Shown here piece after piece: positions 1 to 64,000 of a stretch of 64,000 bases of DNA. The notes beneath the pieces were generated by a model. The model was not told where the DNA came from, made no database searches, and saw nothing but the letters and a program-made list of their open reading frames with translations. The stretch's first letter is position 1. Each line of letters begins with the position of its first letter. Source of the stretch: a virus; the IMG/VR virus record IMGVR_UViG_3300031578_000005, positions 1 through 64,000 of that record, one strand, 5' to 3'. Both the position numbers and the translations under genes were made by a program.

Positions 1-2
1 TG

Positions 3-137
3 AGGTTTAAAAATTATGCCGAGAACTCGATTAAAACGTATATTTATCATGCCCAACAATTTTTAAATGGTTTTGATAATGATATTTATCACATATCTCA
101 AAATAAAGCAAAAAGAATTTTAGAGTGGATTTTTTAA
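3..137 (+). pseudogene. Truncated N-terminal fragment of a tyrosine recombinase (integron/phage integrase SAM-like domain); start lies outside the window
   Basis: Frame 3 reads RFKNYAENSIKTYIYHAQQFLNGF...*, resembling the LR.+NYS..TIK.Y....+.FL N-terminus of integron-type integrases; stop at 135-137, no catalytic domain. Confidence 0.55.
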
Positions 138-164
138 TTCTGAATATTTATATATAAAGAAAAT

Positions 165-674
165 ATGAGTGAAGATATACGAAAAATGATTGATAAGGTT
201 AAGAATTTTAAGGAATTTGTAAATGAAAATGTTGTAGTGAAAGATGTTTTATATACCGATATTCAAAATTTTATAAAGTCAAATAATTTACAATATTTGA
301 TAAAGTCATGTGATTTGAGTAAAGGGAATTGTGATACAGTAACAAAAAAATTGTATAATTATTTATTGAACGTTGGGTATAATGATGATGATTTACAAGA
401 AATTGAATTATTAAACCCTAAATTTGAAACTGATGAAGCACATCCAGAGTGGCAAAAATATGATAAGAAATATTTGGTTCATGTTATATTGAATGTTGGT
501 AATTTTTTCGTTGATTTAACTGGTTCTCAATACTCGAAATCTCAATCTGGTATAAAAATATATACACTAAGTGAACTTGGTGATTTATGGGGTAATTATA
601 AGATTATGAAAAAAGATAGTGAAGGTAAATATATTGGTGGTGATTATTCGAGAGCCAAAGTTAGAAAATTTTAA
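165..674 (+). CDS. Hypothetical late protein with MSEDIRKMIDKVKNFKEFVNE leader (putative internal head protein)
   Basis: ORF; TATTTATA motif upstream; N-terminus nearly identical to that of 61293..61685. Confidence 0.7.
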   Translation: MSEDIRKMIDKVKNFKEFVNENVVVKDVLYTDIQNFIKSNNLQYLIKSCDLSKGNCDTVTKKLYNYLLNVGYNDDDLQEIELLNPKFETDEAHPEWQKYDKKYLVHVILNVGNFFVDLTGSQYSKSQSGIKIYTLSELGDLWGNYKIMKKDSEGKYIGGDYSRAKVRKF

Positions 675-744
675 TATGTGTTGGAAAAATTCTTTTTGTT
701 TTTCATCACGAAAGATAAATTGAAACACTAAACTAAGACATGGA

Positions 745-821
745 GCATAACTACCAAATATAAACACCTGTCGTAACAAGCTATAAATCAATGATTATAA
801 AACAATCTTTGGCGGACTTAC
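745..821. repeat. Array-terminal (attI-like) site, copy 1
   Basis: gcataac followed by 70 bp differing at about 7 positions from 32471-32540. Confidence 0.65.
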
Positions 822-945
822 AAGTGTCTGTGAAAAATAAAGTAATATAAGAAATACAGATCAAACGATTATTTATTTGAATGACAAAATAAGAAACAGT
901 ATTTTGCCACATTATTAATAATTGTGGTTAAAAATAGTTTAAATT

Positions 946-1497
946 TTAATCACCTTTTGTTTCCGACAATAAATTGATTATATCTTCCTTTACCGGAACT
1001 CCGTTTATCTTTTTCCAATAACTTTTAAATCCACCAATAGTCTTTTTTGTTTCATCAGTAACATTATTAGCATTTTCGACTTCATAATATCTATTTTTTT
1101 GACCACTCATATTATACTCAATAATATCACCTCTATTAATTTCAAGTTGTTTTTCTTCAAGCTCTTTTAAATAAACACCAAAGCTAATATTACCAGTATC
1201 ATCACGAACAATTCCTCCGGGATTATTACCATAATATTCCTGCTTACCTTCTTCAACAACAACCATTACATTTATACGCACAGGTGCCATAAATGATTTA
1301 TCTTTGGGTTTACTTTGTCCATATAATGTATGTGACTTTGTTTCTAATAAATTAATCCTATATATAATAACAAATTGTGGATTATCTGTTTGTAAATAAT
1401 TTCGTCCATACATAACATCCAAATCAAAAGAATCTTCGGTCATAAATAAACCCATTCTTTCATTTTCTAAGTCAATTATTTGTTTTTGCTTTTTCAT
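946..1497 (-). CDS. Putative neck/head-closure protein (T4 gp14-like)
   Basis: Size, late-gene context near the gp13-like gene, GDIIEY...RYYEV beta-barrel motif. Confidence 0.55.
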   Translation of the reverse strand: MKKQKQIIDLENERMGLFMTEDSFDLDVMYGRNYLQTDNPQFVIIYRINLLETKSHTLYGQSKPKDKSFMAPVRINVMVVVEEGKQEYYGNNPGGIVRDDTGNISFGVYLKELEEKQLEINRGDIIEYNMSGQKNRYYEVENANNVTDETKKTIGGFKSYWKKINGVPVKEDIINLLSETKGD

Positions 1498-2033
1498 AAT
1501 TCACAGTTATTTGTGGTATAATTTTTAATTGCAGTTAAATCCCAAATACAGCCACTATCAATATCCCAACCGTTCATCCATTTATAATAATTTACACTCT
1601 TATAATTAGGAATTTCAATTCCTTTGTAGTGTTCAACAACATTTTTCCAATTAACAAAAAATTCACCATTACCATATTTTTCACTAAAATCAACTACCTT
1701 ATCACGGGTATCTAATATTAAAATATCAGTAAAATCAATATTAAGTGTGATATTATATTTTTTAATTTGAAAAACATCATGTTTTTTATAGTTTCGATAT
1801 TCAGCTTCCCTATTATTAATATTACATAATCTGTTCCATTTACCATTAATTTGATACCATAAGCCATTTGGTTTACTCCAATTATTTGATTGTTCATATG
1901 TTCTATTTAAATCTATCGTATTATTATCCGTATTAACACTCCTTGTTCCAATAACATTAACACTTCTGGGAACAAAGTCCTCATTTAATATTTTCATTAA
2001 TTCAAAAAGTCTTTCTTTATTATCCTTTTTCAT
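1494..2033 (-). CDS. Hypothetical protein with MKKDNKERLFELMKILNE leader
   Basis: ORF with KPNGLWY and GWDIDSGCIW motifs; late motif upstream. Confidence 0.7.
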   Translation of the reverse strand: MKKDNKERLFELMKILNEDFVPRSVNVIGTRSVNTDNNTIDLNRTYEQSNNWSKPNGLWYQINGKWNRLCNINNREAEYRNYKKHDVFQIKKYNITLNIDFTDILILDTRDKVVDFSEKYGNGEFFVNWKNVVEHYKGIEIPNYKSVNYYKWMNGWDIDSGCIWDLTAIKNYTTNNCEL

Positions 2034-2143
2034 ATTAAATTGTTATGAATATAAATACCATGATTTTTTAATTAATTTTGGAAATATTCGTGGTTGAAAT
2101 GTCTTTTAGTCATGATGCGAGTATTTATATTAAATTGTATATT

Positions 2144-3292
2144 ATGAATAATAATGAACTTAAAAATTATCTAAATTTAGATAATAAATCAGGATATAAA
2201 ACACGTGAAAAACATATTAAAAATAATTTCCCCGATACATATAATGAAATTATTAATTTAAATCAAAATAATGACTGGTTTACAAACTTATATAATTATG
2301 TTAATGACATTAATGAAAATAAGTTGTGTTCCCAATGTGGAAAAGTATTATCTGTTAGAATATTTAATTTAGGTTATCCACAATATTGTTCAACTTACTG
2401 TAAAAACACAAATATTAAATTTAAGGAAAAAATAAAAAAATCTTGTCAATTAAAATATGGCGTTGATAATCCATCTAAATCGGAATTTGTTAAGGATAAA
2501 ATTAAAAATAAGTTATATAAAGACGGAAAATGGTATAATGAAACTGATGAATTTAAAAAGAAATCAAAACAAACGTGTTTAAAAAAATATGGTGTAGAAC
2601 ATTTCTCAAAGACCAAAGAATATCATGAAAAAGTGAAAGAAACTAGTTTAAATAGATATGGTGTCGATTCATATAGTATGACTGAGGAATATAGAAATGA
2701 TATAAAACAACGAAACATGGAAAAATATGGTGTTGAATATTATTTCCAGACCAAAGAATGTACCGATAAAACAAAAAAGACGAATATTGAAAAATATGGT
2801 GTGGATAGTTACACCAAAACTGATGGATATAAAGCTAAAATGAAGAAATATTATATAGATAAATATGGTGTTGAATATCCCATGCAAATTGACGAATTTA
2901 AAAATAAGATGGTGGATACAATGATTCAAAAATACGGTGAACTCTGGGTAAAAAACGCACCTAAATATAATCCAAATTCAATCATATATTTAGATATGAT
3001 TTCCAACAAATTGGGGTTACATATTCAACATGCATTAAATGGTGGTGAGAAAAAATTTGTTAGGTATTGGGTTGATGGGTATATTGGAGAACATAACATA
3101 TGTATTGAATGGGATGAAAAACACCATAATGGATTAAGACAAAAAGAACGAGATAAGACTAAAGAAATATTCATTAAAGAAAATTATCATTGTAAGTTTA
3201 TTCGTATTAACGAAAAAGAATTTTTTAAAAACATTGAGACCAACATATATAATATATGTGGTCTCATTAATAATTTGATTGGTATTAAATAG
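2144..3292 (+). CDS. Putative homing endonuclease with KYGV repeats and C-terminal PD-(D/E)XK-like domain
   Basis: CxxC/YCS zinc motif, repeated KYGV(D/E) units, VDGY...IEWDEKHH; ATG at 2144 follows GTATTTATA; antisense insertion among late genes. Confidence 0.75.
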   Translation: MNNNELKNYLNLDNKSGYKTREKHIKNNFPDTYNEIINLNQNNDWFTNLYNYVNDINENKLCSQCGKVLSVRIFNLGYPQYCSTYCKNTNIKFKEKIKKSCQLKYGVDNPSKSEFVKDKIKNKLYKDGKWYNETDEFKKKSKQTCLKKYGVEHFSKTKEYHEKVKETSLNRYGVDSYSMTEEYRNDIKQRNMEKYGVEYYFQTKECTDKTKKTNIEKYGVDSYTKTDGYKAKMKKYYIDKYGVEYPMQIDEFKNKMVDTMIQKYGELWVKNAPKYNPNSIIYLDMISNKLGLHIQHALNGGEKKFVRYWVDGYIGEHNICIEWDEKHHNGLRQKERDKTKEIFIKENYHCKFIRINEKEFFKNIETNIYNICGLINNLIGIK

Positions 3293-4403
3293 CGATGATA
3301 GGAAATTTGGGTGGCATAAACCCTCTTTCACGATTTACATTTTCAGCAATTTTTGCTCTTTTTTCAGTTAAATTAACTTGACTTATTTCTTCTAATTGCT
3401 CAAGTATTATTTTTTCAGTATCTTCTTTTAATTTTTGGCCCTCATCAAGTAAGTGCCGATACTCAAGAGTTAATTGTTTTTCTGTTACGCCTAATTCGCC
3501 ACTATAGAACCCTCTAACTCCGCCTAAAACTATTTTTACTTTAGCGATTAATAAATTACGAATTTGTTGATGTGCGACATCATTCATATTACTCCATTGC
3601 AATACTTTTATTGGTGGGTCTGATGGTAATCTAACCACATCATCATTTTCTTCTAAACATTTGTCCCTACCAGTACTATTTGTGTCATAATACCAATAAT
3701 ATACTCGTCTACCTGCATAATGTTTCCCCCATGTAGAAGCAATTTCATATCTATCATTAGGAATTGGATATAAATGCAGCATTTTTTCACCCGTTGCTAA
3801 ACCAGTAATACGATATGTTAATATTGACTGTAACACTCGTTGTTTCATTCTTCTATCCTGTGCTGAAAGTAACGTCGAATATGTCGGCTGCACATATAAT
3901 GCAGGACGACCAAGATACGACATCCCCATCATGCCTGCACTCCAAGCATTTAATGCAAAAGGATCAACCAAACCACCATCAATTTCAGGGGGAGTTTCCC
4001 ATAGAACTTCATTAACTTCACGTCCAGCTGGAATAATATAATGCTGAGTGTTTTCAGCTGTTGTTATAAAATCTCTTTTTAATTCCCAGCCAGTTGCTGC
4101 TGGAGCATTAGTCCCCATACCCACCTGTTTAGAATATGCATAAGTATAAGATTCCATATAAGTATTTGATTTTGTTGTAAATGCACTAACAAAATCACTA
4201 TTTTCTTTACTTAAACCCTCTAAACCTATCCATTGTTGTTGGATCAACCAACTATTGAGTAATGATGAATAATCTTCAATAACCATTTCTAAATATGAAT
4301 CAATCATTTCATCTTTTATTTCAAATGGACGTAGTGGATAACCTAATTCATGTTTGACTTGAAGATATAATTTATTTTTATCTGCTGTTGTTATTAATGC
4401 CAT
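3285..4403 (-). CDS. Putative neck/head-completion protein (T4 gp13-like)
   Basis: N-terminal LG.P..P.E+.D motif, C-terminal LG..RG...G....L.L...L+.EG pattern. Confidence 0.65.
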   Translation of the reverse strand: MALITTADKNKLYLQVKHELGYPLRPFEIKDEMIDSYLEMVIEDYSSLLNSWLIQQQWIGLEGLSKENSDFVSAFTTKSNTYMESYTYAYSKQVGMGTNAPAATGWELKRDFITTAENTQHYIIPAGREVNEVLWETPPEIDGGLVDPFALNAWSAGMMGMSYLGRPALYVQPTYSTLLSAQDRRMKQRVLQSILTYRITGLATGEKMLHLYPIPNDRYEIASTWGKHYAGRRVYYWYYDTNSTGRDKCLEENDDVVRLPSDPPIKVLQWSNMNDVAHQQIRNLLIAKVKIVLGGVRGFYSGELGVTEKQLTLEYRHLLDEGQKLKEDTEKIILEQLEEISQVNLTEKRAKIAENVNRERGFMPPKFPIIAI

Positions 4404-4533
4404 AAAATTAGTATTTAAATAACTATAATATTACTGTTGAATATAAATACTTAAAAGTTTTTTTAAAATAATAGTGTTAAATCAAAATGATTGTTATATA
4501 TTTGTAATTGATATTAATTAATTTAAAATTATT

Positions 4534-5037
4534 GTGTATAAAATCAAATATGGTATTAATTTAAACGATCATGGACGACCAGTAATTAATTTGCCCGAAG
4601 ATTATATTCACAGGGCAGAAGATAAATTCTTATCGATTGAATTAACAAGATATATACTTGGTGAAGTATATGTGCGTAAAAGTTCTGAACTTGATAATGA
4701 AACAAGTACTGCTCTAGAGACAACAATTAAATTTCTAGGACAAATCGGCGATAATATTGCTGAAATATTATATGAACAGATGAAATTCATGGGAGATATG
4801 GCAATGAATATTGATTGTGAATATCATATACAAGTTATATCTATCGAGGAAAGGAATAATTTACCTGAAAAAAACATTGTTTTTGACGATAAAATTTTTG
4901 ATAGGTTTGAGGGATTGAGAGTTTGCACTAATTTAGATATATCGAGATACCGTACGAGTGATCTTAAGCGAATGCTTGATATTTATGAACTTAAAGGTGG
5001 CATAACTAACGAACATTGGGTTAAATTAAATGGATAA
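4534..5037 (+). CDS. Hypothetical protein
   Basis: 167-aa ORF, first of a co-oriented run. Confidence 0.6.
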   Translation: MYKIKYGINLNDHGRPVINLPEDYIHRAEDKFLSIELTRYILGEVYVRKSSELDNETSTALETTIKFLGQIGDNIAEILYEQMKFMGDMAMNIDCEYHIQVISIEERNNLPEKNIVFDDKIFDRFEGLRVCTNLDISRYRTSDLKRMLDIYELKGGITNEHWVKLNG

Positions 5038-5251
5038 CGTCAAATGTATTGGTTGTGGTAAATGTTGTAACAAACATTGGCTTCTCAGATTAACTTCTGA
5101 GTATGAAAAATCATTATTTACTAATCAATTAGTTTATAATGACTTTATCTGGACTGATGAATGTCAATATAATGTCAATAATAAATGCAGTATTCATGAA
5201 AACAAACCCAGTAGATGTAAAGAGTATTATTGTGAAGAACATTTTAATTAA
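5030..5251 (+). CDS. YkgJ-like CxxCxxCC Fe-S/zinc-binding protein
   Basis: CIGCGKCC ... C ... CSIHENKPSRCKEYYC. Confidence 0.75.
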   Translation: MDNVKCIGCGKCCNKHWLLRLTSEYEKSLFTNQLVYNDFIWTDECQYNVNNKCSIHENKPSRCKEYYCEEHFN

Positions 5252-5265
5252 AACAGGAATAATTA

Positions 5266-6753
5266 ATGAATCATAAATTAACTGCTGAACAAAAAAAGAT
5301 ATTTTTATTCACTGAAAAAAGACCTGAAAACATTTTAATTAAAGCATTTGCGGGTGCTGGAAAAACATTTACAATTGTCGAAGCAGTAAAATTATTACCC
5401 AAAGATAAATCAATAATGTTTTTAGCTTTTAATAAACACATTCAGGAAGAATTAAAAACAAAACTACCTGAATATGTTAGATGCTATACCACCTATGGAT
5501 TAGGCATGTCTGCAATTAAAAGAAAATACGGTGATAATATCAAATTTGATGAATTTAAAGCAGATAAGATAATTCAAAAAAAGGCCAAGGCTTGGAGTCT
5601 TGATGAAGAATTTAAAAGTAATGAAGAAATATCTATCTATCTCAATAACATCAAGAAGCTCGTAAATTTATGTAGATTGACTTTGACAATGAAAGCCGAA
5701 TATATTTCATATGTTTCTGAAAGATATGACATACAATTAAGTAAGCCAAAAGACATTAAACGTGTACTTAAGGTCTTGGATTTTATGAGTACGAACAGAG
5801 AAACGTTTGATTATACGGACATGATTTATCTCCCAGCAATAGATAATAGCATATGGTTTTTTCCTCAAGACTATGTATTTGTTGATGAAATTCAGGATTT
5901 AAATCGCTGTCAAATTAAAATAATTGAGAAAGTCCTCAAAAGAAACAGAACAACAAAAAAACTTGTGGGAAGATTAATTTCGGTTGGAGATTTTTTTCAG
6001 GGCATTTATGGTTTTAATGCTGCTGATGAGAAATCATTTGAATGGTTCGAAAAGTTTCCAAACACAAAAATATTACCACTTTCAACATCATTTAGATGTT
6101 CAAAGAATGTAATTAAAAAAGCACAAGAAATTGTTCCAGACATTAAAGCACTTGATGATGCACCCGATGGTAATGTTAGAGATGGTGATGTTTTAACCGA
6201 AGCACAGAGTGGTGATTTTGTAATATGTAGAACAACAATGCCATTGGTTAAACTATTCTTCGAATTTTTAGTTCAACATAAAAAAGCTGTTATTAAAGGT
6301 AGTGATATTGGTATTCATTTAATTGAATTGATTGGAAACATTAATAGTATTGAAAAACTTATTAACTTTTGGGAAGATGAGTTGCTAAAATTTAAAAAAG
6401 ATTTAAAATCTGATGGAGTTTTAAATCCTAATGAACATAGTGGCTATGTCGCACTTGAGGATAAAGTAACAACACTTTTGTTTTTAGCTAGGTTATCTGA
6501 TAGTATTTTGGATTTAAAATATAAAATTAAAACAATATTTACTGATGAAATTCAAGGAATTGTTTTAAGTACAGTACATAAGGTCAAGGGCTTAGAATCT
6601 GATAGGGTTTTTATAATCAGACCGGATTTATTACCAATGAAAAATACCAAATCATGGCAATATATTCAAGAAAAAAATTTGGAATATGTAGCATATACAA
6701 GGGCTAGATTAGAATTAATTTTTGATAGAGAATGGACTGATGAAGATAAATAA
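5266..6753 (+). CDS. UvrD/Rep-family SF1 helicase
   Basis: AFAGAGKT (Walker A), VDEIQD, VGDFFQGIYGF, SFRC, STVHKVKGLE, YVAYTRA. Confidence 0.92.
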   Translation: MNHKLTAEQKKIFLFTEKRPENILIKAFAGAGKTFTIVEAVKLLPKDKSIMFLAFNKHIQEELKTKLPEYVRCYTTYGLGMSAIKRKYGDNIKFDEFKADKIIQKKAKAWSLDEEFKSNEEISIYLNNIKKLVNLCRLTLTMKAEYISYVSERYDIQLSKPKDIKRVLKVLDFMSTNRETFDYTDMIYLPAIDNSIWFFPQDYVFVDEIQDLNRCQIKIIEKVLKRNRTTKKLVGRLISVGDFFQGIYGFNAADEKSFEWFEKFPNTKILPLSTSFRCSKNVIKKAQEIVPDIKALDDAPDGNVRDGDVLTEAQSGDFVICRTTMPLVKLFFEFLVQHKKAVIKGSDIGIHLIELIGNINSIEKLINFWEDELLKFKKDLKSDGVLNPNEHSGYVALEDKVTTLLFLARLSDSILDLKYKIKTIFTDEIQGIVLSTVHKVKGLESDRVFIIRPDLLPMKNTKSWQYIQEKNLEYVAYTRARLELIFDREWTDEDK

Positions 6754-6776
6754 TCAATACATGCAAAACTTTTAAT

Positions 6777-6959
6777 ATGGAAATAACAAAAGAAATGATT
6801 GAAAAAGAACTTGGATATGAAATTAATAGTTTCAAATTAGAACCATTTTATATGAATGGTGAATGTGTTGGATTAAGCGTTGGTGTTGAACCAAAAAGAC
6901 GTGTTGAATTTATCGCCATGACAATAACTATTGAGAAATCAAGTGATTATGAAAAATAA
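6777..6959 (+). CDS. Hypothetical protein
   Basis: Short co-oriented ORF. Confidence 0.5.
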   Translation: MEITKEMIEKELGYEINSFKLEPFYMNGECVGLSVGVEPKRRVEFIAMTITIEKSSDYEK

Positions 6960-7199
6960 TATCGAATTAATTGATAGTGAATTGGGTGAAACAATGACTC
7001 AATATATTGTTATGATTGAACATACAAGAACATTGTTTGAAAATTTCCTGATCATATTGGGGATTCCAAAAGAACTATGTGAAATTAAAGGTGCTAAATA
7101 ATATAACTATGGTAAATATGAATAGTATCATTATGCTAATAAGAGATATTGATAAGTATGTAACAATAGAAATAATTGACATTAATAATAATTTATAAT

Positions 7200-7535
7200 A
7201 TGAAAAATACTGGAACAAGTACCACAAATAATATAAGCACAGTACAACTAACTACAATTGATAGTAATATAAATTTTGGAACATCGGCCACAACAGGCTA
7301 TGATGAATGGAGCAATTTCCCGACATTAATAAAAGCTGTTGAAGTTGGTGAAACTATTGAGTTTATATACAAACAAACATCAAATATTTCTTATCTTGGT
7401 ATCTATCCACAAGGATCACCACGAGAACGAGTGTTTAAAATTGTTTTTAGCTGTAAGAACGGTAAGTGGAATAAATCCGAACCGATTTTTGGTGTAATTA
7501 TCCCACCAAGTGATGAAGAATATGAATTTGATTAA
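7200..7535 (+). CDS. Hypothetical protein
   Basis: ORF, ATG at 7200 preferred. Confidence 0.55.
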   Translation: MKNTGTSTTNNISTVQLTTIDSNINFGTSATTGYDEWSNFPTLIKAVEVGETIEFIYKQTSNISYLGIYPQGSPRERVFKIVFSCKNGKWNKSEPIFGVIIPPSDEEYEFD

Positions 7536-7562
7536 AATAATAACACTAAAGCTATAAAAGAT

Positions 7563-7877
7563 ATGAAAACTTTAATAAAAAAATATGTAGATGCTGGTGT
7601 TTTTCGAAACAAAATTATAGTATCATCATTACCATCAGTTTGTAACTGGTCATTATCAAGAAAATGCTTGGTTGGTGAAAATGGTATTGAACCATTGGAA
7701 ATACTGGATGATGGTGATGGAAACAAACGTTTATCATTTGAAAATAACAGAATGATTTCGATGCAAAATAGAACTGAAATTAATGTTGATGAGATTAATA
7801 ATTCAGCAGGAATAATTATTTCAAATGCAACTTATGGGAGGCCATATTTTAGATTTGGATTTATACCAACAGAATAA
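7563..7877 (+). CDS. Hypothetical protein
   Basis: ORF. Confidence 0.55.
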   Translation: MKTLIKKYVDAGVFRNKIIVSSLPSVCNWSLSRKCLVGENGIEPLEILDDGDGNKRLSFENNRMISMQNRTEINVDEINNSAGIIISNATYGRPYFRFGFIPTE

Positions 7878-7916
7878 TGTTAAATCGGAGTGCTTTGGTA
7901 GTATTGCATATATTGC

Positions 7917-8144
7917 TTGTTAGTAAATCGTAAAATCATGGGACAAATCATTAAAGAACAAACTTTTGAACGAGATGAAGATAATGGCGGTGGTGAAATA
8001 ATACAAAAATGTGAATATAATAGTATAAGTGAATGGATAACAGTTGAAACTGACGAACAGAGATTATCACTGCCAACATTTGAATGGAGTATGTTAGTGG
8101 ATTTGATAAACAAAAGTTTGGCTATGAAAGGGCACTCACTTTAA
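7917..8144 (+). CDS. Hypothetical protein in a putative gene cassette
   Basis: Lies between an attC-like half site (atattgcttGTTAGTA, about 7910-7925) and the attC-like site at 8149; true start may be ATG 7938. Confidence 0.5.
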   Translation: MLVNRKIMGQIIKEQTFERDEDNGGGEIIQKCEYNSISEWITVETDEQRLSLPTFEWSMLVDLINKSLAMKGHSL

Positions 8145-8148
8145 TTGT

Positions 8149-8226
8149 TTCTAGCAAGTTGCACCATGAGTAGGTTTGTAATAATTTGAAATGTAATACT
8201 ATACAAACCTGTTCATGGTGTTAGCA
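8149..8226. repeat. attC-like recombination site (one core degenerate)
   Basis: Inverted repeat caccatgagtaggtttgta / tacaaacctgttcatggtg ending in GTTAGCA. Confidence 0.6.
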
Positions 8227-8273
8227 GTAGTTATTAATTTAAAATCAAGTATTTATGAAAAATAATAAAAATT

Positions 8274-8687
8274 ATGGAAAAGTTAATAGTAACACAGTTT
8301 CAACCAAAAAGAAACGATCGTTTTTTGGTTGAATTCCCAAAGCAATTCAATATTGAATCATGGACAGTACAAAAGATAAATAAGCCCAAATATACTAATG
8401 GTGGATGGGAAGATATTAAAATTGTGTTCATTGACCCGATCGGACCATCTACATCTCAAAGTTTATTTGGTATTGTAAATTTTTTGAAAACAAATGATAA
8501 CAACGATAAAAAACTATTTGATGTTAAGATAAAATCATTAGACCCGACTGGCGTTGAAGTTGAAGAATGGGTTGTTGGTGTTGAAAAAGTATTAACAATT
8601 AACTTTGGTGAACTTGATTATGGTGATGATAATATACAACAACCATATTTAATTTTAAAACCGTTAAATTGTGTGTTAAAATATTAA
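8274..8687 (+). CDS. Tail tube protein-like paralog (gp19-like)
   Basis: PKR.+RF++.FP, W..I.+.F.DPIGPS.SQ, LDPTG..+E.W, FG.LDY motifs recalled from jumbo-phage tube proteins. Confidence 0.65.
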   Translation: MEKLIVTQFQPKRNDRFLVEFPKQFNIESWTVQKINKPKYTNGGWEDIKIVFIDPIGPSTSQSLFGIVNFLKTNDNNDKKLFDVKIKSLDPTGVEVEEWVVGVEKVLTINFGELDYGDDNIQQPYLILKPLNCVLKY

Positions 8688-8836
8688 GCGTGTTGGGAAA
8701 ATTCTTTTTGTCATTTATGTAATGGTGAACCGATTAATTAATTGTTATAAAAAGTTAAAACCGCAAAAATATGAAAAAATAATAGATAATACCACTATTA
8801 ATGCAATAAAAACAAAAACATATAATAACAAGAAGA

Positions 8837-9115
8837 ATGAGTTTATCAATTAACAAAATGCTATTCGTTTCACAGTGCATTACTGATTCATTATTTGCCG
8901 GAATAGATTTAGCTATCATAGATGCTGAATATATTGTTGGATATGATACTTACGATGCTGACCAATGTTGCTATGCACTTGTAAGAAAAGTGAATGGCGT
9001 TACTGAAATATTGCTAAATAAAACCAATAAGATCAGAAATAAGGAGGATAAAAACAGATTTGAAGCCGATGTAAATAAACTTGCTGAATACTTCAATTGT
9101 ACCGTAGTGTCTTAA
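8837..9115 (+). CDS. Hypothetical protein
   Basis: ORF. Confidence 0.55.
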   Translation: MSLSINKMLFVSQCITDSLFAGIDLAIIDAEYIVGYDTYDADQCCYALVRKVNGVTEILLNKTNKIRNKEDKNRFEADVNKLAEYFNCTVVS

Positions 9116-9156
9116 TGTGTGTTTAAACAATAAAATATTAACTTAAATAATAACAT

Positions 9157-9435
9157 ATGAGATGGATAATTAAAATAGAAAACAACGCCAATCAGAGAAT
9201 TTTGGTAAGATTTGACCCCAAGGCTGAGCAGGTAGTATTTATTGGTCAATATAAGCCCAATAATGCCATATGGACGGATTTTAGTGAAGAAAGTATAGCA
9301 ATGAACACTAACTTAGAAATCATTCAAAATACATTGACTAGTGTATATGATGTAATGAAAAAACGTTTTGAAGCATATGAAAATATCAATCAGGGATTTA
9401 GTGTGTTAAAAATAATTGAAATACAGGATAGTTAA
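9157..9435 (+). CDS. Hypothetical protein
   Basis: ORF. Confidence 0.6.
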   Translation: MRWIIKIENNANQRILVRFDPKAEQVVFIGQYKPNNAIWTDFSEESIAMNTNLEIIQNTLTSVYDVMKKRFEAYENINQGFSVLKIIEIQDS

Positions 9436-9442
9436 TATCAAA

Positions 9443-11170
9443 TTATTTAATGATTTCTTTAAAAACAAAATAATCATAATACCAAGGTTTACCGGTATTT
9501 ATTTCAATTTGTTTTCGTTTAAACTTAGAATCAATAATTAGATCAGGATATGTGCTAGATAAATGTACTGTTAATACACCAGATTTATTTAAATAGTCAA
9601 TAAATTGTTTATTTGTTTTTTTACAGATTAACACATAATTCTTTGACTTATCATAATCAATATTAGCGGGAGTATTAGACTTTTTAATATATTGATTAAG
9701 CGTTGAAAAATGGATTGAATACTTTTTTGATAATTCTCGAATAGATAATTGATTAGTTAAATATTCATTATATATATTCTTTAATTCGATCTCAGTAAAT
9801 TTATCAAGTGATTTTCTTAATGTTGGATTGTATTCGTTGAAATTATTATTTAAAAAATCCTCCTCATAACACCAACGATAATTGTCATTTTTTGAATAGC
9901 CTAAACACTTTCTTAAAATTTGTTGATACGATAACTGGTCATTATTTTTATCGCCAGCATTTGCTAAAGATGGATATCTTTCTAAGACGGTATTGTCGGT
10001 ATTTAATTTTACGACGGGCTTATTAATTTTTTCAGTTCTTTTATTAATCCATTCTTTATTTTGTTTAACGTCTTTTCTAATTTTAGATAATTTTTGTATT
10101 GTTTCGGCATGAGCAATGGAATTTTTGCCACCAAATTCAATATTATATCCTAAATTTCTATTAGTTGTGTTATATTCAAAAATATATCTAATCTCTTTAT
10201 AATTCAACTCATCAATATTCTGTGCAGTATCAAGTATTATAAACTCAAAATTATCAAATCCATATTTATCAAATGCTTTTAGCACATATGGACTACAACT
10301 CTTGGCATTTGTTTTATATTCATAATATCTATCATTAAAACCCCTTGTAGTTTGTCCGACATATTTTTTATTATTGATTTTATTATTAATTAAATAAATA
10401 ATACCAGCAATTTCATTATTTCTTTTTGGATATGGAAGTATTAAATGACCAATACTTTTTAAAAACAATCGATTTTCTCGTTTATTGCCAATAAAATAAA
10501 AATATCTTCTTTTTCTATATTGTGGCAAAAATATTGCATCGGGATATTTTTGCAATATAATTTCCCTTTTAATTGTTCCAAATTCTTTTCTTATTGTACG
10601 TGAATGTTTTAATTTACCATTAATAAACACCGAGAATCTTTTTGTTTCTTTTCCATTTTTTCCATAATTTCCTGACATTAAACCAATATAGTGCCAATTT
10701 AATGATTGATAAATTGTACCAATTTCACCCGCAGCAGGATCAACAGTAGCGGTTATTATTTTATATTCAGTATTTTTCTTCAACCAGTCAGTAGTTTTTG
10801 AAATAAAATATGATGCGGTATTTTTTGGCGTCCACCACAAACAAACGCCCCTACTTAATAAAATAATTTTATTTGTAAACCCATATTTATCCCACGTGGT
10901 TGCTTTGTTTGCAGAATATTCTTCGGAATAAATAACAACACCACCTAAATGATAATCGCTTTCGATTTTAATAAATAATCCAAAATAAAATTTATTAAAT
11001 AATGGCATTGTTTTAAGCCATTCATATTTTAATATAATTTCACTGGCCATTCCCGAATCAATTAATTCAATTTTTGAATCAACCAGTGATATATCATCAA
11101 TATTAAATGATATATTATTATGTTCACTTTTCTCCTGCTCTTTTCTTATTTTATATTGATATGCTTCCAT
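9443..11170 (-). CDS. Mom-like GNAT domain fused to GIY-YIG endonuclease plus NUMOD/HTH region
   Basis: LSRGVC..TPKNTASYFISK...TATVDPAAGEIGTIYQSLNWHYIG; GIIYLI...KKYVGQT; start set at MEAYQY by alignment with its paralog. Confidence 0.75.
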   Translation of the reverse strand: MEAYQYKIRKEQEKSEHNNISFNIDDISLVDSKIELIDSGMASEIILKYEWLKTMPLFNKFYFGLFIKIESDYHLGGVVIYSEEYSANKATTWDKYGFTNKIILLSRGVCLWWTPKNTASYFISKTTDWLKKNTEYKIITATVDPAAGEIGTIYQSLNWHYIGLMSGNYGKNGKETKRFSVFINGKLKHSRTIRKEFGTIKREIILQKYPDAIFLPQYRKRRYFYFIGNKRENRLFLKSIGHLILPYPKRNNEIAGIIYLINNKINNKKYVGQTTRGFNDRYYEYKTNAKSCSPYVLKAFDKYGFDNFEFIILDTAQNIDELNYKEIRYIFEYNTTNRNLGYNIEFGGKNSIAHAETIQKLSKIRKDVKQNKEWINKRTEKINKPVVKLNTDNTVLERYPSLANAGDKNNDQLSYQQILRKCLGYSKNDNYRWCYEEDFLNNNFNEYNPTLRKSLDKFTEIELKNIYNEYLTNQLSIRELSKKYSIHFSTLNQYIKKSNTPANIDYDKSKNYVLICKKTNKQFIDYLNKSGVLTVHLSSTYPDLIIDSKFKRKQIEINTGKPWYYDYFVFKEIIK

Positions 11171-11184
11171 AATTGCACATATAA

Positions 11185-12642
11185 TCAAAATCTCCAAAGA
11201 ATTCCATTATTTATTTTATTTTTAGCACACCATCTCGAAATAGTTGATTGATTAACATTTTCAACTCTACTGGCATGTGCTGTTGAATCAAATGTTTGTA
11301 TTTTATTCGTATATGTGTCTATTTTATAAACTTTTTTACATATAATTTCTTTTTGTTTATCCGATAACCCCAACAACTTTTTTGTTTCGCTTATTTTTTT
11401 CTTAGTGTCATCATCACGATTTTTTCCAAGCCAATATTTTGGTGAGTTTGTGGATAAATATTCTTTTTCTTCTTCTGTTTTTGTTTTACCATATTTTTTA
11501 GCTTCATCAGTACCTGCTTTAGCAATTCTTCTGTCAATCCAAACATTGGTTTGTTTTATCCCAATATGTGATCTTGACATTCTCTCAAGAGTTTCTGTAT
11601 TGGGAATGGAATTTTTACCACCTAATTCAATATTATAACCAAACTCCTTTTGATTTGATTTATATTGTTGGATGTACTTAATTTCTTTTTCATTCAACTC
11701 GTCAAGGGTCGTTGCAGTATCTATAATACTAAATTCAAAACCATCCCAGCCATATTTTTTAAATGCATTTTGTAAATATGAATTACAAAATCCCTTTTCA
11801 TATTCACGTATTCTATCACGAAAAGAACGAATTGTTTGCCCAACATATTTTTTATTGTTGATCTTATTATTAATCAAATAAATTATACCTGAAATATCTC
11901 GCTCCCTTTTTTTATGTGGTAGTATTAAATGTTTTATTGAGTCATAATATTTACTATTTTCTCTTTTATTGCCAATAAAATAAAAATATCTTTCTTTCCT
12001 ATATTGTGGAACAAAAATAGCTTCTGGATAATGTTTTAGAATTTCGTCACGCTTCATCGACCCAATCTTATTCCGAACCCAACGTGAAAATCTTAATTTA
12101 CCATTAATAACTACACCAAATCTAGTTGCCATTTTGTTGCCATGATAATTTCCTGACATCAAGCCGACATAATGCCAATTTAATGATTGATAAATTGTAC
12201 CAATTTCACCAGCAGCTTTGTCCACAGTTGCTGTTATTATTTTATATTCGGTATTTTTCTTTATCCATTTTAATGTCCTACTAATAAAAAAAGATGCTGT
12301 GTTCTTAGGTGTCCACCATAAACAAACACCTCTACTTAATAACAACATTTTATTCTCATAACCATATTTCGCCCAAGCACCAGTATTTTCAGAATATTCA
12401 TTCCCAAAGACAAGAACCCCACCCAAATATTCAATATTACCAACAATGAAATATATTCCAAAAAAATATTTATTGGCAAAAGGCATGGAATGTAACCACT
12501 CGTATTCTAATATTATTTTTGTTGCGGTTGGTTTATCAATGCGTTTTATTTTTGTTTTATTTAAGTCAAGACAATTAATATCAAAATCAACCTTCTCTGT
12601 CATCGATTTTTCTTTTCTTATTCTATATTGATATGCTTCCAT
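11185..12642 (-). CDS. Mom-like GNAT domain fused to GIY-YIG endonuclease plus NUMOD3
   Basis: Tandem paralog of the previous gene with the same motifs. Confidence 0.75.
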   Translation of the reverse strand: MEAYQYRIRKEKSMTEKVDFDINCLDLNKTKIKRIDKPTATKIILEYEWLHSMPFANKYFFGIYFIVGNIEYLGGVLVFGNEYSENTGAWAKYGYENKMLLLSRGVCLWWTPKNTASFFISRTLKWIKKNTEYKIITATVDKAAGEIGTIYQSLNWHYVGLMSGNYHGNKMATRFGVVINGKLRFSRWVRNKIGSMKRDEILKHYPEAIFVPQYRKERYFYFIGNKRENSKYYDSIKHLILPHKKRERDISGIIYLINNKINNKKYVGQTIRSFRDRIREYEKGFCNSYLQNAFKKYGWDGFEFSIIDTATTLDELNEKEIKYIQQYKSNQKEFGYNIELGGKNSIPNTETLERMSRSHIGIKQTNVWIDRRIAKAGTDEAKKYGKTKTEEEKEYLSTNSPKYWLGKNRDDDTKKKISETKKLLGLSDKQKEIICKKVYKIDTYTNKIQTFDSTAHASRVENVNQSTISRWCAKNKINNGILWRF

Positions 12643-12672
12643 AGATATATGTTTTAATGCAACACAAATATA

Positions 12673-12704
12673 AAAAAAAGAGTTGGATTAATCCAACTCT
12701 TTTT
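12673..12704 (-). terminator. Intrinsic terminator after the major capsid gene
   Basis: aaaaaaagagttgga-ttaa-tccaactctttt hairpin with A/T tails. Confidence 0.8.
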
Positions 12705-12728
12705 AAAATTATATTTCGATTTTATCGA

Positions 12729-14411
12729 TTATTGTAAATCACCAATTCCAAATGTTTGTAAACCATCACAGAAGATACGACCATAATAACGATTAAGTAC
12801 CATTTTCTTTGCATAACGAGTCATAATACCACGTATAGGTGTAAAATCAAAAGGATTGTACATGACCGGCGTAAGTTGCATCGGGACGTATGGGGCGTAT
12901 ATGAAACCGGTCTCTAAGATAGAGGTTCCTTTATGTCCAATTAACACGGTGTTAGCTGGAGAATAAGGGTCACGATATACGATATAACGTCCACCAAGAG
13001 TACCAATTTTTTCAATACCCATGTTATACTTATCTTGTTCAGGAGAAGCATTGCTTACGTGGAAGTATTCAAGGTCATCAAATACTGCAGATACTTCAGG
13101 AGATACTACTACCCAAGAAGCACCACCACGAAGGGTTGCTTTATGAATTTGAGCTGAAATTTGATTGATTTTAGTAACCAATGTTTGGTTCCAGTCTTTT
13201 TGCACACCATAATAAGTGTTAGTACCTTTACGTAAGCCGTTATAGTCCCAACGAGCGGTCCAAGCAGCACCTCTACGTAAGTCACGAAGAATTTCACGGT
13301 CAATTTCAGCAGCCATTTGTTCTGATAATAAAGCAGTTAATTCAGCTTCGGCATCAATGTTATGGAAAGCAGAAACGTCCTGTGCTAATTCAGGTGTCCA
13401 CATAGCACGCATTTTACGTGTTTCAACACTTACAGTAACTTGATCTAATACGAAAGTTACCTCAGCCATTCTTGAATCTTCTTCAAGATCGCTATAGCTT
13501 CTGTAAGTTGCAATGAATGATGCAGTTGTTCCAGATAATGGTTGATAACCATTAGCACCCGGATATTGCATATCAACAACTAATACAATCTGGCCTAATT
13601 TATTAACAATACCTTGTCCGTATTTTTGAACTTTTACGTTAAAAGGAATGGCGTTACCAGCAGTAATACCTTCAGCTGCATAAGGAGATGGTGCAGTAAA
13701 GTTTGCACTAGCAGTAATTCTCAAACCAGCAAGGAATGATTCAGTGTCAAGTTGAACACCAGCAGGTCCGATTAATTTACCATCGTTAGATGTTGAGAAA
13801 CCACTAAGAATGATAGTAGCATATTTATCGGTTCCAAGGGTGAATGATGAATCAGTTAAACCAGTAACTGTGGTTTCAGTCATTGAACCTTTTGAGCGAT
13901 CAAATAATGATGTACCTTCTTCACTATATTCACTTGCATAAAATGCATCATATAATGAACGGCTTTCAAATTGTGTTGTTGATGTAGCAGCTTTTTCAGC
14001 AGCATTACCATAAGCACCATCAGGTGATGTGTGTAAGTTACCCGGAGTAGTTGTTGTAGTTGAGCTATCAACTCTAACACTAGTTTTTGGGTTAATGTAG
14101 TACAATTTACCAATTGGTAAGTTAAGTGCTTGTACTGACACGATATCATTTGCTAAAAGTTTAGCAAAAACTCTACGGATCACCGGGAAAGCAACTGTTT
14201 CAAATTGACCACTTGAAGATGAATCTGATGATTCATTAATCATATGTGATAATTGATTTTCGAATAACTGAGCACAGTTTTCTTTTACATTACCTTCCAA
14301 ACCTTCTAACAAACCAATTTTTTCCCAACGGTTTGTAGTTATTTCTCTTTGTTCACGAAGTTGTTTTAATCCAATATTACCAACTTCTGCAGATTCCATT
14401 AAAAATCCCAT
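12729..14411 (-). CDS. Major capsid protein (T4 gp23-like)
   Basis: FP.+RRVF..L.ANDIVSVQ, TRKMRAMWTPELAQD, AAEIDREIL, YAPYVP, RGIMTRYA. Confidence 0.96.
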   Translation of the reverse strand: MGFLMESAEVGNIGLKQLREQREITTNRWEKIGLLEGLEGNVKENCAQLFENQLSHMINESSDSSSSGQFETVAFPVIRRVFAKLLANDIVSVQALNLPIGKLYYINPKTSVRVDSSTTTTTPGNLHTSPDGAYGNAAEKAATSTTQFESRSLYDAFYASEYSEEGTSLFDRSKGSMTETTVTGLTDSSFTLGTDKYATIILSGFSTSNDGKLIGPAGVQLDTESFLAGLRITASANFTAPSPYAAEGITAGNAIPFNVKVQKYGQGIVNKLGQIVLVVDMQYPGANGYQPLSGTTASFIATYRSYSDLEEDSRMAEVTFVLDQVTVSVETRKMRAMWTPELAQDVSAFHNIDAEAELTALLSEQMAAEIDREILRDLRRGAAWTARWDYNGLRKGTNTYYGVQKDWNQTLVTKINQISAQIHKATLRGGASWVVVSPEVSAVFDDLEYFHVSNASPEQDKYNMGIEKIGTLGGRYIVYRDPYSPANTVLIGHKGTSILETGFIYAPYVPMQLTPVMYNPFDFTPIRGIMTRYAKKMVLNRYYGRIFCDGLQTFGIGDLQ

Positions 14412-14432
14412 TTTTTTATTTTTTTATTTAAT

Positions 14433-15839
14433 TTAAATTATTTTTTTCTTGCCTCTATTCTCAACATACTCAATTAACTTTTTCATTTTATTGATATGTT
14501 CATCATTTTCGTAAGCAGTTTTTTCAATTACTTCATCAAGTTTTTGTTTTGAAGACGGTTGTATTGAGGCAGATACTTTAGTTTCAATACTTTCAGTTAA
14601 AGTTTTAGTACTACTTTGCATTTCTGTTAAGATAGCTTTGTACTTTTTCTGTGATTCAGTAATACTATCAACCTTTTTAAATTCATTGATAATTTTAATT
14701 TTATCTTCTTGGGTTAATGCCAAGCTTTCATTTACCAATAAATTATTAACGTGTGCTAAATTGGTATTAAAGGTTGCCATTTCTCTCAATTGATTTCGAT
14801 ACTTTTCAAGTGCAGATTTATATTGCTCAACCAAAGTTGTTACTGATTGTTTGTATTTTTTGGTTTCATTTAATTTTTTTGTTAATTTTTTATTTTCTTC
14901 AATTAAACCACCAATTTTTGTTTCATTTTCTCTTAGGCCATAACGCATCTTATTCACAGCACTTTCTGGTTTGTGTTCTCTATTAGGAATACTTGCAGTT
15001 GTTGCTCTTTGGTTTGGATAATTATTAGCAATTGTTTCTTCAACAGGTTGTTCTTCATCATTTCCACCCAGTACCGCCATAACATCATCATCAGTAATTT
15101 CTTCTTCTTCAATTGGTGAATTGTCTTGATATTGCTCTTCCTCAACAGGTGAATTATTTCCGTTCATTCCGTTAAGTATTTCATCAAGTTGATTTTTTAG
15201 ACCAACAAGTTGATTGAAAGCATCACCACCCTGATTTTCTACAGAACCACGTTTTTCTAATTCAGGTTGAGGTAAATTACCCATATCATCAATTTCTTCA
15301 CCAAGCCCTTGCATTGAAGCAATTTCTTCTTCAATTTCATTCATTGTAATAATTTCGTCATCATCATCAGCACCTTCTAGTGCAGTACCTACACTCTGTG
15401 CATCTAATTCTGTTATGTCAAATTCTTCGGTTTGAAGTGCCTTTTTAGGGTTTTCGGTGTAAACACCATCTTTACCAGCATTTTCCACAATTTTTGCAGA
15501 TTTTTTTGCTTTTTCTTTAAAAGGATCGCCATCACCAACAGTATCGGTAATGTTTACAACTTCTTCAACCTTTTCGGTCTCTTTTTCTTGTTTTTTCATA
15601 ACAGGTTCTTTTTTTGTTTTATTTTTATCTGATTCTTCAGACTCTTCGGTATCGTCAATTTTTTTATATGACTCTTTTGCCGTTTTATTTTTATTAATTT
15701 CTTCTTTAAGTAGATTATTAAATTTTTCTGGAAACTCTTCGGCTAATCTTTTTTTAGCATTATTATTTGCAGCTTCCTTAATTGCATTAAAATCAGTTAA
15801 TGCTTCTTTAATTATCGATGATTTTTTATCTTCTTTCAT
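14433..15839 (-). CDS. Prohead scaffold/core protein
   Basis: Acidic coiled-coil protein between protease and capsid genes. Confidence 0.75.
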   Translation of the reverse strand: MKEDKKSSIIKEALTDFNAIKEAANNNAKKRLAEEFPEKFNNLLKEEINKNKTAKESYKKIDDTEESEESDKNKTKKEPVMKKQEKETEKVEEVVNITDTVGDGDPFKEKAKKSAKIVENAGKDGVYTENPKKALQTEEFDITELDAQSVGTALEGADDDDEIITMNEIEEEIASMQGLGEEIDDMGNLPQPELEKRGSVENQGGDAFNQLVGLKNQLDEILNGMNGNNSPVEEEQYQDNSPIEEEEITDDDVMAVLGGNDEEQPVEETIANNYPNQRATTASIPNREHKPESAVNKMRYGLRENETKIGGLIEENKKLTKKLNETKKYKQSVTTLVEQYKSALEKYRNQLREMATFNTNLAHVNNLLVNESLALTQEDKIKIINEFKKVDSITESQKKYKAILTEMQSSTKTLTESIETKVSASIQPSSKQKLDEVIEKTAYENDEHINKMKKLIEYVENRGKKKII

Positions 15840-15947
15840 ATTCTTAAAATATCGTATCTAATACCATAATTTTTATATAAATACATTCTTTTCGTAAAAA
15901 AGTATTAAATTCACTTAAATTTCTCACTTATATAGTCATATATGTTT

Positions 15948-16661
15948 TTATAATAAGAATTTATTAAGTGCTGTTGTTAATCTGTCATTATCTTCTTTAA
16001 GATAAAGACCATTTTTATTAACATAATTTTCTGCAAAATTAATATCGCCATTTTTTTCTGGAAATAAATAAGCTCCGGGAGTACTTGGTGTTGCGACCAA
16101 ATCAAAGCCAATTAATTCAAAATCATTTTGAACTAAATTTTCACCTTGAATTTCTTTAAGTGTACCAACACCACGACTTGATATCCCCAATCTGATTTTA
16201 TTTTCAAGATATAAAACGATTTTATCACCAATTACTGAAACAATTCCTAAATTAACATATCCTCTAGTAACAATAATTTTTAATTGTCCATATAATATGT
16301 TTTCTTGTTCACCCTTTCCCCACCACATTTTTGTGATCATATGGGAAATATTTTGTAGTGAAATTATTGATGACTCCGGGTGATCAGCTTCTGATACTGC
16401 ACTATTCGTACCTACTAATTTTTGATATTCCTCGACTTGTGGAACTAAAACTTCTTTTGGGTATATTCTACCATTTTTATTTTTAACTCCCCATTTTTGC
16501 AAAATACAATTAACCAAAACTGGTTCGTTTGGTTTTAGCACGAATGATTCAGTTATATATTGTGGATTAAGTTCACTATTAATCTCACCTGCATCATGTT
16601 CAATTAAATACATTTTTTCATTAAATCTATTCATACTATATGAGTCAATTACTTTAATCAT
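15948..16661 (-). CDS. Prohead core protease (T4 gp21-like)
   Basis: KNKNGRIYP, EADHP, GISSRGVG, FDLVATPSTPGA. Confidence 0.93.
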   Translation of the reverse strand: MIKVIDSYSMNRFNEKMYLIEHDAGEINSELNPQYITESFVLKPNEPVLVNCILQKWGVKNKNGRIYPKEVLVPQVEEYQKLVGTNSAVSEADHPESSIISLQNISHMITKMWWGKGEQENILYGQLKIIVTRGYVNLGIVSVIGDKIVLYLENKIRLGISSRGVGTLKEIQGENLVQNDFELIGFDLVATPSTPGAYLFPEKNGDINFAENYVNKNGLYLKEDNDRLTTALNKFLL

Positions 16662-16856
16662 AATATTAAATTACTTTTCATATAAATAGTTTTAATTATT
16701 GTTTTGAGCCAACATTAACAACTGAGTTTTCATTATTAATCTTTTTATCGCCATAATTCATATTGTCAATAAATAATTTTGTCTCCAAATCAATTAATAG
16801 TCTATTAATAATCGCATTAATCTCTTTGAGTTTTTCCAACTTTTTTGACATATAGA

Positions 16857-17255
16857 TTAATTTTTAATTGTTAGGTTCTCAACCTTTAATTGTAATTCAT
16901 CCAATTTTTTTAATATTTTTTCAGATTCAACTCTACCAATTTTTTCACTTAAGTCTAATAAATTAGAAACACCATTTAATACAAATAACGTTTCTTTTTC
17001 AGACTCAATCCATTGTCGATTTTTTTCACCCTCATTTTTGATCATCTCAACCCGAATTTTTTCTAGTGTATCTGAATGTTCTCGCCTGATATTATCAATT
17101 TTTGCTACATGTTGTTGTTGAATTAATTTTATTTCAATAGTTCTCATGCTCATTTTCTTATAAAGAACTGCTGAAAGAATAATTATAAAAATTGTTTGTA
17201 TTATTATTATAAATGAATCGGTATTATGATGCCAAGGTATTTGTGATATTATCAT
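16857..17255 (-). CDS. Membrane-anchored coiled-coil protein (possible lysis accessory)
   Basis: One N-terminal hydrophobic helix followed by coiled coil. Confidence 0.5.
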   Translation of the reverse strand: MIISQIPWHHNTDSFIIIIQTIFIIILSAVLYKKMSMRTIEIKLIQQQHVAKIDNIRREHSDTLEKIRVEMIKNEGEKNRQWIESEKETLFVLNGVSNLLDLSEKIGRVESEKILKKLDELQLKVENLTIKN

Positions 17256-17353
17256 ACTATTAGTTTTATTATAATAAATAGTTTAAATTATTCAATAATG
17301 AATAGTAATTATTAAAAATTTTATGTATATGTATTTATATAAAATCAATTTAA

Positions 17354-20300
17354 ATGAGTGATGATTTAAATAATTATCAAATAACAAAAGAACGTGATCA
17401 TGTTATACTAGTTGACCCCAATTATGTGAATATTAACTATGAAAACGGTTTCGTTAATGGGATTCCCAAATATGAAGACATGTTTATTTTCGCTGAGCTA
17501 ACCGCAACAAGTAAAGGGAGAACAATCATTGATTCTACGGGTATTAATAGCACTAATACGGTAACAATTAATTTATTAGGTGTTAATCAGGATAATACAA
17601 CACCTAATTCCGATTATTTAAATTTTACCACGAACTATTATGATGGTAGTATGGGCGGTAAAGATATATACGAAAGTTTTGGTATTTCAGCAATTAATAT
17701 TAAAATAAATTCATCATTCATACCACAAGTTAATATTCAATTTGTTGATATTAGAGGATTATCATTTTTTAATAATGAAAAATCCCCATATAGAATATTA
17801 TTTGATTTTCCCCCGCCAACATTTAAGTTAAAAATTAAGGGATATTATGGAAAGGCATTAACTTATGAATTACACTTAGTCAAATATACAACTGAATTCA
17901 AAGCCGAAAACGGTAATTTCGTTATTGATGCACAATTTGTTGCAATGACATTTGCACCATTGAGCGATATTTTATTTAGATATGTTACAAATATTGCAAT
18001 GGTTAAAGATTTTGGCATGACCCCAATTCCTAATGCTAAGCCAAGGAATACATATGATTTAATTCTTAAATTAAAAAGTCTGTATTCTTCAATAAATGAA
18101 AAAATAAAAGCCGAGCCTGAAAGTAAAAGATTTGAAATCATAAGAAAAAATATTGAAATAATTAATGGTGGTATTGATAAGATTAATTCATATAAAGATG
18201 ATACTATTTTATCAAAAGATACCAATCAGCCATTATTAATTATAAATAGCACCACAAATCTTGTTGAAAAAACACCGACAAATGATTGGAGTTTAATTGA
18301 TAACACATTATATTATGACAAAATTATTCAAAAGAGTGCGTCAAGCGGTATTAATATAAACCCCAAAGATAGATTATATATCGGATATGCTGTTGGTGCA
18401 AATTCATCAACAGTTGATGACGAAGATATATCAAATTTCCCACCAACAATTGCTGCGTATGATGGCAATACATCACGTATGGATGATTTAGTAAATAGTT
18501 TAAATAAATATGCTGAAACATTAATAAGCACAGTTAATAACGTGATTCCCAACATTACAATATCAAATGCTAGTAGTAATGTTAATTACAAGAAAAATGT
18601 TGCAACTGGTGATGATTTCTCAACAAGATATGCAATTTTGGATATTACTAGTTACTACATTAGCTTATATAAACAAAAAACTAATCTAAATAAAGAAAAA
18701 CAATCAATATCTGACATAATTAGCACAAAAGTTAATAGTATGATTATTACTGAGTTAGGAATGATACCTACAATATATAATGTATTTAAAATAATATTAG
18801 ATGATGTTGACCAGTTTTTCACTGAATTTCGTAAATATGCTTTTGAGGCAGAAACTGATCATAAAAGAGATATTAATAAAATTGCTAATGGTACTGGTAG
18901 TTTTGATGTGAATGGAACAAAAATTTATGCATATCCATTAATTATGGAACCAAAAGATGGTAGAAATGAACGAGTTGCACCAATTAAGTTGAGAAGATCA
19001 GGCATTAGTTTTCCTGAGCTAACATTTGTGGATATTTTTATTAAATCATTTCAAGAAGAAAGTTCACTAGCTGCTTTATATGATTTTAGAAACAACCAAA
19101 ATGATGATGGAACATTTAAATGGGTTCCAATATCACCTGTTGATTCAAAAATTGGCGGTGCTTCAAATCTAAGCCCATATATTCCGAACAATATAAATAA
19201 CGCAACAATACAAATTTTTCAAACAATTATTGAAAGATATTATATGTTATCCCAAGGAATATTTCCTGATGAGTTTGGTCCAAATACAATTGATAGTGTG
19301 AGTGGTGCATATCAAGGATTATTTGCTGAAGCTGAAGCAGCTAATTTAGCTGAGGTATTATCATTATTGCCCGATGATAAGACATTAAAATTTATTAAGA
19401 CCTCAATAAATACTTATTTGAATGACATAAAGAATTTTTATAAAGACATTAATAAAATTAGTTTATCTTCTGAGAATACGTTATATTCTTTCGTAAATGA
19501 TGTTGATTATTTTCAAATTAATCCAGATAATTCTGACGTGGGAAAAATTTATGTCGATAAAATAAATCCAAATTTTGTTGGTCTTAGTATCTATGAAAAT
19601 GCAATTCCCATTCAGAACGCTACAGATATTAATGATGCAACAAAACCTGTTGATTACTTCAAAAAAAATTCTGGTGGTGTTTGGATAAAAAATCTTGCTC
19701 AAGGTAGACCAAGTGAATTTCATTATGATTTTACTGAACAAAACTTTTTATATGTTAGCGATTATAATTCTAATAAAATTGAAAAAAATATTGTTGATAC
19801 ATCAACCGGTACGGTGTTAACAACAAGATATGTTGGATATAATGAAAATCAAGCTGGTGTTAATTTAGGTAGCTATGGTTATTATCTATCAAAAGTATCA
19901 TTTAGTGATGCATATGATTATGGTAATAATTTTTTAGGCGGACCAAAATATGTTTATAATTTCAAAAATTTAACAAATTTAGCTAATGTTGTAGATGTAT
20001 GGGTTCAAGAATTAAACGATAACGGGCATTATTTGGAAGATAAAGTAATTAACACCAATTCTAAATTAAGTGCGCTATTAATATTGGCAAATTTCGGTTG
20101 GACATTTTCACCATTTAATACTTACCCAAATGATATAAATTCACTTATTTTCAATACAGCAGCGGGCATTGAAGTACCAAAATTTTTGATACTATATCTA
20201 GGTGCATTAGTTGATGCGATAAATAATGATTGGGAAAATGAAATTATTGATTATTTTACAAATGATTCTGGAAAATATTTAAAAAATGGTGGCATTTTTA

Positions 20301-21859
20301 TTGCTGCCGATTTACACGATATAAAACAATATCTATCAACAAAAGATTCCGAGACATTTAGCACAGCATTTAATGATTTTTATAATGCTGGCGGGTTATA
20401 CTCAACAATTCAGACTAATTTAGCTGAATATTGGAAAACGGCAAATGAAAGCATCACAGGTACAACGCCAATTTATAAAAATTTGCATGATGCTCTTGAT
20501 GTTTTATTGAATCCTAATTCTACTGTTAAGACAACTAACATAAAGGGGCTATATTTTGGAAATATATTACAACCAGTAATTGAGAGAGAAACTATTATAA
20601 CATATAGCCAAATTACATTTAAAATGGATAATTCTACCTATGGTAAGGCTAAATATAATTCACTTAGTACTAGAAGTACCAATGATAAAACAAAAAATAT
20701 TGATAATAACTATTTTAAAACACTTTTTAAAAAACTCGACAATTTACTTATTTTTGTGATTAAAACAAAAAAAGAAGAGCAAACAAAAATTGATAAATTA
20801 ACAAGTAATGAGGATATAATTACACAAACATACTATTCATTTAAAAATATTAACGATAAATGGATATCGGGAAAGGGTAATTCAATTAATGGATATCCAT
20901 TTAATGTTGGCGGTAAAAATCTTATAGATTCATTTGCATTTGTCGATAGAGCAATGAATCCTATTGGTGATACAATACTTAATGCAGAGATTCTTATACA
21001 ATTATTTGATGATCCCGACGTTTCGTTATTTAGTGTAATATCGCAATTATTATCTGTAAATGGTTTTGAGTTTTTCCCGCTACAAAATTTTATGAACTTC
21101 AACAATGCTGATAATTGGACTGATTCATTTAAAATTAATTTAACTACTGATAATGCAAATAATACCGCATTTGTTTGTATGTATATCGGTGGTGCTTCTA
21201 GCTATCTATCAACATCAAATAGTTCAAATGGTGGTTTTGAAAATGATGGAATTATTGATATAACCAATCCAGATGCACCAGAATTTAATTCAGCACCAAG
21301 TTCACCACTAGAAGATCAAGAAACTAATAATAAAGACTTTCCTTGGAGACAGGTTAGGGCATTTAGAGTTAGATTTGGTACACAAAATCAATCAATGTTT
21401 AGCGACATAAAAATTGATAGTAAAGAATATCTCGACACAAATGAATCAATACAAATTCTATCAAGAATGGCTGGCGATAATAAAATTAATGAACCAACAC
21501 CTATTGGTCAAAGCCTTTACAGCATATATGAAAGTAGGTCATATAAAGCATCAATCACCGGACTGGGAAATGCAATGATTCAACCAACACAATATTTTCA
21601 ATTAGAAAATATTCCAATGTATAATGGTGCATATATCATATTGAATGTTGAGCATAATATTATGCCAAACAAAATGACGACAACATTTTCTGGAACTAAA
21701 TTATCTAGATATCCAGTACCACGTGTTCTAAACCCAATAGCACTCGTTGGAATCGATAATCTTAGTGAATTGTCTGGTGGTGAAATCACACAAGTCGCAC
21801 TACTTAGTAATAATACATTAACACATCATAACTCAATGTACACACTTAAAATAACTTAA
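17354..21859 (+). CDS. Large virion structural protein, baseplate-hub-like
   Basis: 1501 aa; N-terminal FGI..I.I...F.P.V.I.FVDIRG, C-terminal GNAMIQPTQYF...GAY.I..VEH.I....M.T.F.G (gp27/late-control-D-like). Confidence 0.65.
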   Translation: MSDDLNNYQITKERDHVILVDPNYVNINYENGFVNGIPKYEDMFIFAELTATSKGRTIIDSTGINSTNTVTINLLGVNQDNTTPNSDYLNFTTNYYDGSMGGKDIYESFGISAINIKINSSFIPQVNIQFVDIRGLSFFNNEKSPYRILFDFPPPTFKLKIKGYYGKALTYELHLVKYTTEFKAENGNFVIDAQFVAMTFAPLSDILFRYVTNIAMVKDFGMTPIPNAKPRNTYDLILKLKSLYSSINEKIKAEPESKRFEIIRKNIEIINGGIDKINSYKDDTILSKDTNQPLLIINSTTNLVEKTPTNDWSLIDNTLYYDKIIQKSASSGININPKDRLYIGYAVGANSSTVDDEDISNFPPTIAAYDGNTSRMDDLVNSLNKYAETLISTVNNVIPNITISNASSNVNYKKNVATGDDFSTRYAILDITSYYISLYKQKTNLNKEKQSISDIISTKVNSMIITELGMIPTIYNVFKIILDDVDQFFTEFRKYAFEAETDHKRDINKIANGTGSFDVNGTKIYAYPLIMEPKDGRNERVAPIKLRRSGISFPELTFVDIFIKSFQEESSLAALYDFRNNQNDDGTFKWVPISPVDSKIGGASNLSPYIPNNINNATIQIFQTIIERYYMLSQGIFPDEFGPNTIDSVSGAYQGLFAEAEAANLAEVLSLLPDDKTLKFIKTSINTYLNDIKNFYKDINKISLSSENTLYSFVNDVDYFQINPDNSDVGKIYVDKINPNFVGLSIYENAIPIQNATDINDATKPVDYFKKNSGGVWIKNLAQGRPSEFHYDFTEQNFLYVSDYNSNKIEKNIVDTSTGTVLTTRYVGYNENQAGVNLGSYGYYLSKVSFSDAYDYGNNFLGGPKYVYNFKNLTNLANVVDVWVQELNDNGHYLEDKVINTNSKLSALLILANFGWTFSPFNTYPNDINSLIFNTAAGIEVPKFLILYLGALVDAINNDWENEIIDYFTNDSGKYLKNGGIFIAADLHDIKQYLSTKDSETFSTAFNDFYNAGGLYSTIQTNLAEYWKTANESITGTTPIYKNLHDALDVLLNPNSTVKTTNIKGLYFGNILQPVIERETIITYSQITFKMDNSTYGKAKYNSLSTRSTNDKTKNIDNNYFKTLFKKLDNLLIFVIKTKKEEQTKIDKLTSNEDIITQTYYSFKNINDKWISGKGNSINGYPFNVGGKNLIDSFAFVDRAMNPIGDTILNAEILIQLFDDPDVSLFSVISQLLSVNGFEFFPLQNFMNFNNADNWTDSFKINLTTDNANNTAFVCMYIGGASSYLSTSNSSNGGFENDGIIDITNPDAPEFNSAPSSPLEDQETNNKDFPWRQVRAFRVRFGTQNQSMFSDIKIDSKEYLDTNESIQILSRMAGDNKINEPTPIGQSLYSIYESRSYKASITGLGNAMIQPTQYFQLENIPMYNGAYIILNVEHNIMPNKMTTTFSGTKLSRYPVPRVLNPIALVGIDNLSELSGGEITQVALLSNNTLTHHNSMYTLKIT

Positions 21860-22690
21860 ATGGCATATACCGCATTAAAACAAGAGGGAATTAATTTTAT
21901 TCGCAACGTTTGTAAAAATCAAGGAAATAAATTATTATCAGGTAAAGTTTCCGATGGTCCATTACCATATTGCAACCCCCCAACATCTCCTGACAAAATA
22001 TGGTATGCACACCCAAAAGATGATAGTGGTGTTTTAATAACAACAAGTATTGCGTTAGGAGAAGCATTAATTAAATGGTTTAATAAATATTCTGAACAAT
22101 ATGAACTGAATGCAAATATTATTGCAGCACAAGCATATGCAGAATCTGGATATATATTATGGAATTATCCATTAACCAGTTCAGCATCTGGAATTAGTCA
22201 ATTCGTTAATGATGCTGTTTATGATATAATCATTAGAAATCAGGATAAAACATTTTCTACAGATGAAATTAGTGCGATTACTAAAGACTTTACTCAACAC
22301 ATACCAATAGCCCCAAAAGTAACTATTGGTAAAAAAAATAAACCATATTTACATCAAAATATTTGTGATAATCCACAAATTATGATTAAAGCACAATGTT
22401 CGTACATGAAAATAATTGCAAATCGATGCGATGGAATTGCAAGTAGTTCATTGTTTGGGTATAATCGTGGACCCGAATATTCGTTTCCATCATACACTAA
22501 ATCAATAACTAGTGCAAGTAATCATAAGTCAGGATATGAAGAAGAAGGAATTAATTATGTTTATAGAATTTTTAATATATTAGGTAACCCTAAATATAAT
22601 AAAAATGGATATTTTGGACTTGATGAATTAAATTTAAATGAACCTTTTAATGAATTTAATGCGGAAATTGCAATATCAAATTTAAGTTAA
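21860..22690 (+). CDS. Lytic transglycosylase (SLT-like), probably tail associated
   Basis: AQAYAESG catalytic Glu, ASGISQF, GYNRG. Confidence 0.8.
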   Translation: MAYTALKQEGINFIRNVCKNQGNKLLSGKVSDGPLPYCNPPTSPDKIWYAHPKDDSGVLITTSIALGEALIKWFNKYSEQYELNANIIAAQAYAESGYILWNYPLTSSASGISQFVNDAVYDIIIRNQDKTFSTDEISAITKDFTQHIPIAPKVTIGKKNKPYLHQNICDNPQIMIKAQCSYMKIIANRCDGIASSSLFGYNRGPEYSFPSYTKSITSASNHKSGYEEEGINYVYRIFNILGNPKYNKNGYFGLDELNLNEPFNEFNAEIAISNLS

Positions 22691-23481
22691 AGCAATCCTG
22701 TTTTTAATTCATATAAACTTATAATATCATCATCAACACTATCTTTTTTATATGACATTTCATTAATCTTTTGAATAGCTTTCGCAATACCATCCTTAGA
22801 ATTTGTATTATTTACATTTTCCAATAACGCAATACTCTCGGTTTTATATGTTTCAAGTAGCTCTAATTTTTCATTATCTGTTGATTTAATTAATTGCAAA
22901 AATAAATTTCGGTCACCCTCATTTAATGAAAAATATTTTTCATTAAACTTATTAATCGCAATTTCAATTATATCGTCATTAATCTCGTCTTTTATATCGA
23001 CGTTTTCAGTAATTAGATTCTTCGGTGTTTTAATGTGATTTAAAACAACTGTAAATGATTCGTGAATGTCATCTACATCAACCTTATCATAATCAATGAG
23101 AGACTCTTTAATTAAATTGTCAATAGCACAATATAAATTATATTTATGACTATAATTCTCAGGTAAAAGATTAAACAAATCAGCCTCAATAAGCGGTATT
23201 AATTTTTCATGCTCCCTTTCAATTTCTTCTATAGTATATACCTCAAATAATTTAATGTTATTATCAATATAACGAGTCGCAGCAAGATCACTCTCAATAT
23301 GTTTATTTTCAATATTATTGAACACTTTAAACTCTAATTGTAATAACGGAGATTTTTTCATAACATCGAAAAAGTCAAAAGCAATTGCTTTTGATTCCCC
23401 AATCAAATTATTGTTGAAATATGAGTCTTTTAATTTATTTGATATCACCAAATTAACAACTCCAATATTAATGTTTTCCAT
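22687..23481 (-). CDS. Hypothetical protein downstream of portal
   Basis: Helical ORF with late motif upstream. Confidence 0.7.
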   Translation of the reverse strand: MENINIGVVNLVISNKLKDSYFNNNLIGESKAIAFDFFDVMKKSPLLQLEFKVFNNIENKHIESDLAATRYIDNNIKLFEVYTIEEIEREHEKLIPLIEADLFNLLPENYSHKYNLYCAIDNLIKESLIDYDKVDVDDIHESFTVVLNHIKTPKNLITENVDIKDEINDDIIEIAINKFNEKYFSLNEGDRNLFLQLIKSTDNEKLELLETYKTESIALLENVNNTNSKDGIAKAIQKINEMSYKKDSVDDDIISLYELKTGLL

Positions 23482-23608
23482 ATAATATAATACAATTTAA
23501 TATAAATACTGTAATTAAACCTAAAATGTTAGTATGTTGTAATATATTAATATATGATCAAAAACAATTGCTTCAAGTAATACATTTAACATACATATAT
23601 TCAATACT

Positions 23609-26600
23609 TTATAATTTGTTTTTCTTAATTCCTTTGTTAATAGTAATCGGATTTTCTAGTAATTCTGAGATTTCTTTAATCATGCTTTCAGCATTTTTAT
23701 TTAGTTTATCATTAATTTCATTATTCTCTTGAATAATGGCCTTTTGTTTTACTTTATTTTTACTTCCAGTCTCAGATGTGTTTCCAAAAACTAACTTTTC
23801 TAAATGTTCATTATATTCCCTTTCACTTAATTTATGATTTTCCATCATTGGTGGTATTCCACCACCAGCAGGAGCACCTGTTTCAGATGGCATTCCACCA
23901 CCTTCGGTACCACCACTTACCGGCATTCCCTCAATCGGTTCACCAAATCTTTTATCAATATCTGCAAATAAACCGGATTTCTTTATTGTAACTGGAGAAT
24001 CTTGAAGTTCTTGCATCACAACCTTTTCCATTTTTTGTTGCTTAAGGTCTTCAACAATTTCTCTATCAGTCATGTTAAATATCATACGCTTTGCTGTGGT
24101 ATGTGACATTGCAGCAATACCCCCTTCAGCACGTGTTAATTCAGTATATGTTTGTGCTTTTTCACGCATTAATTCTGACTTCAATAATTCTTGTTGTGTT
24201 GATGGATTGGTTAATGTTAAAGTAAAATCGCTTAAATCTTCTGCCGTGTACCCTAATAAAAATAAATGGATCATTGCCATTTTATTCAATTCTTGAATTA
24301 CTGATTGTTGTATTCGATTAATTTTTTTAGCGAATCTAATATCATATTGCGCCATGTTTTTACCAGCACCCGCAGCATCACTAAAACTTAAAAATGGTTT
24401 AGGCACACCAAGCCCAATAAATAAGTTATCTCTCAGATACTCAATATCTTGTATGGCATCTAAATTAGAATTTTTTGTAAATATTCCACATGATAATGCA
24501 AAATTATGATAATTATGAAATTCTTCATTACCATCAATGGTTATCGTACCAGTATCTTGTTTTTCAGTAAGAAACTCAATAGAAATAATCTTATGATTGT
24601 AACAAGGTACTTTGTGTTTAAAATCGTTCCAATTTGAATAGCCAAAATGTTTTAATAATTTATCAATGTTATTACGAGTAATTACAGTCATTTTATTTAA
24701 CTGTTTATTATTCGAATTTAATTTTTTGAATTCTACAAACCATTCAGAATTTTCAACATTAATTTTATTTTCAAGTATTAAATCAATTCTATTAAATTCA
24801 TTATAATAGTCAACAATTAAGTCAAGTAATTTTTCACTATATTTAATTGATTGTTTTTCTTTAATAATTTCGCCTAAATTTGTATTTTTCCATTGTAATT
24901 TAGTGTTATTTGAACATAATAATTTATGCTTTGGTTCATTCTTAGTTTTTATTGATTTCAATCTAATTCGATCAATAATTGCATTTCTATTAGGATTATT
25001 TTTAAATGTTTCAACCGACTTATTCCTAGATTTAATTGAATTATTAATACTTATATTATTTCTAAATTCTCTATCAATATTTGATAATTCATTAATATAT
25101 TTTTGTGCTGAATTAGATTGTTTTTTTCTTACATTAAAACAAAATTCTTTATCATATTTTAATTTATCGTGATAATTCTTTCTACCAGCTAATAATCTTA
25201 AATCAACAGATTTCTTAAATTCTTTATTAGTGTTATACTTAAATTTATATGCTTCGCTACCAATTGATGCTTGTTCAGCATGTTTTAATAGATGTTCATT
25301 AACTGTTAAAAATTCTAAATTATTTGGGTTATTATCATATCTATTAAAATTAATATGATGTCTAATTTTATTGGAATCTGGAATATTAAAATAATCCGAA
25401 ACCATTCTATGTGTATATATCCAATTATTTGTTGAATGATTATAAATCATTTCGTAATCATTCCCTTGATTTTTTATTTTTTCAAATTTTTTATTGAATG
25501 CCCACATTGATTCACCAACTTGTAAATCTTTGGCTTGTTTCTCACCATTAAATTTTGTTGGAAATTTATGATCAGGTGTACATATTATTTCCTCACCATT
25601 ATCTAAGGTCAGTTTAATCACTTGGGTGTTTTTACGAGTAATTCCCGCCCACGTAATTTTACTGGGCACAATTTGTCCTGTTTCGGAATCTATTGAATAT
25701 GACCATAATTCCTTACCCAATTCATATTCAGATATGACATCATTTAATTCAAGGCTTCTGCCATCAAGTAATTCAATCTTTGTATTTAACGCTAAACATG
25801 CTCCGGGAAGGGTGTCAATGCCTGTTTGGGTATTAGCATTTCTTACAGGTAGGAAATAATCTTCATCATTACCTAATATATTAAAACGATAATCAATTTG
25901 TCCACTATTTGGATTTACTTGTGAAGTTTTTTTAAATTTTGTTGCAACCTTATAGATATATTCTTCAATATCATCCTCATCAATATTTCCGACATCAATT
26001 TTAAATACTTTTTTCTCACCAGCACGAATAATACGATATGTTAACATAGCATCTTCAGCCATTACCAATTGCCTGAATACTCTACGAACTTTATTTAATA
26101 GGGAATTGTGAACAACAATGTTATTGGCATAAAAATTATGATTTTCATTATCGACATGAATATCATAAACAAAACCAATTTCATCTAATTCGATTGACTT
26201 TATTTTTTCGACAATGAAATCATTGGTTAATCTATTTTTAATGTCAGAAACAATTGTTTGCTTATTTTTTGATTCATAATAATATATTACATATGCATCG
26301 GAAATATTAATTACTTTATTGCCGTTAATAACAACATTATTTCTTTTTTTTCTTTTATTAATACTACCAGTTTTATATCCTAGTGATTGTGCCAGTAATT
26401 TAATATCGTTAATTAGTGCATAATTAGACATTTCGATTGTAAATCTTTTACAATTCCACTTATCAACGCTTACTGCCCCATCAGCATCTTGTAAACCTTC
26501 TAAAAATGCTTTTCTAATTTCAATCGATGCAGAATATATCCATTTGGGAATTCTTTTTGTTCTCGCATCCCCAGAAAATTCCATATTTTTTAATATTGTT

Positions 26601-29215
26601 GCCAAAGATTTTGAATTAACAACTGCTGAGGCAATTCCGTTAGCATAGTTATTATTCTTTCTTAAATATATTTTTTTATTTGAGAATTTTTCTAATAAAT
26701 TAATATATTTGCTATTAATTATATCATGTACACCATATGCAAAATAAACCATGTATGGTCTTTTTATATTTATTCCCCCATCACCAATTAAGAACCCAAA
26801 TAATTTTGCAAAATCCTCATCAACAAAATTTGGTACATATTTTAAATCACCAACAAAATCATCATACAACCTATTTTTATATTCTTTAATCTCAACTGAT
26901 TTATTAATTTCAATTTTATTATCGTAATCGTCATGGTTATTTATTATTAATCCATCCCCAATTTTTAACTCATTAACAAATTTTTCTTTAAATAAATCAT
27001 CGGTATAATCATAAATTGGAATTTTATGATTATCAGTTACTTTAAGATAATTATGTTGTGTTGATATTTTAAACGTTTGTTTTTCCCCATTACACACGAC
27101 ATCCAATACATTGGTTTCTATTTTTTGTTGTGTTTTAATGTCAAAACCAATAACAACATCACCCTTTAAAATATTCTTAATTTCTTTAATTCCATCCTTC
27201 GTTTTTATGTAAGTGTCTGATAATAAGCAACTTCCATAAGGCAAAAATTTGTCGTCTCCAAGTAATCTAAAATGTGCAATTTCAAAAGTATTAAATTCAT
27301 CACCAGTCATTCTTTCCTTAAATTTCACCAAAGGTTTGCCATTTTGAATTCTTTCAAACCTTTCTATTTCATAATTAACCATTTGTTTGACATGGGTAAT
27401 CCCCTTTTTTCTTTCGCCATATAATAATACGAAATTATCACCATATTTACAATTCGATACAAACACTCCATTTCTAGTATATTCACCACTTTCATCCTTA
27501 CTACAAATTGGAAAATTATGTCTATCCTGTTCGTTGTTTTTACCAACAACTTCCATGCAATATACATCACATTTCTCAGATATCTTCTCAATAGATATTA
27601 CTTTATGATTAAGAACACAGTTTTTATTACCACGTGCATTAGAAATGGCAGCGGCTCTTTTAAAATTACTTTCGTTATTGAATTTTGGATTAATTTCTGA
27701 CGCAAAATTACAATATGTTTTATGTGTTTTTCTAAATATTAATTTAGTTAATGTTGTTGATGATAATGATTTGGTTAAATCTTTTCTTATTTGATTATTG
27801 GCCATTTTAAACGATTTCATGAATTCATCATCTAGTGTCAGTATTTTACCTAAACCGTTTGCTGAAACATAATTATCACGATTTTCTAACACAACTATTA
27901 TGCGATTTAAACAATTATCATCAATTTTTAGTTGCATTTTATTCTTTAATTTATCTTGGTATTCAGAATCAGACCATAATTCAATCATTCTGTTTTTACG
28001 TATGATATTATGCTCATCATGCAATGGACTATTATTATATTTCTTAAAATACTTAGGATATGTTCCTAACATTTCTTTTGATAACCTATCTTTTCTATCT
28101 TTTGAACGAAGATATTTATCAATTCCCAACATTCTTCTTTCTTTTACGTCTTTCCTTTGTAGTATGAATTTTCCCTTTTCACCAAGCACGTTATGATATT
28201 CACAGTGTTTTCCAGTGGTCATTCTTAATAGGTTCTTTGGGTGATTATTCTTTTTATTGAAGTCAATATGATGTGTAACATATTTATCTTCGGACTGTTT
28301 TTCATCATCTAAGTTTATTACACATTCTTTTGCAACAGCTCTGTGTGTAAAAACATGACGATTTGTTGCTGGATCATATACTTTTTCATATCCAGAAATG
28401 AAATTTGTTTTATTACTTGTTATAGTATAAAAGGGCATTAAACTAATTCCTACATTTAGTTCATCAGCTCTTAGGTATGAGCCATTTCTAAGCATAAATT
28501 CATGATCTGGTGTTGTCTCAACATATGTACCATCATCAAATTTTATTTTTAATATTTCACTATTTTTTCTAGTTAAATCACACCAAACCACTTTACCGGG
28601 TAATATCTTTTTTGTTTCATCTTGAATGGAATATGTCCATATTTCTTCATTTGGGTTAAGTTTTATCCTTTCAGATAGTTCTTTAATTGTAATTGTTTCA
28701 CCATTTAATAGTGGAATCATACTATCATATTTAATCGGCAAGTTCCTTACCCAAAAAGGTAGATTAACATTAACATTTACAATATCATAGAAAAATTCCT
28801 CCAATAACATTTTTATTCTTTCTTTATTGGAATATATATTTAGCATCTTGCCATTTAAGCCGATTGTTGTGGCTTCTTCCATAAATAAATCCAATGCACT
28901 TGAAATAATGGGGTAGTATTCCATCCCCTCATAGTCAATGTATGCTGGCAATCTCGCTGCTTCATATTGAAGTGCCTTTTGGAAACCTCTATCAGTTGTT
29001 CTAAAGAATTTATTTTGAAGATCACGCTTTTGTTGTAATTCTAAACCCTTTTGATGTATTTCTTCGGGGGTGCTACCTTTAATTATGATCTTTGATTTTT
29101 CTTGTGCTGGTGTTGATTGAGATATATTTGTTTGTACGTCCTGAAGACCAAATCCATCTAAATTAAGCATTTTATTAAGTGCTTGATAAATTGTTTCTTT
29201 ATTTTGTTCTGCCAT
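23609..29215 (-). CDS. Portal protein (T4 gp20-like) with three inteins
   Basis: Exteins: DYEGME..P.ISSALD, WVRNL|CKYGD, HFRLLGD..LPYGS|SLL, EDAMLTYRIIRA, EDYFLPVR, TLPGA|SNLD, DIRFAK; about 621 aa after splicing. Confidence 0.93.
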   Translation of the reverse strand: MAEQNKETIYQALNKMLNLDGFGLQDVQTNISQSTPAQEKSKIIIKGSTPEEIHQKGLELQQKRDLQNKFFRTTDRGFQKALQYEAARLPAYIDYEGMEYYPIISSALDLFMEEATTIGLNGKMLNIYSNKERIKMLLEEFFYDIVNVNVNLPFWVRNLPIKYDSMIPLLNGETITIKELSERIKLNPNEEIWTYSIQDETKKILPGKVVWCDLTRKNSEILKIKFDDGTYVETTPDHEFMLRNGSYLRADELNVGISLMPFYTITSNKTNFISGYEKVYDPATNRHVFTHRAVAKECVINLDDEKQSEDKYVTHHIDFNKKNNHPKNLLRMTTGKHCEYHNVLGEKGKFILQRKDVKERRMLGIDKYLRSKDRKDRLSKEMLGTYPKYFKKYNNSPLHDEHNIIRKNRMIELWSDSEYQDKLKNKMQLKIDDNCLNRIIVVLENRDNYVSANGLGKILTLDDEFMKSFKMANNQIRKDLTKSLSSTTLTKLIFRKTHKTYCNFASEINPKFNNESNFKRAAAISNARGNKNCVLNHKVISIEKISEKCDVYCMEVVGKNNEQDRHNFPICSKDESGEYTRNGVFVSNCKYGDNFVLLYGERKKGITHVKQMVNYEIERFERIQNGKPLVKFKERMTGDEFNTFEIAHFRLLGDDKFLPYGSCLLSDTYIKTKDGIKEIKNILKGDVVIGFDIKTQQKIETNVLDVVCNGEKQTFKISTQHNYLKVTDNHKIPIYDYTDDLFKEKFVNELKIGDGLIINNHDDYDNKIEINKSVEIKEYKNRLYDDFVGDLKYVPNFVDEDFAKLFGFLIGDGGINIKRPYMVYFAYGVHDIINSKYINLLEKFSNKKIYLRKNNNYANGIASAVVNSKSLATILKNMEFSGDARTKRIPKWIYSASIEIRKAFLEGLQDADGAVSVDKWNCKRFTIEMSNYALINDIKLLAQSLGYKTGSINKRKKRNNVVINGNKVINISDAYVIYYYESKNKQTIVSDIKNRLTNDFIVEKIKSIELDEIGFVYDIHVDNENHNFYANNIVVHNSLLNKVRRVFRQLVMAEDAMLTYRIIRAGEKKVFKIDVGNIDEDDIEEYIYKVATKFKKTSQVNPNSGQIDYRFNILGNDEDYFLPVRNANTQTGIDTLPGACLALNTKIELLDGRSLELNDVISEYELGKELWSYSIDSETGQIVPSKITWAGITRKNTQVIKLTLDNGEEIICTPDHKFPTKFNGEKQAKDLQVGESMWAFNKKFEKIKNQGNDYEMIYNHSTNNWIYTHRMVSDYFNIPDSNKIRHHINFNRYDNNPNNLEFLTVNEHLLKHAEQASIGSEAYKFKYNTNKEFKKSVDLRLLAGRKNYHDKLKYDKEFCFNVRKKQSNSAQKYINELSNIDREFRNNISINNSIKSRNKSVETFKNNPNRNAIIDRIRLKSIKTKNEPKHKLLCSNNTKLQWKNTNLGEIIKEKQSIKYSEKLLDLIVDYYNEFNRIDLILENKINVENSEWFVEFKKLNSNNKQLNKMTVITRNNIDKLLKHFGYSNWNDFKHKVPCYNHKIISIEFLTEKQDTGTITIDGNEEFHNYHNFALSCGIFTKNSNLDAIQDIEYLRDNLFIGLGVPKPFLSFSDAAGAGKNMAQYDIRFAKKINRIQQSVIQELNKMAMIHLFLLGYTAEDLSDFTLTLTNPSTQQELLKSELMREKAQTYTELTRAEGGIAAMSHTTAKRMIFNMTDREIVEDLKQQKMEKVVMQELQDSPVTIKKSGLFADIDKRFGEPIEGMPVSGGTEGGGMPSETGAPAGGGIPPMMENHKLSEREYNEHLEKLVFGNTSETGSKNKVKQKAIIQENNEINDKLNKNAESMIKEISELLENPITINKGIKKNKL
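24470..25798 (-). other. Intein 3 (443 aa, HNH endonuclease)
   Basis: CLALNT...CTPDH...HHINFNRYDNNPNNL...FTKN|S. Confidence 0.88.
26105..27229 (-). other. Intein 2 (375 aa, LAGLIDADG endonuclease)
   Basis: CLLSDT...VTDNH...LFGFLIGDG...FLEGLQDADG...VVHN|S. Confidence 0.9.
27452..28738 (-). other. Intein 1 (429 aa, HNH endonuclease, non-canonical Pro start)
   Basis: PIKYDS...TTPDH...HHIDFNKKNN..NL...VYCMEV...VSN|C. Confidence 0.8.
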
Positions 29216-29341
29216 TTTATAAATTTTTATACTTTTTTATAAATACTTTGATTTTATTGAAAAGTTATTTAGATATAAATACAATTAGTATTTATTTATT
29301 GACATTATCATAAATTTATTTATTTTTGTAAAAAACATATA

Positions 29342-30939
29342 ATGACAATTTTAGAATTTATATCAGGTAATATAAATAACATTAAAGAGGCTTCGATAAA
29401 GAAGGTATTTCCTAATGAATATATTGAAATAATTAACTTCAATAATAATTTCTTCTTAGAACATGATATGAAATGGATTCAAAGATTATATAATTGGATT
29501 AATAATATCAATGAATTACCAAAATGTAAAAATGAAAATTGTTGTAATACTGTTAGATTTTTAGCCGTAGGAAAAAATAAAAGATATCTCGATTATTGTT
29601 CAAATAAATGTGCCCAAAGTTCACAAGTAATTATTGAAAAAAAGAAAAAAAGAAAAAAACAACACTAAATAATTTTGGAACAGAATACCCAATGCAAAAT
29701 ATTGAGGTAAAAAATAAATCAAAAAAAACAATTATAAAAAATTTTGGTGTCGATAATCCATCTAAATCAATAACGATACAAAATAAAAAAATAAATACTA
29801 ATATTAGTAAATTTGGCGTTGATAATTACTCAAAAACAAATGATTTTAGAAAAATTATGATAGATCGTCATAATGCCACTACATTAAAATCATTTTCAGA
29901 AAAATTAAATATTGACATAGGCAATATTGAAATAATTAATAAAGATTTTATTAAAATAAAAAATTATTGTACCATCCATGATGAATTTATAATATCAAAA
30001 GATAATATTTATAATAGAATAAATCAAAAAATCGAAAATATCTGTACTAAATGCAATCCAATTTCAGAAAATTCATCAATTAAAGAAAATGAGGTTAAGG
30101 AATTTATTAAGAATGAATTAAATATTAAAACCAAGAAAATACGAATTGAAAATAAAGAAATTGATATTTATTTGCCTGATTATAAATTAGGAATTGAATT
30201 TGATGGATTATATCATCATTCACAAAAATTTAAAGACATTAATTATCATCTGAACAAGACCGAAATTTGTGAGAAAAACAACATACAATTACTTCACGTA
30301 TTTGAGAACGAATGGGTTAATAAAAAAGAAATCGTCAAGTCAATCATTAAGAGTAAACTAGGAATTTATGCTGAGAAAATATTTGCTAGAAAATGCCAAA
30401 TTAATGAGGTAACTAACAATAATTTATTACGTAATTTCTTAAATACTAATCATTTACAGGGCTTTATTGGAAGTTCTGTTAAAATTGGTTTATTCTACAA
30501 CAATGAGCTAGTATCGCTTATGACATTTGGTAAGAAAAGACTGGCTATGGGTAGTAAAGTCAGTATTGACGGTGAACATGAGATGCTGAGATTTTGTAAT
30601 AAACTCGATACACAAGTAATTGGTGGTGCTAGTAAACTGCTTAATTATTTTATTGAAATCTATCAGCCTAAGTCAATATTAACCTTTGCTGATAGAAGAT
30701 ATAGTCAAGGTGGGCTGTATAAACAATTGGGTTTTGAACACATTGGTAATTCTGATCCAAGTTATCGATATTATCATAAACATGATTATGGCACAAAGCA
30801 TCGTTTCAATTTCAGAAAAGATAAATTAGTTAGAGAAGGTTATGATAAAAATAAAAGTGAACGTCAAATAATGACAGAGAGAGGATATTTAAGAATTTAT
30901 GATTGCGGAAATATGAGATTCTATAAAGAATTATTTTGA
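29342..30939 (+). pseudogene. Hef-like homing endonuclease split by a frameshift (29342..29668 and 29692..30939)
   Basis: Zn motif, FGV repeats, EIDIY...GIEFDG.YHHS, C-terminal RFCNK...GGASKL...FADRR; frames shift in the A-rich run near 29637-29659. Confidence 0.7.
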
Positions 30940-31028
30940 AAACATTGTAACAAAACTTGAAATTTAACGTATAATGTAATTGAAATACGACAGCAATGTT
31001 TTATATTTGTTGTTATAAAATGTTTATT

Positions 31029-31208
31029 ATGAAAACACAAAAAGATATGGTAAAGGCTTGGGCTAAGATGGAATTAAATTCTTCTTATGGTTTCCCACCA
31101 ATTCCTGTTATACCAATGGAGTATGATGAACACAAAGCACTACAAATTACCGAAGAAGGTAAGAAGAATTTAATTGTGATACAAGAAGCATTGAAAAATG
31201 TTTTATAA
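31029..31208 (+). CDS. Small cassette protein resembling family-B DNA polymerase motif B
   Basis: KMELNSSYG ... ALQITEEGK; stop codon lies in the TTATAAC core. Confidence 0.55.
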   Translation: MKTQKDMVKAWAKMELNSSYGFPPIPVIPMEYDEHKALQITEEGKKNLIVIQEALKNVL

Positions 31209-31295
31209 CGGTCGGCAATATGAAACGGTTGTCTAATAAGACGTTTCAAATTTAGTAATAGCTTGATGGCAACTGTTTTATATTGCTTGTTAGGC
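31203..31295 (-). repeat. attC-like site A
   Basis: TTATAAC...gcaatatgaaacggttg / caactgttttatattgc...GTTAGGC. Confidence 0.8.
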
Positions 31296-31310
31296 ACAGT
31301 ATGGTAAATT

Positions 31311-31604
31311 ATGATTGGTTTATATAGTATTATTAAATGTCCTAAATGTGGAATTGAGATTCCAATATGTTATGGGCATTATTGTGGAATTGGTATCGAA
31401 ATTGAATTTGAAGAAGATACGATTTGTAGAGATAAAAAATGTATGTATGAATTTAAAATAGACATACCCTTTTTAAATCAATTTAAAACAATAGAAGTAG
31501 ATTGGGAAGATTTTAAAACAATAAAAAATGAACTTGTTGGAATTGATTCATATGATGATTATTGTAAACAATTATTAAATTATATAAAAAATAAAATTTT
31601 ATGA
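31311..31604 (+). CDS. Cassette-borne zinc-finger hypothetical protein
   Basis: CPKC ... CRDKKC. Confidence 0.6.
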   Translation: MIGLYSIIKCPKCGIEIPICYGHYCGIGIEIEFEEDTICRDKKCMYEFKIDIPFLNQFKTIEVDWEDFKTIKNELVGIDSYDDYCKQLLNYIKNKIL

Positions 31605-31744
31605 GAATATATATTAAAATAACAAATGAAATTGATATTATACCAAGTTTTCAAAAAATATTGGTTAATGATAAAATAATTGGAATAAATATAAAAATTT
31701 TATTTATATTTGTTTGTTGGAAAATGGGTGAAAAGTAATATTGT

Positions 31745-31867
31745 GCCTAACGGTTGCAAATATAAAACGTTTATTAAACTAAACTTAAATTGAAAAACAG
31801 AATATAAATAAAAACACGACAATAAATTTGAAACACTGAAATAAATGTTTTATATTTGTTGTTATGG
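31745..31867 (-). repeat. attC-like site B
   Basis: GCCTAAC...caaatataaaacgtttatt / aataaatgttttatatttg...GTTATGG; tgtgcctaac is complementary to gttaggcaca of site A. Confidence 0.8.
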
Positions 31868-31904
31868 TTAGTTAATTAGTAGAAACTTAAAAAATATAAA
31901 AAAT

Positions 31905-32162
31905 ATGAGAGAAATTTATTTTAAAATCAAACAAAATTGTGAATTACCAGTAGCAATGTTAAATTACACTTACAAAGATTTTGATGGTGTGATACATCCA
32001 TTCAGTAATATTTTTGTTGATTTTAAAGACGATGAAAAGAACATTGAAAAAATGGAAGCAATAAAAAACAAATATGGTTCATTTTTTATGTTTTTTAATA
32101 ATAGTGATGAAGGTATAGATTTCTGGAAGAACAATCCAATTACGATAGTACCAAAGGTTTAA
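31905..32162 (+). CDS. Cassette-borne hypothetical protein
   Basis: ORF fills the space between sites B and C. Confidence 0.65.
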   Translation: MREIYFKIKQNCELPVAMLNYTYKDFDGVIHPFSNIFVDFKDDEKNIEKMEAIKNKYGSFFMFFNNSDEGIDFWKNNPITIVPKV

Positions 32163-32166
32163 TTAA

Positions 32167-32293
32167 CCATAACGTAAATAATATGGCAAGTTTGCCAACC
32201 AAATAAGTAGAAACTTTAATAAAATATACAAAATTATGATTACATGTAAAGAAAGAAAAAAGAGAAGCAAATTTGCTATATTTAGTGTTAGCA
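32167..32293 (-). repeat. attC-like site C
   Basis: CCATAAC...aatatggcaagtttgc / gcaaatttgctatatt...GTTAGCA; aaccataac is complementary to gttatggtt of site B. Confidence 0.78.
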
Positions 32294-32469
32294 ACAGGTT
32301 TGTTATTAAGGACTTGAATGAAGAGCAGTGGTATGTTCGCACGTATAAAGGACATAAACCACCGAACTTTGTTAGTTGCACTGGATATGCTAAAAAATAC
32401 AAATTTAGATTAATTGCACAAATACGTGCGTGGTTACTTGGCAACTGTGTTGTTCAAACTTGTTGCTAA
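32236..32469 (+). CDS. Cassette-borne hypothetical protein
   Basis: Starts inside site C, stop lies in the TGCTAAC core. Confidence 0.45.
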   Translation: MITCKERKKRSKFAIFSVSNRFVIKDLNEEQWYVRTYKGHKPPNFVSCTGYAKKYKFRLIAQIRAWLLGNCVVQTCC

Positions 32470-32540
32470 CTACTCAATATAAACAACTGTCGTAACAGTC
32501 TATAAATCAATGATTATGAAACAATCTTTGACGGACTTAC
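32464..32540. repeat. Array-terminal (attI-like) site, copy 2
   Basis: tgttgctaac is complementary to gttagcaaca of site C, then the 70-bp block shared with 752-821. Confidence 0.65.
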
Positions 32541-32566
32541 TTATAAAGTATGTCAAAGATTAAGTA

Positions 32567-34654
32567 TTATTTAGTTCTTAATCCATCAAATAGCCATGAA
32601 TTCGAAATATATGGATTTAATGGTGATGCACTTGATGGTGAAATTATCGGTCGGTTTTTTATTTCTTTTTTACTTCCAATTTCGGATATGTCATTATTTG
32701 TTATAATTGCATTAAGCATTTTTTCTGTAATTCCTTTGCTTTGTTTAAATCTTGCCATATCGAAATTAATTACGAATAACCCCAATGATAACCCCATAAT
32801 GGAATCATCATGAAATGAACGCTTATGATCTGCAACACGATTACCAGCAATTGTTACAAAGGTCTTTAATTCGTTTAGCAATCTGAATGACCTTATTATA
32901 ATATCCTCTAGGTGGATTGCTCTTTGCATTTCAAGTAAAATTGATGCACGGTTATTGCCGATAAAAAATCCCGGAATTAAATCAACATTAACAATATTAC
33001 CATCAGACATAATTTTTTGACCTCTTTTTACATATCCTTGTAATCTGTCTCTACTTGGTTTATGTGTTACTTCGGCATAATGCAGATTCTCATATCCAAA
33101 TTCAAGCAATTTTTCAACAGTCTGAATACCATAACCCCCGGTGATATCAACAACACAATAAGCATCATTATATCTTTTTCCATATTGATATGCAATTTCG
33201 GCAAGCATTTGTGGTGTGACTTTACCATAATATTCTGCAACTTGCTCGACTTTATGTCGTTTTATTTTCACTTTTTTTGCTTTTTCATTTTTAATAACGA
33301 CCTTTTCTTCAATCGTTTCAACGGTTTTTAGAATATTAATTGTTGAATTATCTTCGCCATGTCCGGGTGATGCATCGATTGCCATGATATATGTTTCGCC
33401 AGCTAACACATCTTCCCAAACCCACATGTTTTTGTCAAGATATTCTTGTCTTATTGGTGGTTTAATTTCATTTTCCTCAATACGTTTTAAATATTCTTCG
33501 GCAATAAAATTATCACCAGACCCAAGAAATGAGCAAACAATTTCCTGTGCAATACGTTTCATATCACCATTTGCATTTTGGATTTGTATTTCAAACCAAG
33601 GCGAACTTGCCTCCCAACCATCATTAGCTAATTGAATTCTTTTCTCAGCAGACCAATTTTCATCAGGTAATCTTATTTCATTATTTTTATTTTTATTTTT
33701 TAACCAAACCAAGTTTTTATTATATCTAGGATCATTATACCACCACAATTCGACTGCTTTGAATGTATTTTTTGGATTACCATTTTCATCCAATTCTCTT
33801 GCACCCATAAATGTTTTATAAAAAACCGGGTCCAATCCATTTGGCGTTGACACCATAATTGCTGAACCACCGGTTTGCAGTGTTGGAAATGCAGCCGTCC
33901 AGAATTTATCACCCTTTTCCGTCCAAGCAGTTTCGTCCCAAAATAATAATGTTGGGGTTGTACCACGCAAACCACCCTTAGCTGAAAATGCTCCCAATGC
34001 GGAGCCATTATCATATCGTTTTAGTTTTTGTGTATCTTTAAAATTTTGTTCAGATTCTTTACCAGTTTTGGGACGTAGCCATGTAGGACAGTTATTAATG
34101 AATTCAACAACATCATTCATTAATTCATCACGTGCAGTATCTAATCTATCAGCAACAATCGCAACAGTACGATTAGAATTAAACATCACATACCAAGCAA
34201 TATATGCACAAGTTGTTGTACTTACCCCTGCTTGCCTGTATTTATTAGCAATAAGAAATCTATTCTGGGGATTATGATAATTATTGATTAAATCTTTTTG
34301 TGATTCGAATAATTTAAATGGAACAATTAGACCTGCATTTCCTTGTGTTTGGTCAAAAATTGTTAAGTACGTTTCAATAAAATATATTGGATTTGCTGCA
34401 CAACGAATTATTTCATTTTCTTGCTCAATATATGTTAATTTACTTGCTTGCTTAACAACACCTGATTTGGTAACAATAATCGGTTCGACTTTAGCAGATT
34501 TTTTTCTAAGTTCAGCATATAGCTTTCTCGCAGATTCTTTTTCACGTTCCCTTAATATATCAATTGGAACAACTGGTGCATGTTCAGGAACTAATGATTC
34601 TAATTTTTCAATTTTTTCTCTTTCCTTTTCTTCGTCACTTAAATATCTTCTCAT
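32567..34654 (-). CDS. Terminase large subunit (T4 gp17-like)
   Basis: KYRQAGVST, LLFWDE, VSTPNG, AIDASPG, HDDSIM. Confidence 0.95.
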   Translation of the reverse strand: MRRYLSDEEKEREKIEKLESLVPEHAPVVPIDILREREKESARKLYAELRKKSAKVEPIIVTKSGVVKQASKLTYIEQENEIIRCAANPIYFIETYLTIFDQTQGNAGLIVPFKLFESQKDLINNYHNPQNRFLIANKYRQAGVSTTTCAYIAWYVMFNSNRTVAIVADRLDTARDELMNDVVEFINNCPTWLRPKTGKESEQNFKDTQKLKRYDNGSALGAFSAKGGLRGTTPTLLFWDETAWTEKGDKFWTAAFPTLQTGGSAIMVSTPNGLDPVFYKTFMGARELDENGNPKNTFKAVELWWYNDPRYNKNLVWLKNKNKNNEIRLPDENWSAEKRIQLANDGWEASSPWFEIQIQNANGDMKRIAQEIVCSFLGSGDNFIAEEYLKRIEENEIKPPIRQEYLDKNMWVWEDVLAGETYIMAIDASPGHGEDNSTINILKTVETIEEKVVIKNEKAKKVKIKRHKVEQVAEYYGKVTPQMLAEIAYQYGKRYNDAYCVVDITGGYGIQTVEKLLEFGYENLHYAEVTHKPSRDRLQGYVKRGQKIMSDGNIVNVDLIPGFFIGNNRASILLEMQRAIHLEDIIIRSFRLLNELKTFVTIAGNRVADHKRSFHDDSIMGLSLGLFVINFDMARFKQSKGITEKMLNAIITNNDISEIGSKKEIKNRPIISPSSASPLNPYISNSWLFDGLRTK

Positions 34655-34744
34655 TAAATAGATATGTATTTAAGCATAAATAGTTGGGTTTGGAAAAATC
34701 TTGCTTAATTAAAATTTAAACAGTACATTTACAAAAAAATTGTT

Positions 34745-35053
34745 ATGATAGGAAAATACAAAGTCATCACACTATGCGGTAGTACAAAATTCAAAGAACA
34801 ATTTCTAGTTGAACAAAAACGTTTAACACTTGAAGGAAATATAGTAATAAGCGTTGGGTTATTTGGACACAGTGGTGATGACGAAGTTTGGACCGAAAAT
34901 ACTAAAGAAATGCTTGATGAGATGCATAAAAGAAAAATTGATTTGGCTGATGAAATTTTTGTAATAAACGTTGATGGCTATATTGGCTCATCAACAAAAG
35001 GTGAAATTGAGTATGCCGAACATACGAATAAAATTGTGAGATATTTGTGTTAA
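34745..35053 (+). CDS. Hypothetical protein, nucleoside 2-deoxyribosyltransferase-like fold
   Basis: ITLCGS.KF ... HKRKIDLAD.IFV+N..GYIG.ST..EI.YA. Confidence 0.65.
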   Translation: MIGKYKVITLCGSTKFKEQFLVEQKRLTLEGNIVISVGLFGHSGDDEVWTENTKEMLDEMHKRKIDLADEIFVINVDGYIGSSTKGEIEYAEHTNKIVRYLC

Positions 35054-35169
35054 AAAAGACTGAATTTAACTGGGTCAGTGATGAATCAAGCACGCTCAGG
35101 CAATTATACGGTAATGTTTATAAAATCTAATACAGGATTTAAATACAAGCCCGTTCGAACAAAAGGTTC

Positions 35170-35661
35170 TTAAAACTTTATTGACGCAGCCTCAATAAAT
35201 TTATTATTTTTTAATATTATCTTCTTTGTGCTTAAAATATCTTTAATTTTTCCCAATGTCATGCCATAATGAAACACTAACAATGGTGAGTCATCATCAT
35301 CATTATGTTCGAACATCTTATCATAATCACTAACACCATTTGCATTGATTCCATCAGAATTCTCATCCTCATACGCCAAAGCGTGAATTGTATAATATCC
35401 ATGCATATATGGTCTATCAACAGCCTCATGCAAACAGAATAAATTAAATGATCGTGTTTTTAACTCAATAATTGCATTAATATAATCTTCATCGGGAGGC
35501 AAGGCATTATCACAAGCAGGAGATAAATCCCAACACCAGTTATCCATATCAATATTTGTTGGATCAAGTGAAAATATGAATTCATATAGTCCATCACCAA
35601 CAGTATTGTAACCGATTTTCTTTACAAAAATTAGTTTTAATTTATTGTCATCATATTCCAT
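35170..35661 (-). CDS. Hypothetical late protein
   Basis: ORF with late motif. Confidence 0.7.
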   Translation of the reverse strand: MEYDDNKLKLIFVKKIGYNTVGDGLYEFIFSLDPTNIDMDNWCWDLSPACDNALPPDEDYINAIIELKTRSFNLFCLHEAVDRPYMHGYYTIHALAYEDENSDGINANGVSDYDKMFEHNDDDDSPLLVFHYGMTLGKIKDILSTKKIILKNNKFIEAASIKF

Positions 35662-35692
35662 ATTAACGTTTACGCATAAATACTATACTTAA

Positions 35693-36109
35693 TTAATTTT
35701 TATTTCCTTGGATTCCAGATATTTTGTATATCTCACCTAAAGTAATTGTTAATGAAAAGTCATATAATTTTATTTGGCGATTTAATTTTCTTTTTAAAAG
35801 ATACGTAATTATTTTGAATATAATTGAAACCAATAAAAACACCAGTGATAATAATTTATATTTAAATAAAATTGCACTTAATAAAATCGTTAATATCGAA
35901 AAATAATTTAGGCTATTCCTCCAACTTAAAATTACATTTAAAAAATCATCATAATAAAAAATAATCATTCTTTTAAATTTGAACCAATCACAATTAATGT
36001 TGTTATTTTCATCATCCTGTACAATCGAAAACATCTCCAATTCTTTTTTCTTTGAGCCACCAATATAAGTTCTCATGAACTTATAATTAGAAAATGTTCG
36101 ATTAATCAT
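35693..36109 (-). CDS. Membrane protein
   Basis: Two hydrophobic helices; TGTAAC-N17-CGTAT motif upstream on the minus strand. Confidence 0.6.
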   Translation of the reverse strand: MINRTFSNYKFMRTYIGGSKKKELEMFSIVQDDENNNINCDWFKFKRMIIFYYDDFLNVILSWRNSLNYFSILTILLSAILFKYKLLSLVFLLVSIIFKIITYLLKRKLNRQIKLYDFSLTITLGEIYKISGIQGNKN

Positions 36110-36155
36110 ATTAAATAGTTTTAAGTTAATACGTTAATATCTATGTTAATGTTAC

Positions 36156-36186
36156 AAAAAAAACTCGAAATATTTCGAGTTTTTTA
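36156..36186 (-). terminator. Intrinsic terminator
   Basis: aaaaaaaactcgaa-atat-ttcgagtttttt. Confidence 0.8.
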
Positions 36187-36187
36187 T

Positions 36188-36517
36188 CTAAAATCCACCA
36201 AAACTATTCATTCCTCCTGTGCCTTTGCCACGCATTGGACTTACAATTGCCTTATTTTGAACTTCGGGTGATGCGTATTGTAATCTTCCGTCCTTACCAA
36301 TTCTTAATGTGCCACCATTATTTTCAACATATAATTTAACCAAGTCATATTTACTTTCAATGGGTGTACTACTTGCAGCTTTTTTGATTGCCCCCCAATT
36401 ATTGAGAATTTCCCTAAATGCTTTGTTAAATAACTCCTCAATACCTTTAGCGTCATCGGGTCTTAAACTTTTAAATTTTTCTGCAACACTTAACCCAAAA
36501 ATTTCGTTCAGTTCACT
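36188..36517 (-). CDS. Start-less 109-codon ORF, probable -1 frameshift extension of 36508..38928
   Basis: SELNEIFGLSVAEKFKS...GMNSFGGF*, entered via the A10 run at 36517-36526. Confidence 0.6.
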   Translation of the reverse strand, partial: SELNEIFGLSVAEKFKSLRPDDAKGIEELFNKAFREILNNWGAIKKAASSTPIESKYDLVKLYVENNGGTLRIGKDGRLQYASPEVQNKAIVSPMRGKGTGGMNSFGGF

Positions 36518-38928
36518 TTTTTTTTTAATGTTACTCCCTCAAATAACTTATATTGATTGTCAATCATTGCATCTAATTTTTTTAATGCATCAGACTTTTT
36601 GCTTTCAGTTAATATTGGTTTTCTCAACCCCGCATGTTCTTCAAGTCTATTGTGAATGTATTTTCTAACCTTAAGTTCACTTTCAGTCATTTGTTTCTTA
36701 TTATTTTCAACACCTTCTTTTTTCATGTTTTTCCACATAGCAGCTGCGGCCACTTTTTCACCAGCTTCTTTACTGCCATATTCTTTTTCAGCTTTTTTTG
36801 CTACCTTTTCAAACCCCTTGCCCTTTTTTCCAATATCTTCACCAGCCTTAGCCTTTTTTACCACTTCGCTTTTCTTCTCTTTTGATAAACCAGCAGATGG
36901 TTTTTCTTCATTAACAACTTTAGCACCTTTCATGATGGGGACTTTATTTCCACCCTTCGTTTCATTCACCAAAGCATTTAATGTTTCACGTAATTTCTGA
37001 ACCACTTCATTTACTGAAATATTAACGGTCTTACTTTGACCATCAACATTTATGTCAATTCCAGTTGTTGGTGCACCATCAGGTTTAACAACACCTCCAC
37101 CCAATGATTGTGCTTCTGGAGCAAAATCGAATTCATTATTATCTTCAGTATCTGTTTCCTCGGTATTATCAATATCCAAATCTTCACCTTCGGGTTCTTC
37201 TTCTTCTTTAATTGCTTTTACCGGGACGTTTGTGCTGAGTTTTTTTCCAGTTTTTTCAGGAATCTTAATTTCTTCAAGCTGTTCCATATTGGGTTGAGTT
37301 TCAATATTTGCGGGATCAACGCCTTCGGCTTTATATTTGGACAAATCAACACCTCCACCCGTTTTTCTAAGCTGATTTGACATAGTTTGTAATAAACTCC
37401 CAACATTTATTGGTTCTTGTCCTGCTTTAGCTGCACCAGCATTTGCAGCGGCAATTTGATTAACTAAATTACCTGCCATTGCTTGAATTTTATCTAGAGA
37501 TGCGTTTCTTTTTTTAATGCCGCTTTTAATATCTTGTGTTTGACTACCAGCTTGATATGCTTGTTTACCTCTTTCAACGGCATTACCAACACCTGTACTA
37601 ACATTCTTAGCAGCATTACCAACAGCATTACCAATACCCGTACCAGCTTTCTTAATGCTACCAAGAGCTGCTTTTCCCAAACCCGCTAATCCACCACCCC
37701 AAGCTTCATCAATTTTTGCATGAATATCCTCTTCGGTTGATTCATCCATTGAGTTAACTTCGGGTTCTAATTCGTTAGCATAATCGTCATGGCCATATTC
37801 ATTTTTTAGGATATCTAATACTTGTGGCATGAGTTTAATAAATAATGCAACAGTCTTATGATCCCCATCATTTTCACCTTCGCCATATGCATTAGCATAC
37901 CCACTAACCAAATTACCCATTTCTTCTTCACCACATTCCATTAAAGATTCTTTAGAATAACCTCTAGATTCAGCATATTTTGCAAAGCCACCGCATTCAG
38001 AGCATTGCCCCTCTGCCATTTCTTCATTACCTGCGGTATCTTCAACATTTTGTCCTAAACCTTCAATGTCTTCATCAGGAACTACTTTAGTAATTTTATC
38101 AGCCATTGCTTTTCTATCTTCAACTTCAACATCAGGAAATTTATCCTTGAATGCTGATAAAAATGTATTCACATATGACTTAACTTGAGAATCGGTTAAT
38201 TCTGTTTTTCTTAATTTATTGGTTAATTTTCCCAATGACTTTTCAATTTCTTCTGTCGTAATATCTTTATTTTCTTCACCCTCTGGATTAGGCATCTCTT
38301 CTTCGCCATCATCAGATGGTAATTCATCAGTAGGCATCTCTTCTTCGCCATCATCAGATGGTAATTCATCAGTAGGCATTTCTTCCCCACCCTCTGGACT
38401 AGGCATTTCTTCGCCACCATCAGATGGTAATTCATCAGTAGGCATTTCTTCCCCACCCTCTGGCGATGGTTGATTTACAGGCATTTCAGCAGCACTGGTT
38501 GCAGCGTCCAAATCACCTAATTTATTTTCGGCATTTTCGATTTCTTTACCCGCAACGTCTTCATTTAATCTTTTTTTACTACCAGTTTTACTTGGCTTAT
38601 TTACGATTGCCTCATTTATTGAGTGAAACATCATATTTCGTTGTTTATCTGCTTCAGCTAATGACTTATACTGAAAATTCGTTATATTTGCTAATCCACC
38701 AACATATGCAAAGTCTGAAATATTTGGGTCTTGTTTTAAACCAGCTATTTTAACATAATAATTATGATTTTCTTTAATGATACCATAGGCAACACCATTT
38801 GCTGCTCTTTTATAATCAATTAAAGTACCATTTGTACGATTTTGAGATTCTTTCGTTATTTTTTTATTGACTTCAGCTAACGTTCTCATTCTTTCGTAAT
38901 GTGCTTCTTCTGATATATGTCTTTTCAT
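36508..38928 (-). CDS. Large acidic head-associated/internal protein
   Basis: Many (L/I/V)xE putative protease sites; tandem MPTDELPSD/MPSPEGGEE repeats. Confidence 0.75.
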   Translation of the reverse strand: MKRHISEEAHYERMRTLAEVNKKITKESQNRTNGTLIDYKRAANGVAYGIIKENHNYYVKIAGLKQDPNISDFAYVGGLANITNFQYKSLAEADKQRNMMFHSINEAIVNKPSKTGSKKRLNEDVAGKEIENAENKLGDLDAATSAAEMPVNQPSPEGGEEMPTDELPSDGGEEMPSPEGGEEMPTDELPSDDGEEEMPTDELPSDDGEEEMPNPEGEENKDITTEEIEKSLGKLTNKLRKTELTDSQVKSYVNTFLSAFKDKFPDVEVEDRKAMADKITKVVPDEDIEGLGQNVEDTAGNEEMAEGQCSECGGFAKYAESRGYSKESLMECGEEEMGNLVSGYANAYGEGENDGDHKTVALFIKLMPQVLDILKNEYGHDDYANELEPEVNSMDESTEEDIHAKIDEAWGGGLAGLGKAALGSIKKAGTGIGNAVGNAAKNVSTGVGNAVERGKQAYQAGSQTQDIKSGIKKRNASLDKIQAMAGNLVNQIAAANAGAAKAGQEPINVGSLLQTMSNQLRKTGGGVDLSKYKAEGVDPANIETQPNMEQLEEIKIPEKTGKKLSTNVPVKAIKEEEEPEGEDLDIDNTEETDTEDNNEFDFAPEAQSLGGGVVKPDGAPTTGIDINVDGQSKTVNISVNEVVQKLRETLNALVNETKGGNKVPIMKGAKVVNEEKPSAGLSKEKKSEVVKKAKAGEDIGKKGKGFEKVAKKAEKEYGSKEAGEKVAAAAMWKNMKKEGVENNKKQMTESELKVRKYIHNRLEEHAGLRKPILTESKKSDALKKLDAMIDNQYKLFEGVTLKKKVN
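38280..38462 (-). repeat. In-frame tandem repeats (EEMPTDELPSDxG / EEMPSPEGG)
   Basis: Repeated catcagatggtaattcatcagtaggcat units. Confidence 0.85.
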
Positions 38929-39006
38929 TTGAATATTTTTTATTTGCTAATTATTTACGTTATATTTTTTTATAAATACTTATGTAACAACAAAAGGGTT
39001 GATACA

Positions 39007-39255
39007 TTAAATTATTTCTTGTTTTTCATTAATGATTTTATTTTTAATTAACATTTCATTAATTTCAGTTGTTATTAAATTTTTTCTAAAATAATCATTA
39101 ATAACTGATTGATTTACATTTTTTAATGAAACATTTTCATTTAAATTTTTGACATTTTTATGCAATGCCTCTAATATGTCATAATAAATTCTTTCTAATT
39201 TTTTATTATTAACATATTCAATTAATTGTTCTTTTTTCACTATAAATCTTTTCAT
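39007..39255 (-). CDS. Hypothetical protein
   Basis: ORF in late operon. Confidence 0.6.
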   Translation of the reverse strand: MKRFIVKKEQLIEYVNNKKLERIYYDILEALHKNVKNLNENVSLKNVNQSVINDYFRKNLITTEINEMLIKNKIINEKQEII

Positions 39256-39258
39256 AAA

Positions 39259-40071
39259 CTAAATAGCAAATTCATCTAAACTTAATTCCTTCGTCAAATA
39301 ATTATTTTTCATTTGCATTAATTTCTCAAGATATCCTGAATTTCTTAAAATTTTAAATACTAAATTTTCAATTGAATATTCACCACCATTATCTAATCCA
39401 GATTGTCGATATTTTTTAATTTTATTTTTCAATGCCTCATATTTTTCAATGAAATCCTTTTTATTTTTATTATTAGTTAAATCATCAATAGCATTCATGA
39501 GATCAGCAGTTTTTAATTGTACTGCACTTGTATTAATATTTATTATTTTTTTGGTTGGCTTAATTACCCAATCATTTTTAATTAAAGAATATGTACCAGA
39601 TGAATGATGTAACTCATTAATGTCTTGAAAATACATTTCTACCTCATGTCCTTTTACTTGGATGGGCAAATTATTAGCCCATAATTGTTTTTTTAATTTT
39701 AAAAAATCACCAACAAATTCCGTATTTATTGAAATTTGACTAAAATCTGTAATAATGTGAACATCCAAATCAGAGTTTTCATTATAATTATAATTAGCCA
39801 AGCTTCCTGTCAAAATAATATCGTTAAATTTAAGCATTTCAACATCACAAAATTCTATAAATCTTTTTGCATTCATTAATAATATTTTTCGGATTTCTGG
39901 TTTTAATTTCATATTATTATCCCATATAAATGGACTTAGCTCATCGTGTATTTGAATAGACGATGTATTAACGTCATCAGGCTCAACGACTTCTTTTAAA
40001 ACATCCGAGATATTATTTTTTGCCCAAAATCTACTTGACCATGAACGTGGTTTTTTATTGTCTTCAATCAT
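39259..40071 (-). CDS. Pol-beta-superfamily nucleotidyltransferase
   Basis: LTGSLANYNY...SDLDVH. Confidence 0.85.
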   Translation of the reverse strand: MIEDNKKPRSWSSRFWAKNNISDVLKEVVEPDDVNTSSIQIHDELSPFIWDNNMKLKPEIRKILLMNAKRFIEFCDVEMLKFNDIILTGSLANYNYNENSDLDVHIITDFSQISINTEFVGDFLKLKKQLWANNLPIQVKGHEVEMYFQDINELHHSSGTYSLIKNDWVIKPTKKIININTSAVQLKTADLMNAIDDLTNNKNKKDFIEKYEALKNKIKKYRQSGLDNGGEYSIENLVFKILRNSGYLEKLMQMKNNYLTKELSLDEFAI

Positions 40072-40075
40072 AACA

Positions 40076-40507
40076 TTATTTACCTACTTTAGCTATATCA
40101 ACAACAGGTATTTTAGGTTTTGATTCATTTGTTGTTACATCTTTTTTTGATTTATCAACATTATCCTTATCATCTTCGTTTTCTGAATCATCTTCATCTG
40201 TTTTCTTTTCGAAATTCCATTTTTTTCTCTCACTAATTTCGACCTCAGTGCTTTCACCAGAGTCTTCACTTGGAATTTCCTCAGATTCTTCACCATGTAT
40301 CATAGAATATAATTCGTCAACCTTATTTTTTAGTTCTTCGTATTTTTCTTCAACTGATTGTTCTTCAGCAGGTGACTCATCACCAGTTTCAACAGGTAAA
40401 TTCTCTGTGTTATTTAGTTCTTCAAAATCTTCGTTTAATTTAGGTTTAAATGTTTTATCCAACCTGCCCATAACTTCAAAAAGTCTTACTCTACTGTCTT
40501 TTTTCAT
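40076..40507 (-). CDS. Acidic hypothetical protein with MKKDSRVRLFEVM...LNE leader
   Basis: Leader shared with 1494..2033. Confidence 0.7.
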   Translation of the reverse strand: MKKDSRVRLFEVMGRLDKTFKPKLNEDFEELNNTENLPVETGDESPAEEQSVEEKYEELKNKVDELYSMIHGEESEEIPSEDSGESTEVEISERKKWNFEKKTDEDDSENEDDKDNVDKSKKDVTTNESKPKIPVVDIAKVGK

Positions 40508-40642
40508 ATTTTTTGTTTTTATATAAATACATATTATTTTAAATCGTACATTTTTAATTTTTGTACAATTTCATCATTATTTAATAAATACTTAGTTATA
40601 TTCAAATGGATTTAGTATTTATAATTAAAATCTTAGTGTAAA

Positions 40643-42643
40643 ATGAATTTAGACTGTTTAAATAACATAATAACAACCAACCTAGCTGTTCAAATAGATA
40701 TTAGTAAATTAAAATCATGGAATTTGAATGCTGATTTAACCACGTTTAGCATAACAAAATGGAATGATGCTGTTTCTGATAACATCAACTTAATTGATTT
40801 TGGATTAACTGCTTTTGATAATGGTAGAACAAATATTATGTGGAGCGGAATCACACTAACACCACAAGATAATTTATTTTCAATGTATCGTGTTGGCTAT
40901 AATGACGTATATAACCCAATAAACACTGAAACTAGTGGAATTACGGCAATTACACAATACTTGCCAATTAGTGCAATTACAACAAGTACGGCAGGAAATT
41001 ATTTTGATTTAAATGGTGGATATTTGCAAGGATTTTTTAAATTAAATGGGTATAACTATGAATTATTACCATCAAGGTATAATGACGGAATTACAATTGA
41101 AACATTGTTATATCTATACCCAAATTCTAGTGGGATTTTTTATATGATGGGAGCACGTGCTGAAGATAAATATAATCCATATTTTAGTGGGGAAATTATT
41201 ACCGGTAATACTACAATTGGTGTTGTGAGTAGTTCTGATAATTATTTGGATGCAATAATTTCATCTGAGATTTTAAAAGAAAGCTTTTCAACACCAGAAA
41301 ATAACACCAATACAATATATACAGAAACCGATCCAATTAATAACATAAAAAATAATGTAATTGCCTTTGAAATAACTACTGAAGGTAATCTTAGTTATAA
41401 ATATGTCGATGATAATGGCGTTATTGTTAATAATTCATCACTAAATATCATTACAGCAACAGGATTTACGTTAATATCAATAGTATTTACGCCTTATAGT
41501 AAAATAACTGATATTGATTTATTATATTGTACTAAACAAAGAAGAGGTGATTTAGTTTTTTATGTCAACGGTCGCACAATCTGGGCAGTAAAAGATTTTC
41601 CAGAGTTTTATTTTAAATCATTTACAAATAATAATGAAAAACAATTAGGTGTTCCATATTCAATTAGCTGGGGTGGTGGCAGCTTTGGACTACAAAATTC
41701 TTGGCACTATGATTATCAAACATATATTATATATAGTGGACAAAACAGTAATTATATTAATTCAAAATTTTTCGTAACGAACAATCCGTTACCAAATATA
41801 TGCCGAATAACATCAACTGGCGATACGTATCTATCGGGATTATCATTAAGTGCTAATTCAACAACATTTATTAAAACAGATACTTGTAACCCAACAGTTC
41901 AAATTCCTGTTACAGTAATGTGTATTAATTATACTGGTAGTACAGGGAACACATATTTTGTCAGATTTAACCAACCAATATCAGTTATCTCTAATAGGGA
42001 TTATACCGTTAATTTATCGGTATATAATAACAATTTTTTTATGGCTAATACTGATAATAAGTTATCAATCTTAGCTTATAGTAATACTGTTGATATTAAC
42101 GTTATTGACGATACTGAATATATGTACCCATTACCATATAATATAAATAATATTGATAGCGAACTACATAAATTTAATGATGCTCAGGAATATGAATATA
42201 TTTTAAATGGCGTAATGTATTATGGGGTATCTGGACTTGAGGTAACACAACAAAATTCGCTAATTCAAAATAGCGATACAATAATGGCAAATAATGATAC
42301 GTGGTTGCCAATGACAAGTATTTTTAGAAGTACTGAGAATAGCGGTCAAAATAATATATATTTGGGATTATTAATTGAAACTGATGGAATTTTTAATACT
42401 GGTGGAACCCTATATGTTAAAGACTTTACATATACAGCTGCGGATATTTTAGTTCAGGATGAAAGAAAAGATAATTTATTAATTGAACAAAATTTTAATA
42501 CAAGTTTTATTGGTGGTATTCAAAAACTTAGAATATATGATATGGCATTAACATCACCAGAGATATTGCATAACGCATTATTTGAGGCAAATTTAAACTC
42601 AGATGTTATTGTAAACAAAGGTGGAAGAATAATACATAGATAA
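40643..42643 (+). CDS. Virion structural protein with LamG/concanavalin-like domain
   Basis: FYVNG, F.GGIQKLRIYD.ALT..EI..N. Confidence 0.65.
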   Translation: MNLDCLNNIITTNLAVQIDISKLKSWNLNADLTTFSITKWNDAVSDNINLIDFGLTAFDNGRTNIMWSGITLTPQDNLFSMYRVGYNDVYNPINTETSGITAITQYLPISAITTSTAGNYFDLNGGYLQGFFKLNGYNYELLPSRYNDGITIETLLYLYPNSSGIFYMMGARAEDKYNPYFSGEIITGNTTIGVVSSSDNYLDAIISSEILKESFSTPENNTNTIYTETDPINNIKNNVIAFEITTEGNLSYKYVDDNGVIVNNSSLNIITATGFTLISIVFTPYSKITDIDLLYCTKQRRGDLVFYVNGRTIWAVKDFPEFYFKSFTNNNEKQLGVPYSISWGGGSFGLQNSWHYDYQTYIIYSGQNSNYINSKFFVTNNPLPNICRITSTGDTYLSGLSLSANSTTFIKTDTCNPTVQIPVTVMCINYTGSTGNTYFVRFNQPISVISNRDYTVNLSVYNNNFFMANTDNKLSILAYSNTVDINVIDDTEYMYPLPYNINNIDSELHKFNDAQEYEYILNGVMYYGVSGLEVTQQNSLIQNSDTIMANNDTWLPMTSIFRSTENSGQNNIYLGLLIETDGIFNTGGTLYVKDFTYTAADILVQDERKDNLLIEQNFNTSFIGGIQKLRIYDMALTSPEILHNALFEANLNSDVIVNKGGRIIHR

Positions 42644-42753
42644 CTTATGACAGAAGATCAATATTATGATTATTATGAAGATTATGATAATCTATTTCGT
42701 GAGATATTAGAGTTAATGATAAATAAATTCGATTAACAAAAATCAATCCTAAT

Positions 42754-43209
42754 ATGTATCAAAAGGCACTTAATGAATTTACCAGATATGGTGGTTTAAT
42801 GAATTATCCGACAAAATATGTCGAACAATGGAAGGATATTATTATTAACAATTTTATGTATCTGGATGTTATTACAATGTTTTTGGGCCATACTAGTTAT
42901 TTCGATGTTGATACTTTTAACGATGTCGTATTATACGATGATGGGAATGAAGATAATTATGTTCATGATTGGAACGATGCAATGGAATATATTGAAAAAA
43001 TGGGATATGATGATTTTTTAGATAACATCTTACCGCATTTCTCAAATGGTCAGGATTTAATTAGTGATTATGGTCTGGAACCACTAAGAAAAATAGTTGA
43101 AGAATTATATGGTGAAACCGATCCTAATAAAATATTGGTTTTAATTAATAGAGCATTAGATATTTCACATCAGAGATCGAATTTATCAGAATTATTTATT
43201 GAGGGTTAA
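42754..43209 (+). pseudogene. Phage gene interrupted by the IS607 element; 3' part at 47924..48019
   Basis: ...SELFIE-GG-ESSLNRISGMNENVIRIINEEILKFIYYE* is restored in frame when 43206-47925 is removed. Confidence 0.75.
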
Positions 43210-43301
43210 TCAACTGCTACGATAATATTACACAAAATTATACAATATTTAATAAAAATTAACAAAATTTTTCGTATTTTTACAAAAAATATACTATTTA
43301 T

Positions 43302-43517
43302 ATGAAAAGAAGAAATAAAATTATGGAAAATTTGAAGAACCAATCGTTGAAAGTTGTTCGTGTTGACAAACATGAATTTGAACTTGATAACGGGGATGTA
43401 TATCCGATACCTTTCGAATTGGATGTTGATGAAGATATTTCCGTTGAAGAATTTCAGAAGATTCTGGACTCTTCAAAAGAACTGATGCTAAAGATACTTG
43501 AACAGTCAAATGAATAA
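43302..43517 (+). CDS. Small hypothetical protein at the left end of the IS607 element
   Basis: Overlaps the tnpA start. Confidence 0.65.
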   Translation: MKRRNKIMENLKNQSLKVVRVDKHEFELDNGDVYPIPFELDVDEDISVEEFQKILDSSKELMLKILEQSNE

Positions 43518-44166
43518 GTTATTATCCATACAACAAGTATCTCTGACTCTTGGTGTCACCAAGAAAACATTAAGGATATGGGATAACGAAGGTAAACTCA
43601 TATCTGTTAAAACCGTTGGTGGACACCGTAAATACCGTGAGGAAGACATTAACAACTACATGGGTGAACACAGTGTCGAAGTTGTTATAACTGGTGTCGC
43701 CACATATAGTCGTGTCAGTTCACATGAACAGAAAACCAAAGGAGATTTGGACAGACAGTCTCAGAGGATTTCTGAATACTGTGCGAAGAAAAAATATAGT
43801 GTTGAACATATTATTAAAGATGTCGGGTCTGGACTTTCGGACACCCGTGTTGGTTTTGTTAAACTCGTGGATTTGGTTATTAAGAAAAAAATTAGTAAAA
43901 TTGTAATCGAAAACAAAGACCGTCTTACCAGATTTCAATTCAACCTGATTAAGACATTCTTTAACAGTTATGATGTTGAGCTGGAATGTGTGGACAATAA
44001 CAACATATCCAATGAGGAAGAATTCGTGAACGACATCATGATGCTCATGGCTTCGTTCTCTGGAAAACTTTACGGGAAGCGTAGCGTTAAGCGTAAAAAA
44101 GAATTGAAAGAAGAAAAATTGAAGTTACAACAATTAAAAGAGAAAAATGAACAACCAGTGGTTTGA
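43510..44166 (+). CDS. tnpA: IS607-family transposase (MerR-HTH plus serine recombinase)
   Basis: LGVTKKTLRIWD..G, YSRVSS, DLDRQ, DVGSGL, KDRLTRF. Confidence 0.95.
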   Translation: MNKLLSIQQVSLTLGVTKKTLRIWDNEGKLISVKTVGGHRKYREEDINNYMGEHSVEVVITGVATYSRVSSHEQKTKGDLDRQSQRISEYCAKKKYSVEHIIKDVGSGLSDTRVGFVKLVDLVIKKKISKIVIENKDRLTRFQFNLIKTFFNSYDVELECVDNNNISNEEEFVNDIMMLMASFSGKLYGKRSVKRKKELKEEKLKLQQLKEKNEQPVV

Positions 44167-46783
44167 AAGTAGAAATCTGAGAGTATTAACATACCAAGAT
44201 ACCGCAATTACTAAAGTACAGGAAAGTCTTGAACAGCGTGAGATAACTGTTCTCGCTGCCTGTCCGTCAGCAGGAAAAACTCTTATGACAATTTATATGA
44301 TGGAAGAATGGCTTCGTCAGAATCCCAATAGTAAAATAATGGTACTGGCTCACGGTACAACAATTCTCCGTACACAGTTTCATGATGTTCTCAAAGAGAC
44401 TAAACCAAATTTCACATACAACCTTGTTGAGAAATTCACTCAGTATGATGTTACCGCAGATGTCAATATTTGTTTACCTCAGACTCTTGCAGGAAATGTC
44501 TTGGATAAGATTGACTTTCTCATAGTCGATGAAGCGCACCAATTTTACTTCGCTGAGAAGATGATGAAAGACATCATCAAACAGACCAAGCCGAAGAAAC
44601 AATTGCTTCTCACGGGTACACCATCACCATTCATCAGAAAAGGTTTTAAAATCATTCCTGTTACGCTCAACACGATATTTGATGAAGGTATGATTTCAGA
44701 CCTTTATGTTGAGATAGCAACATCATCGTACACCTTTGACCCGATGACTGACTTCAATCAAGATGATGAACTAAAACTTGGCGTTTATATAAAGGATTCT
44801 GAGACAAAGAAAACACTTGATGACCTTGTAAGTAAGATTGTTGAAAGGCTCAAAAGTATTAGAGGTAATGATTATCAGAACTTGCTTCCCGAATGGTTAC
44901 CCACATTAAAAAGACTACAAAAGACGATGATTGCTTGTAGGAGTCAACAACAGGCAATGCAAGTTAAACATTACTTTGACAAGATGGGTGTTAAATCAGC
45001 ATTAAGCATATCAGACATTGATTATAACAGCAGTGAGATTGAAGTCTTCAAACAAGATGTTGATTGTCTTATTCTTATTGTAGTGGGTCGTGGTATACTT
45101 GGCTTTAATTATCCAGAACTTGTGAATGTTGTTGATATGACCACAAGTCAGAATGTTGATAGGATATATCAGTTGCTCTGTCGTGTTATCCGTAAACATC
45201 CCGAAGGTCAGAAGAAACTATTTTTCAAGGTTGCTCCGAATATTCATAGTGATTACTACAAATACATAATGACCGCAGTATTATCATTGTCAGATGAATC
45301 ATTTTTTACCAAGTTCAACGGGAAGAATTTCTCAGAAATGATTATTCCTATCATCAAAACAAAGAGAGAACATCACGAACCAAATAATGGTGGTGGTAAT
45401 GGTAAACCAAGACCGAAAACATTAAAACCAATTGACTTTGAGGGTTTACCAGTTTTCGAATTTTTCAAAGACCTTTATCATAAGAAGGATGCGTTGCTTC
45501 ATGTTTATGCATACACAACGGTAAGGGATGTACGAGCAGAATTTATGAATTTTAAACCAAGCGGTTATTGGACTTTTGAAAAATGTATGGAAAGTGCATC
45601 ACACTATATTAGTAGTGGAGATTGGTTTAAAAATGATTCGGGTGCATATACTGCTGCCATCGAAAAGAAATGGTTTGAAGCATGTACGAAACATATGTTA
45701 AATGTTAGAAAACCAAATGGTTTTTGGACAAAAGAAAAATGTATAGAAAGTGCATTAAAATATAAAACTAAAAACGAATGGAGAATACATAATAATAAAG
45801 CATTAAATGCTGCATTATTAAATAATTGGTACGATGAATGTACCAAACATATGGTGGATATGCATAATTCATGGACGAAAGAAAAGTGTATTGAGAGTGC
45901 GAAAAAACATAATAATAAAACCGCTTGGTTTAAAAATGACGGGAACGCCTACTCTGCTGCGAAAAATAATGGATGGTTCGAAGAATGCGTTACTCACATG
46001 GAAAAATTAACAGGATTTTGGACATTTGAAGCATGCAAAACAAGTGCTTTAAAATATAATACCGTTAAAGAATGGTTAAAAAATGAAAGTGGAGCATATC
46101 ATAAAGCCAGAAATAATAATTGGTTGGAAGAATGTTGTAGTCATATGTCACGATTAAACAGAAAACCATATACTAAAGAAGAATGTATTGAAAATGCGAA
46201 AAAATATACGAAATTATTCGATTGGAGAAAAGAGAATTGTAATTTATATGCTGCTGTATTAACCAACGGATGGCTGGAAGAATGCACATCACATATGACA
46301 AGATTGGTAAAAAAGCGTTGGACACTTGACACATGTAAAGTAAGTGCTCTCAAATATAATACAAGAAGAGAATGGTTTGATGGCGAAATGTCTGCATATA
46401 ACGCTGCTCGTATAAATAAATGGTTGGATGAATGTTGTCCACATATGACAAGAGAATCGTTTCCAAAAAATTACTGGACGAAAGATAAATGTTTAAAAAT
46501 TGTATTAAATTATCGAACATCCAAAGAATGGAAAATCGGTGATAATAAATCCTATACCGCAGCACAAAGATATGGATGGCTTAATGAATGCACTAATCAC
46601 ATGAAAAATAATTTAAATAACAGCAATATGGAAAACGAAAAATTTGAACAAAGAAACTATGTTAAACCTGCTTGGCAGCCAACTGAAAAGGAAATGGCAC
46701 AGGAGAAACAAATCATTACAAACGAACCAACACCCGAACCTGCTCCAGTAACAACAGAAGGTGATAATACAAACAACGAGTAA
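44147..46783 (+). CDS. SF2 (DEAH) helicase with seven C-terminal ~50-aa Trp/Cys/His repeats
   Basis: ACPSAGKT, VDEAH, LTGT, QLLCRVIR; WT.E.C..SA.KY....W.......Y..A....W..EC..HM x7. Confidence 0.85.
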   Translation: MNNQWFESRNLRVLTYQDTAITKVQESLEQREITVLAACPSAGKTLMTIYMMEEWLRQNPNSKIMVLAHGTTILRTQFHDVLKETKPNFTYNLVEKFTQYDVTADVNICLPQTLAGNVLDKIDFLIVDEAHQFYFAEKMMKDIIKQTKPKKQLLLTGTPSPFIRKGFKIIPVTLNTIFDEGMISDLYVEIATSSYTFDPMTDFNQDDELKLGVYIKDSETKKTLDDLVSKIVERLKSIRGNDYQNLLPEWLPTLKRLQKTMIACRSQQQAMQVKHYFDKMGVKSALSISDIDYNSSEIEVFKQDVDCLILIVVGRGILGFNYPELVNVVDMTTSQNVDRIYQLLCRVIRKHPEGQKKLFFKVAPNIHSDYYKYIMTAVLSLSDESFFTKFNGKNFSEMIIPIIKTKREHHEPNNGGGNGKPRPKTLKPIDFEGLPVFEFFKDLYHKKDALLHVYAYTTVRDVRAEFMNFKPSGYWTFEKCMESASHYISSGDWFKNDSGAYTAAIEKKWFEACTKHMLNVRKPNGFWTKEKCIESALKYKTKNEWRIHNNKALNAALLNNWYDECTKHMVDMHNSWTKEKCIESAKKHNNKTAWFKNDGNAYSAAKNNGWFEECVTHMEKLTGFWTFEACKTSALKYNTVKEWLKNESGAYHKARNNNWLEECCSHMSRLNRKPYTKEECIENAKKYTKLFDWRKENCNLYAAVLTNGWLEECTSHMTRLVKKRWTLDTCKVSALKYNTRREWFDGEMSAYNAARINKWLDECCPHMTRESFPKNYWTKDKCLKIVLNYRTSKEWKIGDNKSYTAAQRYGWLNECTNHMKNNLNNSNMENEKFEQRNYVKPAWQPTEKEMAQEKQIITNEPTPEPAPVTTEGDNTNNE

Positions 46784-46785
46784 CA

Positions 46786-47922
46786 ATGAAACTAATCAGG
46801 TCAACTAAATGTAGTCTGAAGTTCGCTACTGCGAAGAAAAAGAATGATTTACTAACTATCTTGAGTGAATACTCAAAGGTGGTTAATATCTTCATTGACT
46901 ATTTCTGGTTGAATTCTGATAAAGCAACAAAAGGAGAACTTCTTAAACCCGTTGTGGATTTACCACAAGACTCATGGTTGTCGGCTCGACTGAGAAAAGT
47001 TGCAGCAAGAGAAGCAATCGACATGATTAATGCCAGTAAGCAACGATGGAAAGAGAAAGCCGTTAAGCCATTACACAAAGGTCAGAGGATGTATGTTAGT
47101 TGTACCATTGCTGACCTTGTATCAACCAAAAACAATGGTTATAAAACCGAAGACAGCAGACTTTTTGATGCTTGGTTACACATAGCCAGTGTTGGTAATA
47201 AGATGATAATGGACTTGCCGATAAAATACCATAAGCACTTCAACAAATACAATAACATTGGTAGGAGACTGAATTCATATATCATTACCAAGAACTATGT
47301 GCAATTCAGTTTCGAGATAATTACCGAGACAAAGAAGGAAGGTAAACATTGTATCGGTATTGATACAGGTATAAACGCATTGGCAAGTCTTAATAATGGT
47401 AATCAGTATGGTAAGGACATCAAAGGTTGTATCGAGAGAGTTAAAAGATGCAAGCAGAAGTCCAATGGTTATTATGTAGCCAAGAGAGCATTGAAACAAA
47501 GGATTGATGAAACAGCAAAGGAAATATTAGTTAAAGAAACCCCAGATTTAATTGTTGTAGAGCAACTAAAGAAAATGGGATTTAAAAGTAAAGCCAAACG
47601 CTTGTTGGCTAAAAATATCAGGCGTTCTATCGGAACTTGGAATTGGAAGTATTGGTTGAAAAGGTTAGAAGCACAATGCGAGATTAACCGTGTTAGTTTT
47701 CGCAGTGTAGCACCTTATTACACCAGTACAACCTGTCCAATATGTGGTCATTCCGATAGGGGAAATCGACTCGGAGAAGTGTTCTTGTGTCTCAGTTGTG
47801 GTCACGGAGACAATGCAGATATAAATGCGGGTAAGAACATTTTGAATCGATTTCTCACGGGACAATACGGTGCTCGTTACAAGGAAATAAAGGATGTGCA
47901 AGTTTGTGCAGATTTATTTTAA
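46786..47922 (+). CDS. tnpB: TnpB RNA-guided nuclease
   Basis: IGIDTG (RuvC-I), VVEQL (RuvC-II), CPICG/CLSCG zinc finger, NADINAGKNI (RuvC-III). Confidence 0.93.
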   Translation: MKLIRSTKCSLKFATAKKKNDLLTILSEYSKVVNIFIDYFWLNSDKATKGELLKPVVDLPQDSWLSARLRKVAAREAIDMINASKQRWKEKAVKPLHKGQRMYVSCTIADLVSTKNNGYKTEDSRLFDAWLHIASVGNKMIMDLPIKYHKHFNKYNNIGRRLNSYIITKNYVQFSFEIITETKKEGKHCIGIDTGINALASLNNGNQYGKDIKGCIERVKRCKQKSNGYYVAKRALKQRIDETAKEILVKETPDLIVVEQLKKMGFKSKAKRLLAKNIRRSIGTWNWKYWLKRLEAQCEINRVSFRSVAPYYTSTTCPICGHSDRGNRLGEVFLCLSCGHGDNADINAGKNILNRFLTGQYGARYKEIKDVQVCADLF

Positions 47923-48011
47923 CGGTGGTGAAAGTTCATTAAATAGAATTTCAGGCATGAATGAAAATGTCATAAGAATAATCAATGAGGAAATATTAAA
48001 ATTTATTTATT

Positions 48012-48215
48012 ATGAGTAAACTAACCGAAATATATGATGGGTGGAAAAATTTAACGTTTCCAAATCCAAACATCGAAAAACTCGCAAAAACAAGAATTGG
48101 GATTTGTGTCGATTGTGACAAATTAACAAGGAATAATACTTGTAAACTTTGTGGATGTTATATGCCAGCCAAAGTTCGCTCAAAACAAAGTAAATGTAAT
48201 TTAAATAAGTGGTGA
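48012..48215 (+). CDS. Small Cys-rich protein
   Basis: RIGICVDC...CKLCGCYMPAKVR....C...KW. Confidence 0.75.
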   Translation: MSKLTEIYDGWKNLTFPNPNIEKLAKTRIGICVDCDKLTRNNTCKLCGCYMPAKVRSKQSKCNLNKW

Positions 48216-48312
48216 TAGCTTATTAAGTTGAATAATAAGTACCTCTCGTTTCTTATCAATTATTTTACAAATTTTTTTTAATAATTCTTTTTTATTGTTC
48301 ATTATTAATTTG

Positions 48313-48927
48313 TTAGCAATATGGAATATTCTGAATATTATCTTTCATTTCAGGTGTTCTAATATCTAGATTGGTATGATTACTAATATAATCAGCGATA
48401 TACTCTCTAATAAAGAGTACTTTTATCTTATTTGGCGCAATCCTGAATGCTTTAAAATCAATTTCATCACCGTTTGTCGTATTTAGTGTAACATTAATAT
48501 CACCCCAATCAAAACTATTAAACCATTCATCATTTGTTTGTTGTGTATAGCTATCAGTACTGATATTATCTGATTCTTCTTTACCAATACTAATGTTATC
48601 ACTGTAAAAATCTAAATCAAACACAATTGGTTCCTTTTCTTGATCATATGAATATTCTATATTTAAAAAATATCTAATCGTTAATGTTGAAGTATCTTCA
48701 GGGGAATTCTCCCAATCGCCACCAATTGTGGATTCGGTTACATCGATTTTTATTTTATTTTGTTTATTTAATAATGAATCACATATGAATTGTTTCTGGA
48801 AATCTTCATTATTTAGTATATCAACAGATTCTTTTTCTTTCTGATACTTATCGTTATTTAAAAAATCAAAATCAGAAATTTCTTCATTAATAATCCTTAT
48901 AAAGTCCTTTTTTTGCATTGTACTCAA
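48313..48927 (-). CDS. Hypothetical protein with IRIINEEI leader
   Basis: ORF, late motif upstream. Confidence 0.7.
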   Translation of the reverse strand: MSTMQKKDFIRIINEEISDFDFLNNDKYQKEKESVDILNNEDFQKQFICDSLLNKQNKIKIDVTESTIGGDWENSPEDTSTLTIRYFLNIEYSYDQEKEPIVFDLDFYSDNISIGKEESDNISTDSYTQQTNDEWFNSFDWGDINVTLNTTNGDEIDFKAFRIAPNKIKVLFIREYIADYISNHTNLDIRTPEMKDNIQNIPYC

Positions 48928-49123
48928 TTTTAAATAAATACTGTTTATCTAATATAAATTTATGTTTTTTAATAAATTTTTTGTGATAATATTAATGCAT
49001 AGAGTATTTATTGGTATAGAATCATCGCTTAATATTGACATTAAGCTAAGTCTGAAAAAAGTCAGGAATGATTTTAAAAATTTATCGCCCGACAGTGGTT
49101 ATGTAAATTTTTAATACTTGACA

Positions 49124-49155
49124 AAAATGCATCAATACCAATGGTGCATTTTTTA
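49124..49155 (+). terminator. Intrinsic terminator
   Basis: aaaaatgcatca-atacca-atggtgcattttt. Confidence 0.65.
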
Positions 49156-49188
49156 TGTGCAATTGGTATTTATATTAAAAATTAATTA

Positions 49189-49468
49189 ATGTCCAAAAAC
49201 AATAAAAATAGATTATTGGAAATAATGAAGCTAGTTAATCCTTCATTTATTACCGAAGATTTTAATGACAAGCCATTACCAACGAGCTGTGAAAAATTCA
49301 TCAGCAGTACAATACTCAAATTCACGTATAGATACTCCAGTTGAGTTCGAAGACGCATTTAAAGTATGGTTTAGCTCAACGGGTTTTCATCCAGAAAAAA
49401 GTAATTTAACCATATCACAAGCACAGGTATTTGTAAAAAAAGTCATGCAAGAATTGGGATATAAATAA
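49189..49468 (+). pseudogene. Frameshifted late gene with MSKNNKNRLLEIMK leader
   Basis: ATG 49189 follows GTATTTATA; C-terminus is in the 49265..49468 frame. Confidence 0.55.
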
Positions 49469-49494
49469 TTATTTTAAAAATTATTTGCAGTTAT

Positions 49495-49526
49495 TGTAAC
49501 ATTTACTATCTTTGCTACGTATTTAT
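49495..49526 (+). promoter_or_regulatory. Putative promoter of tRNA operon 1 (TGTAAC-N17-CGTATTTA)
   Basis: Near-identical to 51500-51530; motif recurs at least 9 times. Confidence 0.7.
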
Positions 49527-49745
49527 AAAAAGGAGTATAAATTCCATCCATTGTTTTTACGTGAATGGAATGTAAGCGGCAAATGCTAATCCTGATTGAG
49601 AATATACTAAAGTAAGGAATAATCATATTGTCGGGTTCAGGGATTGAATCCTACATTAAGCAAAAACGGGATGAGGCGTTGCCATTAGGTGAGTCTATGA
49701 CCCCCGAAGCCCAACCCGTCAGTTTTGCTGTGGGTGGTAGTTCAC
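49527..49745 (+). mobile_element. Non-autonomous IS200/IS605-type remnant (omegaRNA/right end only)
   Basis: Ends gaagcccaaccc...gggtggtagTTCAC; TTTAT immediately 5'. Confidence 0.65.
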
Positions 49746-49797
49746 AAAATGCAAGCCTATTATTTAGGCAGTTAATTAAATTGAAGAATTAGAAATT

Positions 49798-49872
49798 ATG
49801 AAAAATTTTACACATACTCAGCCCCAACCGCAACAACATCCACAAGAAGTTGAATGGGGAAAATATGTTTAA
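49798..49872 (+). CDS. Leader peptide 1 MKNFTHTQPQPQQHPQEVEWGKYV
   Basis: 10 of 11 consecutive codons are Pro/Gln/His; precedes terminator and Pro/His/Gln tRNAs. Confidence 0.85.
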   Translation: MKNFTHTQPQPQQHPQEVEWGKYV

Positions 49873-49901
49873 AAATTTTAAGAATATTTTAAAATGAACA
49901 T

Positions 49902-49931
49902 AGACCCCATTCGAAAGAGTGGGGTTTTTTT
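49902..49931 (+). terminator. Attenuator terminator 1
   Basis: accccattc-gaaa-gagtggggt plus T run. Confidence 0.85.
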
Positions 49932-49984
49932 GTAACAAAAAATTTGATATTACGTATAGTTGTTCTTTGAAATATAATTTAAAA

Positions 49985-50058
49985 CTGGGAGTGGGAAAAT
50001 TGGTTAATCCGCTTGCCTTGGACGCAAGAGACTGCTGAATCGTACTCAGCCTCCCAGA
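49985..50058 (+). tRNA. tRNA-Pro(TGG)
   Basis: Cloverleaf; cttgc-cTTGGac-gcaag; atypical T-loop atcgtac. Confidence 0.88.
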
Positions 50059-50067
50059 CAATTTTAT

Positions 50068-50156
50068 CGAGTAGTAGCTCTGTAGCTGGTAGCAGTCCCG
50101 TCTTGGAAACGGGTGGAATATAAAATCCCTCGCAGGTTCGAACCCTGCCTATTCGA
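50068..50156 (+). tRNA. tRNA-Pro(TGG) with long variable arm
   Basis: cgagtag/ctattcg; cccgt-ctTGGaa-acggg; extra arm gga-atataaaa-tcc. Confidence 0.8.
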
Positions 50157-50214
50157 CTGGTAGTCAAAGAGTTATATTGATTTCTACTTTGACTGTAAAA
50201 AAATCCATATATAT

Positions 50215-50290
50215 GGTGGTATTAGTGTAGTGGTTAGCACGATACTCTGTGAAAGTATTAGCACCAGTTCAAATCTGGTATATCACCCCA
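50215..50290 (+). tRNA. tRNA-His(GTG)
   Basis: G-1:C73, atact-ctGTGaa-agtat, encoded CCA. Confidence 0.92.
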
Positions 50291-50295
50291 AATAT

Positions 50296-50369
50296 TACTC
50301 TCTGGTGTAATTGGTTAACATTTTGGAATTTGACTCCAAAGATTGTAGGTTCAAGTCCTACGAGAGTAA
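50296..50369 (+). tRNA. tRNA-Gln(TTG)
   Basis: tactctc/gagagta; ttgga-atTTGac-tccaa. Confidence 0.88.
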
Positions 50370-50375
50370 CAATAT

Positions 50376-50458
50376 TGTCCTCTGGCAGAATGGCTATTGC
50401 ATCGCCCTTTGAAGGCGACACCCGAAACGGTTTACAGGTTCGAATCCTGTGAGGACTA
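50376..50458 (+). tRNA. tRNA-Gln(TTG) with long variable arm
   Basis: tcgcc-ctTTGaa-ggcga; extra arm ccg-aaa-cgg. Confidence 0.8.
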
Positions 50459-50466
50459 CACTATAT

Positions 50467-50537
50467 TACCAAATGGTGTAATGGTAACACCCAATCCTCT
50501 GAAGGTTGTGTTCTTGGTTCGAATCCAAGTTTGGTTA
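50467..50537 (+). tRNA. tRNA-Gln(CTG)
   Basis: caatc-ctCTGaa-ggttg. Confidence 0.85.
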
Positions 50538-50628
50538 CTAAGATAGTTGAATCAATTATTATGAATGCATAAGAATTATTAATGGGCTTAGAACTTGGAA
50601 TTAAATATTAATTCATTATATTTGCAAA

Positions 50629-50856
50629 ATGGAAGCAGAAGAATTAATAAAAAAAATAAAGAAGTTTGTCGAAGAACTTGATAATAACTTCGAATCAATA
50701 CTTATTCCAACTAAGTATGATCCTAATGATATACAGTATGATGTTTCTTTTATTATGATGGAGAAAGTCGAAGATGATAGAAGTACGCCAAGATTCATTG
50801 TAAATGTAACTGATTTAAATAAAGATGATAATGTCAAAACTAAGAGTGGGAAATAA
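50629..50856 (+). CDS. Hypothetical protein
   Basis: ORF overlapping a TAnnTTTG motif upstream. Confidence 0.55.
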   Translation: MEAEELIKKIKKFVEELDNNFESILIPTKYDPNDIQYDVSFIMMEKVEDDRSTPRFIVNVTDLNKDDNVKTKSGK

Positions 50857-50969
50857 AGAAAACGCTAAAATAAATGGTGAATGGGGCGACCATGTAAGAA
50901 AATGGGGCAAATTTTTCACAGCTAAATTACGTAGAAATATTGATAAACAAATAATTAAAAAAGAGTACG

Positions 50970-51377
50970 ATGAATTATAATTTATTCTTAGATGATATAA
51001 GAGTTCCTAGAAATGTATACTCATATATACATAATCCCATATACGCTATGGATGAGTGGATAATTGTTCGAAACTATGATGATTTTGTAAAATACATTGA
51101 AAAAAATGGTATGCCCGAAAAAATTTCTTTTGATCATGATTTATCAGCAGAACATTATGACCCGGACTTATATGGTAGTGAAACATATGATGAAGTATAT
51201 GATCAATTTGAAGAAAAAACCGGATATGATTGTGCTAAATGGCTCATTAATTACTGTATTGAAAATAAATTAGATTTGCCCAATGAAATCCTAATTCACT
51301 CGATGAATATTACCGGTGGGTTGAACATCAAATCATTATTTGATACTTACAATAAATCATTAAAAGTAAATTCGTGA
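50970..51377 (+). CDS. Cyclic-phosphate-processing receiver-like domain protein
   Basis: LFLDDIR.P, ISFDHDL, KTGYDCAKWL, HSMN. Confidence 0.75.
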   Translation: MNYNLFLDDIRVPRNVYSYIHNPIYAMDEWIIVRNYDDFVKYIEKNGMPEKISFDHDLSAEHYDPDLYGSETYDEVYDQFEEKTGYDCAKWLINYCIENKLDLPNEILIHSMNITGGLNIKSLFDTYNKSLKVNS

Positions 51378-51499
51378 TTTGCAAATTGCAAATTATTATG
51401 TGTTGAGATTATAAGTACTAAAATTTATTACTAGAACATATTAATAATCAACAACATATAAATTAAACTAAAAATAATTTAAAAAAAGTTTGCAGATAT

Positions 51500-51530
51500 T
51501 GTAACATTTACTAACTTTGTTGCGTATTTA
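51500..51530 (+). promoter_or_regulatory. Putative promoter of tRNA operon 2 (TGTAAC-N17-CGTATTTA)
   Basis: Recurrent motif 46 nt upstream of leader 2. Confidence 0.7.
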
Positions 51531-51576
51531 GATAAAACGAATTAAGAATTTTTGAATAATTAAATAAATAATACAA

Positions 51577-51666
51577 ATGAAAAATTTACTCGACATATTG
51601 ATGGTAGTCTTAGCAGTTGACCTATTATGGGCAGATGCAGAGGATAAACTATGTTTAGTCGGGTAA
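51577..51666 (+). CDS. Leader peptide 2 MKNLLDILMVVLAVDLLWADAEDKLCLVG
   Basis: 18 of codons 4-23 are Leu/Val/Asp/Ala/Glu/Trp, matching the downstream tRNAs. Confidence 0.82.
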   Translation: MKNLLDILMVVLAVDLLWADAEDKLCLVG

Positions 51667-51693
51667 TGAAAAATTACACTCCTTTCTTAATTG

Positions 51694-51727
51694 AAAAACC
51701 CGACAACTAAAAATGGTCGGGTTTTTT
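51694..51727 (+). terminator. Attenuator terminator 2
   Basis: aaaaacccgac-loop-gtcgggtttttt. Confidence 0.85.
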
Positions 51728-51808
51728 GTTTTTATAGAAAGGATGTTCTTTGACATGTTGGAAATTTAAAAATAATTGGAGTGGGTTTGTAATCCACTCC
51801 TAAATAAC

Positions 51809-51878
51809 GACTGCGTAGTATAATGGCTAGTATTTCTCACTGTCTATGAGAGGGCGGGGTTCGAATCCCACGTAGTCG
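51809..51878 (+). tRNA. tRNA-Asp(GTC)
   Basis: tctca-ctGTCta-tgaga, G73. Confidence 0.85.
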
Positions 51879-51882
51879 GCAT

Positions 51883-51956
51883 GGTGCGTTTGGCAAGTTG
51901 GTTAAGCCGTAAGACCTTCAATTTTACATTCATGGGTTCGAGTCCCATACGCACTA
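51883..51956 (+). tRNA. tRNA-Glu(TTC)
   Basis: taaga-ccTTCaa-tttta (C33). Confidence 0.8.
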
Positions 51957-51962
51957 CGATAT

Positions 51963-52034
51963 GTTCGGTTCGAATAATGGTCAGTTCACAAAATTTTCAA
52001 TTTTGTTATAGCGGTTCAAATCCGCTACCGAGTA
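51963..52034 (+). tRNA. tRNA-Glu(TTC)
   Basis: caaaa-ttTTCaa-ttttg. Confidence 0.85.
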
Positions 52035-52173
52035 CATTTAAAAACATACGGTTTAGGACCGTTATGGTTTCGACCATAGAAGAGTGACGATGTTCGCTAC
52101 TACGTCACTCTTTAATTTAAAAATCTTGACAATACCGCTATTATTTAATACATTTGCAATAAATCTTGAAATC

Positions 52174-52665
52174 ATGGCATTGGATGTTAATAGTGAAAAG
52201 GGTAAAGAAAGCGTTCGTCAAGAAGCTGAAATGTTAAAAGGTGTTGAAAAATGCTGGAATTATAATGTCGTTGTGACAAATAAAAATAAAGAGGCAATTT
52301 GTGATGGTTTTTTAGTAAAAAAAAGAGAAGTTGTTGCAATATTTGAAAGTAAATGTAGGGACCTATCATATAATGAATTGGAAAATTATGGTTCATGGCT
52401 TATTACATATGATAAAATAAAAACCTGTAAATATTTATCTGAATTATTGAAAGTACCATTTATTGGTTTCTTGTATCTAATCAAAGACAATATCACACTT
52501 TTTTGGAAAATCACTGATTCAGATGGAAAGTACTTATTTGAATTTAATCATAATAAAACATTAACGCAAGAAACAATTAATGGTGGCAAAATATACAGAG
52601 ATAATGCATATTTGCCATTTTCAGAAGCTAAATTTGTTCACAAAGAAGAAATTATGTTTCCATAA
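52174..52665 (+). CDS. PD-(D/E)XK-family nuclease-like protein
   Basis: CDGFL...FESKCR. Confidence 0.6.
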   Translation: MALDVNSEKGKESVRQEAEMLKGVEKCWNYNVVVTNKNKEAICDGFLVKKREVVAIFESKCRDLSYNELENYGSWLITYDKIKTCKYLSELLKVPFIGFLYLIKDNITLFWKITDSDGKYLFEFNHNKTLTQETINGGKIYRDNAYLPFSEAKFVHKEEIMFP

Positions 52666-52715
52666 TGAATGATATTACAAACACAATTAATTAATTTGTT
52701 TATAATATAGTACAT

Positions 52716-52786
52716 GGGGAATTGGCGTAAAGGTAGCGTATTTGGCTTACATCCAATTGGCAATAGTTCGATTCTATTATTCCCTA
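52716..52786 (+). tRNA. tRNA-Val(TAC)
   Basis: ggggaat/attccct; ttgg-ctTACat-ccaa. Confidence 0.82.
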
Positions 52787-52939
52787 CTTCGTCTGGAAAA
52801 TCCAGAAATAAATTAGCAGTTATCGGCTTATTCATCGATAAACATTCGTTATCGGTTATTAAGACGATAAAGCTATCTGGAAAATTCAGATAATTTCACA
52901 AAATCATTGTTTTATTTAAAATAAACTCAGTATATTTAT

Positions 52940-53089
52940 AACTTGTCAGTATAAGACATTAAAACCTCGTTAGGGACTAACGAGTACACGAGTGGAGTAA
53001 AAGTAAGACTTCTAGCTTTTCGGAGCAGTAAGCAAATTGCCGTGAAACTCGAAGCTCAATCCATCACGAAGTGTGGATGGGTAGTTCAC
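52940..53089 (+). mobile_element. Second non-autonomous IS200/IS605-type remnant (omegaRNA/right end only)
   Basis: Ends gaagctcaatcc...ggatgggtagTTCAC; TTTAT immediately 5'. Confidence 0.65.
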
Positions 53090-53173
53090 ATAGGTATCGT
53101 CTAAAGGTAAGACGCTTCCCGTCCGAGGGAAGAGATGGGAACTGCAGATAAGGTTCAATTCCTCCTGCCTATG
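53090..53173 (+). tRNA. Atypical tRNA-like gene (8-nt anticodon loop, identity undetermined)
   Basis: ataggta/tgcctat acceptor, gtct/agac D-stem, cttcc-cgtccgag-ggaag, ggttcaattcc. Confidence 0.55.
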
Positions 53174-53178
53174 CAAAT

Positions 53179-53262
53179 GCTCTTATGGTGCAACTGGAGT
53201 GAGACACAGCAGTCTTAGAAACTGTTTCTTAAATGGTGTGGGTTCGAGTCCCACTAAGAGCA
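53179..53262 (+). tRNA. tRNA-Leu(TAG)
   Basis: gcagt-ctTAGaa-actgt. Confidence 0.85.
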
Positions 53263-53939
53263 CAATTTACTTCTAACTTATTATTGATTACATTAATAAC
53301 AATATTTAAATATTTTATTGAGGTTTGTTCTTTGAAATACTTTTGTTGGGAGACATCGATTATACATAATTCAATTCCTTGTTCTAAACAGGCTTGAAAC
53401 TTACGTTGGTCATTATTTTGGATTTGACCTAATTTATCTTCACCAAATATTGGTTCGTAATGGAAAATACCATTAAGTTCAAATGCTAATTTAAGTGAGG
53501 GAATGTAAATATCTAATTCTGAATTGATGGTTGTTTTATTATTGAATAATATTTCTAAATTTCGGTATTGTTTGGTTAATTCAGTTTCAAGATATTGCTC
53601 AAGTTTCGACCTACGATTACCATTTGTTTTGTGTTTATTATTATATGTGGCAGCACATGAACGTGAACAAAAGTGATTGGTAGATTTTTTTTTATCTGAT
53701 AATTGAATCGTAATATTGTTGCCACAATTAGTACATTGAATTATTTCTTTTTTACCTTGTGACGATTGATAACAATTTAATGAACAATATTTACCACTAA
53801 ATTTAGCACTTTTACATGGGATTTGTTTTATTTTACGTTTTGTTAAATAAAAAATATTTGCACAGCCATAACATTTGCATGGTAATTTATCTAATGATTT
53901 TGATGTTAAAAACTCTTGTTCTGTATATAATTTAATCAT
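53229..53939 (-). CDS. Zinc-finger PD-(D/E)XK putative homing endonuclease
   Basis: Several CxxC/FCS.SC motifs, ELDIYIP..KLAFELNG..HY; antisense within the tRNA cluster. Confidence 0.75.
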   Translation of the reverse strand: MIKLYTEQEFLTSKSLDKLPCKCYGCANIFYLTKRKIKQIPCKSAKFSGKYCSLNCYQSSQGKKEIIQCTNCGNNITIQLSDKKKSTNHFCSRSCAATYNNKHKTNGNRRSKLEQYLETELTKQYRNLEILFNNKTTINSELDIYIPSLKLAFELNGIFHYEPIFGEDKLGQIQNNDQRKFQACLEQGIELCIIDVSQQKYFKEQTSIKYLNIVINVINNKLEVNCALSGTRTHTI

Positions 53940-54088
53940 ATAATGATGTTTATAATAAATACTTATAATATTCATTTTCTGTACGTATCATCAGTACAAA
54001 ATTTATCGAAATAAAAAACTGCTTATTCTGGGGGATGATAGTAAGTTCCAGACACTAAGGTAGGGGTGATAGTCTACATAGGCGTAAT

Positions 54089-54162
54089 GGGGTCGTAGCT
54101 CAATTGGCGAGAGCACCGCACTTGCAATGCGGAGGTTAGGGAATCGTGCTCCCTCGACTCCA
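54089..54162 (+). tRNA. tRNA-Ala(TGC)
   Basis: G3:U70, ccgca-ctTGCaa-tgcgg; atypical T-loop. Confidence 0.9.
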
Positions 54163-54216
54163 CAAATGACTGTAAATCAACAATTTACAGTCATTATTTA
54201 AAGTAATCATTTACAT

Positions 54217-54303
54217 GGCTCAGTGGTGGAAATGGCAAGACACGCAGGACTTAAAATCCTGTCCACCGAAAGGTGGGTGTGGGTTCGACTCCCATCTGAG
54301 CTA
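54217..54303 (+). tRNA. tRNA-Leu(TAA)
   Basis: cagga-ctTAAaa-tcctg, long variable arm. Confidence 0.92.
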
Positions 54304-54392
54304 CAATTACCGGATATTGCCAGATAAAATTTTAGTTTATTGATTATCAAATATTTAATAAATTATATTTTACCAGATATTGCCGGATACAT

Positions 54393-54466
54393 GGCTCTAT
54401 AACCCAAATGGTAGAGGTGGTGTCTTCAAACGGCATTTGTTTTCAGTTCGAATCTGAATAGAGCTA
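54393..54466 (+). tRNA. tRNA-Leu(CAA) lacking the long variable arm
   Basis: ggctcta/tagagct; gtgtc-ttCAAac-ggcat. Confidence 0.75.
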
Positions 54467-54494
54467 CAACAGTATTTATAATAAAACTAAGGTT

Positions 54495-54980
54495 ATGAAT
54501 TATAAATTATTTTCTTACTTAATGATGATACTGGTGTTTGTATCATATGTTGTATTCATCTGGTCAAGATATGGCATACAAAAATCAATATCTGCCAGTT
54601 ATTATGTATTGCCTGAAAAAATCAATGTGTTATTCACATTATTTTGTTGGGGATTTGCATTTCCTGCGATAATTGTTGCACAAACGCCATTAATGTTTTT
54701 GGCAGGTTCTGCAATTGTTTTTGTTGGTGCTGCCGCAAGATTTAAAGAAAAACTAACAAAATCTGTTCATATGATAAGTGCTACAATTGGTGTTATTTTA
54801 AGTCAGGCATCAATATTTTTTGATTATCACCTGTGGCATCTTAATGCAATATTTGTATTATCGTCATTAATTATATTAGGTGTGCTATATTTTAAACACA
54901 TCGATAAATATATATGGTGGATTGAAATTTTTGCATTTTCAACAATATGTATTGCATTAGGTATTAATTCAATATTTTAA
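54495..54980 (+). CDS. Multi-pass membrane protein
   Basis: Five to six hydrophobic segments; SISASYY motif. Confidence 0.75.
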   Translation: MNYKLFSYLMMILVFVSYVVFIWSRYGIQKSISASYYVLPEKINVLFTLFCWGFAFPAIIVAQTPLMFLAGSAIVFVGAAARFKEKLTKSVHMISATIGVILSQASIFFDYHLWHLNAIFVLSSLIILGVLYFKHIDKYIWWIEIFAFSTICIALGINSIF

Positions 54981-54985
54981 AATAC

Positions 54986-55056
54986 ACGTCTTTGTTGTAA
55001 TGGTAGCATAAATCTCTCCAAAAGATTTAGTACTTGTTCGAATCGAGTAAGACGTG
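54986..55056 (+). tRNA. tRNA-Trp(CCA)
   Basis: aatct-ctCCAaa-agatt, G73. Confidence 0.85.
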
Positions 55057-55118
55057 CAAAATAAAGTTTATTGAAACAATTACTTTTGCTGTTCGAGATT
55101 GTTTTTATGTTAAAATAA

Positions 55119-55475
55119 ATGATTATGAATAGCAAAACAGATAATTTTTCAGATATTGAAATAATTAAAATACTTTCAGAGTGTAAATCATTTAGAGAGG
55201 TTTTAATTAAAATCGGTTATAGTAGTAATGGAAGCGGTGGTTATAGTCTACTCAAACAACAATTAAAAAAACGTGGCATTCAAATACCTAAATATCATTA
55301 TTATGGTGATGGAAAAAAACGTAGCTTATATACATTAGATGAAATTTTAGTTGAGAATTCAACATATACTGCAAGAGGTCGATTAAAAAAACGTTTGGTT
55401 AAAGAAGGTATGTTAGAATATAAATGTGTTTCTGATAACACAATACGTAAATGGCTTAAATTATATGAAAAATAA
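55119..55475 (+). pseudogene. Internally deleted HNH-endonuclease-like gene
   Basis: L.EILVENS.Y....LK.RL..EG..EYKC joined directly to VSDNTIRKW; HNH core missing. Confidence 0.6.
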
Positions 55476-55489
55476 ATGTGCTAATACAT

Positions 55490-55560
55490 GCGTCTATCGT
55501 TCAACGGTAAGACAACTGCTTCCAAACCAGTTAATGAGGGTTCGATTCGTTCCCGGTGTG
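55490..55560 (+). tRNA. Degenerate tRNA-Trp(CCA), probable pseudogene
   Basis: ttCCAaa loop; mismatched acceptor and T stems. Confidence 0.5.
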
Positions 55561-55689
55561 CTAAATCGAATTTAAATTTTAGTGGAATAATTTCAGCTTT
55601 GATTTTCATTTGTAACAAAACCAATTTTTTTTCGTATATATTACCAATAATATTTGTTAATTAACACAAAATGATTTAAATTTGCTATT

Positions 55690-56406
55690 ATGTATATAAT
55701 CTCAAAAAAGAAAGATTTTTATGATGGTGTTGTCTCGACAATGGGTATTGATAAGTCTATTGTTTTTAATCGAGATGATGTTGAAATTGGAGAAAATGAA
55801 TATCCAAAATTATTTAGCCACTCCAAAGGTTATTGGAATTCATTAATGAATGATACCATTAATAATTTACATCACCACAATATAAAAAAAGAGCATAAAG
55901 GCGATTATCAAGCATATAACTATTTTGTTATTGGATTTTGTGGAAAACTTTATTTGGGTATGAAGTTATATACAAAAAGTCAGAACATCTTTGATGGTTT
56001 AACAACAAAAATAATTTATGATATTGACTTAATTACTGAAATTATTGAAAACACCGGCTATCGAAGCAATTTAATTGATGAAATTAATTATGTTCGTAAT
56101 TATAATGCATTAGACATTTTTAGAAAATTTAATACACCTGTATTTGTATATGATAATGACTATAACCGAATCTCGATCAATGATAGAAATGAGCATAAGT
56201 TCATTATTAACGCCAATATATACGAATATGAATTTTATAAAATCTTTGATAGTTTTCATGCATTCCAAGAAATTCAAATGTTTATTAGCGGTGTATTGGG
56301 TAGTGGTGAAAAGGAAATAATCAAAATTACAGATAAAGATAAAATCGCTCAACATGGCTTTGACTATAAATATAGTTTTAGAAAAGATAAAGAAAATAAA
56401 AAATAA
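55690..56406 (+). CDS. Hypothetical protein
   Basis: KDFYD...IGFCGK.Y...FQEIQMFI..VL...KI..HGFD...SFR. Confidence 0.75.
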   Translation: MYIISKKKDFYDGVVSTMGIDKSIVFNRDDVEIGENEYPKLFSHSKGYWNSLMNDTINNLHHHNIKKEHKGDYQAYNYFVIGFCGKLYLGMKLYTKSQNIFDGLTTKIIYDIDLITEIIENTGYRSNLIDEINYVRNYNALDIFRKFNTPVFVYDNDYNRISINDRNEHKFIINANIYEYEFYKIFDSFHAFQEIQMFISGVLGSGEKEIIKITDKDKIAQHGFDYKYSFRKDKENKK

Positions 56407-56413
56407 GTTCTTT

Positions 56414-56776
56414 GGGGGTGACCGGATTTGACAGCATGTTAGACTGGTAATGTAAGCAGGTAGTAGTTGAATCAGGCTACTTTAAAAAGGTTCAAAGTTA
56501 TAAACGCAAACAATTCCGAGGACATTATGTCCATTCCGACTTCACACTTAATTGTGGGAAGAAGTGCATTTGCAGAGAAAACTGAACTCGCATTTGCTGC
56601 ATAGGAAATAACTAATACAGTTAAGAACTCCTGAGTTGAAAGGATAAATTTAATACAGTTTCATGTTTGAACTGGTAGAATCAATCAATACTTTGTCGGT
56701 TTAGAGAAATCGAATAAACCTGTAGAAAACGTATTAATCACATGTGTGGACGTGGGTTCGAATCCCACTACCTCCA
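56414..56776 (+). ncRNA. ssrA: tmRNA
   Basis: GGGGGTGAccGGaTTtGAC 5' end; GACGTGGGTTCGAATCCCACTACCTCCA 3' end; tag ORF 56506-56604 ending AFAA*. Confidence 0.93.
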
Positions 56777-56796
56777 CTTAAGTAATTATAAATAAG

Positions 56797-57231
56797 ATGA
56801 TTATGAGTACAGCAAGAAGTAGATTTATTGAAGCGATTGATGTTTGGATTAAGTCTGACGACGGAGAAGCCTACCTTAAAGACGAACGAATTCGACATGA
56901 AATTCAAATTGGAAGATATAAACGTTTTGATGACTGGTTGAAATGCAATGACTTTGATCTGCTAATATATCGACTAATTTTAAAGCATGACATAAGCTAT
57001 CGTGAAAAATATTATCATAATGGATTCGAACCCGGACCAAATAATTTATTACAATTCATTTTTGACTATATCGACAATAAATTCGAACCAATTGCCGTAG
57101 CTGAACTTGATTGCGAATTTTCAAATAATATCTGGTTATTTAAAGGATATTATTTTCAATGTATTTATGGTCAAGGAGCAATATTTAAAATATATAATAA
57201 AGCAGATATGCGAGAAATAATATCAATATAG
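56797..57231 (+). CDS. Hypothetical protein
   Basis: ORF. Confidence 0.65.
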   Translation: MIMSTARSRFIEAIDVWIKSDDGEAYLKDERIRHEIQIGRYKRFDDWLKCNDFDLLIYRLILKHDISYREKYYHNGFEPGPNNLLQFIFDYIDNKFEPIAVAELDCEFSNNIWLFKGYYFQCIYGQGAIFKIYNKADMREIISI

Positions 57232-57383
57232 ATGAAAAAAATCAAGCAACAAAAAAACGATGACTGTAATTGTGGTAAGTCAGTTAAAATAACAGAAAGA
57301 AAAAAATTAATATATAAGAACAATAAGAAATGAAAGAAAATTTTAAAGTCTTGTAATGCAACTCAAATGTTGCTACAAGAATA

Positions 57384-57713
57384 ATGAAAGTAAAAAAAAT
57401 TGTAGATTCAACAACAAATCGTTATGTATTCAATCGTGCGTATAAAGAATATTTAGAACGCAAAGGTAAAATTCGTTGCTCTTATTGCCAATTTCATAAA
57501 AATGAAAATGATAATAGAAAATGGTATGGTGGAATAAAACATAATGAATTTTATGATGATATGTTGACATGTTATGGTGGTGTTAAAGAAACTCATACTA
57601 GATATCCTAATTGGAAATTAATTTCTAAAAATAAGAAACAGTGGATGAATAAAGGAATTAAAATCACTGAAAAATATGATTTAAAACGTATTTATATTGA
57701 AATAAAATTTTGA
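57384..57713 (+). CDS. Hypothetical protein
   Basis: CSYC..H..EN motif. Confidence 0.65.
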   Translation: MKVKKIVDSTTNRYVFNRAYKEYLERKGKIRCSYCQFHKNENDNRKWYGGIKHNEFYDDMLTCYGGVKETHTRYPNWKLISKNKKQWMNKGIKITEKYDLKRIYIEIKF

Positions 57714-57724
57714 GGTAATCACAT

Positions 57725-57798
57725 GGCGACATCGTTCAATGATAGGACAGCTCTCTCATAAGGAGTTGATACGAGTTCAATTCTCGTTATCCCAACCA
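57725..57798 (+). tRNA. tRNA(CAT), Met or Ile2, weak acceptor stem
   Basis: gctct-ctCATaa-ggagt, encoded CCA, three acceptor mismatches. Confidence 0.6.
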
Positions 57799-57845
57799 TT
57801 GGTCATTTTTGTACTAAGATAGTATTTATATTTAAAAGTACATTT

Positions 57846-58499
57846 ATGGCAAGAAAGGAAAAAACATATCATTTTATTTACAAAACGACCAATCTATTGA
57901 ATGACAAATATTATTATGGAATGCATTCCACTTATGATTTGAATGATGGATATTTAGGTAGTGGTAAAAGGTTGAGATATTCAATAAATAAACACGGAAA
58001 AGAAAATCATGTTAGAGAAATTATTGAATTTTTACCAAATTATAATGAATTGATTAAAAGAGAAGAAGAAATTGTAAATTTAAATGAAATTGCAAAAGAA
58101 AATTGTTTAAATTTAAGAGTTGGAGGTTCTGGTGGTTTGAATGGATTATCTAAGGAATCGTTAATGAAGATTAGAATTGCATCGTCTAATTATATGAAAA
58201 GTTTGTGGAAAAATGGTGGTGAAGAATATCGAAATAAATTCAGTAAAATTAACACAATAAATCTAACAAATGCACATAAAAACAATAAAATAAAATATGA
58301 TAATTTTAAAAACAGAAAACATCGAAATGAAACGATTGAATTAATGAAAAAAAAGAAAATTGGTTTTGGACGTGGAAGCGATAATTCTCAATATAATACC
58401 TGTTGGGTTACAAGAAACGGAATAAATAAAAAAATAAAAAAAGAGAAACTGTCCGAATTCATTAAATTGGGATGGATTAATGGAAGAAAATTTAAATAA
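57846..58499 (+). CDS. GIY-YIG (Seg-like) homing endonuclease
   Basis: FIYKTTN...YYGMH...YLGSG. Confidence 0.85.
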   Translation: MARKEKTYHFIYKTTNLLNDKYYYGMHSTYDLNDGYLGSGKRLRYSINKHGKENHVREIIEFLPNYNELIKREEEIVNLNEIAKENCLNLRVGGSGGLNGLSKESLMKIRIASSNYMKSLWKNGGEEYRNKFSKINTINLTNAHKNNKIKYDNFKNRKHRNETIELMKKKKIGFGRGSDNSQYNTCWVTRNGINKKIKKEKLSEFIKLGWINGRKFK

Positions 58500-58522
58500 T
58501 CCTAAGTTGGCTCTGGTTTAAT

Positions 58523-58960
58523 TTAAAATTTAACAATACAATTTTTATTTTTAAAATCAAAACTTAGACCATTAATATATAATGAACTGCCCTTTTGAAG
58601 ATTTGCGTCATTATCGATAATAAATTTCCATTCGAAGTCATTGATATTTTTTGGTGTTTCTTGTTTTTGTTCATCATTTTGTTTATCAAATAATTTTAAT
58701 AAAAACGTGCCTTCGACGCTTTCAACATCAACAATAAAATTTTCAACCCCCATGTCATTTAACCAGAAAGAAATTCCCCAATTAACAACAATATCACTTT
58801 CAGTAACTTCACTATCAAATTCATTTGTGAATGCACTGTAATTGTAAAAAGATGAATTAGTTAGCCTTTCTTTAAAATGAAATCTATCATCATTCATTAT
58901 ATATGATTCATTGAGAAATTTCTGTATTTCCTCAAAAATTATAGTTTCACTTAACTTCAT
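58523..58960 (-). CDS. Hypothetical protein with IIFEEIQKFLNE leader
   Basis: ORF, late motif upstream. Confidence 0.7.
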   Translation of the reverse strand: MKLSETIIFEEIQKFLNESYIMNDDRFHFKERLTNSSFYNYSAFTNEFDSEVTESDIVVNWGISFWLNDMGVENFIVDVESVEGTFLLKLFDKQNDEQKQETPKNINDFEWKFIIDNDANLQKGSSLYINGLSFDFKNKNCIVKF

Positions 58961-59065
58961 AACAAATATATTTTAAATATAAATACTATTAATTCAATTA
59001 AAATTAATATATTTGTTTTCTGTAACAAATATAAAAACTTTACGTATATAATTTAAACATTAAAA

Positions 59066-60163
59066 ATGAAATTACTTGAAAAAATTAATTGGGAAGTCCT
59101 AGATACATATATTGAAAATGGATTGATTATGTCCAATAAGCATCCTGAATACGATATTTGGATTTTAAATTACACACCAAAAACACAATCAAAAAAGTTA
59201 TGGGATGTATATACTATATCATGTCGTGGATTAATTATCGATGTTGATGGTAATATTTTAGCCCGACCTTTTCAAAAATTTAAAAACTTTGAGGAACATG
59301 ATTCTTCAGAAATTGATATGTCATTACCTTTTGAAATATTTGAAAAGCGTGATGGATCATTAATTATATTATTTTACTACGAACTCAGAATGGAATGGAT
59401 TGTTGCATCAAGAGGTTCATTTGCTTCAGAACAATCAATTGAAGCTAAAAAAATATTAGAGTCAAAAGAAAATGCTTTTAAATTCTTAGACATAAAAAAT
59501 ACGTATTTATATGAAGTTCATTATGGCGAAAATAGAATTGTGGTAGATTATGGTGACTTAAGAGACGTGGTGTTATTAACTGTTATTAATTCAAAAACCG
59601 GCTATGAATTATCTTATGATGCAATGAATGAACAATATTCAAATTATTTTGCAATTGTCAAAAGGTTTGATATAAATATTAATTCACTGGATGATTTAAA
59701 AAAACTTGAAGAAGAAAATAAAGAAGGTTTTGTTGTTAAATTTTCGAACAATTTTAGAGTTAAAGTAAAATTTAGTGAATACATTAGATTGCATGGAATA
59801 TTAACAAATGTTTCAAACATAATTGTCTGGGAACATTTGAAGAATAACTATGATTTCGACACATTATTAGACAGAGTTCCTGACGAATTTTATTCATGGC
59901 TTAACAAAACCATTGATAAATTAAAAGGTAATTTCAATGAAATTGAAAGATTATCATTAAAAGAATTTATTAGAATTTACTATATTAATGAGATATCTAC
60001 TCGCAGAGAATTTGCAATGGAAGCAAAGAAGTGTAAATATCGATCGATCTTATTTAAATTGTATGATAAAAATCAATACGATGAAATTATCTGGAAAATG
60101 ATTAGACCAGTTTATAGTAAGCCGTTTTCTCGTCATTTTGAAAATAGTTTGGAAATTAATTAG
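59066..60163 (+). CDS. RNA ligase 1 (T4 Rnl1-like)
   Basis: CRGLI, RPFQKF.N, EKRDGSL (KxDG), SRGSF, EGFVV, RVKVK. Confidence 0.9.
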   Translation: MKLLEKINWEVLDTYIENGLIMSNKHPEYDIWILNYTPKTQSKKLWDVYTISCRGLIIDVDGNILARPFQKFKNFEEHDSSEIDMSLPFEIFEKRDGSLIILFYYELRMEWIVASRGSFASEQSIEAKKILESKENAFKFLDIKNTYLYEVHYGENRIVVDYGDLRDVVLLTVINSKTGYELSYDAMNEQYSNYFAIVKRFDININSLDDLKKLEEENKEGFVVKFSNNFRVKVKFSEYIRLHGILTNVSNIIVWEHLKNNYDFDTLLDRVPDEFYSWLNKTIDKLKGNFNEIERLSLKEFIRIYYINEISTRREFAMEAKKCKYRSILFKLYDKNQYDEIIWKMIRPVYSKPFSRHFENSLEIN

Positions 60164-60204
60164 TCCATTATACATTGTCATAGTATTTATATTAAAATAA
60201 TATT

Positions 60205-60999
60205 ATGGCATATGTATATAAACATCTCAGAAAAGATAATAATGATGTATTCTATATTGGCATTGGATTATCTAAAAATTTTAAACGAGCATATTCTAAA
60301 TGTAATAGAAATAACTATTGGAAAAATATTGTGAATAAAGTAGATTATATTATTGAAATTATTCATACAAATATTACATGGGAAGAAGCATGTAATATTG
60401 AAATAAAATTAATAAAAGAATATGGTCGAAAAGATTTGAATGAGGGTGAATTGGTTAATATGACTAACGGTGGAGATGGTATTGTTGGGTTAATTCAGAC
60501 TGATGAACATAGAAGAAAAAATAGTGAAGCAAATAAAGGAAGACCTAAAAGTACCAAACATATTGAAAAATTCAAAAATAGAATTCAGTCTGATGAAACC
60601 AAACGAAAAATTAGTTTAAAGAATAAAGGAAGAATTTGTACTGATGAAACCAAACGAAAAATTAGTGATAAATTAAAAAATAAGATGATTGGTGATAAAA
60701 ATCCGTTCTTTGGTAAAGAACATACTAATAAAGCTAAAGAACAAATAAGTAATTCCTTGAAAGGACGCAAATTGTCCGAAACAACAAAAAATAAAATATC
60801 TGAATCAAATAAAGGAAAAACTCGCATAATTTCCGAAAAATCAAAAATTAAAATGAGTATTTCTGCAAAACATAGAAACATTAGACCACCATCAAGAAAA
60901 GGAACGTGTTGGGTAACAAAAAATGGTGTAACTAAATCAATTAAAATTAATGATTTAGATTTTTACATTTTTGATGGTTGGGTAAGAGGACGTAAGTAA
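60205..60999 (+). CDS. GIY-YIG homing endonuclease with NUMOD3 repeats
   Basis: YVYKH...FYIGIG, N.T.GGDG, DETKRKIS repeats. Confidence 0.85.
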   Translation: MAYVYKHLRKDNNDVFYIGIGLSKNFKRAYSKCNRNNYWKNIVNKVDYIIEIIHTNITWEEACNIEIKLIKEYGRKDLNEGELVNMTNGGDGIVGLIQTDEHRRKNSEANKGRPKSTKHIEKFKNRIQSDETKRKISLKNKGRICTDETKRKISDKLKNKMIGDKNPFFGKEHTNKAKEQISNSLKGRKLSETTKNKISESNKGKTRIISEKSKIKMSISAKHRNIRPPSRKGTCWVTKNGVTKSIKINDLDFYIFDGWVRGRK

Positions 61000-61082
61000 T
61001 TATATAATTTTCTTTACTATTTATTAGTATGGATATTATTAAAATAATAAAAGAAGAAATTGAAACACTGATGTAGTATTGG

Positions 61083-61177
61083 TTATAACGGTTGGGTGTA
61101 TGAGAAGGTTTGCTTAGATGAACTTTCAAATTATCCACAACTGCTGATAGCAAACTTTCTTATACACCTTGTTATAC
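61083..61177 (-). repeat. attC-like site D
   Basis: TTATAAC...ggtgtatgagaaggtttgct / agcaaactttcttatacacc...GTTATAC. Confidence 0.8.
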
Positions 61178-61292
61178 ACAGTACGGTTTAATTAGGTAGA
61201 AACTAAATTGAAAACGAAATAAAAACTTTTTAAAAATGTGTGATGGAAAATTTAATTCTGAATATTTATATATAAAATAAAAACGAAATACT

Positions 61293-61685
61293 ATGAGTAA
61301 AGAAATTAGACAAATGATTGATAAAGTTAAGAACTTTAAGCAATTTGTGAATGAACAAAGAGTTCCATATAACGAATTACAAAATATGGTTAAAGATTTC
61401 TTGAATAAAGAAATTCAATTTACAATGGATGATATTCAAAAATATGTTGTTGGTAACATTGAAAGTATTGATTATCACACAAATGGTAGAGGGTTTGAAG
61501 TTAGTGTTGGTAATTATAAAAGTGGTGACGGTGTTAAAGATGGTAGGGGGTCATTATCAATATTTCCAGATGAAAATAAAATTATCTTTTCACATAATGA
61601 TTTTAAACCACACCCAGTTAGTGGTTTGAATGAATTTACGAATAATTTTTTTCAATTTATTAGTAAAATAGATTTCAAAAAATAG
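61293..61685 (+). CDS. Cassette-borne late protein with MSKEIRQMIDKVKNFKQFVNE leader
   Basis: Between sites D and E, with its own TATTTATA motif. Confidence 0.72.
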   Translation: MSKEIRQMIDKVKNFKQFVNEQRVPYNELQNMVKDFLNKEIQFTMDDIQKYVVGNIESIDYHTNGRGFEVSVGNYKSGDGVKDGRGSLSIFPDENKIIFSHNDFKPHPVSGLNEFTNNFFQFISKIDFKK

Positions 61686-61775
61686 TGAATATTTTTTGAA
61701 TGTAAAAATGTGTGGTGGAAATCTTTAAAAAGTTTTTTACATAGAACTTAATTTGAAACACTAATATAGTATTGT

Positions 61776-61866
61776 GTATAACGTTGAGTGTATGAAACGT
61801 AGCATGCACAACACTTAATATAAACCACTAACCTTGATTGGCTATGTTTTATACACGTTGTTATAA
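61776..61866 (-). repeat. attC-like site E
   Basis: GTATAAC...gtgtatgaaacgtagc / gctatgttttatacac...GTTATAA; tgtgtataac is complementary to gttatacaca of site D. Confidence 0.8.
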
Positions 61867-61976
61867 CCAGTACGGTAAAATTACCACAAATGTTAGATTG
61901 AAACACCGAACAAAAACTTTTAAAAATGTGTGACGGTAATATAATTACACTACTATTTATATTAAAATATTATTAT

Positions 61977-62299
61977 ATGGAAAATGAAATGAGAAAACTG
62001 ATTGACCAAGTTAAGAATTTTGGTAAATCATTAAACGAAAATGTTGGTAATACAACATACGCAATATATTTAGGAACTGATATTATTTATAATCATTTAT
62101 CTAATGAAAGATTAAAATCAGTACTCTATTCATTGGTGAAGATTTAGGTGAAGATTTAGGTGATTACATTATTGTTCAAAACGGAACAAACCACACCAAA
62201 CCAGCAGATGAATTAGGATGGGATTTGTCAAACGTAAAACCTTTTGATAACATTAATTCACTACGTACCAAAATAGATAATATTGCCAACAGAATTTAA
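61977..62299 (+). pseudogene. Frameshifted cassette gene with MENEMRKLIDQVKNFGKSLNE leader
   Basis: Stop at 62147 near the ggtgaagattta duplication; another frame continues to about 62299. Confidence 0.55.
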
Positions 62300-62374
62300 T
62301 TTTTTATTGTGGATTGGAGATTTTTAAAAGTTTTTGTAACAAAATGCTAATTAGAACGTATAATGTAGTATTGG

Positions 62375-62440
62375 TTATAACTATTATATATAAAACATAA
62401 CACTTAACTAATTGATTGTAAACATTAAAAACAAGTCAAC
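62375..62440. repeat. Array-terminal (attI-like) site, divergent copy 3
   Basis: tggttataac is complementary to gttataacca of site E, then TAACTA..ATATAAAAC resembling 745 and 32464. Confidence 0.5.
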
Positions 62441-62503
62441 TTTAGGAAAGTATAAAAAATTTTTTAAAGTTAAACGTAGTATTTAAAAATAATTTAAAAT
62501 TTT

Positions 62504-62533
62504 TGTAACATTTATTAGTTTATTACGTATTTA
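62504..62533 (+). promoter_or_regulatory. Putative promoter of tRNA operon 3 (TGTAAC-N16-CGTATTTA)
   Basis: Recurrent motif 32 nt upstream of leader 3. Confidence 0.7.
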
Positions 62534-62565
62534 TGATTAACTTTGTAGAATTAAAATTTGAAATA

Positions 62566-62667
62566 ATGAAAAAAGGTAACACATATTATAAAAAGTATTA
62601 TTATAAACATTATGTTTGTAAGACTGGCAATACTGTGTTGTTATCTGAAAAGGAAACTGATAATTAA
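62566..62667 (+). CDS. Leader peptide 3 MKKGNTYYKKYYYKHYVCKTGNTVLLSEKETDN
   Basis: 9 of 10 consecutive codons are Tyr/Lys; precedes terminator and Tyr/Lys tRNAs. Confidence 0.85.
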   Translation: MKKGNTYYKKYYYKHYVCKTGNTVLLSEKETDN

Positions 62668-62684
62668 AGATAAACGATACTAAC

Positions 62685-62723
62685 AAAAAACCCGGTCTTA
62701 ATTTAATAAGACCGGGTTTTTTT
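62685..62723 (+). terminator. Attenuator terminator 3
   Basis: aaaaaacccggtctta-atttaa-taagaccgggttttttt. Confidence 0.88.
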
Positions 62724-62743
62724 ATGCTTATTTTCATTGTAAT

Positions 62744-62824
62744 TGGGTGGTAGGTAAGTGGTTAAAACGGATTGACTGTAAATCAATTGCTTCGGCTTCG
62801 GGGGTTCGAATCCCTCCCGCCCAA
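62744..62824 (+). tRNA. tRNA-Tyr(GTA)
   Basis: attga-ctGTAaa-tcaat, variable arm gc-ttcg-gc. Confidence 0.88.
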
Positions 62825-62831
62825 CAATAAT

Positions 62832-62915
62832 GCATCCATGCCAGAGAGGTTATGGACTGGACTTTTAATCCAGACTCCGAACGGAGTAACGTAGATTCGA
62901 GTTCTACTGGATGCA
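62832..62915 (+). tRNA. tRNA-Lys(TTT) with long variable arm
   Basis: ctgga-ctTTTaa-tccag; extra arm actcc-gaac-ggagt. Confidence 0.8.
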
Positions 62916-62968
62916 CAGTGGGGACTGTTTATAATTTTCATAGTACATGAAAGCGTAGAAAATTAAAT

Positions 62969-63042
62969 GACTCCATAGCTCAATTGGTAGATGTAACTGG
63001 CCTTTAACCAGTGGGTTCTGGGTTCGAGTCCCAGTGGGGTCA
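62969..63042 (+). tRNA. tRNA-Lys(TTT)
   Basis: actgg-ccTTTaa-ccagt (C33). Confidence 0.82.
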
Positions 63043-63126
63043 CTAACTAAACTTTAATGAACTGAAGTTTTGTCAACCACCAATCATGATTAGGTTCATA
63101 GGCGGGGAAGATTTATAAGTTCAAAC

Positions 63127-63194
63127 GCCAACGATTCAGGGTATGGACGGCTCTGTAAAAGCCCAGCCTGAAGGTTCGAGTCCTTCCGGTGGCA
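63127..63194 (+). tRNA. Compact 68-nt tRNA-like gene with GTA (Tyr) anticodon
   Basis: gccaacg/cggtggc, short D arm, ggct-ctGTAaa-agcc, canonical T arm. Confidence 0.6.
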
Positions 63195-63325
63195 CAATGT
63201 TTAATTAAGTAGCTATCAATTTATTATGATAACTACTTAATTAAAATATTTAAATTACTTGCATTTTTATTTAAGATTAATTATCTTTGTTGAAAATAAC
63301 TTTATTTTAATGCTTATGTATAAAA

Positions 63326-64000
63326 ATGGCAAATAATAAAAAGAAAGTAACTACTGTAGTTACTACAACAACAGAAATCATTAATAATCCCATCAATGAA
63401 AAAACTCAAATAATCTGTATTCTTGATAGAAGTGGTTCTATGTCAAGTATTATGTCAGACAGTATTGGTGGATTTAATACTTTTCTTAAACAGCAAAAGG
63501 AATTAAAAGACGAAGCAACATTAACAATTGCATTATTTGATGACAAATATGAAATGCTTTATGATGATGTTGACATTAAAAAAGTTGATGAACTCACCAA
63601 TAAGATTTGGTATCCTCGTGGAACTACTGCATTATATGATGCAATTGGAAAGACAATTAATACCGTTAAAGCAAATCATTTAAAATCTGGCAACGAAAAA
63701 CCCACCAAAGTACTGGTATGTATTGTAACTGATGGACATGAAAATGCCAGTAGCGAATATGGACATGACATGATTAAAAAACTCATTAAAGATTGTGAAG
63801 ATGATGATTGGAATTTTATTTATTTTGGCGCAAACCAAGATGCATTTGCAGTAGGAAATTCACTTAATATTAGTGGAAATAATACATACACTTATACATC
63901 TACCAGTACTGGTGTTCAAGATATGTCATTTATATTAAGCAATACTGTAACTAGCTATCGTTCAATGAATACTAGTGATAGTAATTTTAAATATTCCTCC
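63326..64000 (+). CDS. von Willebrand factor A domain protein (runs off the window)
   Basis: ILDRSGSM (MIDAS), PRGTTALYDAIG, VTDGHENAS. Confidence 0.88.
   Translation, partial: MANNKKKVTTVVTTTTEIINNPINEKTQIICILDRSGSMSSIMSDSIGGFNTFLKQQKELKDEATLTIALFDDKYEMLYDDVDIKKVDELTNKIWYPRGTTALYDAIGKTINTVKANHLKSGNEKPTKVLVCIVTDGHENASSEYGHDMIKKLIKDCEDDDWNFIYFGANQDAFAVGNSLNISGNNTYTYTSTSTGVQDMSFILSNTVTSYRSMNTSDSNFKYSS

Follow-up and report, generated by a model that had tools for sequence, protein, structure and literature searches.

Enterobacteria possess a number of leader-peptide attenuators, including trpL, hisL, leuL and pheL, of which those of ilvGMEDA (Ile/Leu/Val) and thr (Thr/Ile) are multivalent. In E. 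coli, a leader-peptide attenuator also controls pheST, which encodes an aminoacyl-tRNA synthetase. T-box riboswitches (RF00230) exert terminator/antiterminator control governed by the state of one specific tRNA, which they bind directly in its uncharged form and without translation. T4-type phages carry clustered tRNA genes alongside homing endonucleases and RNA-repair genes, and we know of no leader-peptide control of these clusters. A full-text literature search returned no published leader-peptide attenuation of tRNA genes, phage tRNA clusters included.

We analyzed a window of 64,000 nucleotides from a giant uncultured phage, positions 1 to 64,000 of the 128.5-kb IMG/VR record IMGVR_UViG_3300031578_000005; no RNA run was found that contains this sequence. 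Sequence analysis makes it likely that each leader-array unit in this record is a trp-type, ribosome-mediated transcription attenuator in which the regulated genes are tRNA genes, placing tRNA supply under feedback control. As in the ilvGMEDA and thr leaders, a short leader, predicted to be translated, is rich in regulatory codons, the 1:2, 2:3 and 3:4 pairings are mutually exclusive, an intrinsic terminator directly precedes the regulated genes, and one leader would sense several amino acids. Unlike those leaders, the units are phage-borne and would regulate tRNA genes rather than biosynthetic enzymes, the signal would be removed by the phage tRNAs themselves rather than by amino-acid synthesis, and a single leader would sense up to eight or nine amino acids, with four parallel units splitting 19. 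As at pheST, attenuation would act on the decoding apparatus and not on a biosynthetic pathway, but on the tRNA genes themselves, in blocks, instead of on a charging enzyme for one amino acid. The units share with T-boxes a terminator/antiterminator control answering the state of specific tRNAs, whereas their specificity would reside in a translated ORF; no T-box match (RF00230) was found at E ≤ 1 in positions 47000-64000. As in T4, the phage tRNA genes are clustered with an RNA-repair gene, here encoding an Rnl1-type RNA ligase (59066-60163), although the arrays here lie behind putative leader-peptide units, for which T4-type clusters have no known counterpart.

Layout of the leader and tRNA units

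Each of the three window units, all on the forward strand, consists of a promoter, a leader ORF of 24-33 codons, a terminator and a tRNA array. A preliminary description had proposed this shared layout, and every feature was found where it had been placed; its count of three proved too low, as the record contains four units, the fourth lying beyond the window.

In unit 1, the promoter (49484-49525) combines TTTG-N19-TATCTTTG, which we take to be of the Bacteroidota sigma-A type, with an overlapping TGTAAC-N17-CGTATTTA. A G+C-rich, strongly folding insert of approximately 250 nt (49540-49797; -45 kcal/mol for 198 nt) separates it from the leader. This insert has no Rfam match, and a partial copy of 51 nt (90% identical) occurs at record positions 77611-77661; relatives are without it and have their leader-1 promoters 53-69 nt upstream of the ATG. 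Leader ORF 1 (MKNFTHTQPQPQQHPQEVEWGKYV, 24 codons, 49798-49872) contains control codons 6-16, H T Q P Q P Q Q H P Q, segment 1 (CCCCA, 49822-49826) and segment 2 (GAATGGGG, 49852-49859). Intrinsic terminator 1, identified by tool scan, comprises segments 3 and 4 (hairpin 49902-49927, dG -16.8) and a T-run, spanning 49902-49931. It is followed by array 1 (49985-50538; tRNA calls and Rfam), with Pro(UGG) x2, His(GUG), Gln(UUG) x2 and Gln(CUG). A second promoter motif, TGTAAC-N15-CGTAT (49931-49957), lies between terminator 1 and tRNA-Pro; array 1 thus has its own promoter, and attenuator 1 can govern only part of its transcription. A cREC_REC protein gene is located between arrays 1 and 2 (50970-51377).

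The unit 2 promoter (51489-51530) likewise consists of TTTG-N19-TAACTTTG overlapping TGTAAC-N17-CGTATTTA. Leader ORF 2 (MKNLLDILMVVLAVDLLWADAEDKLCLVG, 29 codons, 51577-51666) is rich in L, V, D, A, E and W, with segment 1 (CTCGAC) at 51589-51594 and segment 2 (GTCGGG) at 51658-51663, adjoining the stop codon. Terminator 2 (51692-51728; 5' arm 51694-51704, 3' arm 51716-51726, then a T-run) has an 11-nt loop that exceeds the limits of the tool scan and was recovered by a separate custom scan. Between it and the first tRNA lies a conserved 23-nt element (GTTCTTTGACATGTTGGAAATTT, 51745-51767), of a type present in 22/22 family-2 units. Array 2 (51808-55057) encodes Asp, Glu x2, Val, an odd tRNA-like gene (53090), Leu(UAG), Ala, Leu(UAA), Leu(CAA) and Trp. 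It is interspersed with protein genes, one of which has a weak, below-cut-off PD-(D/E)XK-like match (52084-52665).

Unit 3 begins with TGTAAC-N16-CGTATTTA (62504-62533). Leader ORF 3 (MKKGNTYYKKYYYKHYVCKTGNTVLLSEKETDN, 33 codons, 62566-62667) probably starts at 62566, because the ATG of a longer, 44-codon ORF (62533) overlaps the promoter motif. Its control run, YYKKYYYKHY, occupies codons 7-16, and segment 2 is TAAGACTGG (62619-62627). Terminator 3, also from the tool scan, has a 16-bp stem (hairpin 62685-62722, dG -22.3) followed by a T-run, ending at 62728. Array 3 (62744-63194) contains Tyr(GUA), Lys(UUU) x2 and a weak Tyr(GUA)-like gene (63127-63194); this gene, the one at 53090 and a Met-CAU at 57725 are weak extra tRNAs from Rfam. 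In unit 4, a promoter of the same type at record position 71957 precedes leader 4 (MKTLTININISTSTSSRIGDSIFCSNFNGRIGNILSGFSFY, record 72020-72145), and the array comprises Cys, Asn, Ile, Ser, Phe, Gly, Ile, Gln, Thr, Arg x3 and Ser.

The TGTAAC-N16/17-CGTATTTA motif, at 49495, 51500 and 62504, does precede all three window leaders as previously described, but it is a phage-wide promoter type rather than a hallmark of the units: the looser TGTAAC-N15-18-CGTAT has nine matches in the window against 0.06 expected, and 47 forward and two reverse matches in the 128.5-kb record. Relatives instead conserve TTTG-N18-21-TAnnTTTG, found 53-119 nt upstream of the ATG in 48/57 units (background 0.099 per kb per strand). 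The promoter type and the lack of Shine-Dalgarno sites point to a Bacteroidota host.

Leader codons and downstream tRNAs

The claim that leader codons specify the amino acids of the downstream tRNAs was borne out against an expectation based on the phage's own proteome composition. Cognate residues make up 10/23 in leader 1 (expected fraction 0.07, p = 1.8e-6), 21/28 in leader 2 (0.31, p = 2.6e-6) and 13/32 in leader 3 (0.15, p = 3.4e-4). Unit 4, an out-of-sample test, obeys the same rule, with 35/40 residues cognate to its array (p = 1.3e-7), and the true leader-array pairing scores highest among the 24 permutations of the four units. The record holds 666 small ATG ORFs of 20-50 codons, of which at most three reach any leader's observed fraction: leaders 1 and 2 each stand alone at theirs, three ORFs reach that of leader 4, and none reaches that of leader 3, which with its 62566 start is itself outside the ORF set.

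The units are conserved in relatives, as related jumbo-phage contigs yielded 57 non-redundant homologous leaders. A complete 365-kb phage carries leaders of all four families, and a 349-kb record has a fourth-family leader with its array (36/40 cognate residues by hand tally). Within the control regions, a mean fraction of 0.65 of residues is cognate to the array behind the leader (n = 57), compared with 0.08 when the leader is set against a different array from its own phage (n = 62). Approximately one third of the residues are non-cognate (731/1088 cognate), and conserved residues among these are N, I, M and K in family 2 and G, S, T and F in family 3.

The suggested check of covariation between leader codons and array content in relatives gave a positive result for Arg and Val. 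An Arg codon occurs in the control region of 11/11 family-1 leaders with tRNA-Arg in the array versus 1/12 without, and Val codons in 18/18 family-2 leaders with tRNA-Val versus 0/4 without. Minimum changes on the tree are three for tRNA-Arg and two for the Arg codon, and two and two for Val; with so few events, kinship inflates the Fisher values, and there are not enough independent pairs to support a sign test. All 14 Arg codons of family-1 control regions are CGN (CGC 10, CGT 2, CGA 2), fitting Arg(ACG)/Arg(UCG), while, across the long ORFs of this record and the retrieved loci taken together, AGA/AGG accounts for 67% and CGC for 2.2% of 6372 Arg codons. Exceptions are an Arg codon without tRNA-Arg (L086), a His codon without tRNA-His (L097), Ala and Trp codons without those tRNAs (L067) and Asp codons without tRNA-Asp (L052). 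Array content throughout rests partly on relaxed tRNA calls (93 extra, marked).

When single-base codon differences were scored as synonymous or non-synonymous, the leader frame was enriched in synonymous substitutions. In family 2, the synonymous/non-synonymous counts were 798/994 in frame versus 190/1314 and 381/1409 in the other frames, and in family 3, 155/248 versus 62/321 and 55/339. The signal is weak in family 1 (468/1087 in frame versus 524/1301 in frame +2).

Alternative RNA pairings

Segments allowing trp-type 1:2, 2:3 and 3:4 pairing are present in all four units. As had been noted, a segment near the end of the leader can base-pair with the 5' arm of the terminator, with dG values of -13.4, -12.4 and -12.0 for leaders 1, 2 and 3; random genome segments paired as well in 10, 11 and 80 of 2000 cases, respectively. 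Leaders were folded under constraints mimicking stalled and non-stalled ribosomes, as the preliminary description had recommended. The full-length minimum free energy (MFE) structure contains the 1:2 pairing and the terminator. In transcripts ending before segment 4, 2:3 forms while the ribosomal A-site is on the control codons but no longer does so once the ribosome nears the stop codon.

Among the 57 non-redundant leaders, all 57 showed 2:3 pairing for at least half of the control codons when a ribosome was stalled on them, the terminator lay within the MFE structure in all 57 and segment 2 was paired upstream in 56. A ribosome at the stop abolished 2:3 in 47/57; geometry is weaker in family 3, where 2:3 survives in 6/10. 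Part of this result follows from definition, since segment 2 was picked for pairing best with the terminator arm; 2:3 complementarity exceeded 95% of dinucleotide shuffles in 49/57 leaders, a control that meets the circularity only in part. For the family-2 helices, the share of paired cells is 97.6% for 1:2, 96.8% for 2:3 and 96.1% for 3:4, compared with at most 65% when the helices are slid. In one family-2 unit (L013), segments 2 and 4 have changed from GGG to GAG, and segment 3 shows the corresponding change from CCC to CTC.

Competing explanations and proposed mechanism

It is scarcely credible that chance or composition could account for the codon match in short ORFs of A+T-rich DNA. The record offers 666 ATG ORFs of 20-50 codons, and Lys and Tyr are common in this phage, but the p values of the individual leaders lie between 1e-7 and 3e-4, no other of the 24 assignments scores as well, at most three ORFs reach each fraction, the unseen fourth unit fits and the 57 homologues are conserved with synonymous drift, so this explanation is already close to refuted. 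It is very improbable that leader and terminator form a self-contained small transcript, either encoding a micro-protein or serving as a small RNA that ends at the terminator, with the arrays transcribed from their own promoters without attenuation. TGTAAC motifs do lie at 49931 and after the L013 terminator, and a TTCTTTG-containing conserved element with faint likeness to the TAnnTTTG box precedes the first tRNA in 30/57 units. This element could be a weak promoter, in which case attenuator 2 would govern only part of transcription. It is, however, without a TTTG at a fixed upstream distance, it is absent before internal tRNAs, and 28/30 copies near a tRNA come after a leader terminator. A TGTAAC-type motif follows the terminator in only 2/57 units, and a recognizable promoter occupies the gap to the first tRNA in 3/57. 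This gap is 45 nt or less in 44/57 and 8-25 nt in many units of families 1 and 3, leaving no promoter space; in most units the tRNAs would have no evident source of transcription other than read-through of the terminator. Separate promoters would also leave unexplained the match of four leaders to four arrays, the Arg and Val codons that follow array content, and the complementarity of the late leader segment to the terminator arm.

The leaders might instead be translated sensors of decoding speed with an output other than termination, such as tRNA-precursor processing or stability or the expression of embedded protein genes. Protein genes in or just past the arrays (those with the cREC-domain and PD-(D/E)XK-like matches, and others) and the conserved element beside the first tRNA, a conceivable processing site, are compatible with this view. 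We consider it improbable, as every window hairpin is built like an intrinsic terminator, its G+C-rich stem leading directly into at least six T (the scan of relatives required only a 4-T run with 5 T in 8 bases), and it is specifically the 5' arm of this stem that 2:3 pairing takes away, the geometry of termination control.

Ribosome-mediated attenuation is thus supported on all of its testable sequence-level predictions, and the preliminary reading stands on unit 4, the exclusive pairings, conservation and codon covariation; its statement that transcription occurs only upon stalling can apply to no more than part of the transcription of array 1, which also has its own promoter. We infer that the leaders are translated and that polymerase stops at or reads through the hairpins, as well as which way the units respond and what depletes the tRNAs. 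Host RNA polymerase would start 50-120 nt upstream of the leader (315 nt for window leader 1), and a ribosome would translate the short leader. A fast ribosome would reach the stop and cover segment 2, so that the 3:4 terminator forms and transcription ends before the tRNAs; without ribosome loading, 1:2 would pair and the terminator would form too. Scarcity of cognate aminoacyl-tRNAs, for which starvation or anticodon nucleases may be the trigger, would stall the ribosome on the control codons, allowing 2:3 to pair and polymerase to enter the array. With a tRNA block placed behind a leader written in cognate codons and a switchable terminator, the tRNA set is probably made only when those codons are decoded slowly. 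As the control codons are read by the downstream tRNAs, the product of read-through would remove the signal. Such negative feedback would match tRNA supply to decoding demand in four separate channels, jointly covering 19 amino acids.

Layout and codon content of the tRNA units

The 128.5-kb record (29% G+C), of which the window is the first 64 kb, has an estimated completeness of 39%, implying a phage of roughly 330 kb. ARAGORN identified 18 tRNA genes and a tmRNA gene between 49985 and 63043, and Rfam added three weak tRNAs at 53090, 57725 (Met-CAU) and 63127 (Tyr-GUA-like). As the preliminary description had claimed, the window's tRNAs form three arrays, each located behind a promoter motif, a short leader ORF and a hairpin with a T-run. 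The promoter motif TGTAAC-N16/17-CGTATTTA occurs at 49495, 51500 and 62504, upstream of leader 1 (49798-49872; 24 codons), leader 2 (51577-51666; 29 codons) and leader 3 (62566-62667; 33 codons), respectively. The G+C-rich terminator hairpins of these units lie at 49902-49927, 51692-51728 and 62685-62722, with the first tRNA 24-83 nt beyond; dG values for the unit hairpins range from -13.6 to -22.3, and a T-run follows each. A looser TGTAAC motif has nine matches in the window, compared with 0.06 expected, and 47 forward and two reverse matches in the whole record.

The codons of each leader were said to specify the amino acids of its own array, and this was borne out. Against a baseline of amino-acid usage in the long ORFs of the same record, residues cognate to the downstream tRNAs make up 10 of 23 in leader 1 (P, H, Q; expected fraction 0.07, p = 1.8e-6), 21 of 28 in leader 2 (D, E, V, L, A, W; 0.31, p = 2.6e-6) and 13 of 32 in leader 3 (Y, K; 0.15, p = 3.4e-4). 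A fourth promoter of the same type is present at record position 71957, beyond the window, followed by the 41-codon leader 4 (MKTLTININISTSTSSRIGDSIFCSNFNGRIGNILSGFSFY; record 72020-72145) and, beyond a terminator, by an array whose tRNAs are specific for Cys, Asn, Ile, Ser, Phe, Gly, Ile, Gln, Thr, Arg (three genes) and Ser. Leader 4 has 35 of 40 cognate residues (p = 1.3e-7); the preliminary description could not have been tuned for this unit, making it the strongest test of the codon match. The true pairing of leaders to arrays scored highest among the 24 permutations, and at most three of the record's 666 small ATG ORFs matched the cognate fraction of any leader.

Combined, the four arrays cover 19 amino acids, and tRNA-Met is the sole tRNA without a leader. 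Neither the tmRNA (56414-56777; Rfam 111.8 bits) nor tRNA-Met(CAU) (57725-57794) has a leader of its own; Met codons are present in 17 of 22 leaders homologous to leader 2, and unit 2 might run on through the tmRNA to tRNA-Met. The arrays are sorted by codon first base, a grouping kept across relatives: array 1 holds CCN and CAN decoders, joined in relatives by a CGN-reading tRNA-Arg, and array 2 holds GAN, GUN and GCN decoders with Leu and Trp. Endonuclease-like genes break up or border arrays at 53229-53975 (minus strand), 57846-58499 and 60205-60999 (the last with NUMOD3), and at 8689-9327 of the related locus L011. In a 365-kb relative, a gene that appears by eye to be of HNH type has been inserted between leader 1 and tRNA-Pro, lengthening the terminator-to-tRNA gap to 765 nt. 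Relatives also carry a CUA-anticodon tRNA, labeled 'Pyl' by ARAGORN (relaxed calls; L017 13037-13111, L201 10087, L075 445, and L095), and none was found in the window's record. This tRNA is possibly an amber suppressor and hints at recoding of TAG by some members of the phage group.

Predicted folding of the leader transcripts

Each leader was described as having a late segment (segment 2) that complements the 5' arm of the terminator (segment 3); we found this in all three window units and also in unit 4. The paired segments are GAATGGGG and CCCCATTC in unit 1, GTCGGG and CCCGAC in unit 2, TAAGACTGG and CCGGTCTTA in unit 3, and ATCGGGTTTT and AAAACCCGA in unit 4. Duplex energies of the 2:3 pairings range from -12.0 to -13.4 kcal/mol, and 10, 11, 80 and 7 of 2000 random genome segments did equally well for units 1 to 4, respectively. 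When the full-length transcript is folded unconstrained, segment 2 pairs instead with segment 1, which lies within the control codons (CCCCA in leader 1, CTCGAC in leader 2), and the terminator (segments 3 and 4) forms. Ribosome stalling was modeled for leaders 1, 3 and 4 by masking a 30-nt footprint on a transcript ending before the terminator 3' arm, and for leader 2 the result was taken from the analysis of 57 leaders described below. In leaders 1, 3 and 4, the antiterminator 2:3 is predicted to form when the A-site is on control codons and to be absent when the ribosome is near the stop codon, the behavior expected for stalled and non-stalled ribosomes. These mutually exclusive pairings, as modeled, follow the four-segment logic of trpL.

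Two small features lie near these segments. A second small ORF (MGKICLKILRIF; 49854-49892) has its ATG inside segment 2 of unit 1 and ends just ahead of the terminator. About half of the units homologous to unit 1 keep a corresponding frame open, and this ORF has probably arisen incidentally from conservation of the pairing sequence. CTCCTTTCTT (51680-51689), located after the leader-2 stop codon and ahead of the terminator, is kept in most aligned homologues of unit 2 and resembles the 3' end of 16S rRNA. It could pair with GAGGA of the Glu-Asp codons, and no clear covariation of this pairing was seen in that alignment.

Leaders and promoters in related phages

No close relative was found in the annotated phage collection, where four records each gave a single tRNA-sized match, and the extended leader-promoter motif had no exact match among viral contigs. 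Related IMG/VR contigs were gathered via two neighboring proteins, and alignment to the 238-aa protein encoded beside the tmRNA added 80 metagenome loci, the best 80 of 257 relatives; 70 of 91 scanned sources contained a tRNA or tmRNA gene. A structure-first scan required a terminator, a tRNA no more than 900 nt beyond it and an ORF whose end lay within 75 nt upstream of the hairpin; it gave 107 candidates, several being nested versions of one hairpin and others the terminators of upstream genes. Retaining candidates whose ORF aligned with a score of at least 35 to a leader of any of the four families (homologues of leaders 1-4) left 66 homologous leaders, or 57 once identical DNA was removed (23, 22, 10 and 2 in families 1 to 4). 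All four families occur together in a complete 365-kb phage, and a 349-kb phage has a family-4 leader and array with 36 of 40 residues cognate by hand tally. A family-4 pattern scan gave 103 stretches, mostly chance matches in A+T-rich DNA, and a family-4 leader was present at seven loci among the 80 stretches scanned; in the five records examined (all of these but L137 and L152), the array was beyond the record end in three.

Across the 57 leaders, the control region (codon 3 up to segment 2) totals 1088 codons; 731 encode a residue cognate to the array of the same unit, and 719 are decodable by that array's anticodons. The cognate fraction averages 0.65 when a leader is scored against its own array (n = 57) and 0.08 when it is scored against a different array from that phage (n = 62). 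For at least half of its control codons, each of the 57 leaders is predicted to form pairing 2:3 when the ribosome stalls there; the terminator is within the full-length MFE in all 57, and segment 2 has an upstream pairing in the MFE of 56. With the ribosome at the stop codon 2:3 is lost in 47 of 57 leaders overall and in 4 of 10 in family 3. Complementarity of segments 2 and 3 exceeded that of 95% of dinucleotide shuffles in 49 leaders. An alignment of 21 of the 22 family-2 leaders (L071, with a 13-codon insertion, was left out) showed the three helices paired in 96-98% of cells, compared with at most 65% when slid. Because these helices are nearly invariant there are few compensatory changes, with 0, 1 and 4 pairs changed on both sides; for the 1:2 helix, 97.6% of cells are paired and no change is compensatory. 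In L013, segments 2, 3 and 4 have changed together, a clear compensatory case.

Two natural contrasts bear on whether leader codons co-vary with array content. Among family-1 arrays, an Arg control codon precedes 11 of 11 with tRNA-Arg versus 1 of 12 without (Fisher 9.6e-6), and Val codons precede segment 2 in 18 of 18 family-2 leaders whose arrays include tRNA-Val (mean 3.7) versus none in the four phages lacking tRNA-Val in array 2 (Fisher 1.4e-4), although both values overstate the evidence because each pattern needs only two to three changes on a tree of the neighboring protein. Independent pairs were too few for significance: for Arg one was concordant and one had no change, and for Val both of two were concordant. 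The 14 Arg control codons all belong to CGN (CGC 10, CGT 2, CGA 2), the box decoded by the arrays' Arg(ACG) and Arg(UCG); in pooled long ORFs of the record and fetched loci, AGA/AGG make up 67% of Arg codons and CGC 2.2%. Four leaders run against the covariation, having codons without matching tRNAs: Arg in L086, His in L097, Ala and Trp in L067, and Asp in L052.

In order to assess coding, single-base codon differences among homologues were scored as synonymous or non-synonymous in three frames. Leader-frame differences are far more often synonymous than those in the other two frames in family 2 (798/994, against 190/1314 in frame +1 and 381/1409 in frame +2) and family 3 (155/248, against 62/321 and 55/339), and the sequence signal is weak in family 1 (468/1087, against 227/1558 and 524/1301). 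No leader has a Shine-Dalgarno sequence, and one precedes only 2 of 86 long phage ORFs compared with 4.5% of random positions. In 48 of 57 units the ATG is preceded, at a distance of 53-119 nt, by a TTTG-N18-21-TAnnTTTG motif, the promoter type of Bacteroidota sigma-A (background 0.099 per kb per strand). Together, the promoter type and the lack of Shine-Dalgarno sites suggest a Bacteroidota host.

The gap from terminator to first tRNA is at most 45 nt in 44 of 57 units, and a recognizable promoter motif lies inside it in three, so read-through is the only visible route to the array in most units. An exception occurs in the window, where a TGTAAC promoter motif (49931-49957) lies between terminator 1 and tRNA-Pro and an approximately 250-nt G+C-rich insert (49540-49797) separates the promoter from leader 1; attenuator 1 would therefore be at best one of two inputs here. 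The insert is predicted to fold strongly (-45 kcal/mol for 198 nt), and it has no Rfam match and no counterpart in related phages. A 51-nt piece of it is repeated with 90% identity inside the fourth array (record 77611-77661). A small mobile or structured RNA element is one possibility for the insert. Immediately ahead of the first tRNA, a conserved element (GTTCTTTGACAT; GTTCTTTGACATGNTGGAAATTT) occurs in 22 of 22 family-2 units and 30 of 57 overall, and in the window at 51745-51767 and 49960-49975, after leader terminators. We rejected a role for it as a general tRNA promoter: it does not recur ahead of internal tRNAs, and 28 of 30 copies near a tRNA are behind a leader terminator. It may serve in processing or pausing, or as a weak promoter.

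Probable attenuation of tRNA genes and its possible role

Going by sequence features, the best-supported reading is that the units are ribosome-mediated transcription attenuators. The preliminary description had pointed to the same layout, and the comparison with trpL, hisL and ilvL held for every structural feature that could be examined apart from the type of gene regulated. As in that class, a short ORF with a start codon, here predicted to be translated, lies downstream of a promoter and is enriched in codons cognate to the regulated product; an intrinsic terminator stands between leader and regulated genes; segment 2 has an upstream partner in the control codons; and pairing 2:3 is predicted to be incompatible with the terminator and to be hidden once a ribosome nears the stop codon, the last feature being weak in family 3. 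That class controls amino-acid biosynthesis or synthetase genes, whereas the phage units precede tRNA genes, which sets them apart from plain trpL-type attenuators. The T-box riboswitch offers no account of the units, whose stem I with its specifier loop and conserved T-box sequence (Rfam RF00230) had no match at E <= 1 in 47000-64000, and the leaders matched no other Rfam family either.

Slow decoding of the control codons would leave segment 2 free, the terminator would be blocked and the array transcribed; fast decoding, or no translation, would lead to termination. Such a loop would be self-limiting because the arrays encode tRNAs reading those same control codons, and the units would work in the manner of the multivalent ilv and thr leaders. 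Sequencing runs containing the stretch were two DNA runs (labeled soil metagenome), with no RNA run among them.

The usual explanations for tRNA genes in phages are a match to codon usage and the replacement of host tRNAs that have been depleted. A T4 Rnl1-type RNA ligase (59066-60163; PF09511, E = 4e-16) is encoded upstream of the Tyr/Lys unit, and a cREC_REC cyclic-phosphate-processing receiver domain (50970-51377; PF20274, E = 1.2e-20) right after array 1. We infer that these two proteins and the tmRNA are the company expected if the phage faces damaged or depleted tRNAs. It is a tentative and, in our judgment, rather doubtful proposal that the four attenuators form a counter-defence alarm in which lost host tRNAs switch on the matching phage tRNAs and RNA-repair genes. 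Each channel would sense loss of particular host tRNAs, whether to anticodon nucleases (e.g., against tRNA-Lys or tRNA-Tyr), other tRNA-depleting defences or the phage's own host shut-off, and would turn on replacements, with the cREC-domain protein and the ligase co-induced. The channels would jointly watch the decoding of 19 amino acids in real time.

Among the listings and abstracts returned by a full-text literature search, there was no report of leader-peptide control of tRNA genes. The terms 'tRNA gene' and 'phage' are absent from the text, supplements aside, of Brewer et al. 2021 (PMC8632094).

If the attenuation model is true, depleting a single tRNA should switch on a single array and leave the rest uninduced. 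The attenuator would then be a direct feedback gauge of decoding capacity, extending textbook attenuation from amino-acid supply to tRNA supply, and a virus would be measuring translation elongation codon by codon. As sensors of tRNA availability the leaders would be compact and programmable, and annotation of short ORFs preceding tRNA arrays in phage genomes would be worthwhile.

Follow-up and report, generated by a model that had tools for sequence, protein, structure and literature searches.

A likely leader-peptide attenuator upstream of a tRNA gene block in a T4-like phage

Results

A candidate attenuator precedes six phage tRNA genes

We found a compact candidate regulatory unit, called unit 1 here, directly upstream of six phage tRNA genes, and consider it likely to be a ribosome-mediated (leader-peptide) transcription attenuator that regulates these genes. 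The unit lies in a stretch of 64,000 nucleotides (the window), which covers the first half of a virus record of 128,513 bp with 29% G+C. This reading draws on the anatomy of unit 1, the statistical excess of particular codons in its leader, its conservation and the behaviour of its folds. Feature coordinates are collected in Table 1.

In the proposed mechanism, transcripts would start at the promoter at about 49484-49524 and carry a 24-codon leader. With an ample supply of Pro-, Gln- and His-tRNAs, the ribosome would reach the stop codon and cover region 2, whereupon the terminator would form and transcription would stop at about 49931. A shortage of any one of them in charged form would instead stall the ribosome on the control codons, where it would cover region 1 and leave region 2 free to pair with the emerging 5' arm of the terminator, and the polymerase would continue into the block of six tRNA genes. 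The tRNAs made in this way would ease the stall and close a negative feedback loop. A promoter-like motif behind the terminator probably contributes tRNAs independently of the gate, possibly at a different stage of infection. In this scheme we infer that the leader is translated and that polymerase and ribosome are coupled in a host that probably belongs to the Bacteroidota; we likewise infer the use and timing of the promoters and the biological trigger.

Table 1. Features of the four leader units and their surroundings (window positions unless marked as genome)
Feature	Position	Strand	Description
Promoter region feeding leader 1	49484-49524	+	Two overlapping two-block motifs (promoter-like)
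Insert between promoter and leader 1	49525-49797	+	273 nt, strongly folded, MFE -65.6 kcal/mol
Unit 1 leader ORF	49798-49872	+	24 codons plus stop
Unit 1 control codons	49813-49845	+	2 His, 5 Gln and 3 Pro within 11 codons
Region 1 (protector, anti-antiterminator)	49822-49826	+	5 nt within the control codons, pairs with 49855-49859
Region 2 (antiterminator 5' strand)	49852-49859	+	8-nt exact complement of 49905-49912
Intrinsic terminator	49903-49931	+	5' arm 49903-49912 (region 3), 3' arm 49917-49926 (region 4), T-run to 49931
Second promoter-like motif	49931-49960	+	Phage-wide type, better -10-like end, abuts terminator T-run
tRNA block 1	49985-50538	+	Pro, Pro, His, Gln, Gln, Gln; ARAGORN, all six confirmed by Rfam
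Second Pro tRNA of block 1	50068-50157	+	90 nt, long extra arm
Second Gln tRNA of block 1	50376-50459	+	84 nt, long extra arm
Unit 2 leader	51577-51666 (leader and terminator 51577-51727)		21/28 residues in Asp, Glu, Val, Leu, Ala, Trp, the set of its tRNA block
Unit 3 leader	62566-62667 (leader and terminator 62566-62722)		13/32 residues Tyr or Lys; block Tyr, Lys, Lys, Tyr
Unit 4 leader	genome 72020-72145 (leader and terminator 72020-72200), outside window		35/40 residues in the set of its block
tRNA-like genes missed by ARAGORN default, found by Rfam	53090-53174, 57726-57794, 63127-63195

The virus record is that of a T4-like phage and encodes a T4-type major capsid protein and large terminase; its nearest named relatives, Flavobacterium phage immuto and Rhodothermus phage RM378, are distant. 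ARAGORN reports 32 tRNA genes and a tmRNA in the genome at its default setting and 37 tRNA genes at a relaxed threshold. Three more tRNA-like genes in the window come from Rfam: a Met one, a short Tyr-like one and one whose anticodon loop is unreadable. A T4 Rnl1-like RNA ligase (window 59066-60163), whose best match among GenBank phages is 36% identical, is encoded inside the tRNA island. The tmRNA (window 56414-56777), which has an unusually long tag, lies within the island too. Two ORFs between tRNA blocks (window 57846-58499 and 60205-60999) have N-termini that by eye resemble GIY-YIG homing endonucleases and are putatively assigned as such. Compared with GenBank phages, the DNA from 49400 to 52100 gave only three short tRNA-like matches.

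The leader is rich in codons read by the downstream tRNAs

The original prediction placed a leader with Pro, Gln and His control codons ahead of tRNA genes for the same three amino acids, and both parts hold. Pro, Gln and His make up 10 of the 23 residues after the start, against a background of 7.2% for the three together in the phage's long ORFs (binomial P 1.8e-6). No other of the 631 short ATG frames on the two genome strands (20-45 aa) reaches such a share. The control codons begin at the first His codon (49813) and end at the last Gln codon (49843-49845), and, by the established wobble rules, all of them can be read by anticodons of the downstream block, where ARAGORN assigns to the six tRNA genes the anticodons named beforehand. 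Unit 1 therefore has the short ORF rich in regulatory codons that characterizes a leader-peptide attenuator, and this ORF is probably translated.

Long extra arms in bacterial tRNAs are normally limited to those for Leu, Ser and Tyr. In this phage, tRNAs of 84-90 nt with long extra arms carry Pro, Gln, Lys, Cys and Thr anticodons; two lie in block 1 (Table 1), one at window 62832-62916, and two at genome 72342-72431 and 76834-76919. In the relatives described below, such arms occur on Glu, Val, Lys, Trp, Cys and Asn tRNAs too.

Modelled folds of the leader RNA depend on ribosome position

An intrinsic terminator stands between the leader and the tRNA genes. A terminator scan recovered the predicted hairpin and T-run, reporting 49902-49927 with 11 pairs, 5 of them G-C, and a T-run after them; the hairpin energy is -17.2 kcal/mol. 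The predicted antiterminator strand, region 2, is indeed an exact complement of the terminator 5' arm, and its duplex with 49905-49912 has an energy of -13.4 kcal/mol, a value that none of 300 shuffled leader regions matched. The end of region 2 and the stop codon are 10 nt apart, which puts it within the footprint of a ribosome at termination. The proposed protector, region 1, is likewise complementary to part of region 2 as listed and is paired in the MFE structure of the free full-length leader.

We simulated the ribosome as a 30-nt unpairable mask, an assumed footprint size, and moved its A site codon by codon. In full-length MFE folds, the nine codons with the A site at 49810-49834 give the antiterminator (8 pairs) and no terminator, whereas the terminator forms at the other 14 codon positions, with the ribosome at the stop codon and in free RNA. 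Constrained folding had been suggested as a check on the original prediction, and in these full-length folds the terminator yields to the antiterminator only with a ribosome on the control codons. When the modelled transcript stops short of region 4, as in nascent RNA, A sites at 49801-49837 allow region 3 to pair with 49852-49859, and this pairing is gone for A sites from 49846 to the stop codon. With the assumed 30-nt footprint, the switching window of unit 1 leaves out the final three control codons.

Antiterminator and terminator are thus mutually exclusive, and region 2 is masked by a ribosome at the stop codon and freed by one on the control codons, given the assumed 30-nt footprint. The protector overlaps the regulatory codons and is weaker than the antiterminator at equilibrium. 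Because region 2 prefers region 3 over region 1 in the nascent fold without a ribosome, the protector would have to act kinetically, by forming first. Together, the modelled folds support the view that unit 1 would behave like a classical attenuator.

Three sister units share the plan of unit 1

Four units in the genome, unit 1 included, share one plan: a promoter, a short frame starting with Met-Lys, a hairpin with a T-run, and tRNA genes. The composition of each further leader is given in Table 1. The block of unit 4 holds thirteen tRNAs, with the set Cys/Asn/Ile/Ser/Phe/Gly/Thr/Arg, and the four leaders together cover most of the amino-acid alphabet. In the nascent-RNA model, units 2-4 form antiterminators of 7-9 pairs with energies of -12.0 to -13.7 kcal/mol. 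Their equilibrium folds keep the terminator at most ribosome positions, and for this reason we rely on the nascent-RNA model for these three units. The leader regions of units 1-3 each pair best with their own terminator arm, while unit 4 is ambiguous; for unit 1, the energy is -13.4 kcal/mol with its own arm and -5.6 to -7.2 kcal/mol with the other three.

The units are conserved in related phage contigs

Using the RNA ligase as a query, we reached 22 IMG/VR loci with proteins 60-70% identical, all of which have syntenic tRNA islands; both the tmRNA and the RNA ligase are kept in the relatives. A blind script, which looked for a hairpin with a T-run at most 450 nt from a tRNA and a short frame ending just before the hairpin, recovered all four leader types in the ligase loci. 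In total, 42 distinct units of the four types were gathered from uncultured phage contigs, which share descent and are not independent samples. In 31 of the 42 units (type 1, 5/6; type 2, 7/8; type 3, 16/18; type 4, 3/10), no more than 3 of 300 shuffles attain the antiterminator duplex, and several relatives have a weak antiterminator in type 4, to which unit 4 belongs. Where a locus has two or more blocks, every leader (34/34) matches its own block best, a count that reflects conservation rather than 34 independent events because the units share descent. In several units, among them the type-4 unit of locus L006 and the type-1 unit of L016, region 2 and the terminator change jointly. In three type-3 loci, the antiterminator motif is read in another frame, and the peptide tail differs while the Tyr and Lys codons are still in frame, which points to an RNA switch plus codon content and not to a functional peptide.

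For type 1, we assembled ten distinct versions, three through the ligase loci (this window included), three through a 17-nt terminator-junction string and four through leader-DNA similarity in whole records. All ten keep the start codon, the open frame and the Pro/Gln/His content, with counts by eye of 10/23, 9/23, 6/20, 8/23, 10/23, 8/23, 8/23, 9/23, 7/23 and 9/26. A seven-codon core compared between locus L039 and the window shows three synonymous changes and zero non-synonymous ones; in the leader alignments, substitutions are not concentrated at third codon positions. Across the ten units, 95% of the 80 alignment cells of the antiterminator are paired, versus 18-61% with a slid partner, and one pair is changed on both sides, a result reached by 41 of 500 shuffles. 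Within type 1, the antiterminator region is conserved rather than co-varying. In the terminator, 96.7% of 90 cells are paired and three pairs are changed on both sides, which 0 of 500 shuffles equal. All five pairs of the region 1 protector are kept in seven of the ten.

Two cultured Bacteroidota phages, immuto (Flavobacterium) and pT24 (Tenacibaculum), gave 3 and 4 tRNA matches, respectively, and a leader-plus-terminator unit before tRNAs in neither (0/2); among the cultured phages examined, we found no laboratory model for the leader units. In pT24 (L050, LC168164.1, about 191520-191594), ARAGORN reports a tRNA with an amber-reading anticodon.

Gated and ungated promoters may both serve block 1

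The promoter of leader 1 combines a phage-wide motif at 49495-49522 with a Bacteroidota-like -33/-7 pattern at 49484-49514, and the same composite heads unit 2 (51489) and unit 4 (genome 71946). The leader promoters form a sub-class of the phage-wide motif, with a different -10-like end, and they overlap the -33/-7 pattern. The composite was also sought in viral contigs, where it was found in 0 stretches. The phage-wide motif occurs 9 times in the window, versus 0.09 expected, and 49 times in the genome, mostly before small genes at 94-126 kb. About 37 copies lie at genome 94000-126500, all on the + strand and many with a short G+C-rich hairpin in the spacer. The -33/-7 pattern, which we take to be the Bacteroidota promoter consensus, has 11 sites genome-wide versus 7.8 expected and is found at most 140 nt upstream of 29 of the 42 units. 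Since it is not enriched genome-wide, it bears on the host only through its position before leaders. This position, together with the lack of Shine-Dalgarno-like sequences on inspection by eye, suggests a Bacteroidota host.

In the relatives, only about 10-45 nt separate promoter and leader. The distance is 283 nt in this phage, owing to a folded 273-nt insert that is peculiar to it and that might impair or change leader expression. The insert has partial copies in the tRNA island (genome 77355-77413, 77611-77661 and 78068-78113) and no Rfam match at E<=1. An insert-like folded element is also present at about window 52948-53085, and the tRNA genes at 53090 and genome 78132 immediately follow copies or halves of the element.

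The original prediction came with the caveat that a second promoter-like motif begins at 49931, directly after the terminator, and could bypass the attenuator. The caveat is well founded, as the motif is an exact copy of the phage-wide motif and recurs in most type-1 relatives. It follows the terminator in 6/6 type-1 units versus 0/36 units of the other three types, three of those six having been found via a string that contains part of the motif. Among the seven type-1 units found otherwise, the exact motif is present in four, a one-letter variant in one and neither in two. These two, L037 and L040, have a tRNA-Pro starting about 10 and 7 nt, respectively, after the T-run with no promoter between, and thus appear to need read-through of the terminator. 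The gate seems to be the only visible route in some relatives and the ungated route a frequent addition that is present in this phage, which seems to supply the tRNAs of block 1 both through the gate and around it. Because L037 and L040 lack the motif, bypass does not make attenuation pointless.

Alternative readings of unit 1

The second promoter nevertheless allows a reading in which the attenuator of this phage is largely bypassed, with the tRNAs made mainly from the 49931 motif and the leader and terminator left as a relic or as upstream insulation. A motif that copies so enriched a class exactly, has the better -10-like end and recurs behind the terminator in most type-1 relatives could be the main source, and the 273-nt insert parts the leader from its promoter here. 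A relic would be expected to decay, though, and leader, region 2 and terminator are intact and conserved here; besides the two relatives in which tRNA-Pro abuts the terminator without the motif, the three sister units of this genome carry no such motif after their terminators. We judge it unlikely that the unit is bypassed to this extent.

Far less probable in our view are two readings that dispense with the leader as a translated sensor. One holds that the short frames encode functional micro-proteins or arise by chance, that the hairpins are ordinary upstream terminators and that the codon match is coincidental. Coincidence would have to explain why four units each match their own tRNA block, why the region 2 of each copies the 3' arm of its own terminator, and why just one of 631 short frames reaches the composition of unit 1; a functional peptide is hard to square with the type-3 frame change, which keeps the RNA motif and alters the peptide tail. 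Short conserved ORFs can encode peptides, the substitutions lack a third-position bias, and shared descent makes conservation alone weak, but we still give this reading very little credence. The other holds that, with no translation involved, the leader RNA either binds a protein or senses tRNA directly in the manner of a T-box. Firmicutes offer examples of direct tRNA sensing, the regulated genes here are themselves tRNAs, and the upstream insert is a strongly folded RNA. Against this, neither a T-box nor any other leader-type Rfam model matches at E<=1 in 47000-64000, a lone specifier could not serve a leader that spans three amino acids (as many as eight or nine in unit 4), and the start codon and open frame are kept in ten of ten type-1 units; such sensing thus appears highly improbable. 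We accordingly favour ribosome-mediated attenuation through a translated leader.

Discussion

Why phages carry tRNAs is a long-standing question. If unit 1 works as proposed, tRNA supply in these phages would be a regulated, demand-driven function, and leader-peptide attenuation would extend from amino-acid metabolism to the translation apparatus, and to viruses. Which leader opens would then be a simple readout of the tRNAs that are limiting during infection, and the compact, modular leaders could serve as decoding-capacity sensors.

The roles proposed for phage tRNAs include codon compensation and the replacement of tRNAs destroyed by host defences (PMC10264068, PMC11555353). This published work, together with the neighbouring RNA ligase and tmRNA, suggests a counter-defence role, which we put forward as a tentative possibility, more doubtful than the attenuator itself. 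The four leaders might jointly form a decoding-capacity sensor and, with the RNA ligase and tmRNA, a counter-defence: depletion of a tRNA by a host anticodon nuclease, or by the phage's shut-off of its host, would stall ribosomes on the matching leader and switch on just the replacement block. Unit 1 would in that case have both a basal, ungated supply and an emergency, gated one. In full-text literature searches we found no account of tRNA genes under leader-peptide or attenuator control, and the main text of PMC10264068 does not mention promoter, transcription or leader.

The general mechanism of leader-peptide attenuation has been described (PMC1183508). Like the enterobacterial trp, his, phe and leu leader attenuators, unit 1 has a short ORF of regulatory codons, a four-region RNA with protector, antiterminator and intrinsic terminator, and a stop codon whose position lets a ribosome that completes the leader cover region 2. 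Unlike them, it is set in a phage and its regulated genes are tRNAs, not biosynthetic enzymes; the signal would be decoding capacity, and the loop would act on tRNA supply, not amino-acid supply. The curated Rfam models of His, Trp, Thr and Leu leaders and similar ones have no match at E<=1 in 47000-64000. T-boxes share a choice between terminator and antiterminator that is tuned to the state of a specific tRNA, but they bind uncharged tRNA directly and need no translation, unlike the mechanism proposed here, and unit 1, with no Rfam T-box match at E<=1 in 47000-64000, is not assigned to that family.

Multivalent leaders are known, the thr leader for Thr and Ile and the ilv leaders for Ile, Val and Leu. 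These likewise mix codons, so that a shortage of any one opens the gate; in the phage, by contrast, the amino acids that are mixed are exactly those of the tRNAs in the downstream block. The attenuator of the pheST operon, with a Phe-rich leader, controls a cellular synthetase gene. It too governs a component of the translation apparatus and not a biosynthetic pathway, the regulated gene being a synthetase gene in a cell for pheST and tRNA genes in a virus for unit 1. The Bacteroid-trp motif is a leader-peptide attenuator as well. In a table of PMC2864571, it is given as a cis-regulatory leader candidate of Bacteroidetes (RF01692); it precedes cellular tryptophan synthesis genes, in a phylum probably shared with the host of this phage, and the Rfam search of 47000-64000 gave no match to it in the window. 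Unit 1 has all the structural features that define leader-peptide attenuators, and it stands outside the curated leader and T-box families.

Follow-up and report, generated by a model that had tools for sequence, protein, structure and literature searches.

A short open reading frame of 29 codons, placed before an intrinsic terminator and a long tRNA array in a phage genome, probably serves as leader to a ribosome-mediated transcription attenuator of the trp type, which gates the tRNA operon. The window analysed here, 64,000 nucleotides in length, covers positions 1-64,000 of IMG/VR record IMGVR_UViG_3300031578_000005, and the whole phage record has 128.5 kb. At the locus, the terminator (51694-51733) comes after the reading frame (51577-51666), and beyond it lie Asp, Glu, Glu, Val, Leu, Ala, Leu, Leu and Trp tRNAs, a tmRNA and a weak CAT tRNA. 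This is the second of four leader-terminator-tRNA units in the record, whose tRNAs combined cover all 20 amino acids, and the leader-terminator unit was also found across a clade of jumbo phages of about 320-365 kb, with 74 distinct leader-terminator pairs. The uncultured jumbo phage probably has a member of the Bacteroidota as its host, as judged by the promoter motif, and this soil phage probably makes the tRNAs of the array only when ribosomes are short of them.

49798..49927, + strand: sister unit 1, with leader MKNFTHTQPQPQQHPQEVEWGKYV, terminator and downstream tRNAs for Pro, Pro, His, Gln, Gln and Gln (ORF reading, composition, folds)
51489..51519, + strand: promoter-like motif TTTG-N19-TAACTTTG, 58 nt before the leader ATG (motif scan)
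51577..51666, + strand: leader ORF, 29 codons and stop (ORF reading, composition, relatives)
51586..51594, + strand: region 1 (TTACTCGAC), pairing with region 2 as protector (ribosome-free fold; alignment)
51586..51645, + strand: candidate control codons 4-23, L L D I L M V V L A V D L L W A D A E D (composition analysis)
51658..51666, + strand: region 2 (GTCGGGTAA), antiterminator 5′ strand, ending in the stop codon (folds, duplexes, covariation)
51673..51688, + strand: conserved pyrimidine-rich spacer element (ATTACACTCCTTTCTT) (alignment of relatives)
51694..51704, + strand: region 3 (AAAAACCCGAC), terminator 5′ arm (terminator fold, covariation)
51716..51733, + strand: region 4 (GTCGGG), terminator 3′ arm and T-run (terminator fold, covariation)
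51745..51767, + strand: conserved GTTCTTTGACATGTTGGAAATTT directly upstream of the first tRNA (comparison of units)
51808..52035, + strand: tRNA-Asp(gtc), tRNA-Glu(ttc) and tRNA-Glu(ttc), starting at 51808, 51883 and 51963 (ARAGORN, Rfam)
52716..52787, + strand: tRNA-Val(tac) (ARAGORN, Rfam)
53179..53263, + strand: tRNA-Leu(tag) (ARAGORN, Rfam)
54089..54467, + strand: tRNA-Ala(tgc), tRNA-Leu(taa) and tRNA-Leu(caa), starting at 54089, 54217 and 54393 (ARAGORN, Rfam)
54986..55057, + strand: tRNA-Trp(cca) (ARAGORN, Rfam)
55653..55684, + strand: second promoter-like motif, directly before ORF 55690-56406 and the tmRNA, a possible internal promoter (motif scan)
56414..56779, + strand: tmRNA (ARAGORN, 56414-56777; Rfam; 111.8 bits)
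57725..57794, + strand: tRNA with CAT anticodon, weak copy (Rfam, 42 bits)
62566..62722, + strand: sister unit 3, with a Tyr/Lys-rich leader, a terminator and downstream tRNAs for Tyr, Lys, Lys and Tyr (composition, folds)

In the proposed mechanism, transcription would start at the promoter-like motif 51489-51519, and a ribosome reading the leader quickly would proceed to the stop codon, masking region 2, upon which the terminator would fold and transcription would stop before the tRNAs. With scarce tRNAs, the ribosome would stall at codons for Leu, Val, Asp, Ala, Glu, Met or possibly Trp, leaving region 2 free to pair with the terminator 5′ arm while the 3′ arm is still to be transcribed, and RNA polymerase would continue into the tRNA genes. 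With no ribosome, region 1 would pair with region 2 and termination would prevail. A shortage of decoding capacity would in this way switch on the genes supplying that capacity. We infer that the leader is translated, that its translation is coupled to termination and that this shortage is the signal sensed.

Leader composition and conservation

The leader translates as MKNLLDILMVVLAVDLLWADAEDKLCLVG, and 22/28 of its residues belong to the set Asp, Glu, Val, Leu, Ala, Trp and Met, versus 34% expected (binomial P 1.7e-6). It ranks first for set enrichment among the 631 small ATG ORFs of 20-45 codons on both strands of the 128.5-kb record, and the sets of the other three units are at or below expectation in it. 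The original prediction that leader codons match the amino acids of the downstream tRNAs was thereby confirmed, and the sister leaders likewise match their own tRNA sets, with 10/23 residues for Pro/His/Gln, 13/32 for Tyr/Lys and, outside the window, 35/40 for a leader built on eight amino acids (Cys/Asn/Ile/Ser/Phe/Gly/Thr/Arg), the set being scored with Gln, which that array also carries. The codon list originally given was incomplete, as CTC, GTC and GTT are also present; because these encode Leu and Val, ATA and ATG nevertheless remain the sole source of other amino acids in codons 4-23. ATA (Ile) is kept in the leader of relatives, yet tRNA-Ile sits in a different operon. A chance small ORF beside an ordinary terminator is extremely improbable: AT-rich DNA is rich in small ORFs, as the 631 in this record illustrate, but the first rank, the conservation in 26 relatives and the control terminators described below contradict it.

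An unbiased scan with a neighbouring protein yielded 63 loci, and with further fetched regions added, the four classes comprised 22, 26, 16 and 10 distinct leaders. The leader peptide is conserved (LLDIL...LLWA..ED) over 26 relatives, which could also be read as the mark of a small hydrophobic-acidic protein with its own function, the terminator merely ending its transcript. This reading is highly improbable, given that acidic and hydrophobic residues swap freely within the set (e.g., E/V/A/L at one column), that the sister peptides are of unrelated composition, each mirroring its own tRNAs, and that in many units the first tRNA lies 39-75 nt past the terminator start with no promoter motif between. 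Such a motif occurs between terminator and first tRNA in only 5/74 units; the sister unit at 49798 has one after its terminator.

All 54 gap runs in alignment columns 1-84 (25 sequences) are multiples of three, and 39/62 substitutions in control columns stay within the set versus 24.6 expected (P 1.9e-4); variation by codon position 1/2/3 is 39/39/56, the third being only modestly higher. The kept frame, the substitutions within the set and the composition match in four classes argue against an RNA switch operated by a protein, a small RNA or Rho instead of the ribosome, with the ORF as a by-product of RNA constraints, since such constraints alone predict no particular amino acids. In favour of this switch, which we consider very unlikely, region 2 and the blocks CTCGAC, CTATTATGGGC and CTCCTTTCTT are conserved as nucleotides, the pyrimidine-rich spacer is unexplained, and the leader has no Shine-Dalgarno sequence before it, as was also the case at the long-ORF starts inspected. 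The reading frame of the region 2 motif is altered in 3/26 relatives with the nucleotides unchanged.

Judging from the related arrays, a tRNA gain is mirrored in the leader: the leader core of both Pro/His/Gln arrays with Arg(acg) contains CGC, a rare codon, and that of the other 20 does not (Fisher P 0.0043, kinship not corrected for). The same hardware might instead respond to general translation speed, amino-acid starvation or infection stage, with the tRNA-set match only tuning the threshold of each operon. Classical attenuators (the trp, his and ilv leaders) sense charged tRNA, and therefore amino-acid supply would be read too. In 12/26 relatives, moreover, the leader unchanged retains codons for tRNAs not called by ARAGORN in the array, some loci being cut by contig ends, and the promoter looks host-type, which would fit an early timing role. 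One array has Asp, Leu and Met only (L038), and two have Asp, Trp and Leu only (L039 and L040), apart from an additional Met in L040. However, a general signal hardly explains why each of the four leaders fits its own array with an amino-acid set disjoint from the others, and the co-occurrence of the CGC codon with Arg(acg) also speaks against it, so that we regard another signal as unlikely and favour sensing of tRNA shortage.

Terminator, antiterminator and protector

The leader, antiterminator, protector and terminator of the original prediction are all present and are kept in 26 distinct relatives. The terminator (51694-51733) consists of an 11-pair stem and a T-run, with 98.5% of cells paired and six compensatory pairs in 25 sequences, which was matched by 0/500 shuffles. 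By direct reading of the letters, GTCGGGT stands at 51658-51664 and ACCCGAC at 51698-51704; the leader 3′ end pairs with the terminator 5′ arm, and both change together. In one relative (L001), the stem CCCGAC/GTCGGG is replaced by CTCGACC/GGTCGAG and region 2 correspondingly becomes GGTCGAGA, and in the Cys class the terminator arms vary among lineages and the leaders vary with them. Leader-arm duplexes have a mean energy of -15.3 kcal/mol for own pairs versus -9.65 for cross-class pairs, and the median z of antiterminator pairing is -3.04 for tRNA-preceding terminators (n=67) versus 0.17 for control terminators with no tRNAs after them (n=45; Mann-Whitney P 1.6e-14). The GTCGGGT/ACCCGAC antiterminator was thus supported by compensatory changes and control terminators. 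The predicted protector pairing of regions 1 and 2 forms in the ribosome-free fold and is kept across 25 sequences, where 92% of cells are paired, but covariation lends it no support.

Equilibrium folds of the full leader always retain the terminator in 3/4 units, the unit at 51577 among them, and the switch therefore has to operate kinetically. Folds of the nascent transcript showed the antiterminator only with a ribosome on the control codons, its A site at codons 3-15 and 21-23, and in the single-ribosome model a stall at codons 17-19, the Trp codon included, gives the protector, not the antiterminator. Within the spacer element, CTCCTTTCTT is retained in about 20/25 aligned relatives (counted by eye); a pairing of this element with the leader ORF was tried and rejected.

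Relation to known regulatory systems

Leader-peptide attenuation is a textbook mechanism whose known targets make or charge amino acids, and the enterobacterial multivalent leaders, ilvGMEDA (Ile/Val/Leu) and thr (Thr/Ile), precede biosynthetic-enzyme genes and sense two or three amino acids. As in these attenuators, the phage unit combines a short ORF rich in control amino acids with an intrinsic terminator and an overlapping antiterminator set by ribosome position. The predicted ORF lies near the transcript 5′ end, 58 nt past the promoter-like motif and upstream of the tRNAs, its control codons are enriched for the amino acids of those tRNAs, the terminator stands between leader and tRNA genes, and in silico the antiterminator uses the same 5′ arm as the terminator and is prevented by a ribosome sitting at the leader end. 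Unlike ilvGMEDA and thr, however, the unit precedes tRNA genes, with a leader built from six or seven amino acids. It resembles the E. coli trp attenuator (1:2, 2:3, 3:4) in its four regions and in a 1:2 pairing that would give termination without translation, whereas in the phage unit the stop codon itself forms the end of region 2, its control codons are spread over about 20 codons instead of two, and its output is tRNA, and therefore the loop would close on the sensor's own input. Since the attenuation switch here seems to control the tRNA genes themselves, decoding speed (input) and tRNA (output) would form a direct loop.

T-boxes bind uncharged tRNA directly, without translation, and regulate synthetase and amino-acid genes; like them, the phage unit is proposed to respond to tRNA status by choosing between terminator and antiterminator. 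Rfam searches of the locus gave no match to the T-box model, no match to leader families (Leu, His, Thr, Trp, etc.) at gathering score, and chance-level matches only in E-value mode (e.g., STnc240, 26.8 versus 55 bits). Our literature search found no account of leader-peptide attenuation of phage tRNA operons. According to the available text of PMC8421152, a long accessory tRNA array of Anabaena PCC 7120 is induced by translation stress, similar to the phage proposal in that accessory tRNAs are switched on when translation is impaired. Unlike the phage unit, that array comes with no leader-peptide mechanism in the same text, which contains none of the terms leader, attenuat, terminator and small ORF.

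Our results raise the possibility, which we put forward tentatively, that the complete decoding repertoire is divided among four tRNA operons of the phage, each attenuated through a leader of its own, as a supply-and-demand translation controller. If so, the controller could sense when specific host tRNAs are lost (e.g., owing to anticodon nucleases or codon-usage mismatch) and replace just those, and the unit at 51577 would have the most multivalent leader known and may also gate the tmRNA. Attenuation of tRNA genes as such would account for the way large phages carry dozens of these genes at no constant cost, connect phage tRNA arrays with host tRNA depletion in a testable manner, and offer compact codon-specific sensors to synthetic biology, with the 74 natural variants of the clade as a possible guide for mutagenesis.

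The downstream array and promoter-like motifs

The genes downstream of the terminator are tRNAs, tmRNA and homing endonucleases, one homing-endonuclease gene lying on the minus strand within the array, instead of genes making or charging the sensed amino acids. Of the distal CAT tRNA predicted at 57725, the presence of a tRNA is supported by Rfam, but ARAGORN calls Met(cat) only when its threshold is relaxed, and the acceptor stem has mismatches; in relatives, a well-called tRNA-Met(cat) closes the corresponding array. In 26 related loci, the tmRNA follows the Trp tRNA and precedes the Leu/Met tRNAs. Its membership in the attenuated unit is uncertain and it may have its own promoter, as the motif at 55653-55684 could drive the tmRNA and CAT tRNA separately from the leader.

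The promoter-like motif has nine + strand matches in 128.5 kb, that at 51489 among them, and near-identical copies precede sister leaders at 49484 and 71946. Across the clade it precedes 60/74 leaders versus a background of 0.048 per 330 nt, and TAnnTTTG is the Bacteroides -7 consensus in the available text of PMC4747536. Directly before the first tRNA, GTTCTTTGACATGTTGGAAATTT is found in most Asp-class and Cys-class units.

Layout and extent of the Asp-class unit

The Asp-class unit (unit 2) lies in the window, which makes up the first half of an IMG/VR virus record of 128,513 bp with 29% G+C and 39% CheckV completeness, in which ARAGORN called 32 tRNAs and one tmRNA. The leader, terminator and tRNA array are present as originally predicted, and direct reading of the sequence found the strings named in that prediction at their coordinates.

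Features of the Asp-class unit
51577-51666, + strand: leader ORF, 29 codons, MKNLLDILMVVLAVDLLWADAEDKLCLVG
51694-51726, + strand, T-run to 51733: terminator hairpin, 11 pairs, AAAAACCCGAC / GTCGGGTTTTT
from 51808, + strand: tRNA array, Asp, Glu, Glu, Val, Leu(tag), Ala, Leu(taa), Leu(caa), Trp
53229-53975 (- strand), 55119-55475 and 57846-58499: homing-endonuclease ORFs in the tRNA array
56414-56779, + strand: tmRNA, 3′ of tRNA-Trp
57725-57794, + strand: weak CAT tRNA at the distal end of the array

Small ORFs are interspersed among the array tRNAs, and three encode homing endonucleases, one of the three on the minus strand, where it overlaps the tRNA-Leu(tag) 3′ end. The tRNA-Leu(caa) (54393-54467) is just 75 nt long, and odd lengths also occur in Pro (90 nt, 50068-50157), Gln (84 nt, 50376-50459) and Lys (85 nt, 62832-62916) tRNAs. 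A cREC_REC (cyclic-phosphate-processing receiver domain) protein is encoded directly 5′ of the leader (50970-51377), and a T4-type RNA ligase gene (59066-60163) lies 3′ of the array; their position flanking the tRNAs suggests an RNA-repair setting.

The original prediction had envisaged a long operon, possibly reaching the tmRNA. No strong + strand terminator was found in 51733-62685 and no phage-type promoter motif in 51501-59022. Since a host-type promoter motif (55653-55684), immediately 5′ of an ORF (55690-56406) and the tmRNA, precedes the latter, the tRNAs through Trp are the safe content of the unit; membership of the tmRNA and CAT tRNA is uncertain, and these may be co-transcribed with unit 2, separately driven, or both. 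The tmRNA lies between the Trp and Leu/Met tRNAs in related loci (n = 26).

Leader composition, tRNA sets and relatives

Among the 28 leader residues after the start, 22 belong to the unit 2 set (D, E, V, L, A, W, M), 34% being expected from the long ORFs of the record (P = 1.7e-6), and of the small ATG ORFs counted over both strands (n = 631), the leader has the best in-set composition. These values bear out the prediction that the leader amino acids mirror the downstream tRNA set; the predicted codon list holds for the amino acids but left out three codons for Leu or Val, namely CTC, GTC and GTT. The record carries four tRNA arrays that together cover all 20 amino acids, each lying 3′ of its own small ORF and strong terminator, and the terminators of the tRNA units account for 4 of its 16 distinct strong + strand terminators.

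Leaders of the three sister units
Unit 1 (Pro/His/Gln class): MKNFTHTQPQPQQHPQEVEWGKYV, before Pro, Pro, His, Gln, Gln, Gln; 10 of 23 residues in set
Unit 3 (Tyr/Lys class): Tyr/Lys-rich, before Tyr, Lys, Lys, Tyr; 13 of 32 in set
Unit 4 (Cys class): 72020-72145 of the record, outside the window, MKTLTININISTSTSSRIGDSIFCSNFNGRIGNILSGFSFY, before Cys, Asn, Ile, Ser, Phe, Gly, Thr, Arg; 35 of 40 in set

Each of the four leaders scores at or under expectation for the other three sets, the in-set fractions carrying a bias toward the hypothesis of at most 3-fold per unit, as the ORF with the highest fraction was chosen where several (at most three) ended near one terminator.

Relatives were gathered with an alignment of a 238-aa protein encoded inside the array, a search blind to the leader, and 63 loci from virus records were recovered, several of these records being complete (320-365 kb). 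Almost every locus at 41-53% protein identity contains the same three arrays, identically ordered, with a homologous leader and terminator preceding each. Distinct leader–terminator pairs numbered 22, 26, 16 and 10 for units 1-4 (74 in all), the Pro/His/Gln class excluding L051, whose leader is cut by the contig start, and the non-member L074, and the total including ten extra regions for unit 4. Leader and terminator were found in 8 of these ten regions; L089 has the array without a terminator call, and L090 is without tRNAs. In five loci at 24-30% protein identity with different tRNA orders (L065, L070, L071, L074 and L075), the script found no such unit. Exact matching of the leader promoter gave no hit beyond the record, a distant blastn search of GenBank phages with 50900-52700 matched two records over the upstream cREC gene only, and a pattern search for the Cys-class leader returned one lineage, already in the collection. 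No close cultured relative was found, the best being Ralstonia phage RsoM2USA (29%), which has no annotated tRNAs near the homologue, and Xanthomonas phage XaC1 (28%).

The motif TTTG-N17-21-TAnnTTTG occurs upstream of 60 of the 74 leaders (background in the same loci, 0.048 per 330 nt), and TAnnTTTG is the Bacteroides -7 consensus (PMC4747536). Between terminator and first tRNA, a gap often of 39-75 nt, a phage-type promoter motif was present in only 5 of the 74 units. The promoter motif of unit 1 (49484-49514) lies about 280 nt 5′ of the leader here and 18-49 nt from it in most motif-bearing relatives; the extra stretch (49515-49797) has a higher G+C and no Rfam match, and may be an insertion or an RNA element. 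A second promoter-like motif, GTAACA-~18 nt-TATAAT, has 29 + strand copies and one - strand copy (97-126 kb of the record; 30947, 59022 and 62336 in the window), several of them embedded in hairpins followed by a T-run.

Pairing between leader and terminator

Because, in equilibrium folds of the full leaders, only the Pro/His/Gln unit switched and the other three, unit 2 among them, retained the terminator, nascent-transcript folding was adopted, with the transcript ending before the terminator 3′ arm and the ribosome footprint masked. In these folds, the terminator 5′ arm of all four units pairs near the leader end when the ribosome is on the control codons and is released once it moves past them; in ribosome-free unit 2 RNA, the protector between 51586-51594 and 51658-51666 forms instead.

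The duplex between leader and terminator 5′ arm has a mean energy of -15.3 kcal/mol over the 74 pairs, against -9.65 for leaders with arms of other classes, and its median z versus dinucleotide shuffles ranges from -2.6 to -3.5. Its position is constant within each class, and that of unit 2 ends at the stop codon. For terminators with a tRNA downstream (n = 67 distinct), the upstream sequence complementary to the 5′ arm scores a median z of -3.04, with 81% below -2, compared with 0.17 and 4% for control terminators of the same loci without a following tRNA (n = 45; P = 1.6e-14), the strongest of which appears to be a unit 2 terminator overlooked by the 800-nt rule.

In a 25-sequence alignment, pairing in the unit 2 terminator reaches 98.5%, and 6 of its pairs are compensatory (0/500 shuffles). 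The predicted antiterminator, GTCGGGT with ACCCGAC, is 98.9% paired with 2 compensatory pairs (2-7/500 shuffles) and is also supported by the control comparison. The predicted protector is upheld by the ribosome-free fold and by 92% pairing, but not by covariation. In L001, a relative, the stem CCCGAC/GTCGGG has become CTCGACC/GGTCGAG and region 2 (51658-51666 in unit 2) has become GGTCGAGA; in the fourth class, the terminator arms vary widely and the leaders change with them.

Other elements near the terminator are also conserved. The spacer CTCCTTTCTT (51673-51688) is pyrimidine-rich and resembles the 16S rRNA 3′ tail. Its pairing with GAGGA of the ORF was rejected: 78% of cells were paired, slid positions gave 57-74%, and covariation was absent. 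On visual inspection of 25 relatives, a helix of the spacer with the purine-rich 51736-51743 after the T-run appears compensatory in about 18, but it failed the shuffle test (median z -0.73; at most 5/200 shuffles reach the observed value in only 2 of 26); as an unproven candidate, it would, in read-through RNA, place the terminator on top of a longer helix. Most Asp- and Cys-class units conserve the block GTTCTTTGACATGTTGGAAATTT (51745-51767) directly 5′ of the first tRNA, and some Pro-class units have a shortened form; it is too near the tRNA to be its promoter and may be a processing signal. Between this block and tRNA-Asp, a hairpin GGAGTGG-9 nt-CCACTCC (51778-51800) is absent from the relatives read.

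Reading frame and leader–array change

Gap runs in the unit 2 control region come in multiples of three (54/54), and the region 2 nucleotides are retained across three reading frames (23, 1 and 2 sequences). Unit 1 likewise keeps GAATGGG while EWG becomes LNGD or VNGN, its gap-run alignment omitting L056/L059. At set-consensus columns, 39 of 62 distinct replacements remain in the set, with 24.6 expected from single-base neighbours (P = 1.9e-4), and acidic and hydrophobic residues are swapped at identical leader columns; the same test in the Pro/His/Gln class gave no signal (5/12 in set, 4.8 expected). Variation by codon position is 39/39/56, somewhat higher at the third. The top nucleotide-level conservation of the leader, at CTATTATGGGC (Leu-Leu-Trp-Ala, 51622-51632), exceeds codon logic alone.

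The pairing control, the composition and the frame support the original interpretation of unit 2 as a leader-peptide attenuator of tRNA genes, a mechanism that we infer from sequence alone. It would share its hardware with the trp and ilv leaders and differ from them in regulating tRNA genes. Comparison with Rfam gave no matching family, full-text searches of one literature library (main text only) did not turn up any report of tRNA genes under leader-peptide attenuation, and the text of the nearest paper, on an inducible tRNA array of Anabaena (PMC8421152), contains no leader, attenuation or terminator.

Leader and array change together in part. Two Pro/His/Gln arrays, L037 and L042, contain a tRNA-Arg(acg) and have CGC in the leader core, a codon absent from the core of the other 20 leaders of this class and used about once in 1000 codons in these genomes (Fisher P = 0.0043, uncorrected for kinship and possibly reflecting a single event). 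Losses of tRNAs are not mirrored: all set residues of the leader have a called tRNA in 19/22, 14/26 and 14/16 arrays of units 1-3; some loci are truncated at contig ends, and ARAGORN may overlook odd tRNAs. Codons for Glu, Val, Ala and Trp persist in the leader of L038, and those for Glu, Val and Ala in L039/L040, with the matching tRNAs uncalled in the arrays. In relatives, ARAGORN also called a CUA-anticodon (amber-reading) tRNA at the end of the fourth array (L013, 12386-12463; L083, reverse strand, 12354) and several tRNA-like genes with four-base anticodons.

Follow-up and report, generated by a model that had tools for sequence, protein, structure and literature searches.

A putative leader-peptide attenuator in front of a Tyr/Lys tRNA operon of a large uncultured phage

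Transcription attenuators that depend on the translation of a leader peptide are found in enterobacterial amino-acid operons. The leaders trpL, hisL, pheL, and leuL belong to this group, as do the multivalent leaders thrL and ilvL. The leader pheM of the Escherichia coli pheST operon, which encodes phenylalanyl-tRNA synthetase, is a further case. T-box elements bind uncharged tRNA directly by means of a specifier codon, and this recognition is independent of translation. The leader pheL is the subject of PMC3082878. A long tRNA array, the trn operon of Anabaena sp. PCC 7120, is silent and becomes induced under translational stress; its control is exerted at the promoter, where the repressor TrcR binds direct repeats (PMC8421152; PMC10272220). 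The terms attenuat-, leader, and terminator do not occur in the main text of PMC8421152. No published account of leader-peptide attenuation of tRNA genes was found, and the unit described here would, as far as the literature search shows, be the first case of such control acting on tRNA genes.

The unit is found in IMG/VR record IMGVR_UViG_3300031578_000005, which is a large uncultured phage (jumbo phage). The record is 128.5 kb long with a CheckV completeness of 39%, and the window, i.e., the stretch of 64,000 nucleotides that was analyzed, corresponds to its positions 1-64,000. The genome has a G+C content of 29%; Tyr and Lys codons are frequent in it, with Lys as the commonest residue (9.8%) and Tyr making up 5.0%. 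Eight sequencing runs were listed for this DNA, none of them an RNA run; the DNA runs are labeled as soil and freshwater, which are candidate habitats only. From 5' to 3' the unit contains a promoter-like motif, a leader ORF, a terminator, and tRNA genes, and all of these lie on the + strand. Judged from the sequence, the unit is likely to be a leader-peptide transcription attenuator of the ribosome-mediated kind that gates a four-gene Tyr/Lys tRNA operon, with read-through when ribosomes stall on Tyr/Lys codons. The original prediction had read the locus in this way. Each of the expected elements (leader ORF, codon run, terminator, antiterminator) is present, and they are conserved with compensatory changes in related phages.

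The unit shares with the attenuators of amino-acid operons a short leader, a run of cognate codons, a terminator, an antiterminator overlapping the 5' arm of the terminator, and the presumed read-out of ribosome position. Since the leader combines two amino acids, Tyr and Lys, it most resembles the multivalent thr and ilv leaders. It differs in that tRNAs would be regulated rather than genes for biosynthesis or transport, making the product the sensed molecule, and in being phage-borne, with several operons that each have their own matched leader and jointly cover nearly all amino acids. As in pheM, leader-peptide attenuation would act on a component of the translation machinery that serves the amino acid in question; however, pheM is located on the chromosome, responds to one amino acid only, and regulates a synthetase protein rather than tRNA genes. 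The Anabaena array, as far as the reports describe it, differs in being controlled at the promoter, in having no codon matching, and in being bacterial rather than viral. The decision between terminator and antiterminator would be set by the state of a specific tRNA, as in a T-box, but the phage unit has a conserved ORF and matches no T-box model. A T-box riboswitch was rejected, as none of 29 Rfam matches with E up to 1 in 48000-64000 is a T-box, and no other cis-regulatory family matched the unit at this E value. Over 62602-62735 the only Rfam matches were weak, sub-threshold ones to unrelated sRNA and plastid UTR families, on the terminator.

The leader ORF (62566-62667) has 33 codons followed by a stop codon (62665-62667), and was assigned by ORF calling, start context, and comparison with relatives. 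Its start codon resembles that of a real gene: with a start-context matrix derived from 58 long ORFs, it scores at the 99.5th percentile among all triplets of this kind in the record. For the in-frame alternative upstream, at 62533, which is part of the promoter-like region, the score is at the 70th percentile. The 32 residues after the initiator include six Tyr and seven Lys, and this share of 13/32 should be compared with 11.8% expected from the short ORFs of the record (P = 3.3e-5) and 14.8% in its long ORFs (P = 3.5e-4). Ten control codons (62584-62613) form the core; nine of them encode Tyr or Lys, and the tenth His. When the whole peptide is considered, the match of this leader to its own tRNA block is 41%, the lowest among the four leaders of the phage.

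The density of the run was evaluated against all 732 start-codon-initiated ORFs of 20-60 codons in the six frames of the 128.5-kb record. This leader is the only one in which at least eight residues of a ten-residue window are Tyr or Lys (it has nine, the runner-up seven), and between 7e-4 and 5e-3 such windows would be expected across the whole set. The caveat attached to the original prediction, that Tyr/Lys runs of this kind might be common in the short ORFs of this genome, can thus be dismissed. If any pair of amino acids is allowed, nine of ten is reached by five of the 732 ORFs. The codon run by itself is rare rather than unique, and what counts is its location before exactly Tyr and Lys tRNAs. 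That there is no switch at all, and that a chance or independently functional small ORF happens to precede a leaky constitutive terminator of upstream transcription, is hardly credible. Tyr/Lys-rich frames do arise in A+T-rich DNA, and the exact core run, in any synonymous spelling, is found at 10 other places in IMG/VR; but no tRNA follows within 1,500 nt at any of these places, and the density seen here is that of a single short ORF in the record.

The operon itself begins with a tRNA-Tyr (62744-62825; ARAGORN and Rfam) located 20 nt after the T-run of the terminator. It is followed by a tRNA-Lys of 85 nt with a long extra arm (62832-62916; ARAGORN, and 56.8 bits with Rfam) and by a second tRNA-Lys (62969-63043; ARAGORN, and 53.9 bits with Rfam). 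The fourth gene is a weak Tyr-like tRNA of 69 nt lacking a long extra arm (63127-63195); Rfam scores it at 29.7 bits over 63127-63194 against a cut-off of 29, and ARAGORN reports it as tRNA-Tyr at 63127-63195 at a relaxed threshold only. The order is that of the original prediction, Tyr, Lys, Lys, Tyr-like, with the last gene being the weak one. A long A+T-rich hairpin with a weak T tract (63196-63250; RNAfold -17.1 kcal/mol) after the last tRNA is a possible end of the operon.

Folding places a strong intrinsic terminator at 62685-62723, made up of an A-tract, a 5' arm that includes 62692-62700, a loop of 6 nt, a 3' arm, and a run of seven Ts. The stem has 16 pairs, six of which are G-C, and the core stem has a free energy of -16.1 kcal/mol. 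Codons 18-21 of the leader ORF contain the 5' strand of the antiterminator (segment 2, 62619-62627), which forms eight Watson-Crick pairs and a single G-U pair with 62692-62700 in antiparallel orientation. The latter stretch is part of both terminator and antiterminator, and the two structures are mutually exclusive. The Tyr/Lys leader, its core, these two pairing 9-mers, and all coordinates that had been proposed were reproduced when they were recomputed. The full-length fold has a free energy of -40.5 kcal/mol (z = -4.16), which was equaled by none of 200 shuffles. While the full transcript folds into the terminator, the antiterminator is present in the minimum-free-energy fold of 62566-62702, corresponding to the transcript before the 3' arm of the terminator is made. 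The antiterminator duplex has a free energy of -12.6 kcal/mol, whereas dinucleotide-shuffled versions of the ORF region (n = 300) had a mean of -7.0 (sd 1.8), and three of the 300 gave an equally good duplex. Minimum-free-energy folds further contain a small hairpin (62602-62621) that is formed by the last control codons and ends at the 5' edge of the antiterminator, and it may be a pause or 1:2 element. Relatives have a differently spelled hairpin at this position, with changes on both sides in two sequences. The 1:2 pairing between control codons and antiterminator stretch is clear in the full-length folds of the relatives and weak in the window, where the small hairpin alone is clear.

We infer that the leader ORF is translated, and that stalling, its timing, and the direction of the response follow the scheme below. 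Transcription would begin just upstream of 62566, and a ribosome would start on the 33-codon leader. As long as Tyr- and Lys-tRNAs are plentiful, the ribosome would pass the core and reach 62619-62627; this strand would then be unable to pair, the terminator would form, and RNA polymerase would halt 20 nt before the tRNA-Tyr gene. If decoding of Tyr or Lys codons is slow, the ribosome would linger on the core, leaving 62619-62627 free to pair with the nascent 62692-62700, so that the terminator is blocked and the tRNA genes are transcribed. The new tRNAs would speed up decoding and shut the switch, a negative feedback whose product is at the same time what is sensed.

This scheme was compared with a scan of ribosome positions, in which folding is modeled under the constraint of a bound ribosome. 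The antiterminator forms with the A site anywhere from codon 1 to codon 14, disappears from codon 15 to codon 26, and forms again from codon 27 to codon 33, with no pairs at the stop codon. The stop codon is located 37 nt past the antiterminator strand in the window, which is another difference from the amino-acid operon attenuators; the distance is 24 nt in the relatives and -1 to 21 nt in the other three leader types. A terminating ribosome consequently does not sit on 62619-62627, and the other three leaders have a cleaner geometry than the Tyr/Lys unit.

The truncated transcript of the window forms the antiterminator also when no ribosome is present, meaning that a failure of translation would give read-through as well. 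The same is seen in seven of the 12 distinct leader-terminator units of the Tyr/Lys type that were collected from related phages. Together with the response of the Anabaena tRNA array, the nearest published case, to general translational stress (PMC8421152), this could suggest that the switch reports general translation capacity, such as shut-off, ribosome shortage, or inhibitors, with the codon content being secondary. We find this quite improbable. It leaves unexplained why the leaders match their own tRNA blocks and change when the blocks are re-partitioned, and in the remaining five of the 12 units the ribosome-free fold lacks the antiterminator (four have no pairs, and L003 has an unrelated upstream pairing). 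What pairs with the antiterminator stretch in those five units is the control codons.

The core as spelled in the window is found in no other IMG/VR contig, and the case for conservation is accordingly based on homology by position with a leader family that has diverged. The relatives are phages of 327-365 kb with a Tyr/Lys leader at the equivalent position; their ORF has 29-31 codons, with the Tyr/Lys core at matching codon positions. A motif scan of IMG/VR retrieved 40 contigs with 28 distinct leader peptides. When two contigs that end within 24 nt after the ORF are set aside, 37 of the 38 scored contigs have Lys and Tyr tRNAs next, while the last one continues for 421 nt without a tRNA. The tRNA genes follow the terminator closely, in relatives at a distance as small as 4-14 nt. 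This leaves no room for a separate promoter, which argues that the tRNAs are made only by read-through.

The pairing itself is retained in the relatives, so the concern that it might not be conserved has no basis. Most relatives have a different terminator arm together with an exact 8-nt complement in the ORF, located at an equal distance from the start codon. The window and L026 each have yet another spelling of the arm, and each has a matching antiterminator. Three arm/antiterminator spellings thus occur at one position, which is a compensatory change. The pairings were scored sequence by sequence; MAFFT misaligned the variable terminator arms. In L004 and L011 the reading frame over the antiterminator has changed while the nucleotides are retained, which argues against a conserved function of the peptide in this part. 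The number of extra states among relatives at codon positions 1, 2, and 3 is 30, 35, and 44, respectively, and may be read as a modest third-position excess in this leader type. Joint conservation, with compensatory changes, of ORF, antiterminator, and Lys/Tyr tRNAs is a further objection to the idea of an accidental ORF before a leaky terminator.

When 185,579 bacterial species genomes were scanned with the leader motif of the relatives, 12 matches were obtained. One of these is a real unit with Lys/Tyr tRNAs (L083). It is found on a contig of 362,763 bases that has been filed as a bacterial MAG and is probably a phage. The other 11 matches were rejected, being chance hits inside genes or lacking tRNAs. 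No cultured relatives were found; for the neighboring 754-residue vWA protein the best match among GenBank phages is 32% identical. A search with the window region gave matches limited to tRNA genes of unrelated phages, and the leader regions of three other lineages gave either no match or a tRNA only.

The unit is not alone in its genome. The original prediction had pointed to an architecture in common with other leaders, and in addition to the Tyr/Lys leader the window phage has three further tRNA-operon leaders of this same architecture. In six phages, 24 of 24 tRNA blocks have a leader, 22 of which were found by the pipeline and two by a closer look. The leaders are of four types, Pro/His/Gln, Asp/Glu/Val/Leu/Ala/Trp, Tyr/Lys, and Cys/Asn/Ile/Ser/Phe/Gly/Thr/Arg, and each type matches its own block. 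The true assignment of leaders to blocks ranks first of 24 permutations in all six phages.

In 29 of 34 units, comprising all four types, an antiterminator duplex as good as the native one was given by at most 4 of 300 shuffles. The median free energy of the duplex is -14.6 kcal/mol for 21 leader terminators, whereas the 67 other terminators in these phages have a median of -7.3 kcal/mol (Mann-Whitney P = 7e-11). Five of these other terminators reach the value of the window's duplex, and four of the five are leader terminators that were missed by the labeling. Ordinary terminators of these phages are thus without an upstream complement, which is difficult to reconcile with there being no switch.

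The same design extends to other lineages. The tRNAs of the more distant G007 fall in the groups Arg/Leu/Gln, His/Tyr/Thr/Asp/Pro/Trp/Gly, and Ala/Glu/Leu/Ser/Cys, and its three leaders are rich in just these sets. In G006 a single leader of 42 codons, which contains all 20 amino acids, precedes an array of 41 tRNAs; the probability of this by chance is about 0.7-1.2%. In another lineage the leader has 19 types of amino acids and the array 19 isotypes, and Pro alone is absent from both. At the level of isoacceptors, G007 has Leu tRNAs in two operons, and the Leu codons of the leaders are not cleanly separated (3/4 and 2/4, by eye). A pattern consisting of a terminator plus a boxA-like element was found at 80 places. 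There is no tRNA within 2.5 kb at 36 of them, and most of these 36 are hairpin-less and resemble chance matches. For 24 distinct leaders recovered by the pattern, a Jaccard test of leader against array gave P<0.01 in 10, P<0.05 in 14, and no significance in 10, the measure being blunt since arrays are cut by the ends of the loci and one array may hold several transcription units.

The presence of one design at the blocks of the other amino acids as well points to a general control of tRNA supply, and this role is favored for that reason. We consider it rather probable that many uncultured phages with tRNA arrays, including this one, have a codon-resolved controller of tRNA supply, in which every operon is placed behind a translated "checklist" of the amino acids that its own tRNAs carry and is transcribed only during stalls on it. 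The tRNAs would then be made on demand and in a self-limiting manner, and whenever host tRNAs are lost, be it through anticodon nucleases or otherwise, the controller would respond automatically.

Anticodon nucleases that attack tRNA-Lys or tRNA-Tyr are known, and cut tRNA-Lys is repaired by T4 Rnl1. The same attenuator might accordingly have been selected mainly as an inducible counter-defence, the inference of the original prediction, replacing tRNA-Lys and tRNA-Tyr cut by a host anticodon nuclease, and the logic of a stall sensor would respond automatically to such an attack. A gene for a T4 Rnl1-type RNA ligase is located about 2.4 kb upstream (59066-60163; PF09511, 59.9 bits with a cut-off of 28.3) and is the only hint towards tRNA repair. 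Still, this is an unlikely main role. Lys and Tyr are not singled out, as the blocks of other amino acids have the same design in six phages, and in other lineages whole arrays covering 19-20 amino acids are gated likewise. No member of the polynucleotide kinase/phosphatase families PF13671 and PF08645 was found in the 128-kb record, which is 39% complete.

The architecture as found in amino-acid operons would also fit a classical starvation sensor, where scarcity of Tyr or Lys, and thereby uncharged tRNA, stalls the leader and the output of tRNAs is incidental; stalling alone cannot distinguish a low level of tRNA from a low degree of charging. This reading is very improbable, since extra tRNA does not relieve a shortage of amino acids, and the feedback would be pointless. 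Furthermore, the regulated operon of the window contains tRNA genes only, and tRNAs are the sole regulated genes also in the 37 contigs mentioned above.

It has long been asked why phages have tRNA genes, and the usual answers are compensation for codon usage, replacement of degraded host tRNAs, and escape from defences that target tRNAs. If control of tRNA supply is the true role, the phage gauges the supply and tops it up on demand, and the question becomes what opens the switch during infection. With the regulated product being the sensed molecule, the unit would then be a minimal negative-feedback loop. The leader sequences could aid annotation by predicting which tRNAs form one transcription unit, and synthetic biology in Bacteroidota-like hosts could use them as compact stall sensors with codon specificity.

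The host signals resemble those of Bacteroidota, which also separates the unit from the amino-acid operon attenuators, and no Shine-Dalgarno sequence was seen by eye. A two-box Bacteroidota pattern precedes leaders 1 and 2 of the window. It is not enriched there (8 matches where 5.1 are expected; 12 of 100 shuffles reach 8), and promoters were for this reason rejected as a basis for host assignment, leaving Bacteroidota as a lead only. The first scan of IMG/VR with the promoter motif gave no matches. A weak promoter may overlap the terminator at 62685-62723. The promoter-like region before the leader (62503-62550) was delimited by a motif scan and comparison by eye. It consists of one copy of a recurrent two-part motif (62503-62530), after which 62537-62544 looks similar to the downstream box found in Bacteroidota promoters, as judged by eye against their consensus. 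In the record the two-part motif has 29 copies on the + strand but a single one on the - strand, and it is present upstream of all four leaders of the phage.

The record, of which the window is the first 64 kb, comprises 128,513 bases with 29.3% G+C at a CheckV completeness of 39%; since its complete relatives measure 327-365 kb, with 42-65 tRNA matches each, it represents a jumbo phage. The Tyr/Lys leader ORF lies on the + strand, like all parts of the unit, and runs for 33 codons (6 Tyr and 7 Lys) from 62566 to a stop codon at 62665-62667. Nine of the ten codons in its core (62584-62613) specify Tyr or Lys. A strong intrinsic terminator comes next at 62685-62723 (a 16-pair stem with a 6-nt loop, then a run of seven T), and behind it tRNA-Tyr, tRNA-Lys and tRNA-Lys, in that order, as called by ARAGORN. 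The fourth tRNA (63127-63195) is Tyr-like and weak, scoring 29.7 bits against an Rfam cut-off of 29 and being called by ARAGORN at a relaxed threshold only, while a long A+T-rich hairpin at 63196-63250 may close the unit. ORF, core, terminator and tRNAs are all found where the original prediction placed them. The tRNA-Lys at 62832-62916 has 85 nt with a long extra arm and adjoins a normal-sized copy with the same anticodon, and the Tyr-like tRNA, of 69 nt, is without the long arm usual in bacterial tRNA-Tyr.

Within the ORF, 62619-62627 forms a putative antiterminator strand that pairs with 62692-62700 inside the 5' arm of the terminator by forming eight Watson-Crick pairs and a single G-U pair. 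The minimum-free-energy fold of the transcript before the 3' arm exists contains this helix; the full-length fold has -40.5 kcal/mol (z = -4.16). The unit is probably a ribosome-mediated attenuator. The existence, exclusivity and conservation of its parts are direct observations, whereas everything beyond them, including translation of the ORF and termination, we infer from the sequence.

The original prediction had asked whether Tyr/Lys runs of this density are common in random short ORFs. They are uncommon: the six frames of the record hold 732 ORFs that open with a start codon and span 20-60 codons, and at least eight Tyr plus Lys in a ten-residue window are found in one of them, namely the Tyr/Lys leader with nine, and the runner-up has seven. 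Depending on the background used, 7e-4 to 5e-3 such windows are expected over the 732 ORFs. If any amino-acid pair is permitted, 5 of the 732 ORFs reach nine out of ten, so the weight lies on the position of the run ahead of exactly Tyr and Lys tRNAs. As a negative control, the core residue run in any synonymous spelling was located at ten other places in IMG/VR, and the 1,500 nt downstream of each contain no tRNA. A weak point of this unit is that the phage uses Lys (9.8%) and Tyr (5.0%) often. When the ORF region was dinucleotide-shuffled 300 times, three of the shuffles equalled the antiterminator duplex of -12.6 kcal/mol.

Four units in the record share the same layout of promoter-like motif, short ORF starting with Met-Lys, terminator and tRNA block; three lie within the window and the fourth leader unit is found beyond it, at record 72020-72145. 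The leader rich in Pro, Gln and His precedes tRNAs for Pro, Pro, His, Gln, Gln and Gln, and the leader rich in Leu, Val, Asp, Ala, Glu and Trp precedes those for Asp, Glu, Glu, Val, Leu, Ala, Leu, Leu and Trp together with a tmRNA. The Tyr- and Lys-rich leader precedes Tyr, Lys, Lys and Tyr-like, while the one rich in Ser, Ile, Asn, Thr, Gly, Phe, Arg and Cys precedes Cys, Asn, Ile, Ser, Phe, Gly, Ile, Gln, Thr, Arg, Arg, Arg and Ser. When the share of leader residues with a tRNA in their own block was compared with the amino-acid frequencies of the record's short ORFs, the match was 10/23 for the Pro/His/Gln leader (expected fraction 0.106; P = 5.5e-5), 21/28 for the Asp/Glu/Val/Leu/Ala/Trp leader (0.275; P = 2.4e-7), 13/32 for the Tyr/Lys leader (0.118; P = 3.3e-5) and 35/40 for the Cys/Asn/Ile/Ser/Phe/Gly/Thr/Arg leader (0.509; P = 1.2e-6). 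The whole-peptide match of the Tyr/Lys leader, 41%, is the lowest of the four and counts as a weak point.

The two-part promoter-like motif that precedes all four leaders occurs 29 times on the + strand of the record and once on the - strand, is dense at record 98-123 kb ahead of small genes, and is probably a phage promoter class. Between its copy at 49494 and the Pro/His/Gln leader at 49798, a comparatively G+C-rich, structured-looking stretch of about 250 nt (49540-49790) matches no Rfam family at E up to 1 and is possibly an unknown RNA. Leaders 1, 2 and 4 have a 12-nt motif after their terminators (window ~49961-49972 and ~51746-51757; record ~72224-72235); no copy is evident behind the window's Tyr/Lys terminator, and leader terminators at many loci of distant phages are followed by the motif as well. 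From the consensus we take it to resemble the boxA of rRNA antitermination, and it may make the polymerase processive through untranslated tRNA arrays.

By way of a 754-residue vWA protein encoded between the third and fourth blocks, 19 related loci were gathered, and the record and five complete relatives were read over their entire tRNA regions. All four leader types are present in each of these six phages (24/24 units, 22 by the pipeline and two on closer look, one with an A-interrupted T-run and one with a homing-endonuclease-like ORF inserted behind the leader). In the related genome G002 an ORF that by eye resembles an HNH homing endonuclease lies between the Pro/His/Gln leader (locus L023, 8431) and the first tRNA (L023, 9335). 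The true leader-to-block assignment gives the best total match among the 24 permutations in 6/6 phages. For the Tyr/Lys type, 12 distinct leader-terminator sequences were collected; the leader of the relatives has 29-31 codons, and its core, which occupies the codon positions of the window's core, has Tyr or Lys in eight places of ten. Scanning IMG/VR for the motif recovered 40 contigs, which encode 28 distinct leader peptides and include some of those already gathered with the vWA protein; two contigs end within 24 nt after the ORF. Lys and Tyr tRNAs come next in 37 of the 38 contigs with at least 400 nt downstream, and in the other one a tRNA is absent from the remaining 421 nt. The window's own spelling of the leader was found on no other IMG/VR contig. 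A Tyr/Lys leader followed by Lys and Tyr tRNAs also occurs on L083, a contig of 362,763 bases that is assigned to a bacterial MAG and probably represents a phage genome placed in a bacterial bin.

The antiterminator pairing, which the original prediction had singled out for a check of conservation, is kept with compensatory spellings in relatives. Most of these have a terminator arm unlike that of the window, with an exact 8-nt complement in the ORF 57-67 nt from the start codon (53-63 nt in the window). Locus L026 has yet another arm with a matching antiterminator, and L006 keeps the pairing by a G-U pair. A one-base difference in L004 and L011 puts the antiterminator into another reading frame, so that the peptide is altered and the nucleotides are kept; the frame of the G002 Pro/His/Gln leader likewise differs across conserved nucleotides, and in another relative's Pro/His/Gln leader an arm change is mirrored in the antiterminator with an altered residue. 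The duplex is equalled by at most 4 of 300 shuffles in 29 of 34 units, covering all four types, and the five weaker units all belong to the fourth. Other terminators of the same phages are without a comparable upstream complement, their median best duplex being -7.3 kcal/mol (n = 67) against -14.6 kcal/mol (n = 21) for leader terminators (P = 7e-11). Five "ordinary" terminators reach the window's value, and four of these are mislabelled leader terminators.

The leaders also follow REARRANGEMENTS in more distant relatives, which arrange their tRNAs differently (vWA protein identity 53-56%, 41-44% G+C). In G007, one such phage, a leader rich in Arg/Leu/Gln precedes the block Arg-Arg-Leu-Leu-Leu-Gln-Gln, one rich in Tyr/Trp/Gly/Pro/Thr/Asp precedes His-Tyr-Thr-Asp-Asp-Pro-Pro-Trp-Gly-Gly-Gly, and one rich in Ser/Cys/Leu/Glu/Ala precedes Ala-Glu-Glu-Leu-Ser-Leu-Cys-Ser. 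Another, G006, has a single 42-codon leader with all 20 amino acids ahead of one 41-tRNA array (chance 1.2% by simulation; 58 of 7,937 protein windows show all 20). A scan for a terminator tail plus the boxA-like motif gave 80 places, 44 with tRNA arrays downstream, among them other lineages on contigs of 43-150 kb. One such leader has 19 amino-acid types and its array the same 19 isotypes, Pro alone missing from both; in another, inspection by eye shows 12 types among the 23 residues that follow the initiator, and these are the types of the array's first 12 tRNAs. A blunt set-overlap test on 24 distinct leaders gave P < 0.01 in ten and was not significant in ten. In two G+C-richer, more distant relatives (L010 ~1780-1960 and L014 ~1270-1445) a short Met-Lys frame with an in-frame amber codon, then a hairpin and T-run, seen by eye, precedes tRNA-Met and a tRNA with an amber-reading anticodon; this could be a leader sensing a suppressor tRNA.

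Full-length folds of the relatives show the terminator together with a classical 1:2 helix, built around a small inner hairpin, in which control codons and antiterminator stretch are paired; this helix is weak in the window. To follow the ribosome, the transcript was folded to the end of the 5' arm with a 30-nt footprint held single-stranded codon by codon. While the A site moves over codons 1-14, which takes it through the Tyr/Lys core, the window's antiterminator forms with 7-9 pairs; it is lost at codons 15-26, back at 27-33 and absent at the stop codon. The scan is cleaner in the Pro/His/Gln and most fourth-type leaders, where the antiterminator persists through the control codons and is then absent or much reduced to the stop. 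Asp/Glu-type leaders are mixed, three of five holding 5-9 pairs up to the stop. Further weak points of the window are a stop codon 37 nt beyond the antiterminator strand and an antiterminator already present in the ribosome-free fold. On the basis of the scan a kinetic race is proposed. A ribosome delayed on the Tyr/Lys codons would leave 62619-62627 free to capture the emerging 5' arm, and the polymerase would continue into the tRNA genes; a fast-decoding ribosome on or past 62619-62627 at the critical moment would let the terminator form. Newly made tRNAs would relieve the stall. Because tRNA output cannot cure an amino-acid shortage, the switch would most sensibly respond to the supply of tRNA and not to that of amino acids.

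Such a stall sensor is compatible with the further suggestion of the original prediction, that the operon could be an inducible answer to anticodon nucleases cleaving tRNA-Lys or tRNA-Tyr, and the tRNA region includes a T4 Rnl1-type RNA ligase gene (PF09511, 59.9 bits) at 59066-60163, 2.4 kb upstream. The same gate, however, precedes tRNA blocks for the other amino acids, and a polynucleotide kinase/phosphatase family partner was not found in the record, at 39% completeness. We regard counter-defence as unlikely to be the primary role. The attenuator part of the prediction is supported and the counter-defence part is not; any counter-defence would come at no extra cost with a general control of supply.

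The Tyr/Lys attenuator has trp-type parts and would work like the leader-peptide attenuators known from amino-acid operons. Its nearest counterparts in form are the multivalent thr and ilv leaders; by the kind of gene controlled, it is closest to the pheST leader. The defining difference from the amino-acid operons is that the regulated genes here are tRNAs. A full-text literature search, which reached few subscription journals, turned up no account of tRNA genes under leader-peptide or attenuator control, whether in phages or in other organisms. Among published functions, the closest is that of an Anabaena tRNA array, silent and induced under translational stress, whose control lies with the repressor TrcR acting at promoter repeats (PMC8421152, PMC10272220); the words attenuat-, leader and terminator are absent from the main text of PMC8421152. 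The data support a known switch mechanism with tRNA genes as a novel target.

The tRNA islands contain other genes as well. Endonuclease-like ORFs interrupt the tRNA blocks of the window, e.g., at 53229-53975 on the - strand. The phage-encoded tmRNA in the block of the second leader (56414-56777, 111.8 bits) is found at the same place in four of the five complete relatives, none being called in G004. Among the fourth-block tRNAs are genes for a YqeY-like protein (PF09424, 69.6 bits; locus L001 14948-15349, record 76948-77349) and a protein with a ribosomal L7/L12 C-terminal domain (PF00542, 67.8 bits; L001 17875-18231, record 79875-80231). At E up to 1e-8 the complete 319-kb relative G008, the record behind locus L021, yields no tRNA match, against 42-65 in the relatives, and offers a natural comparison for the purpose of the tRNA islands.
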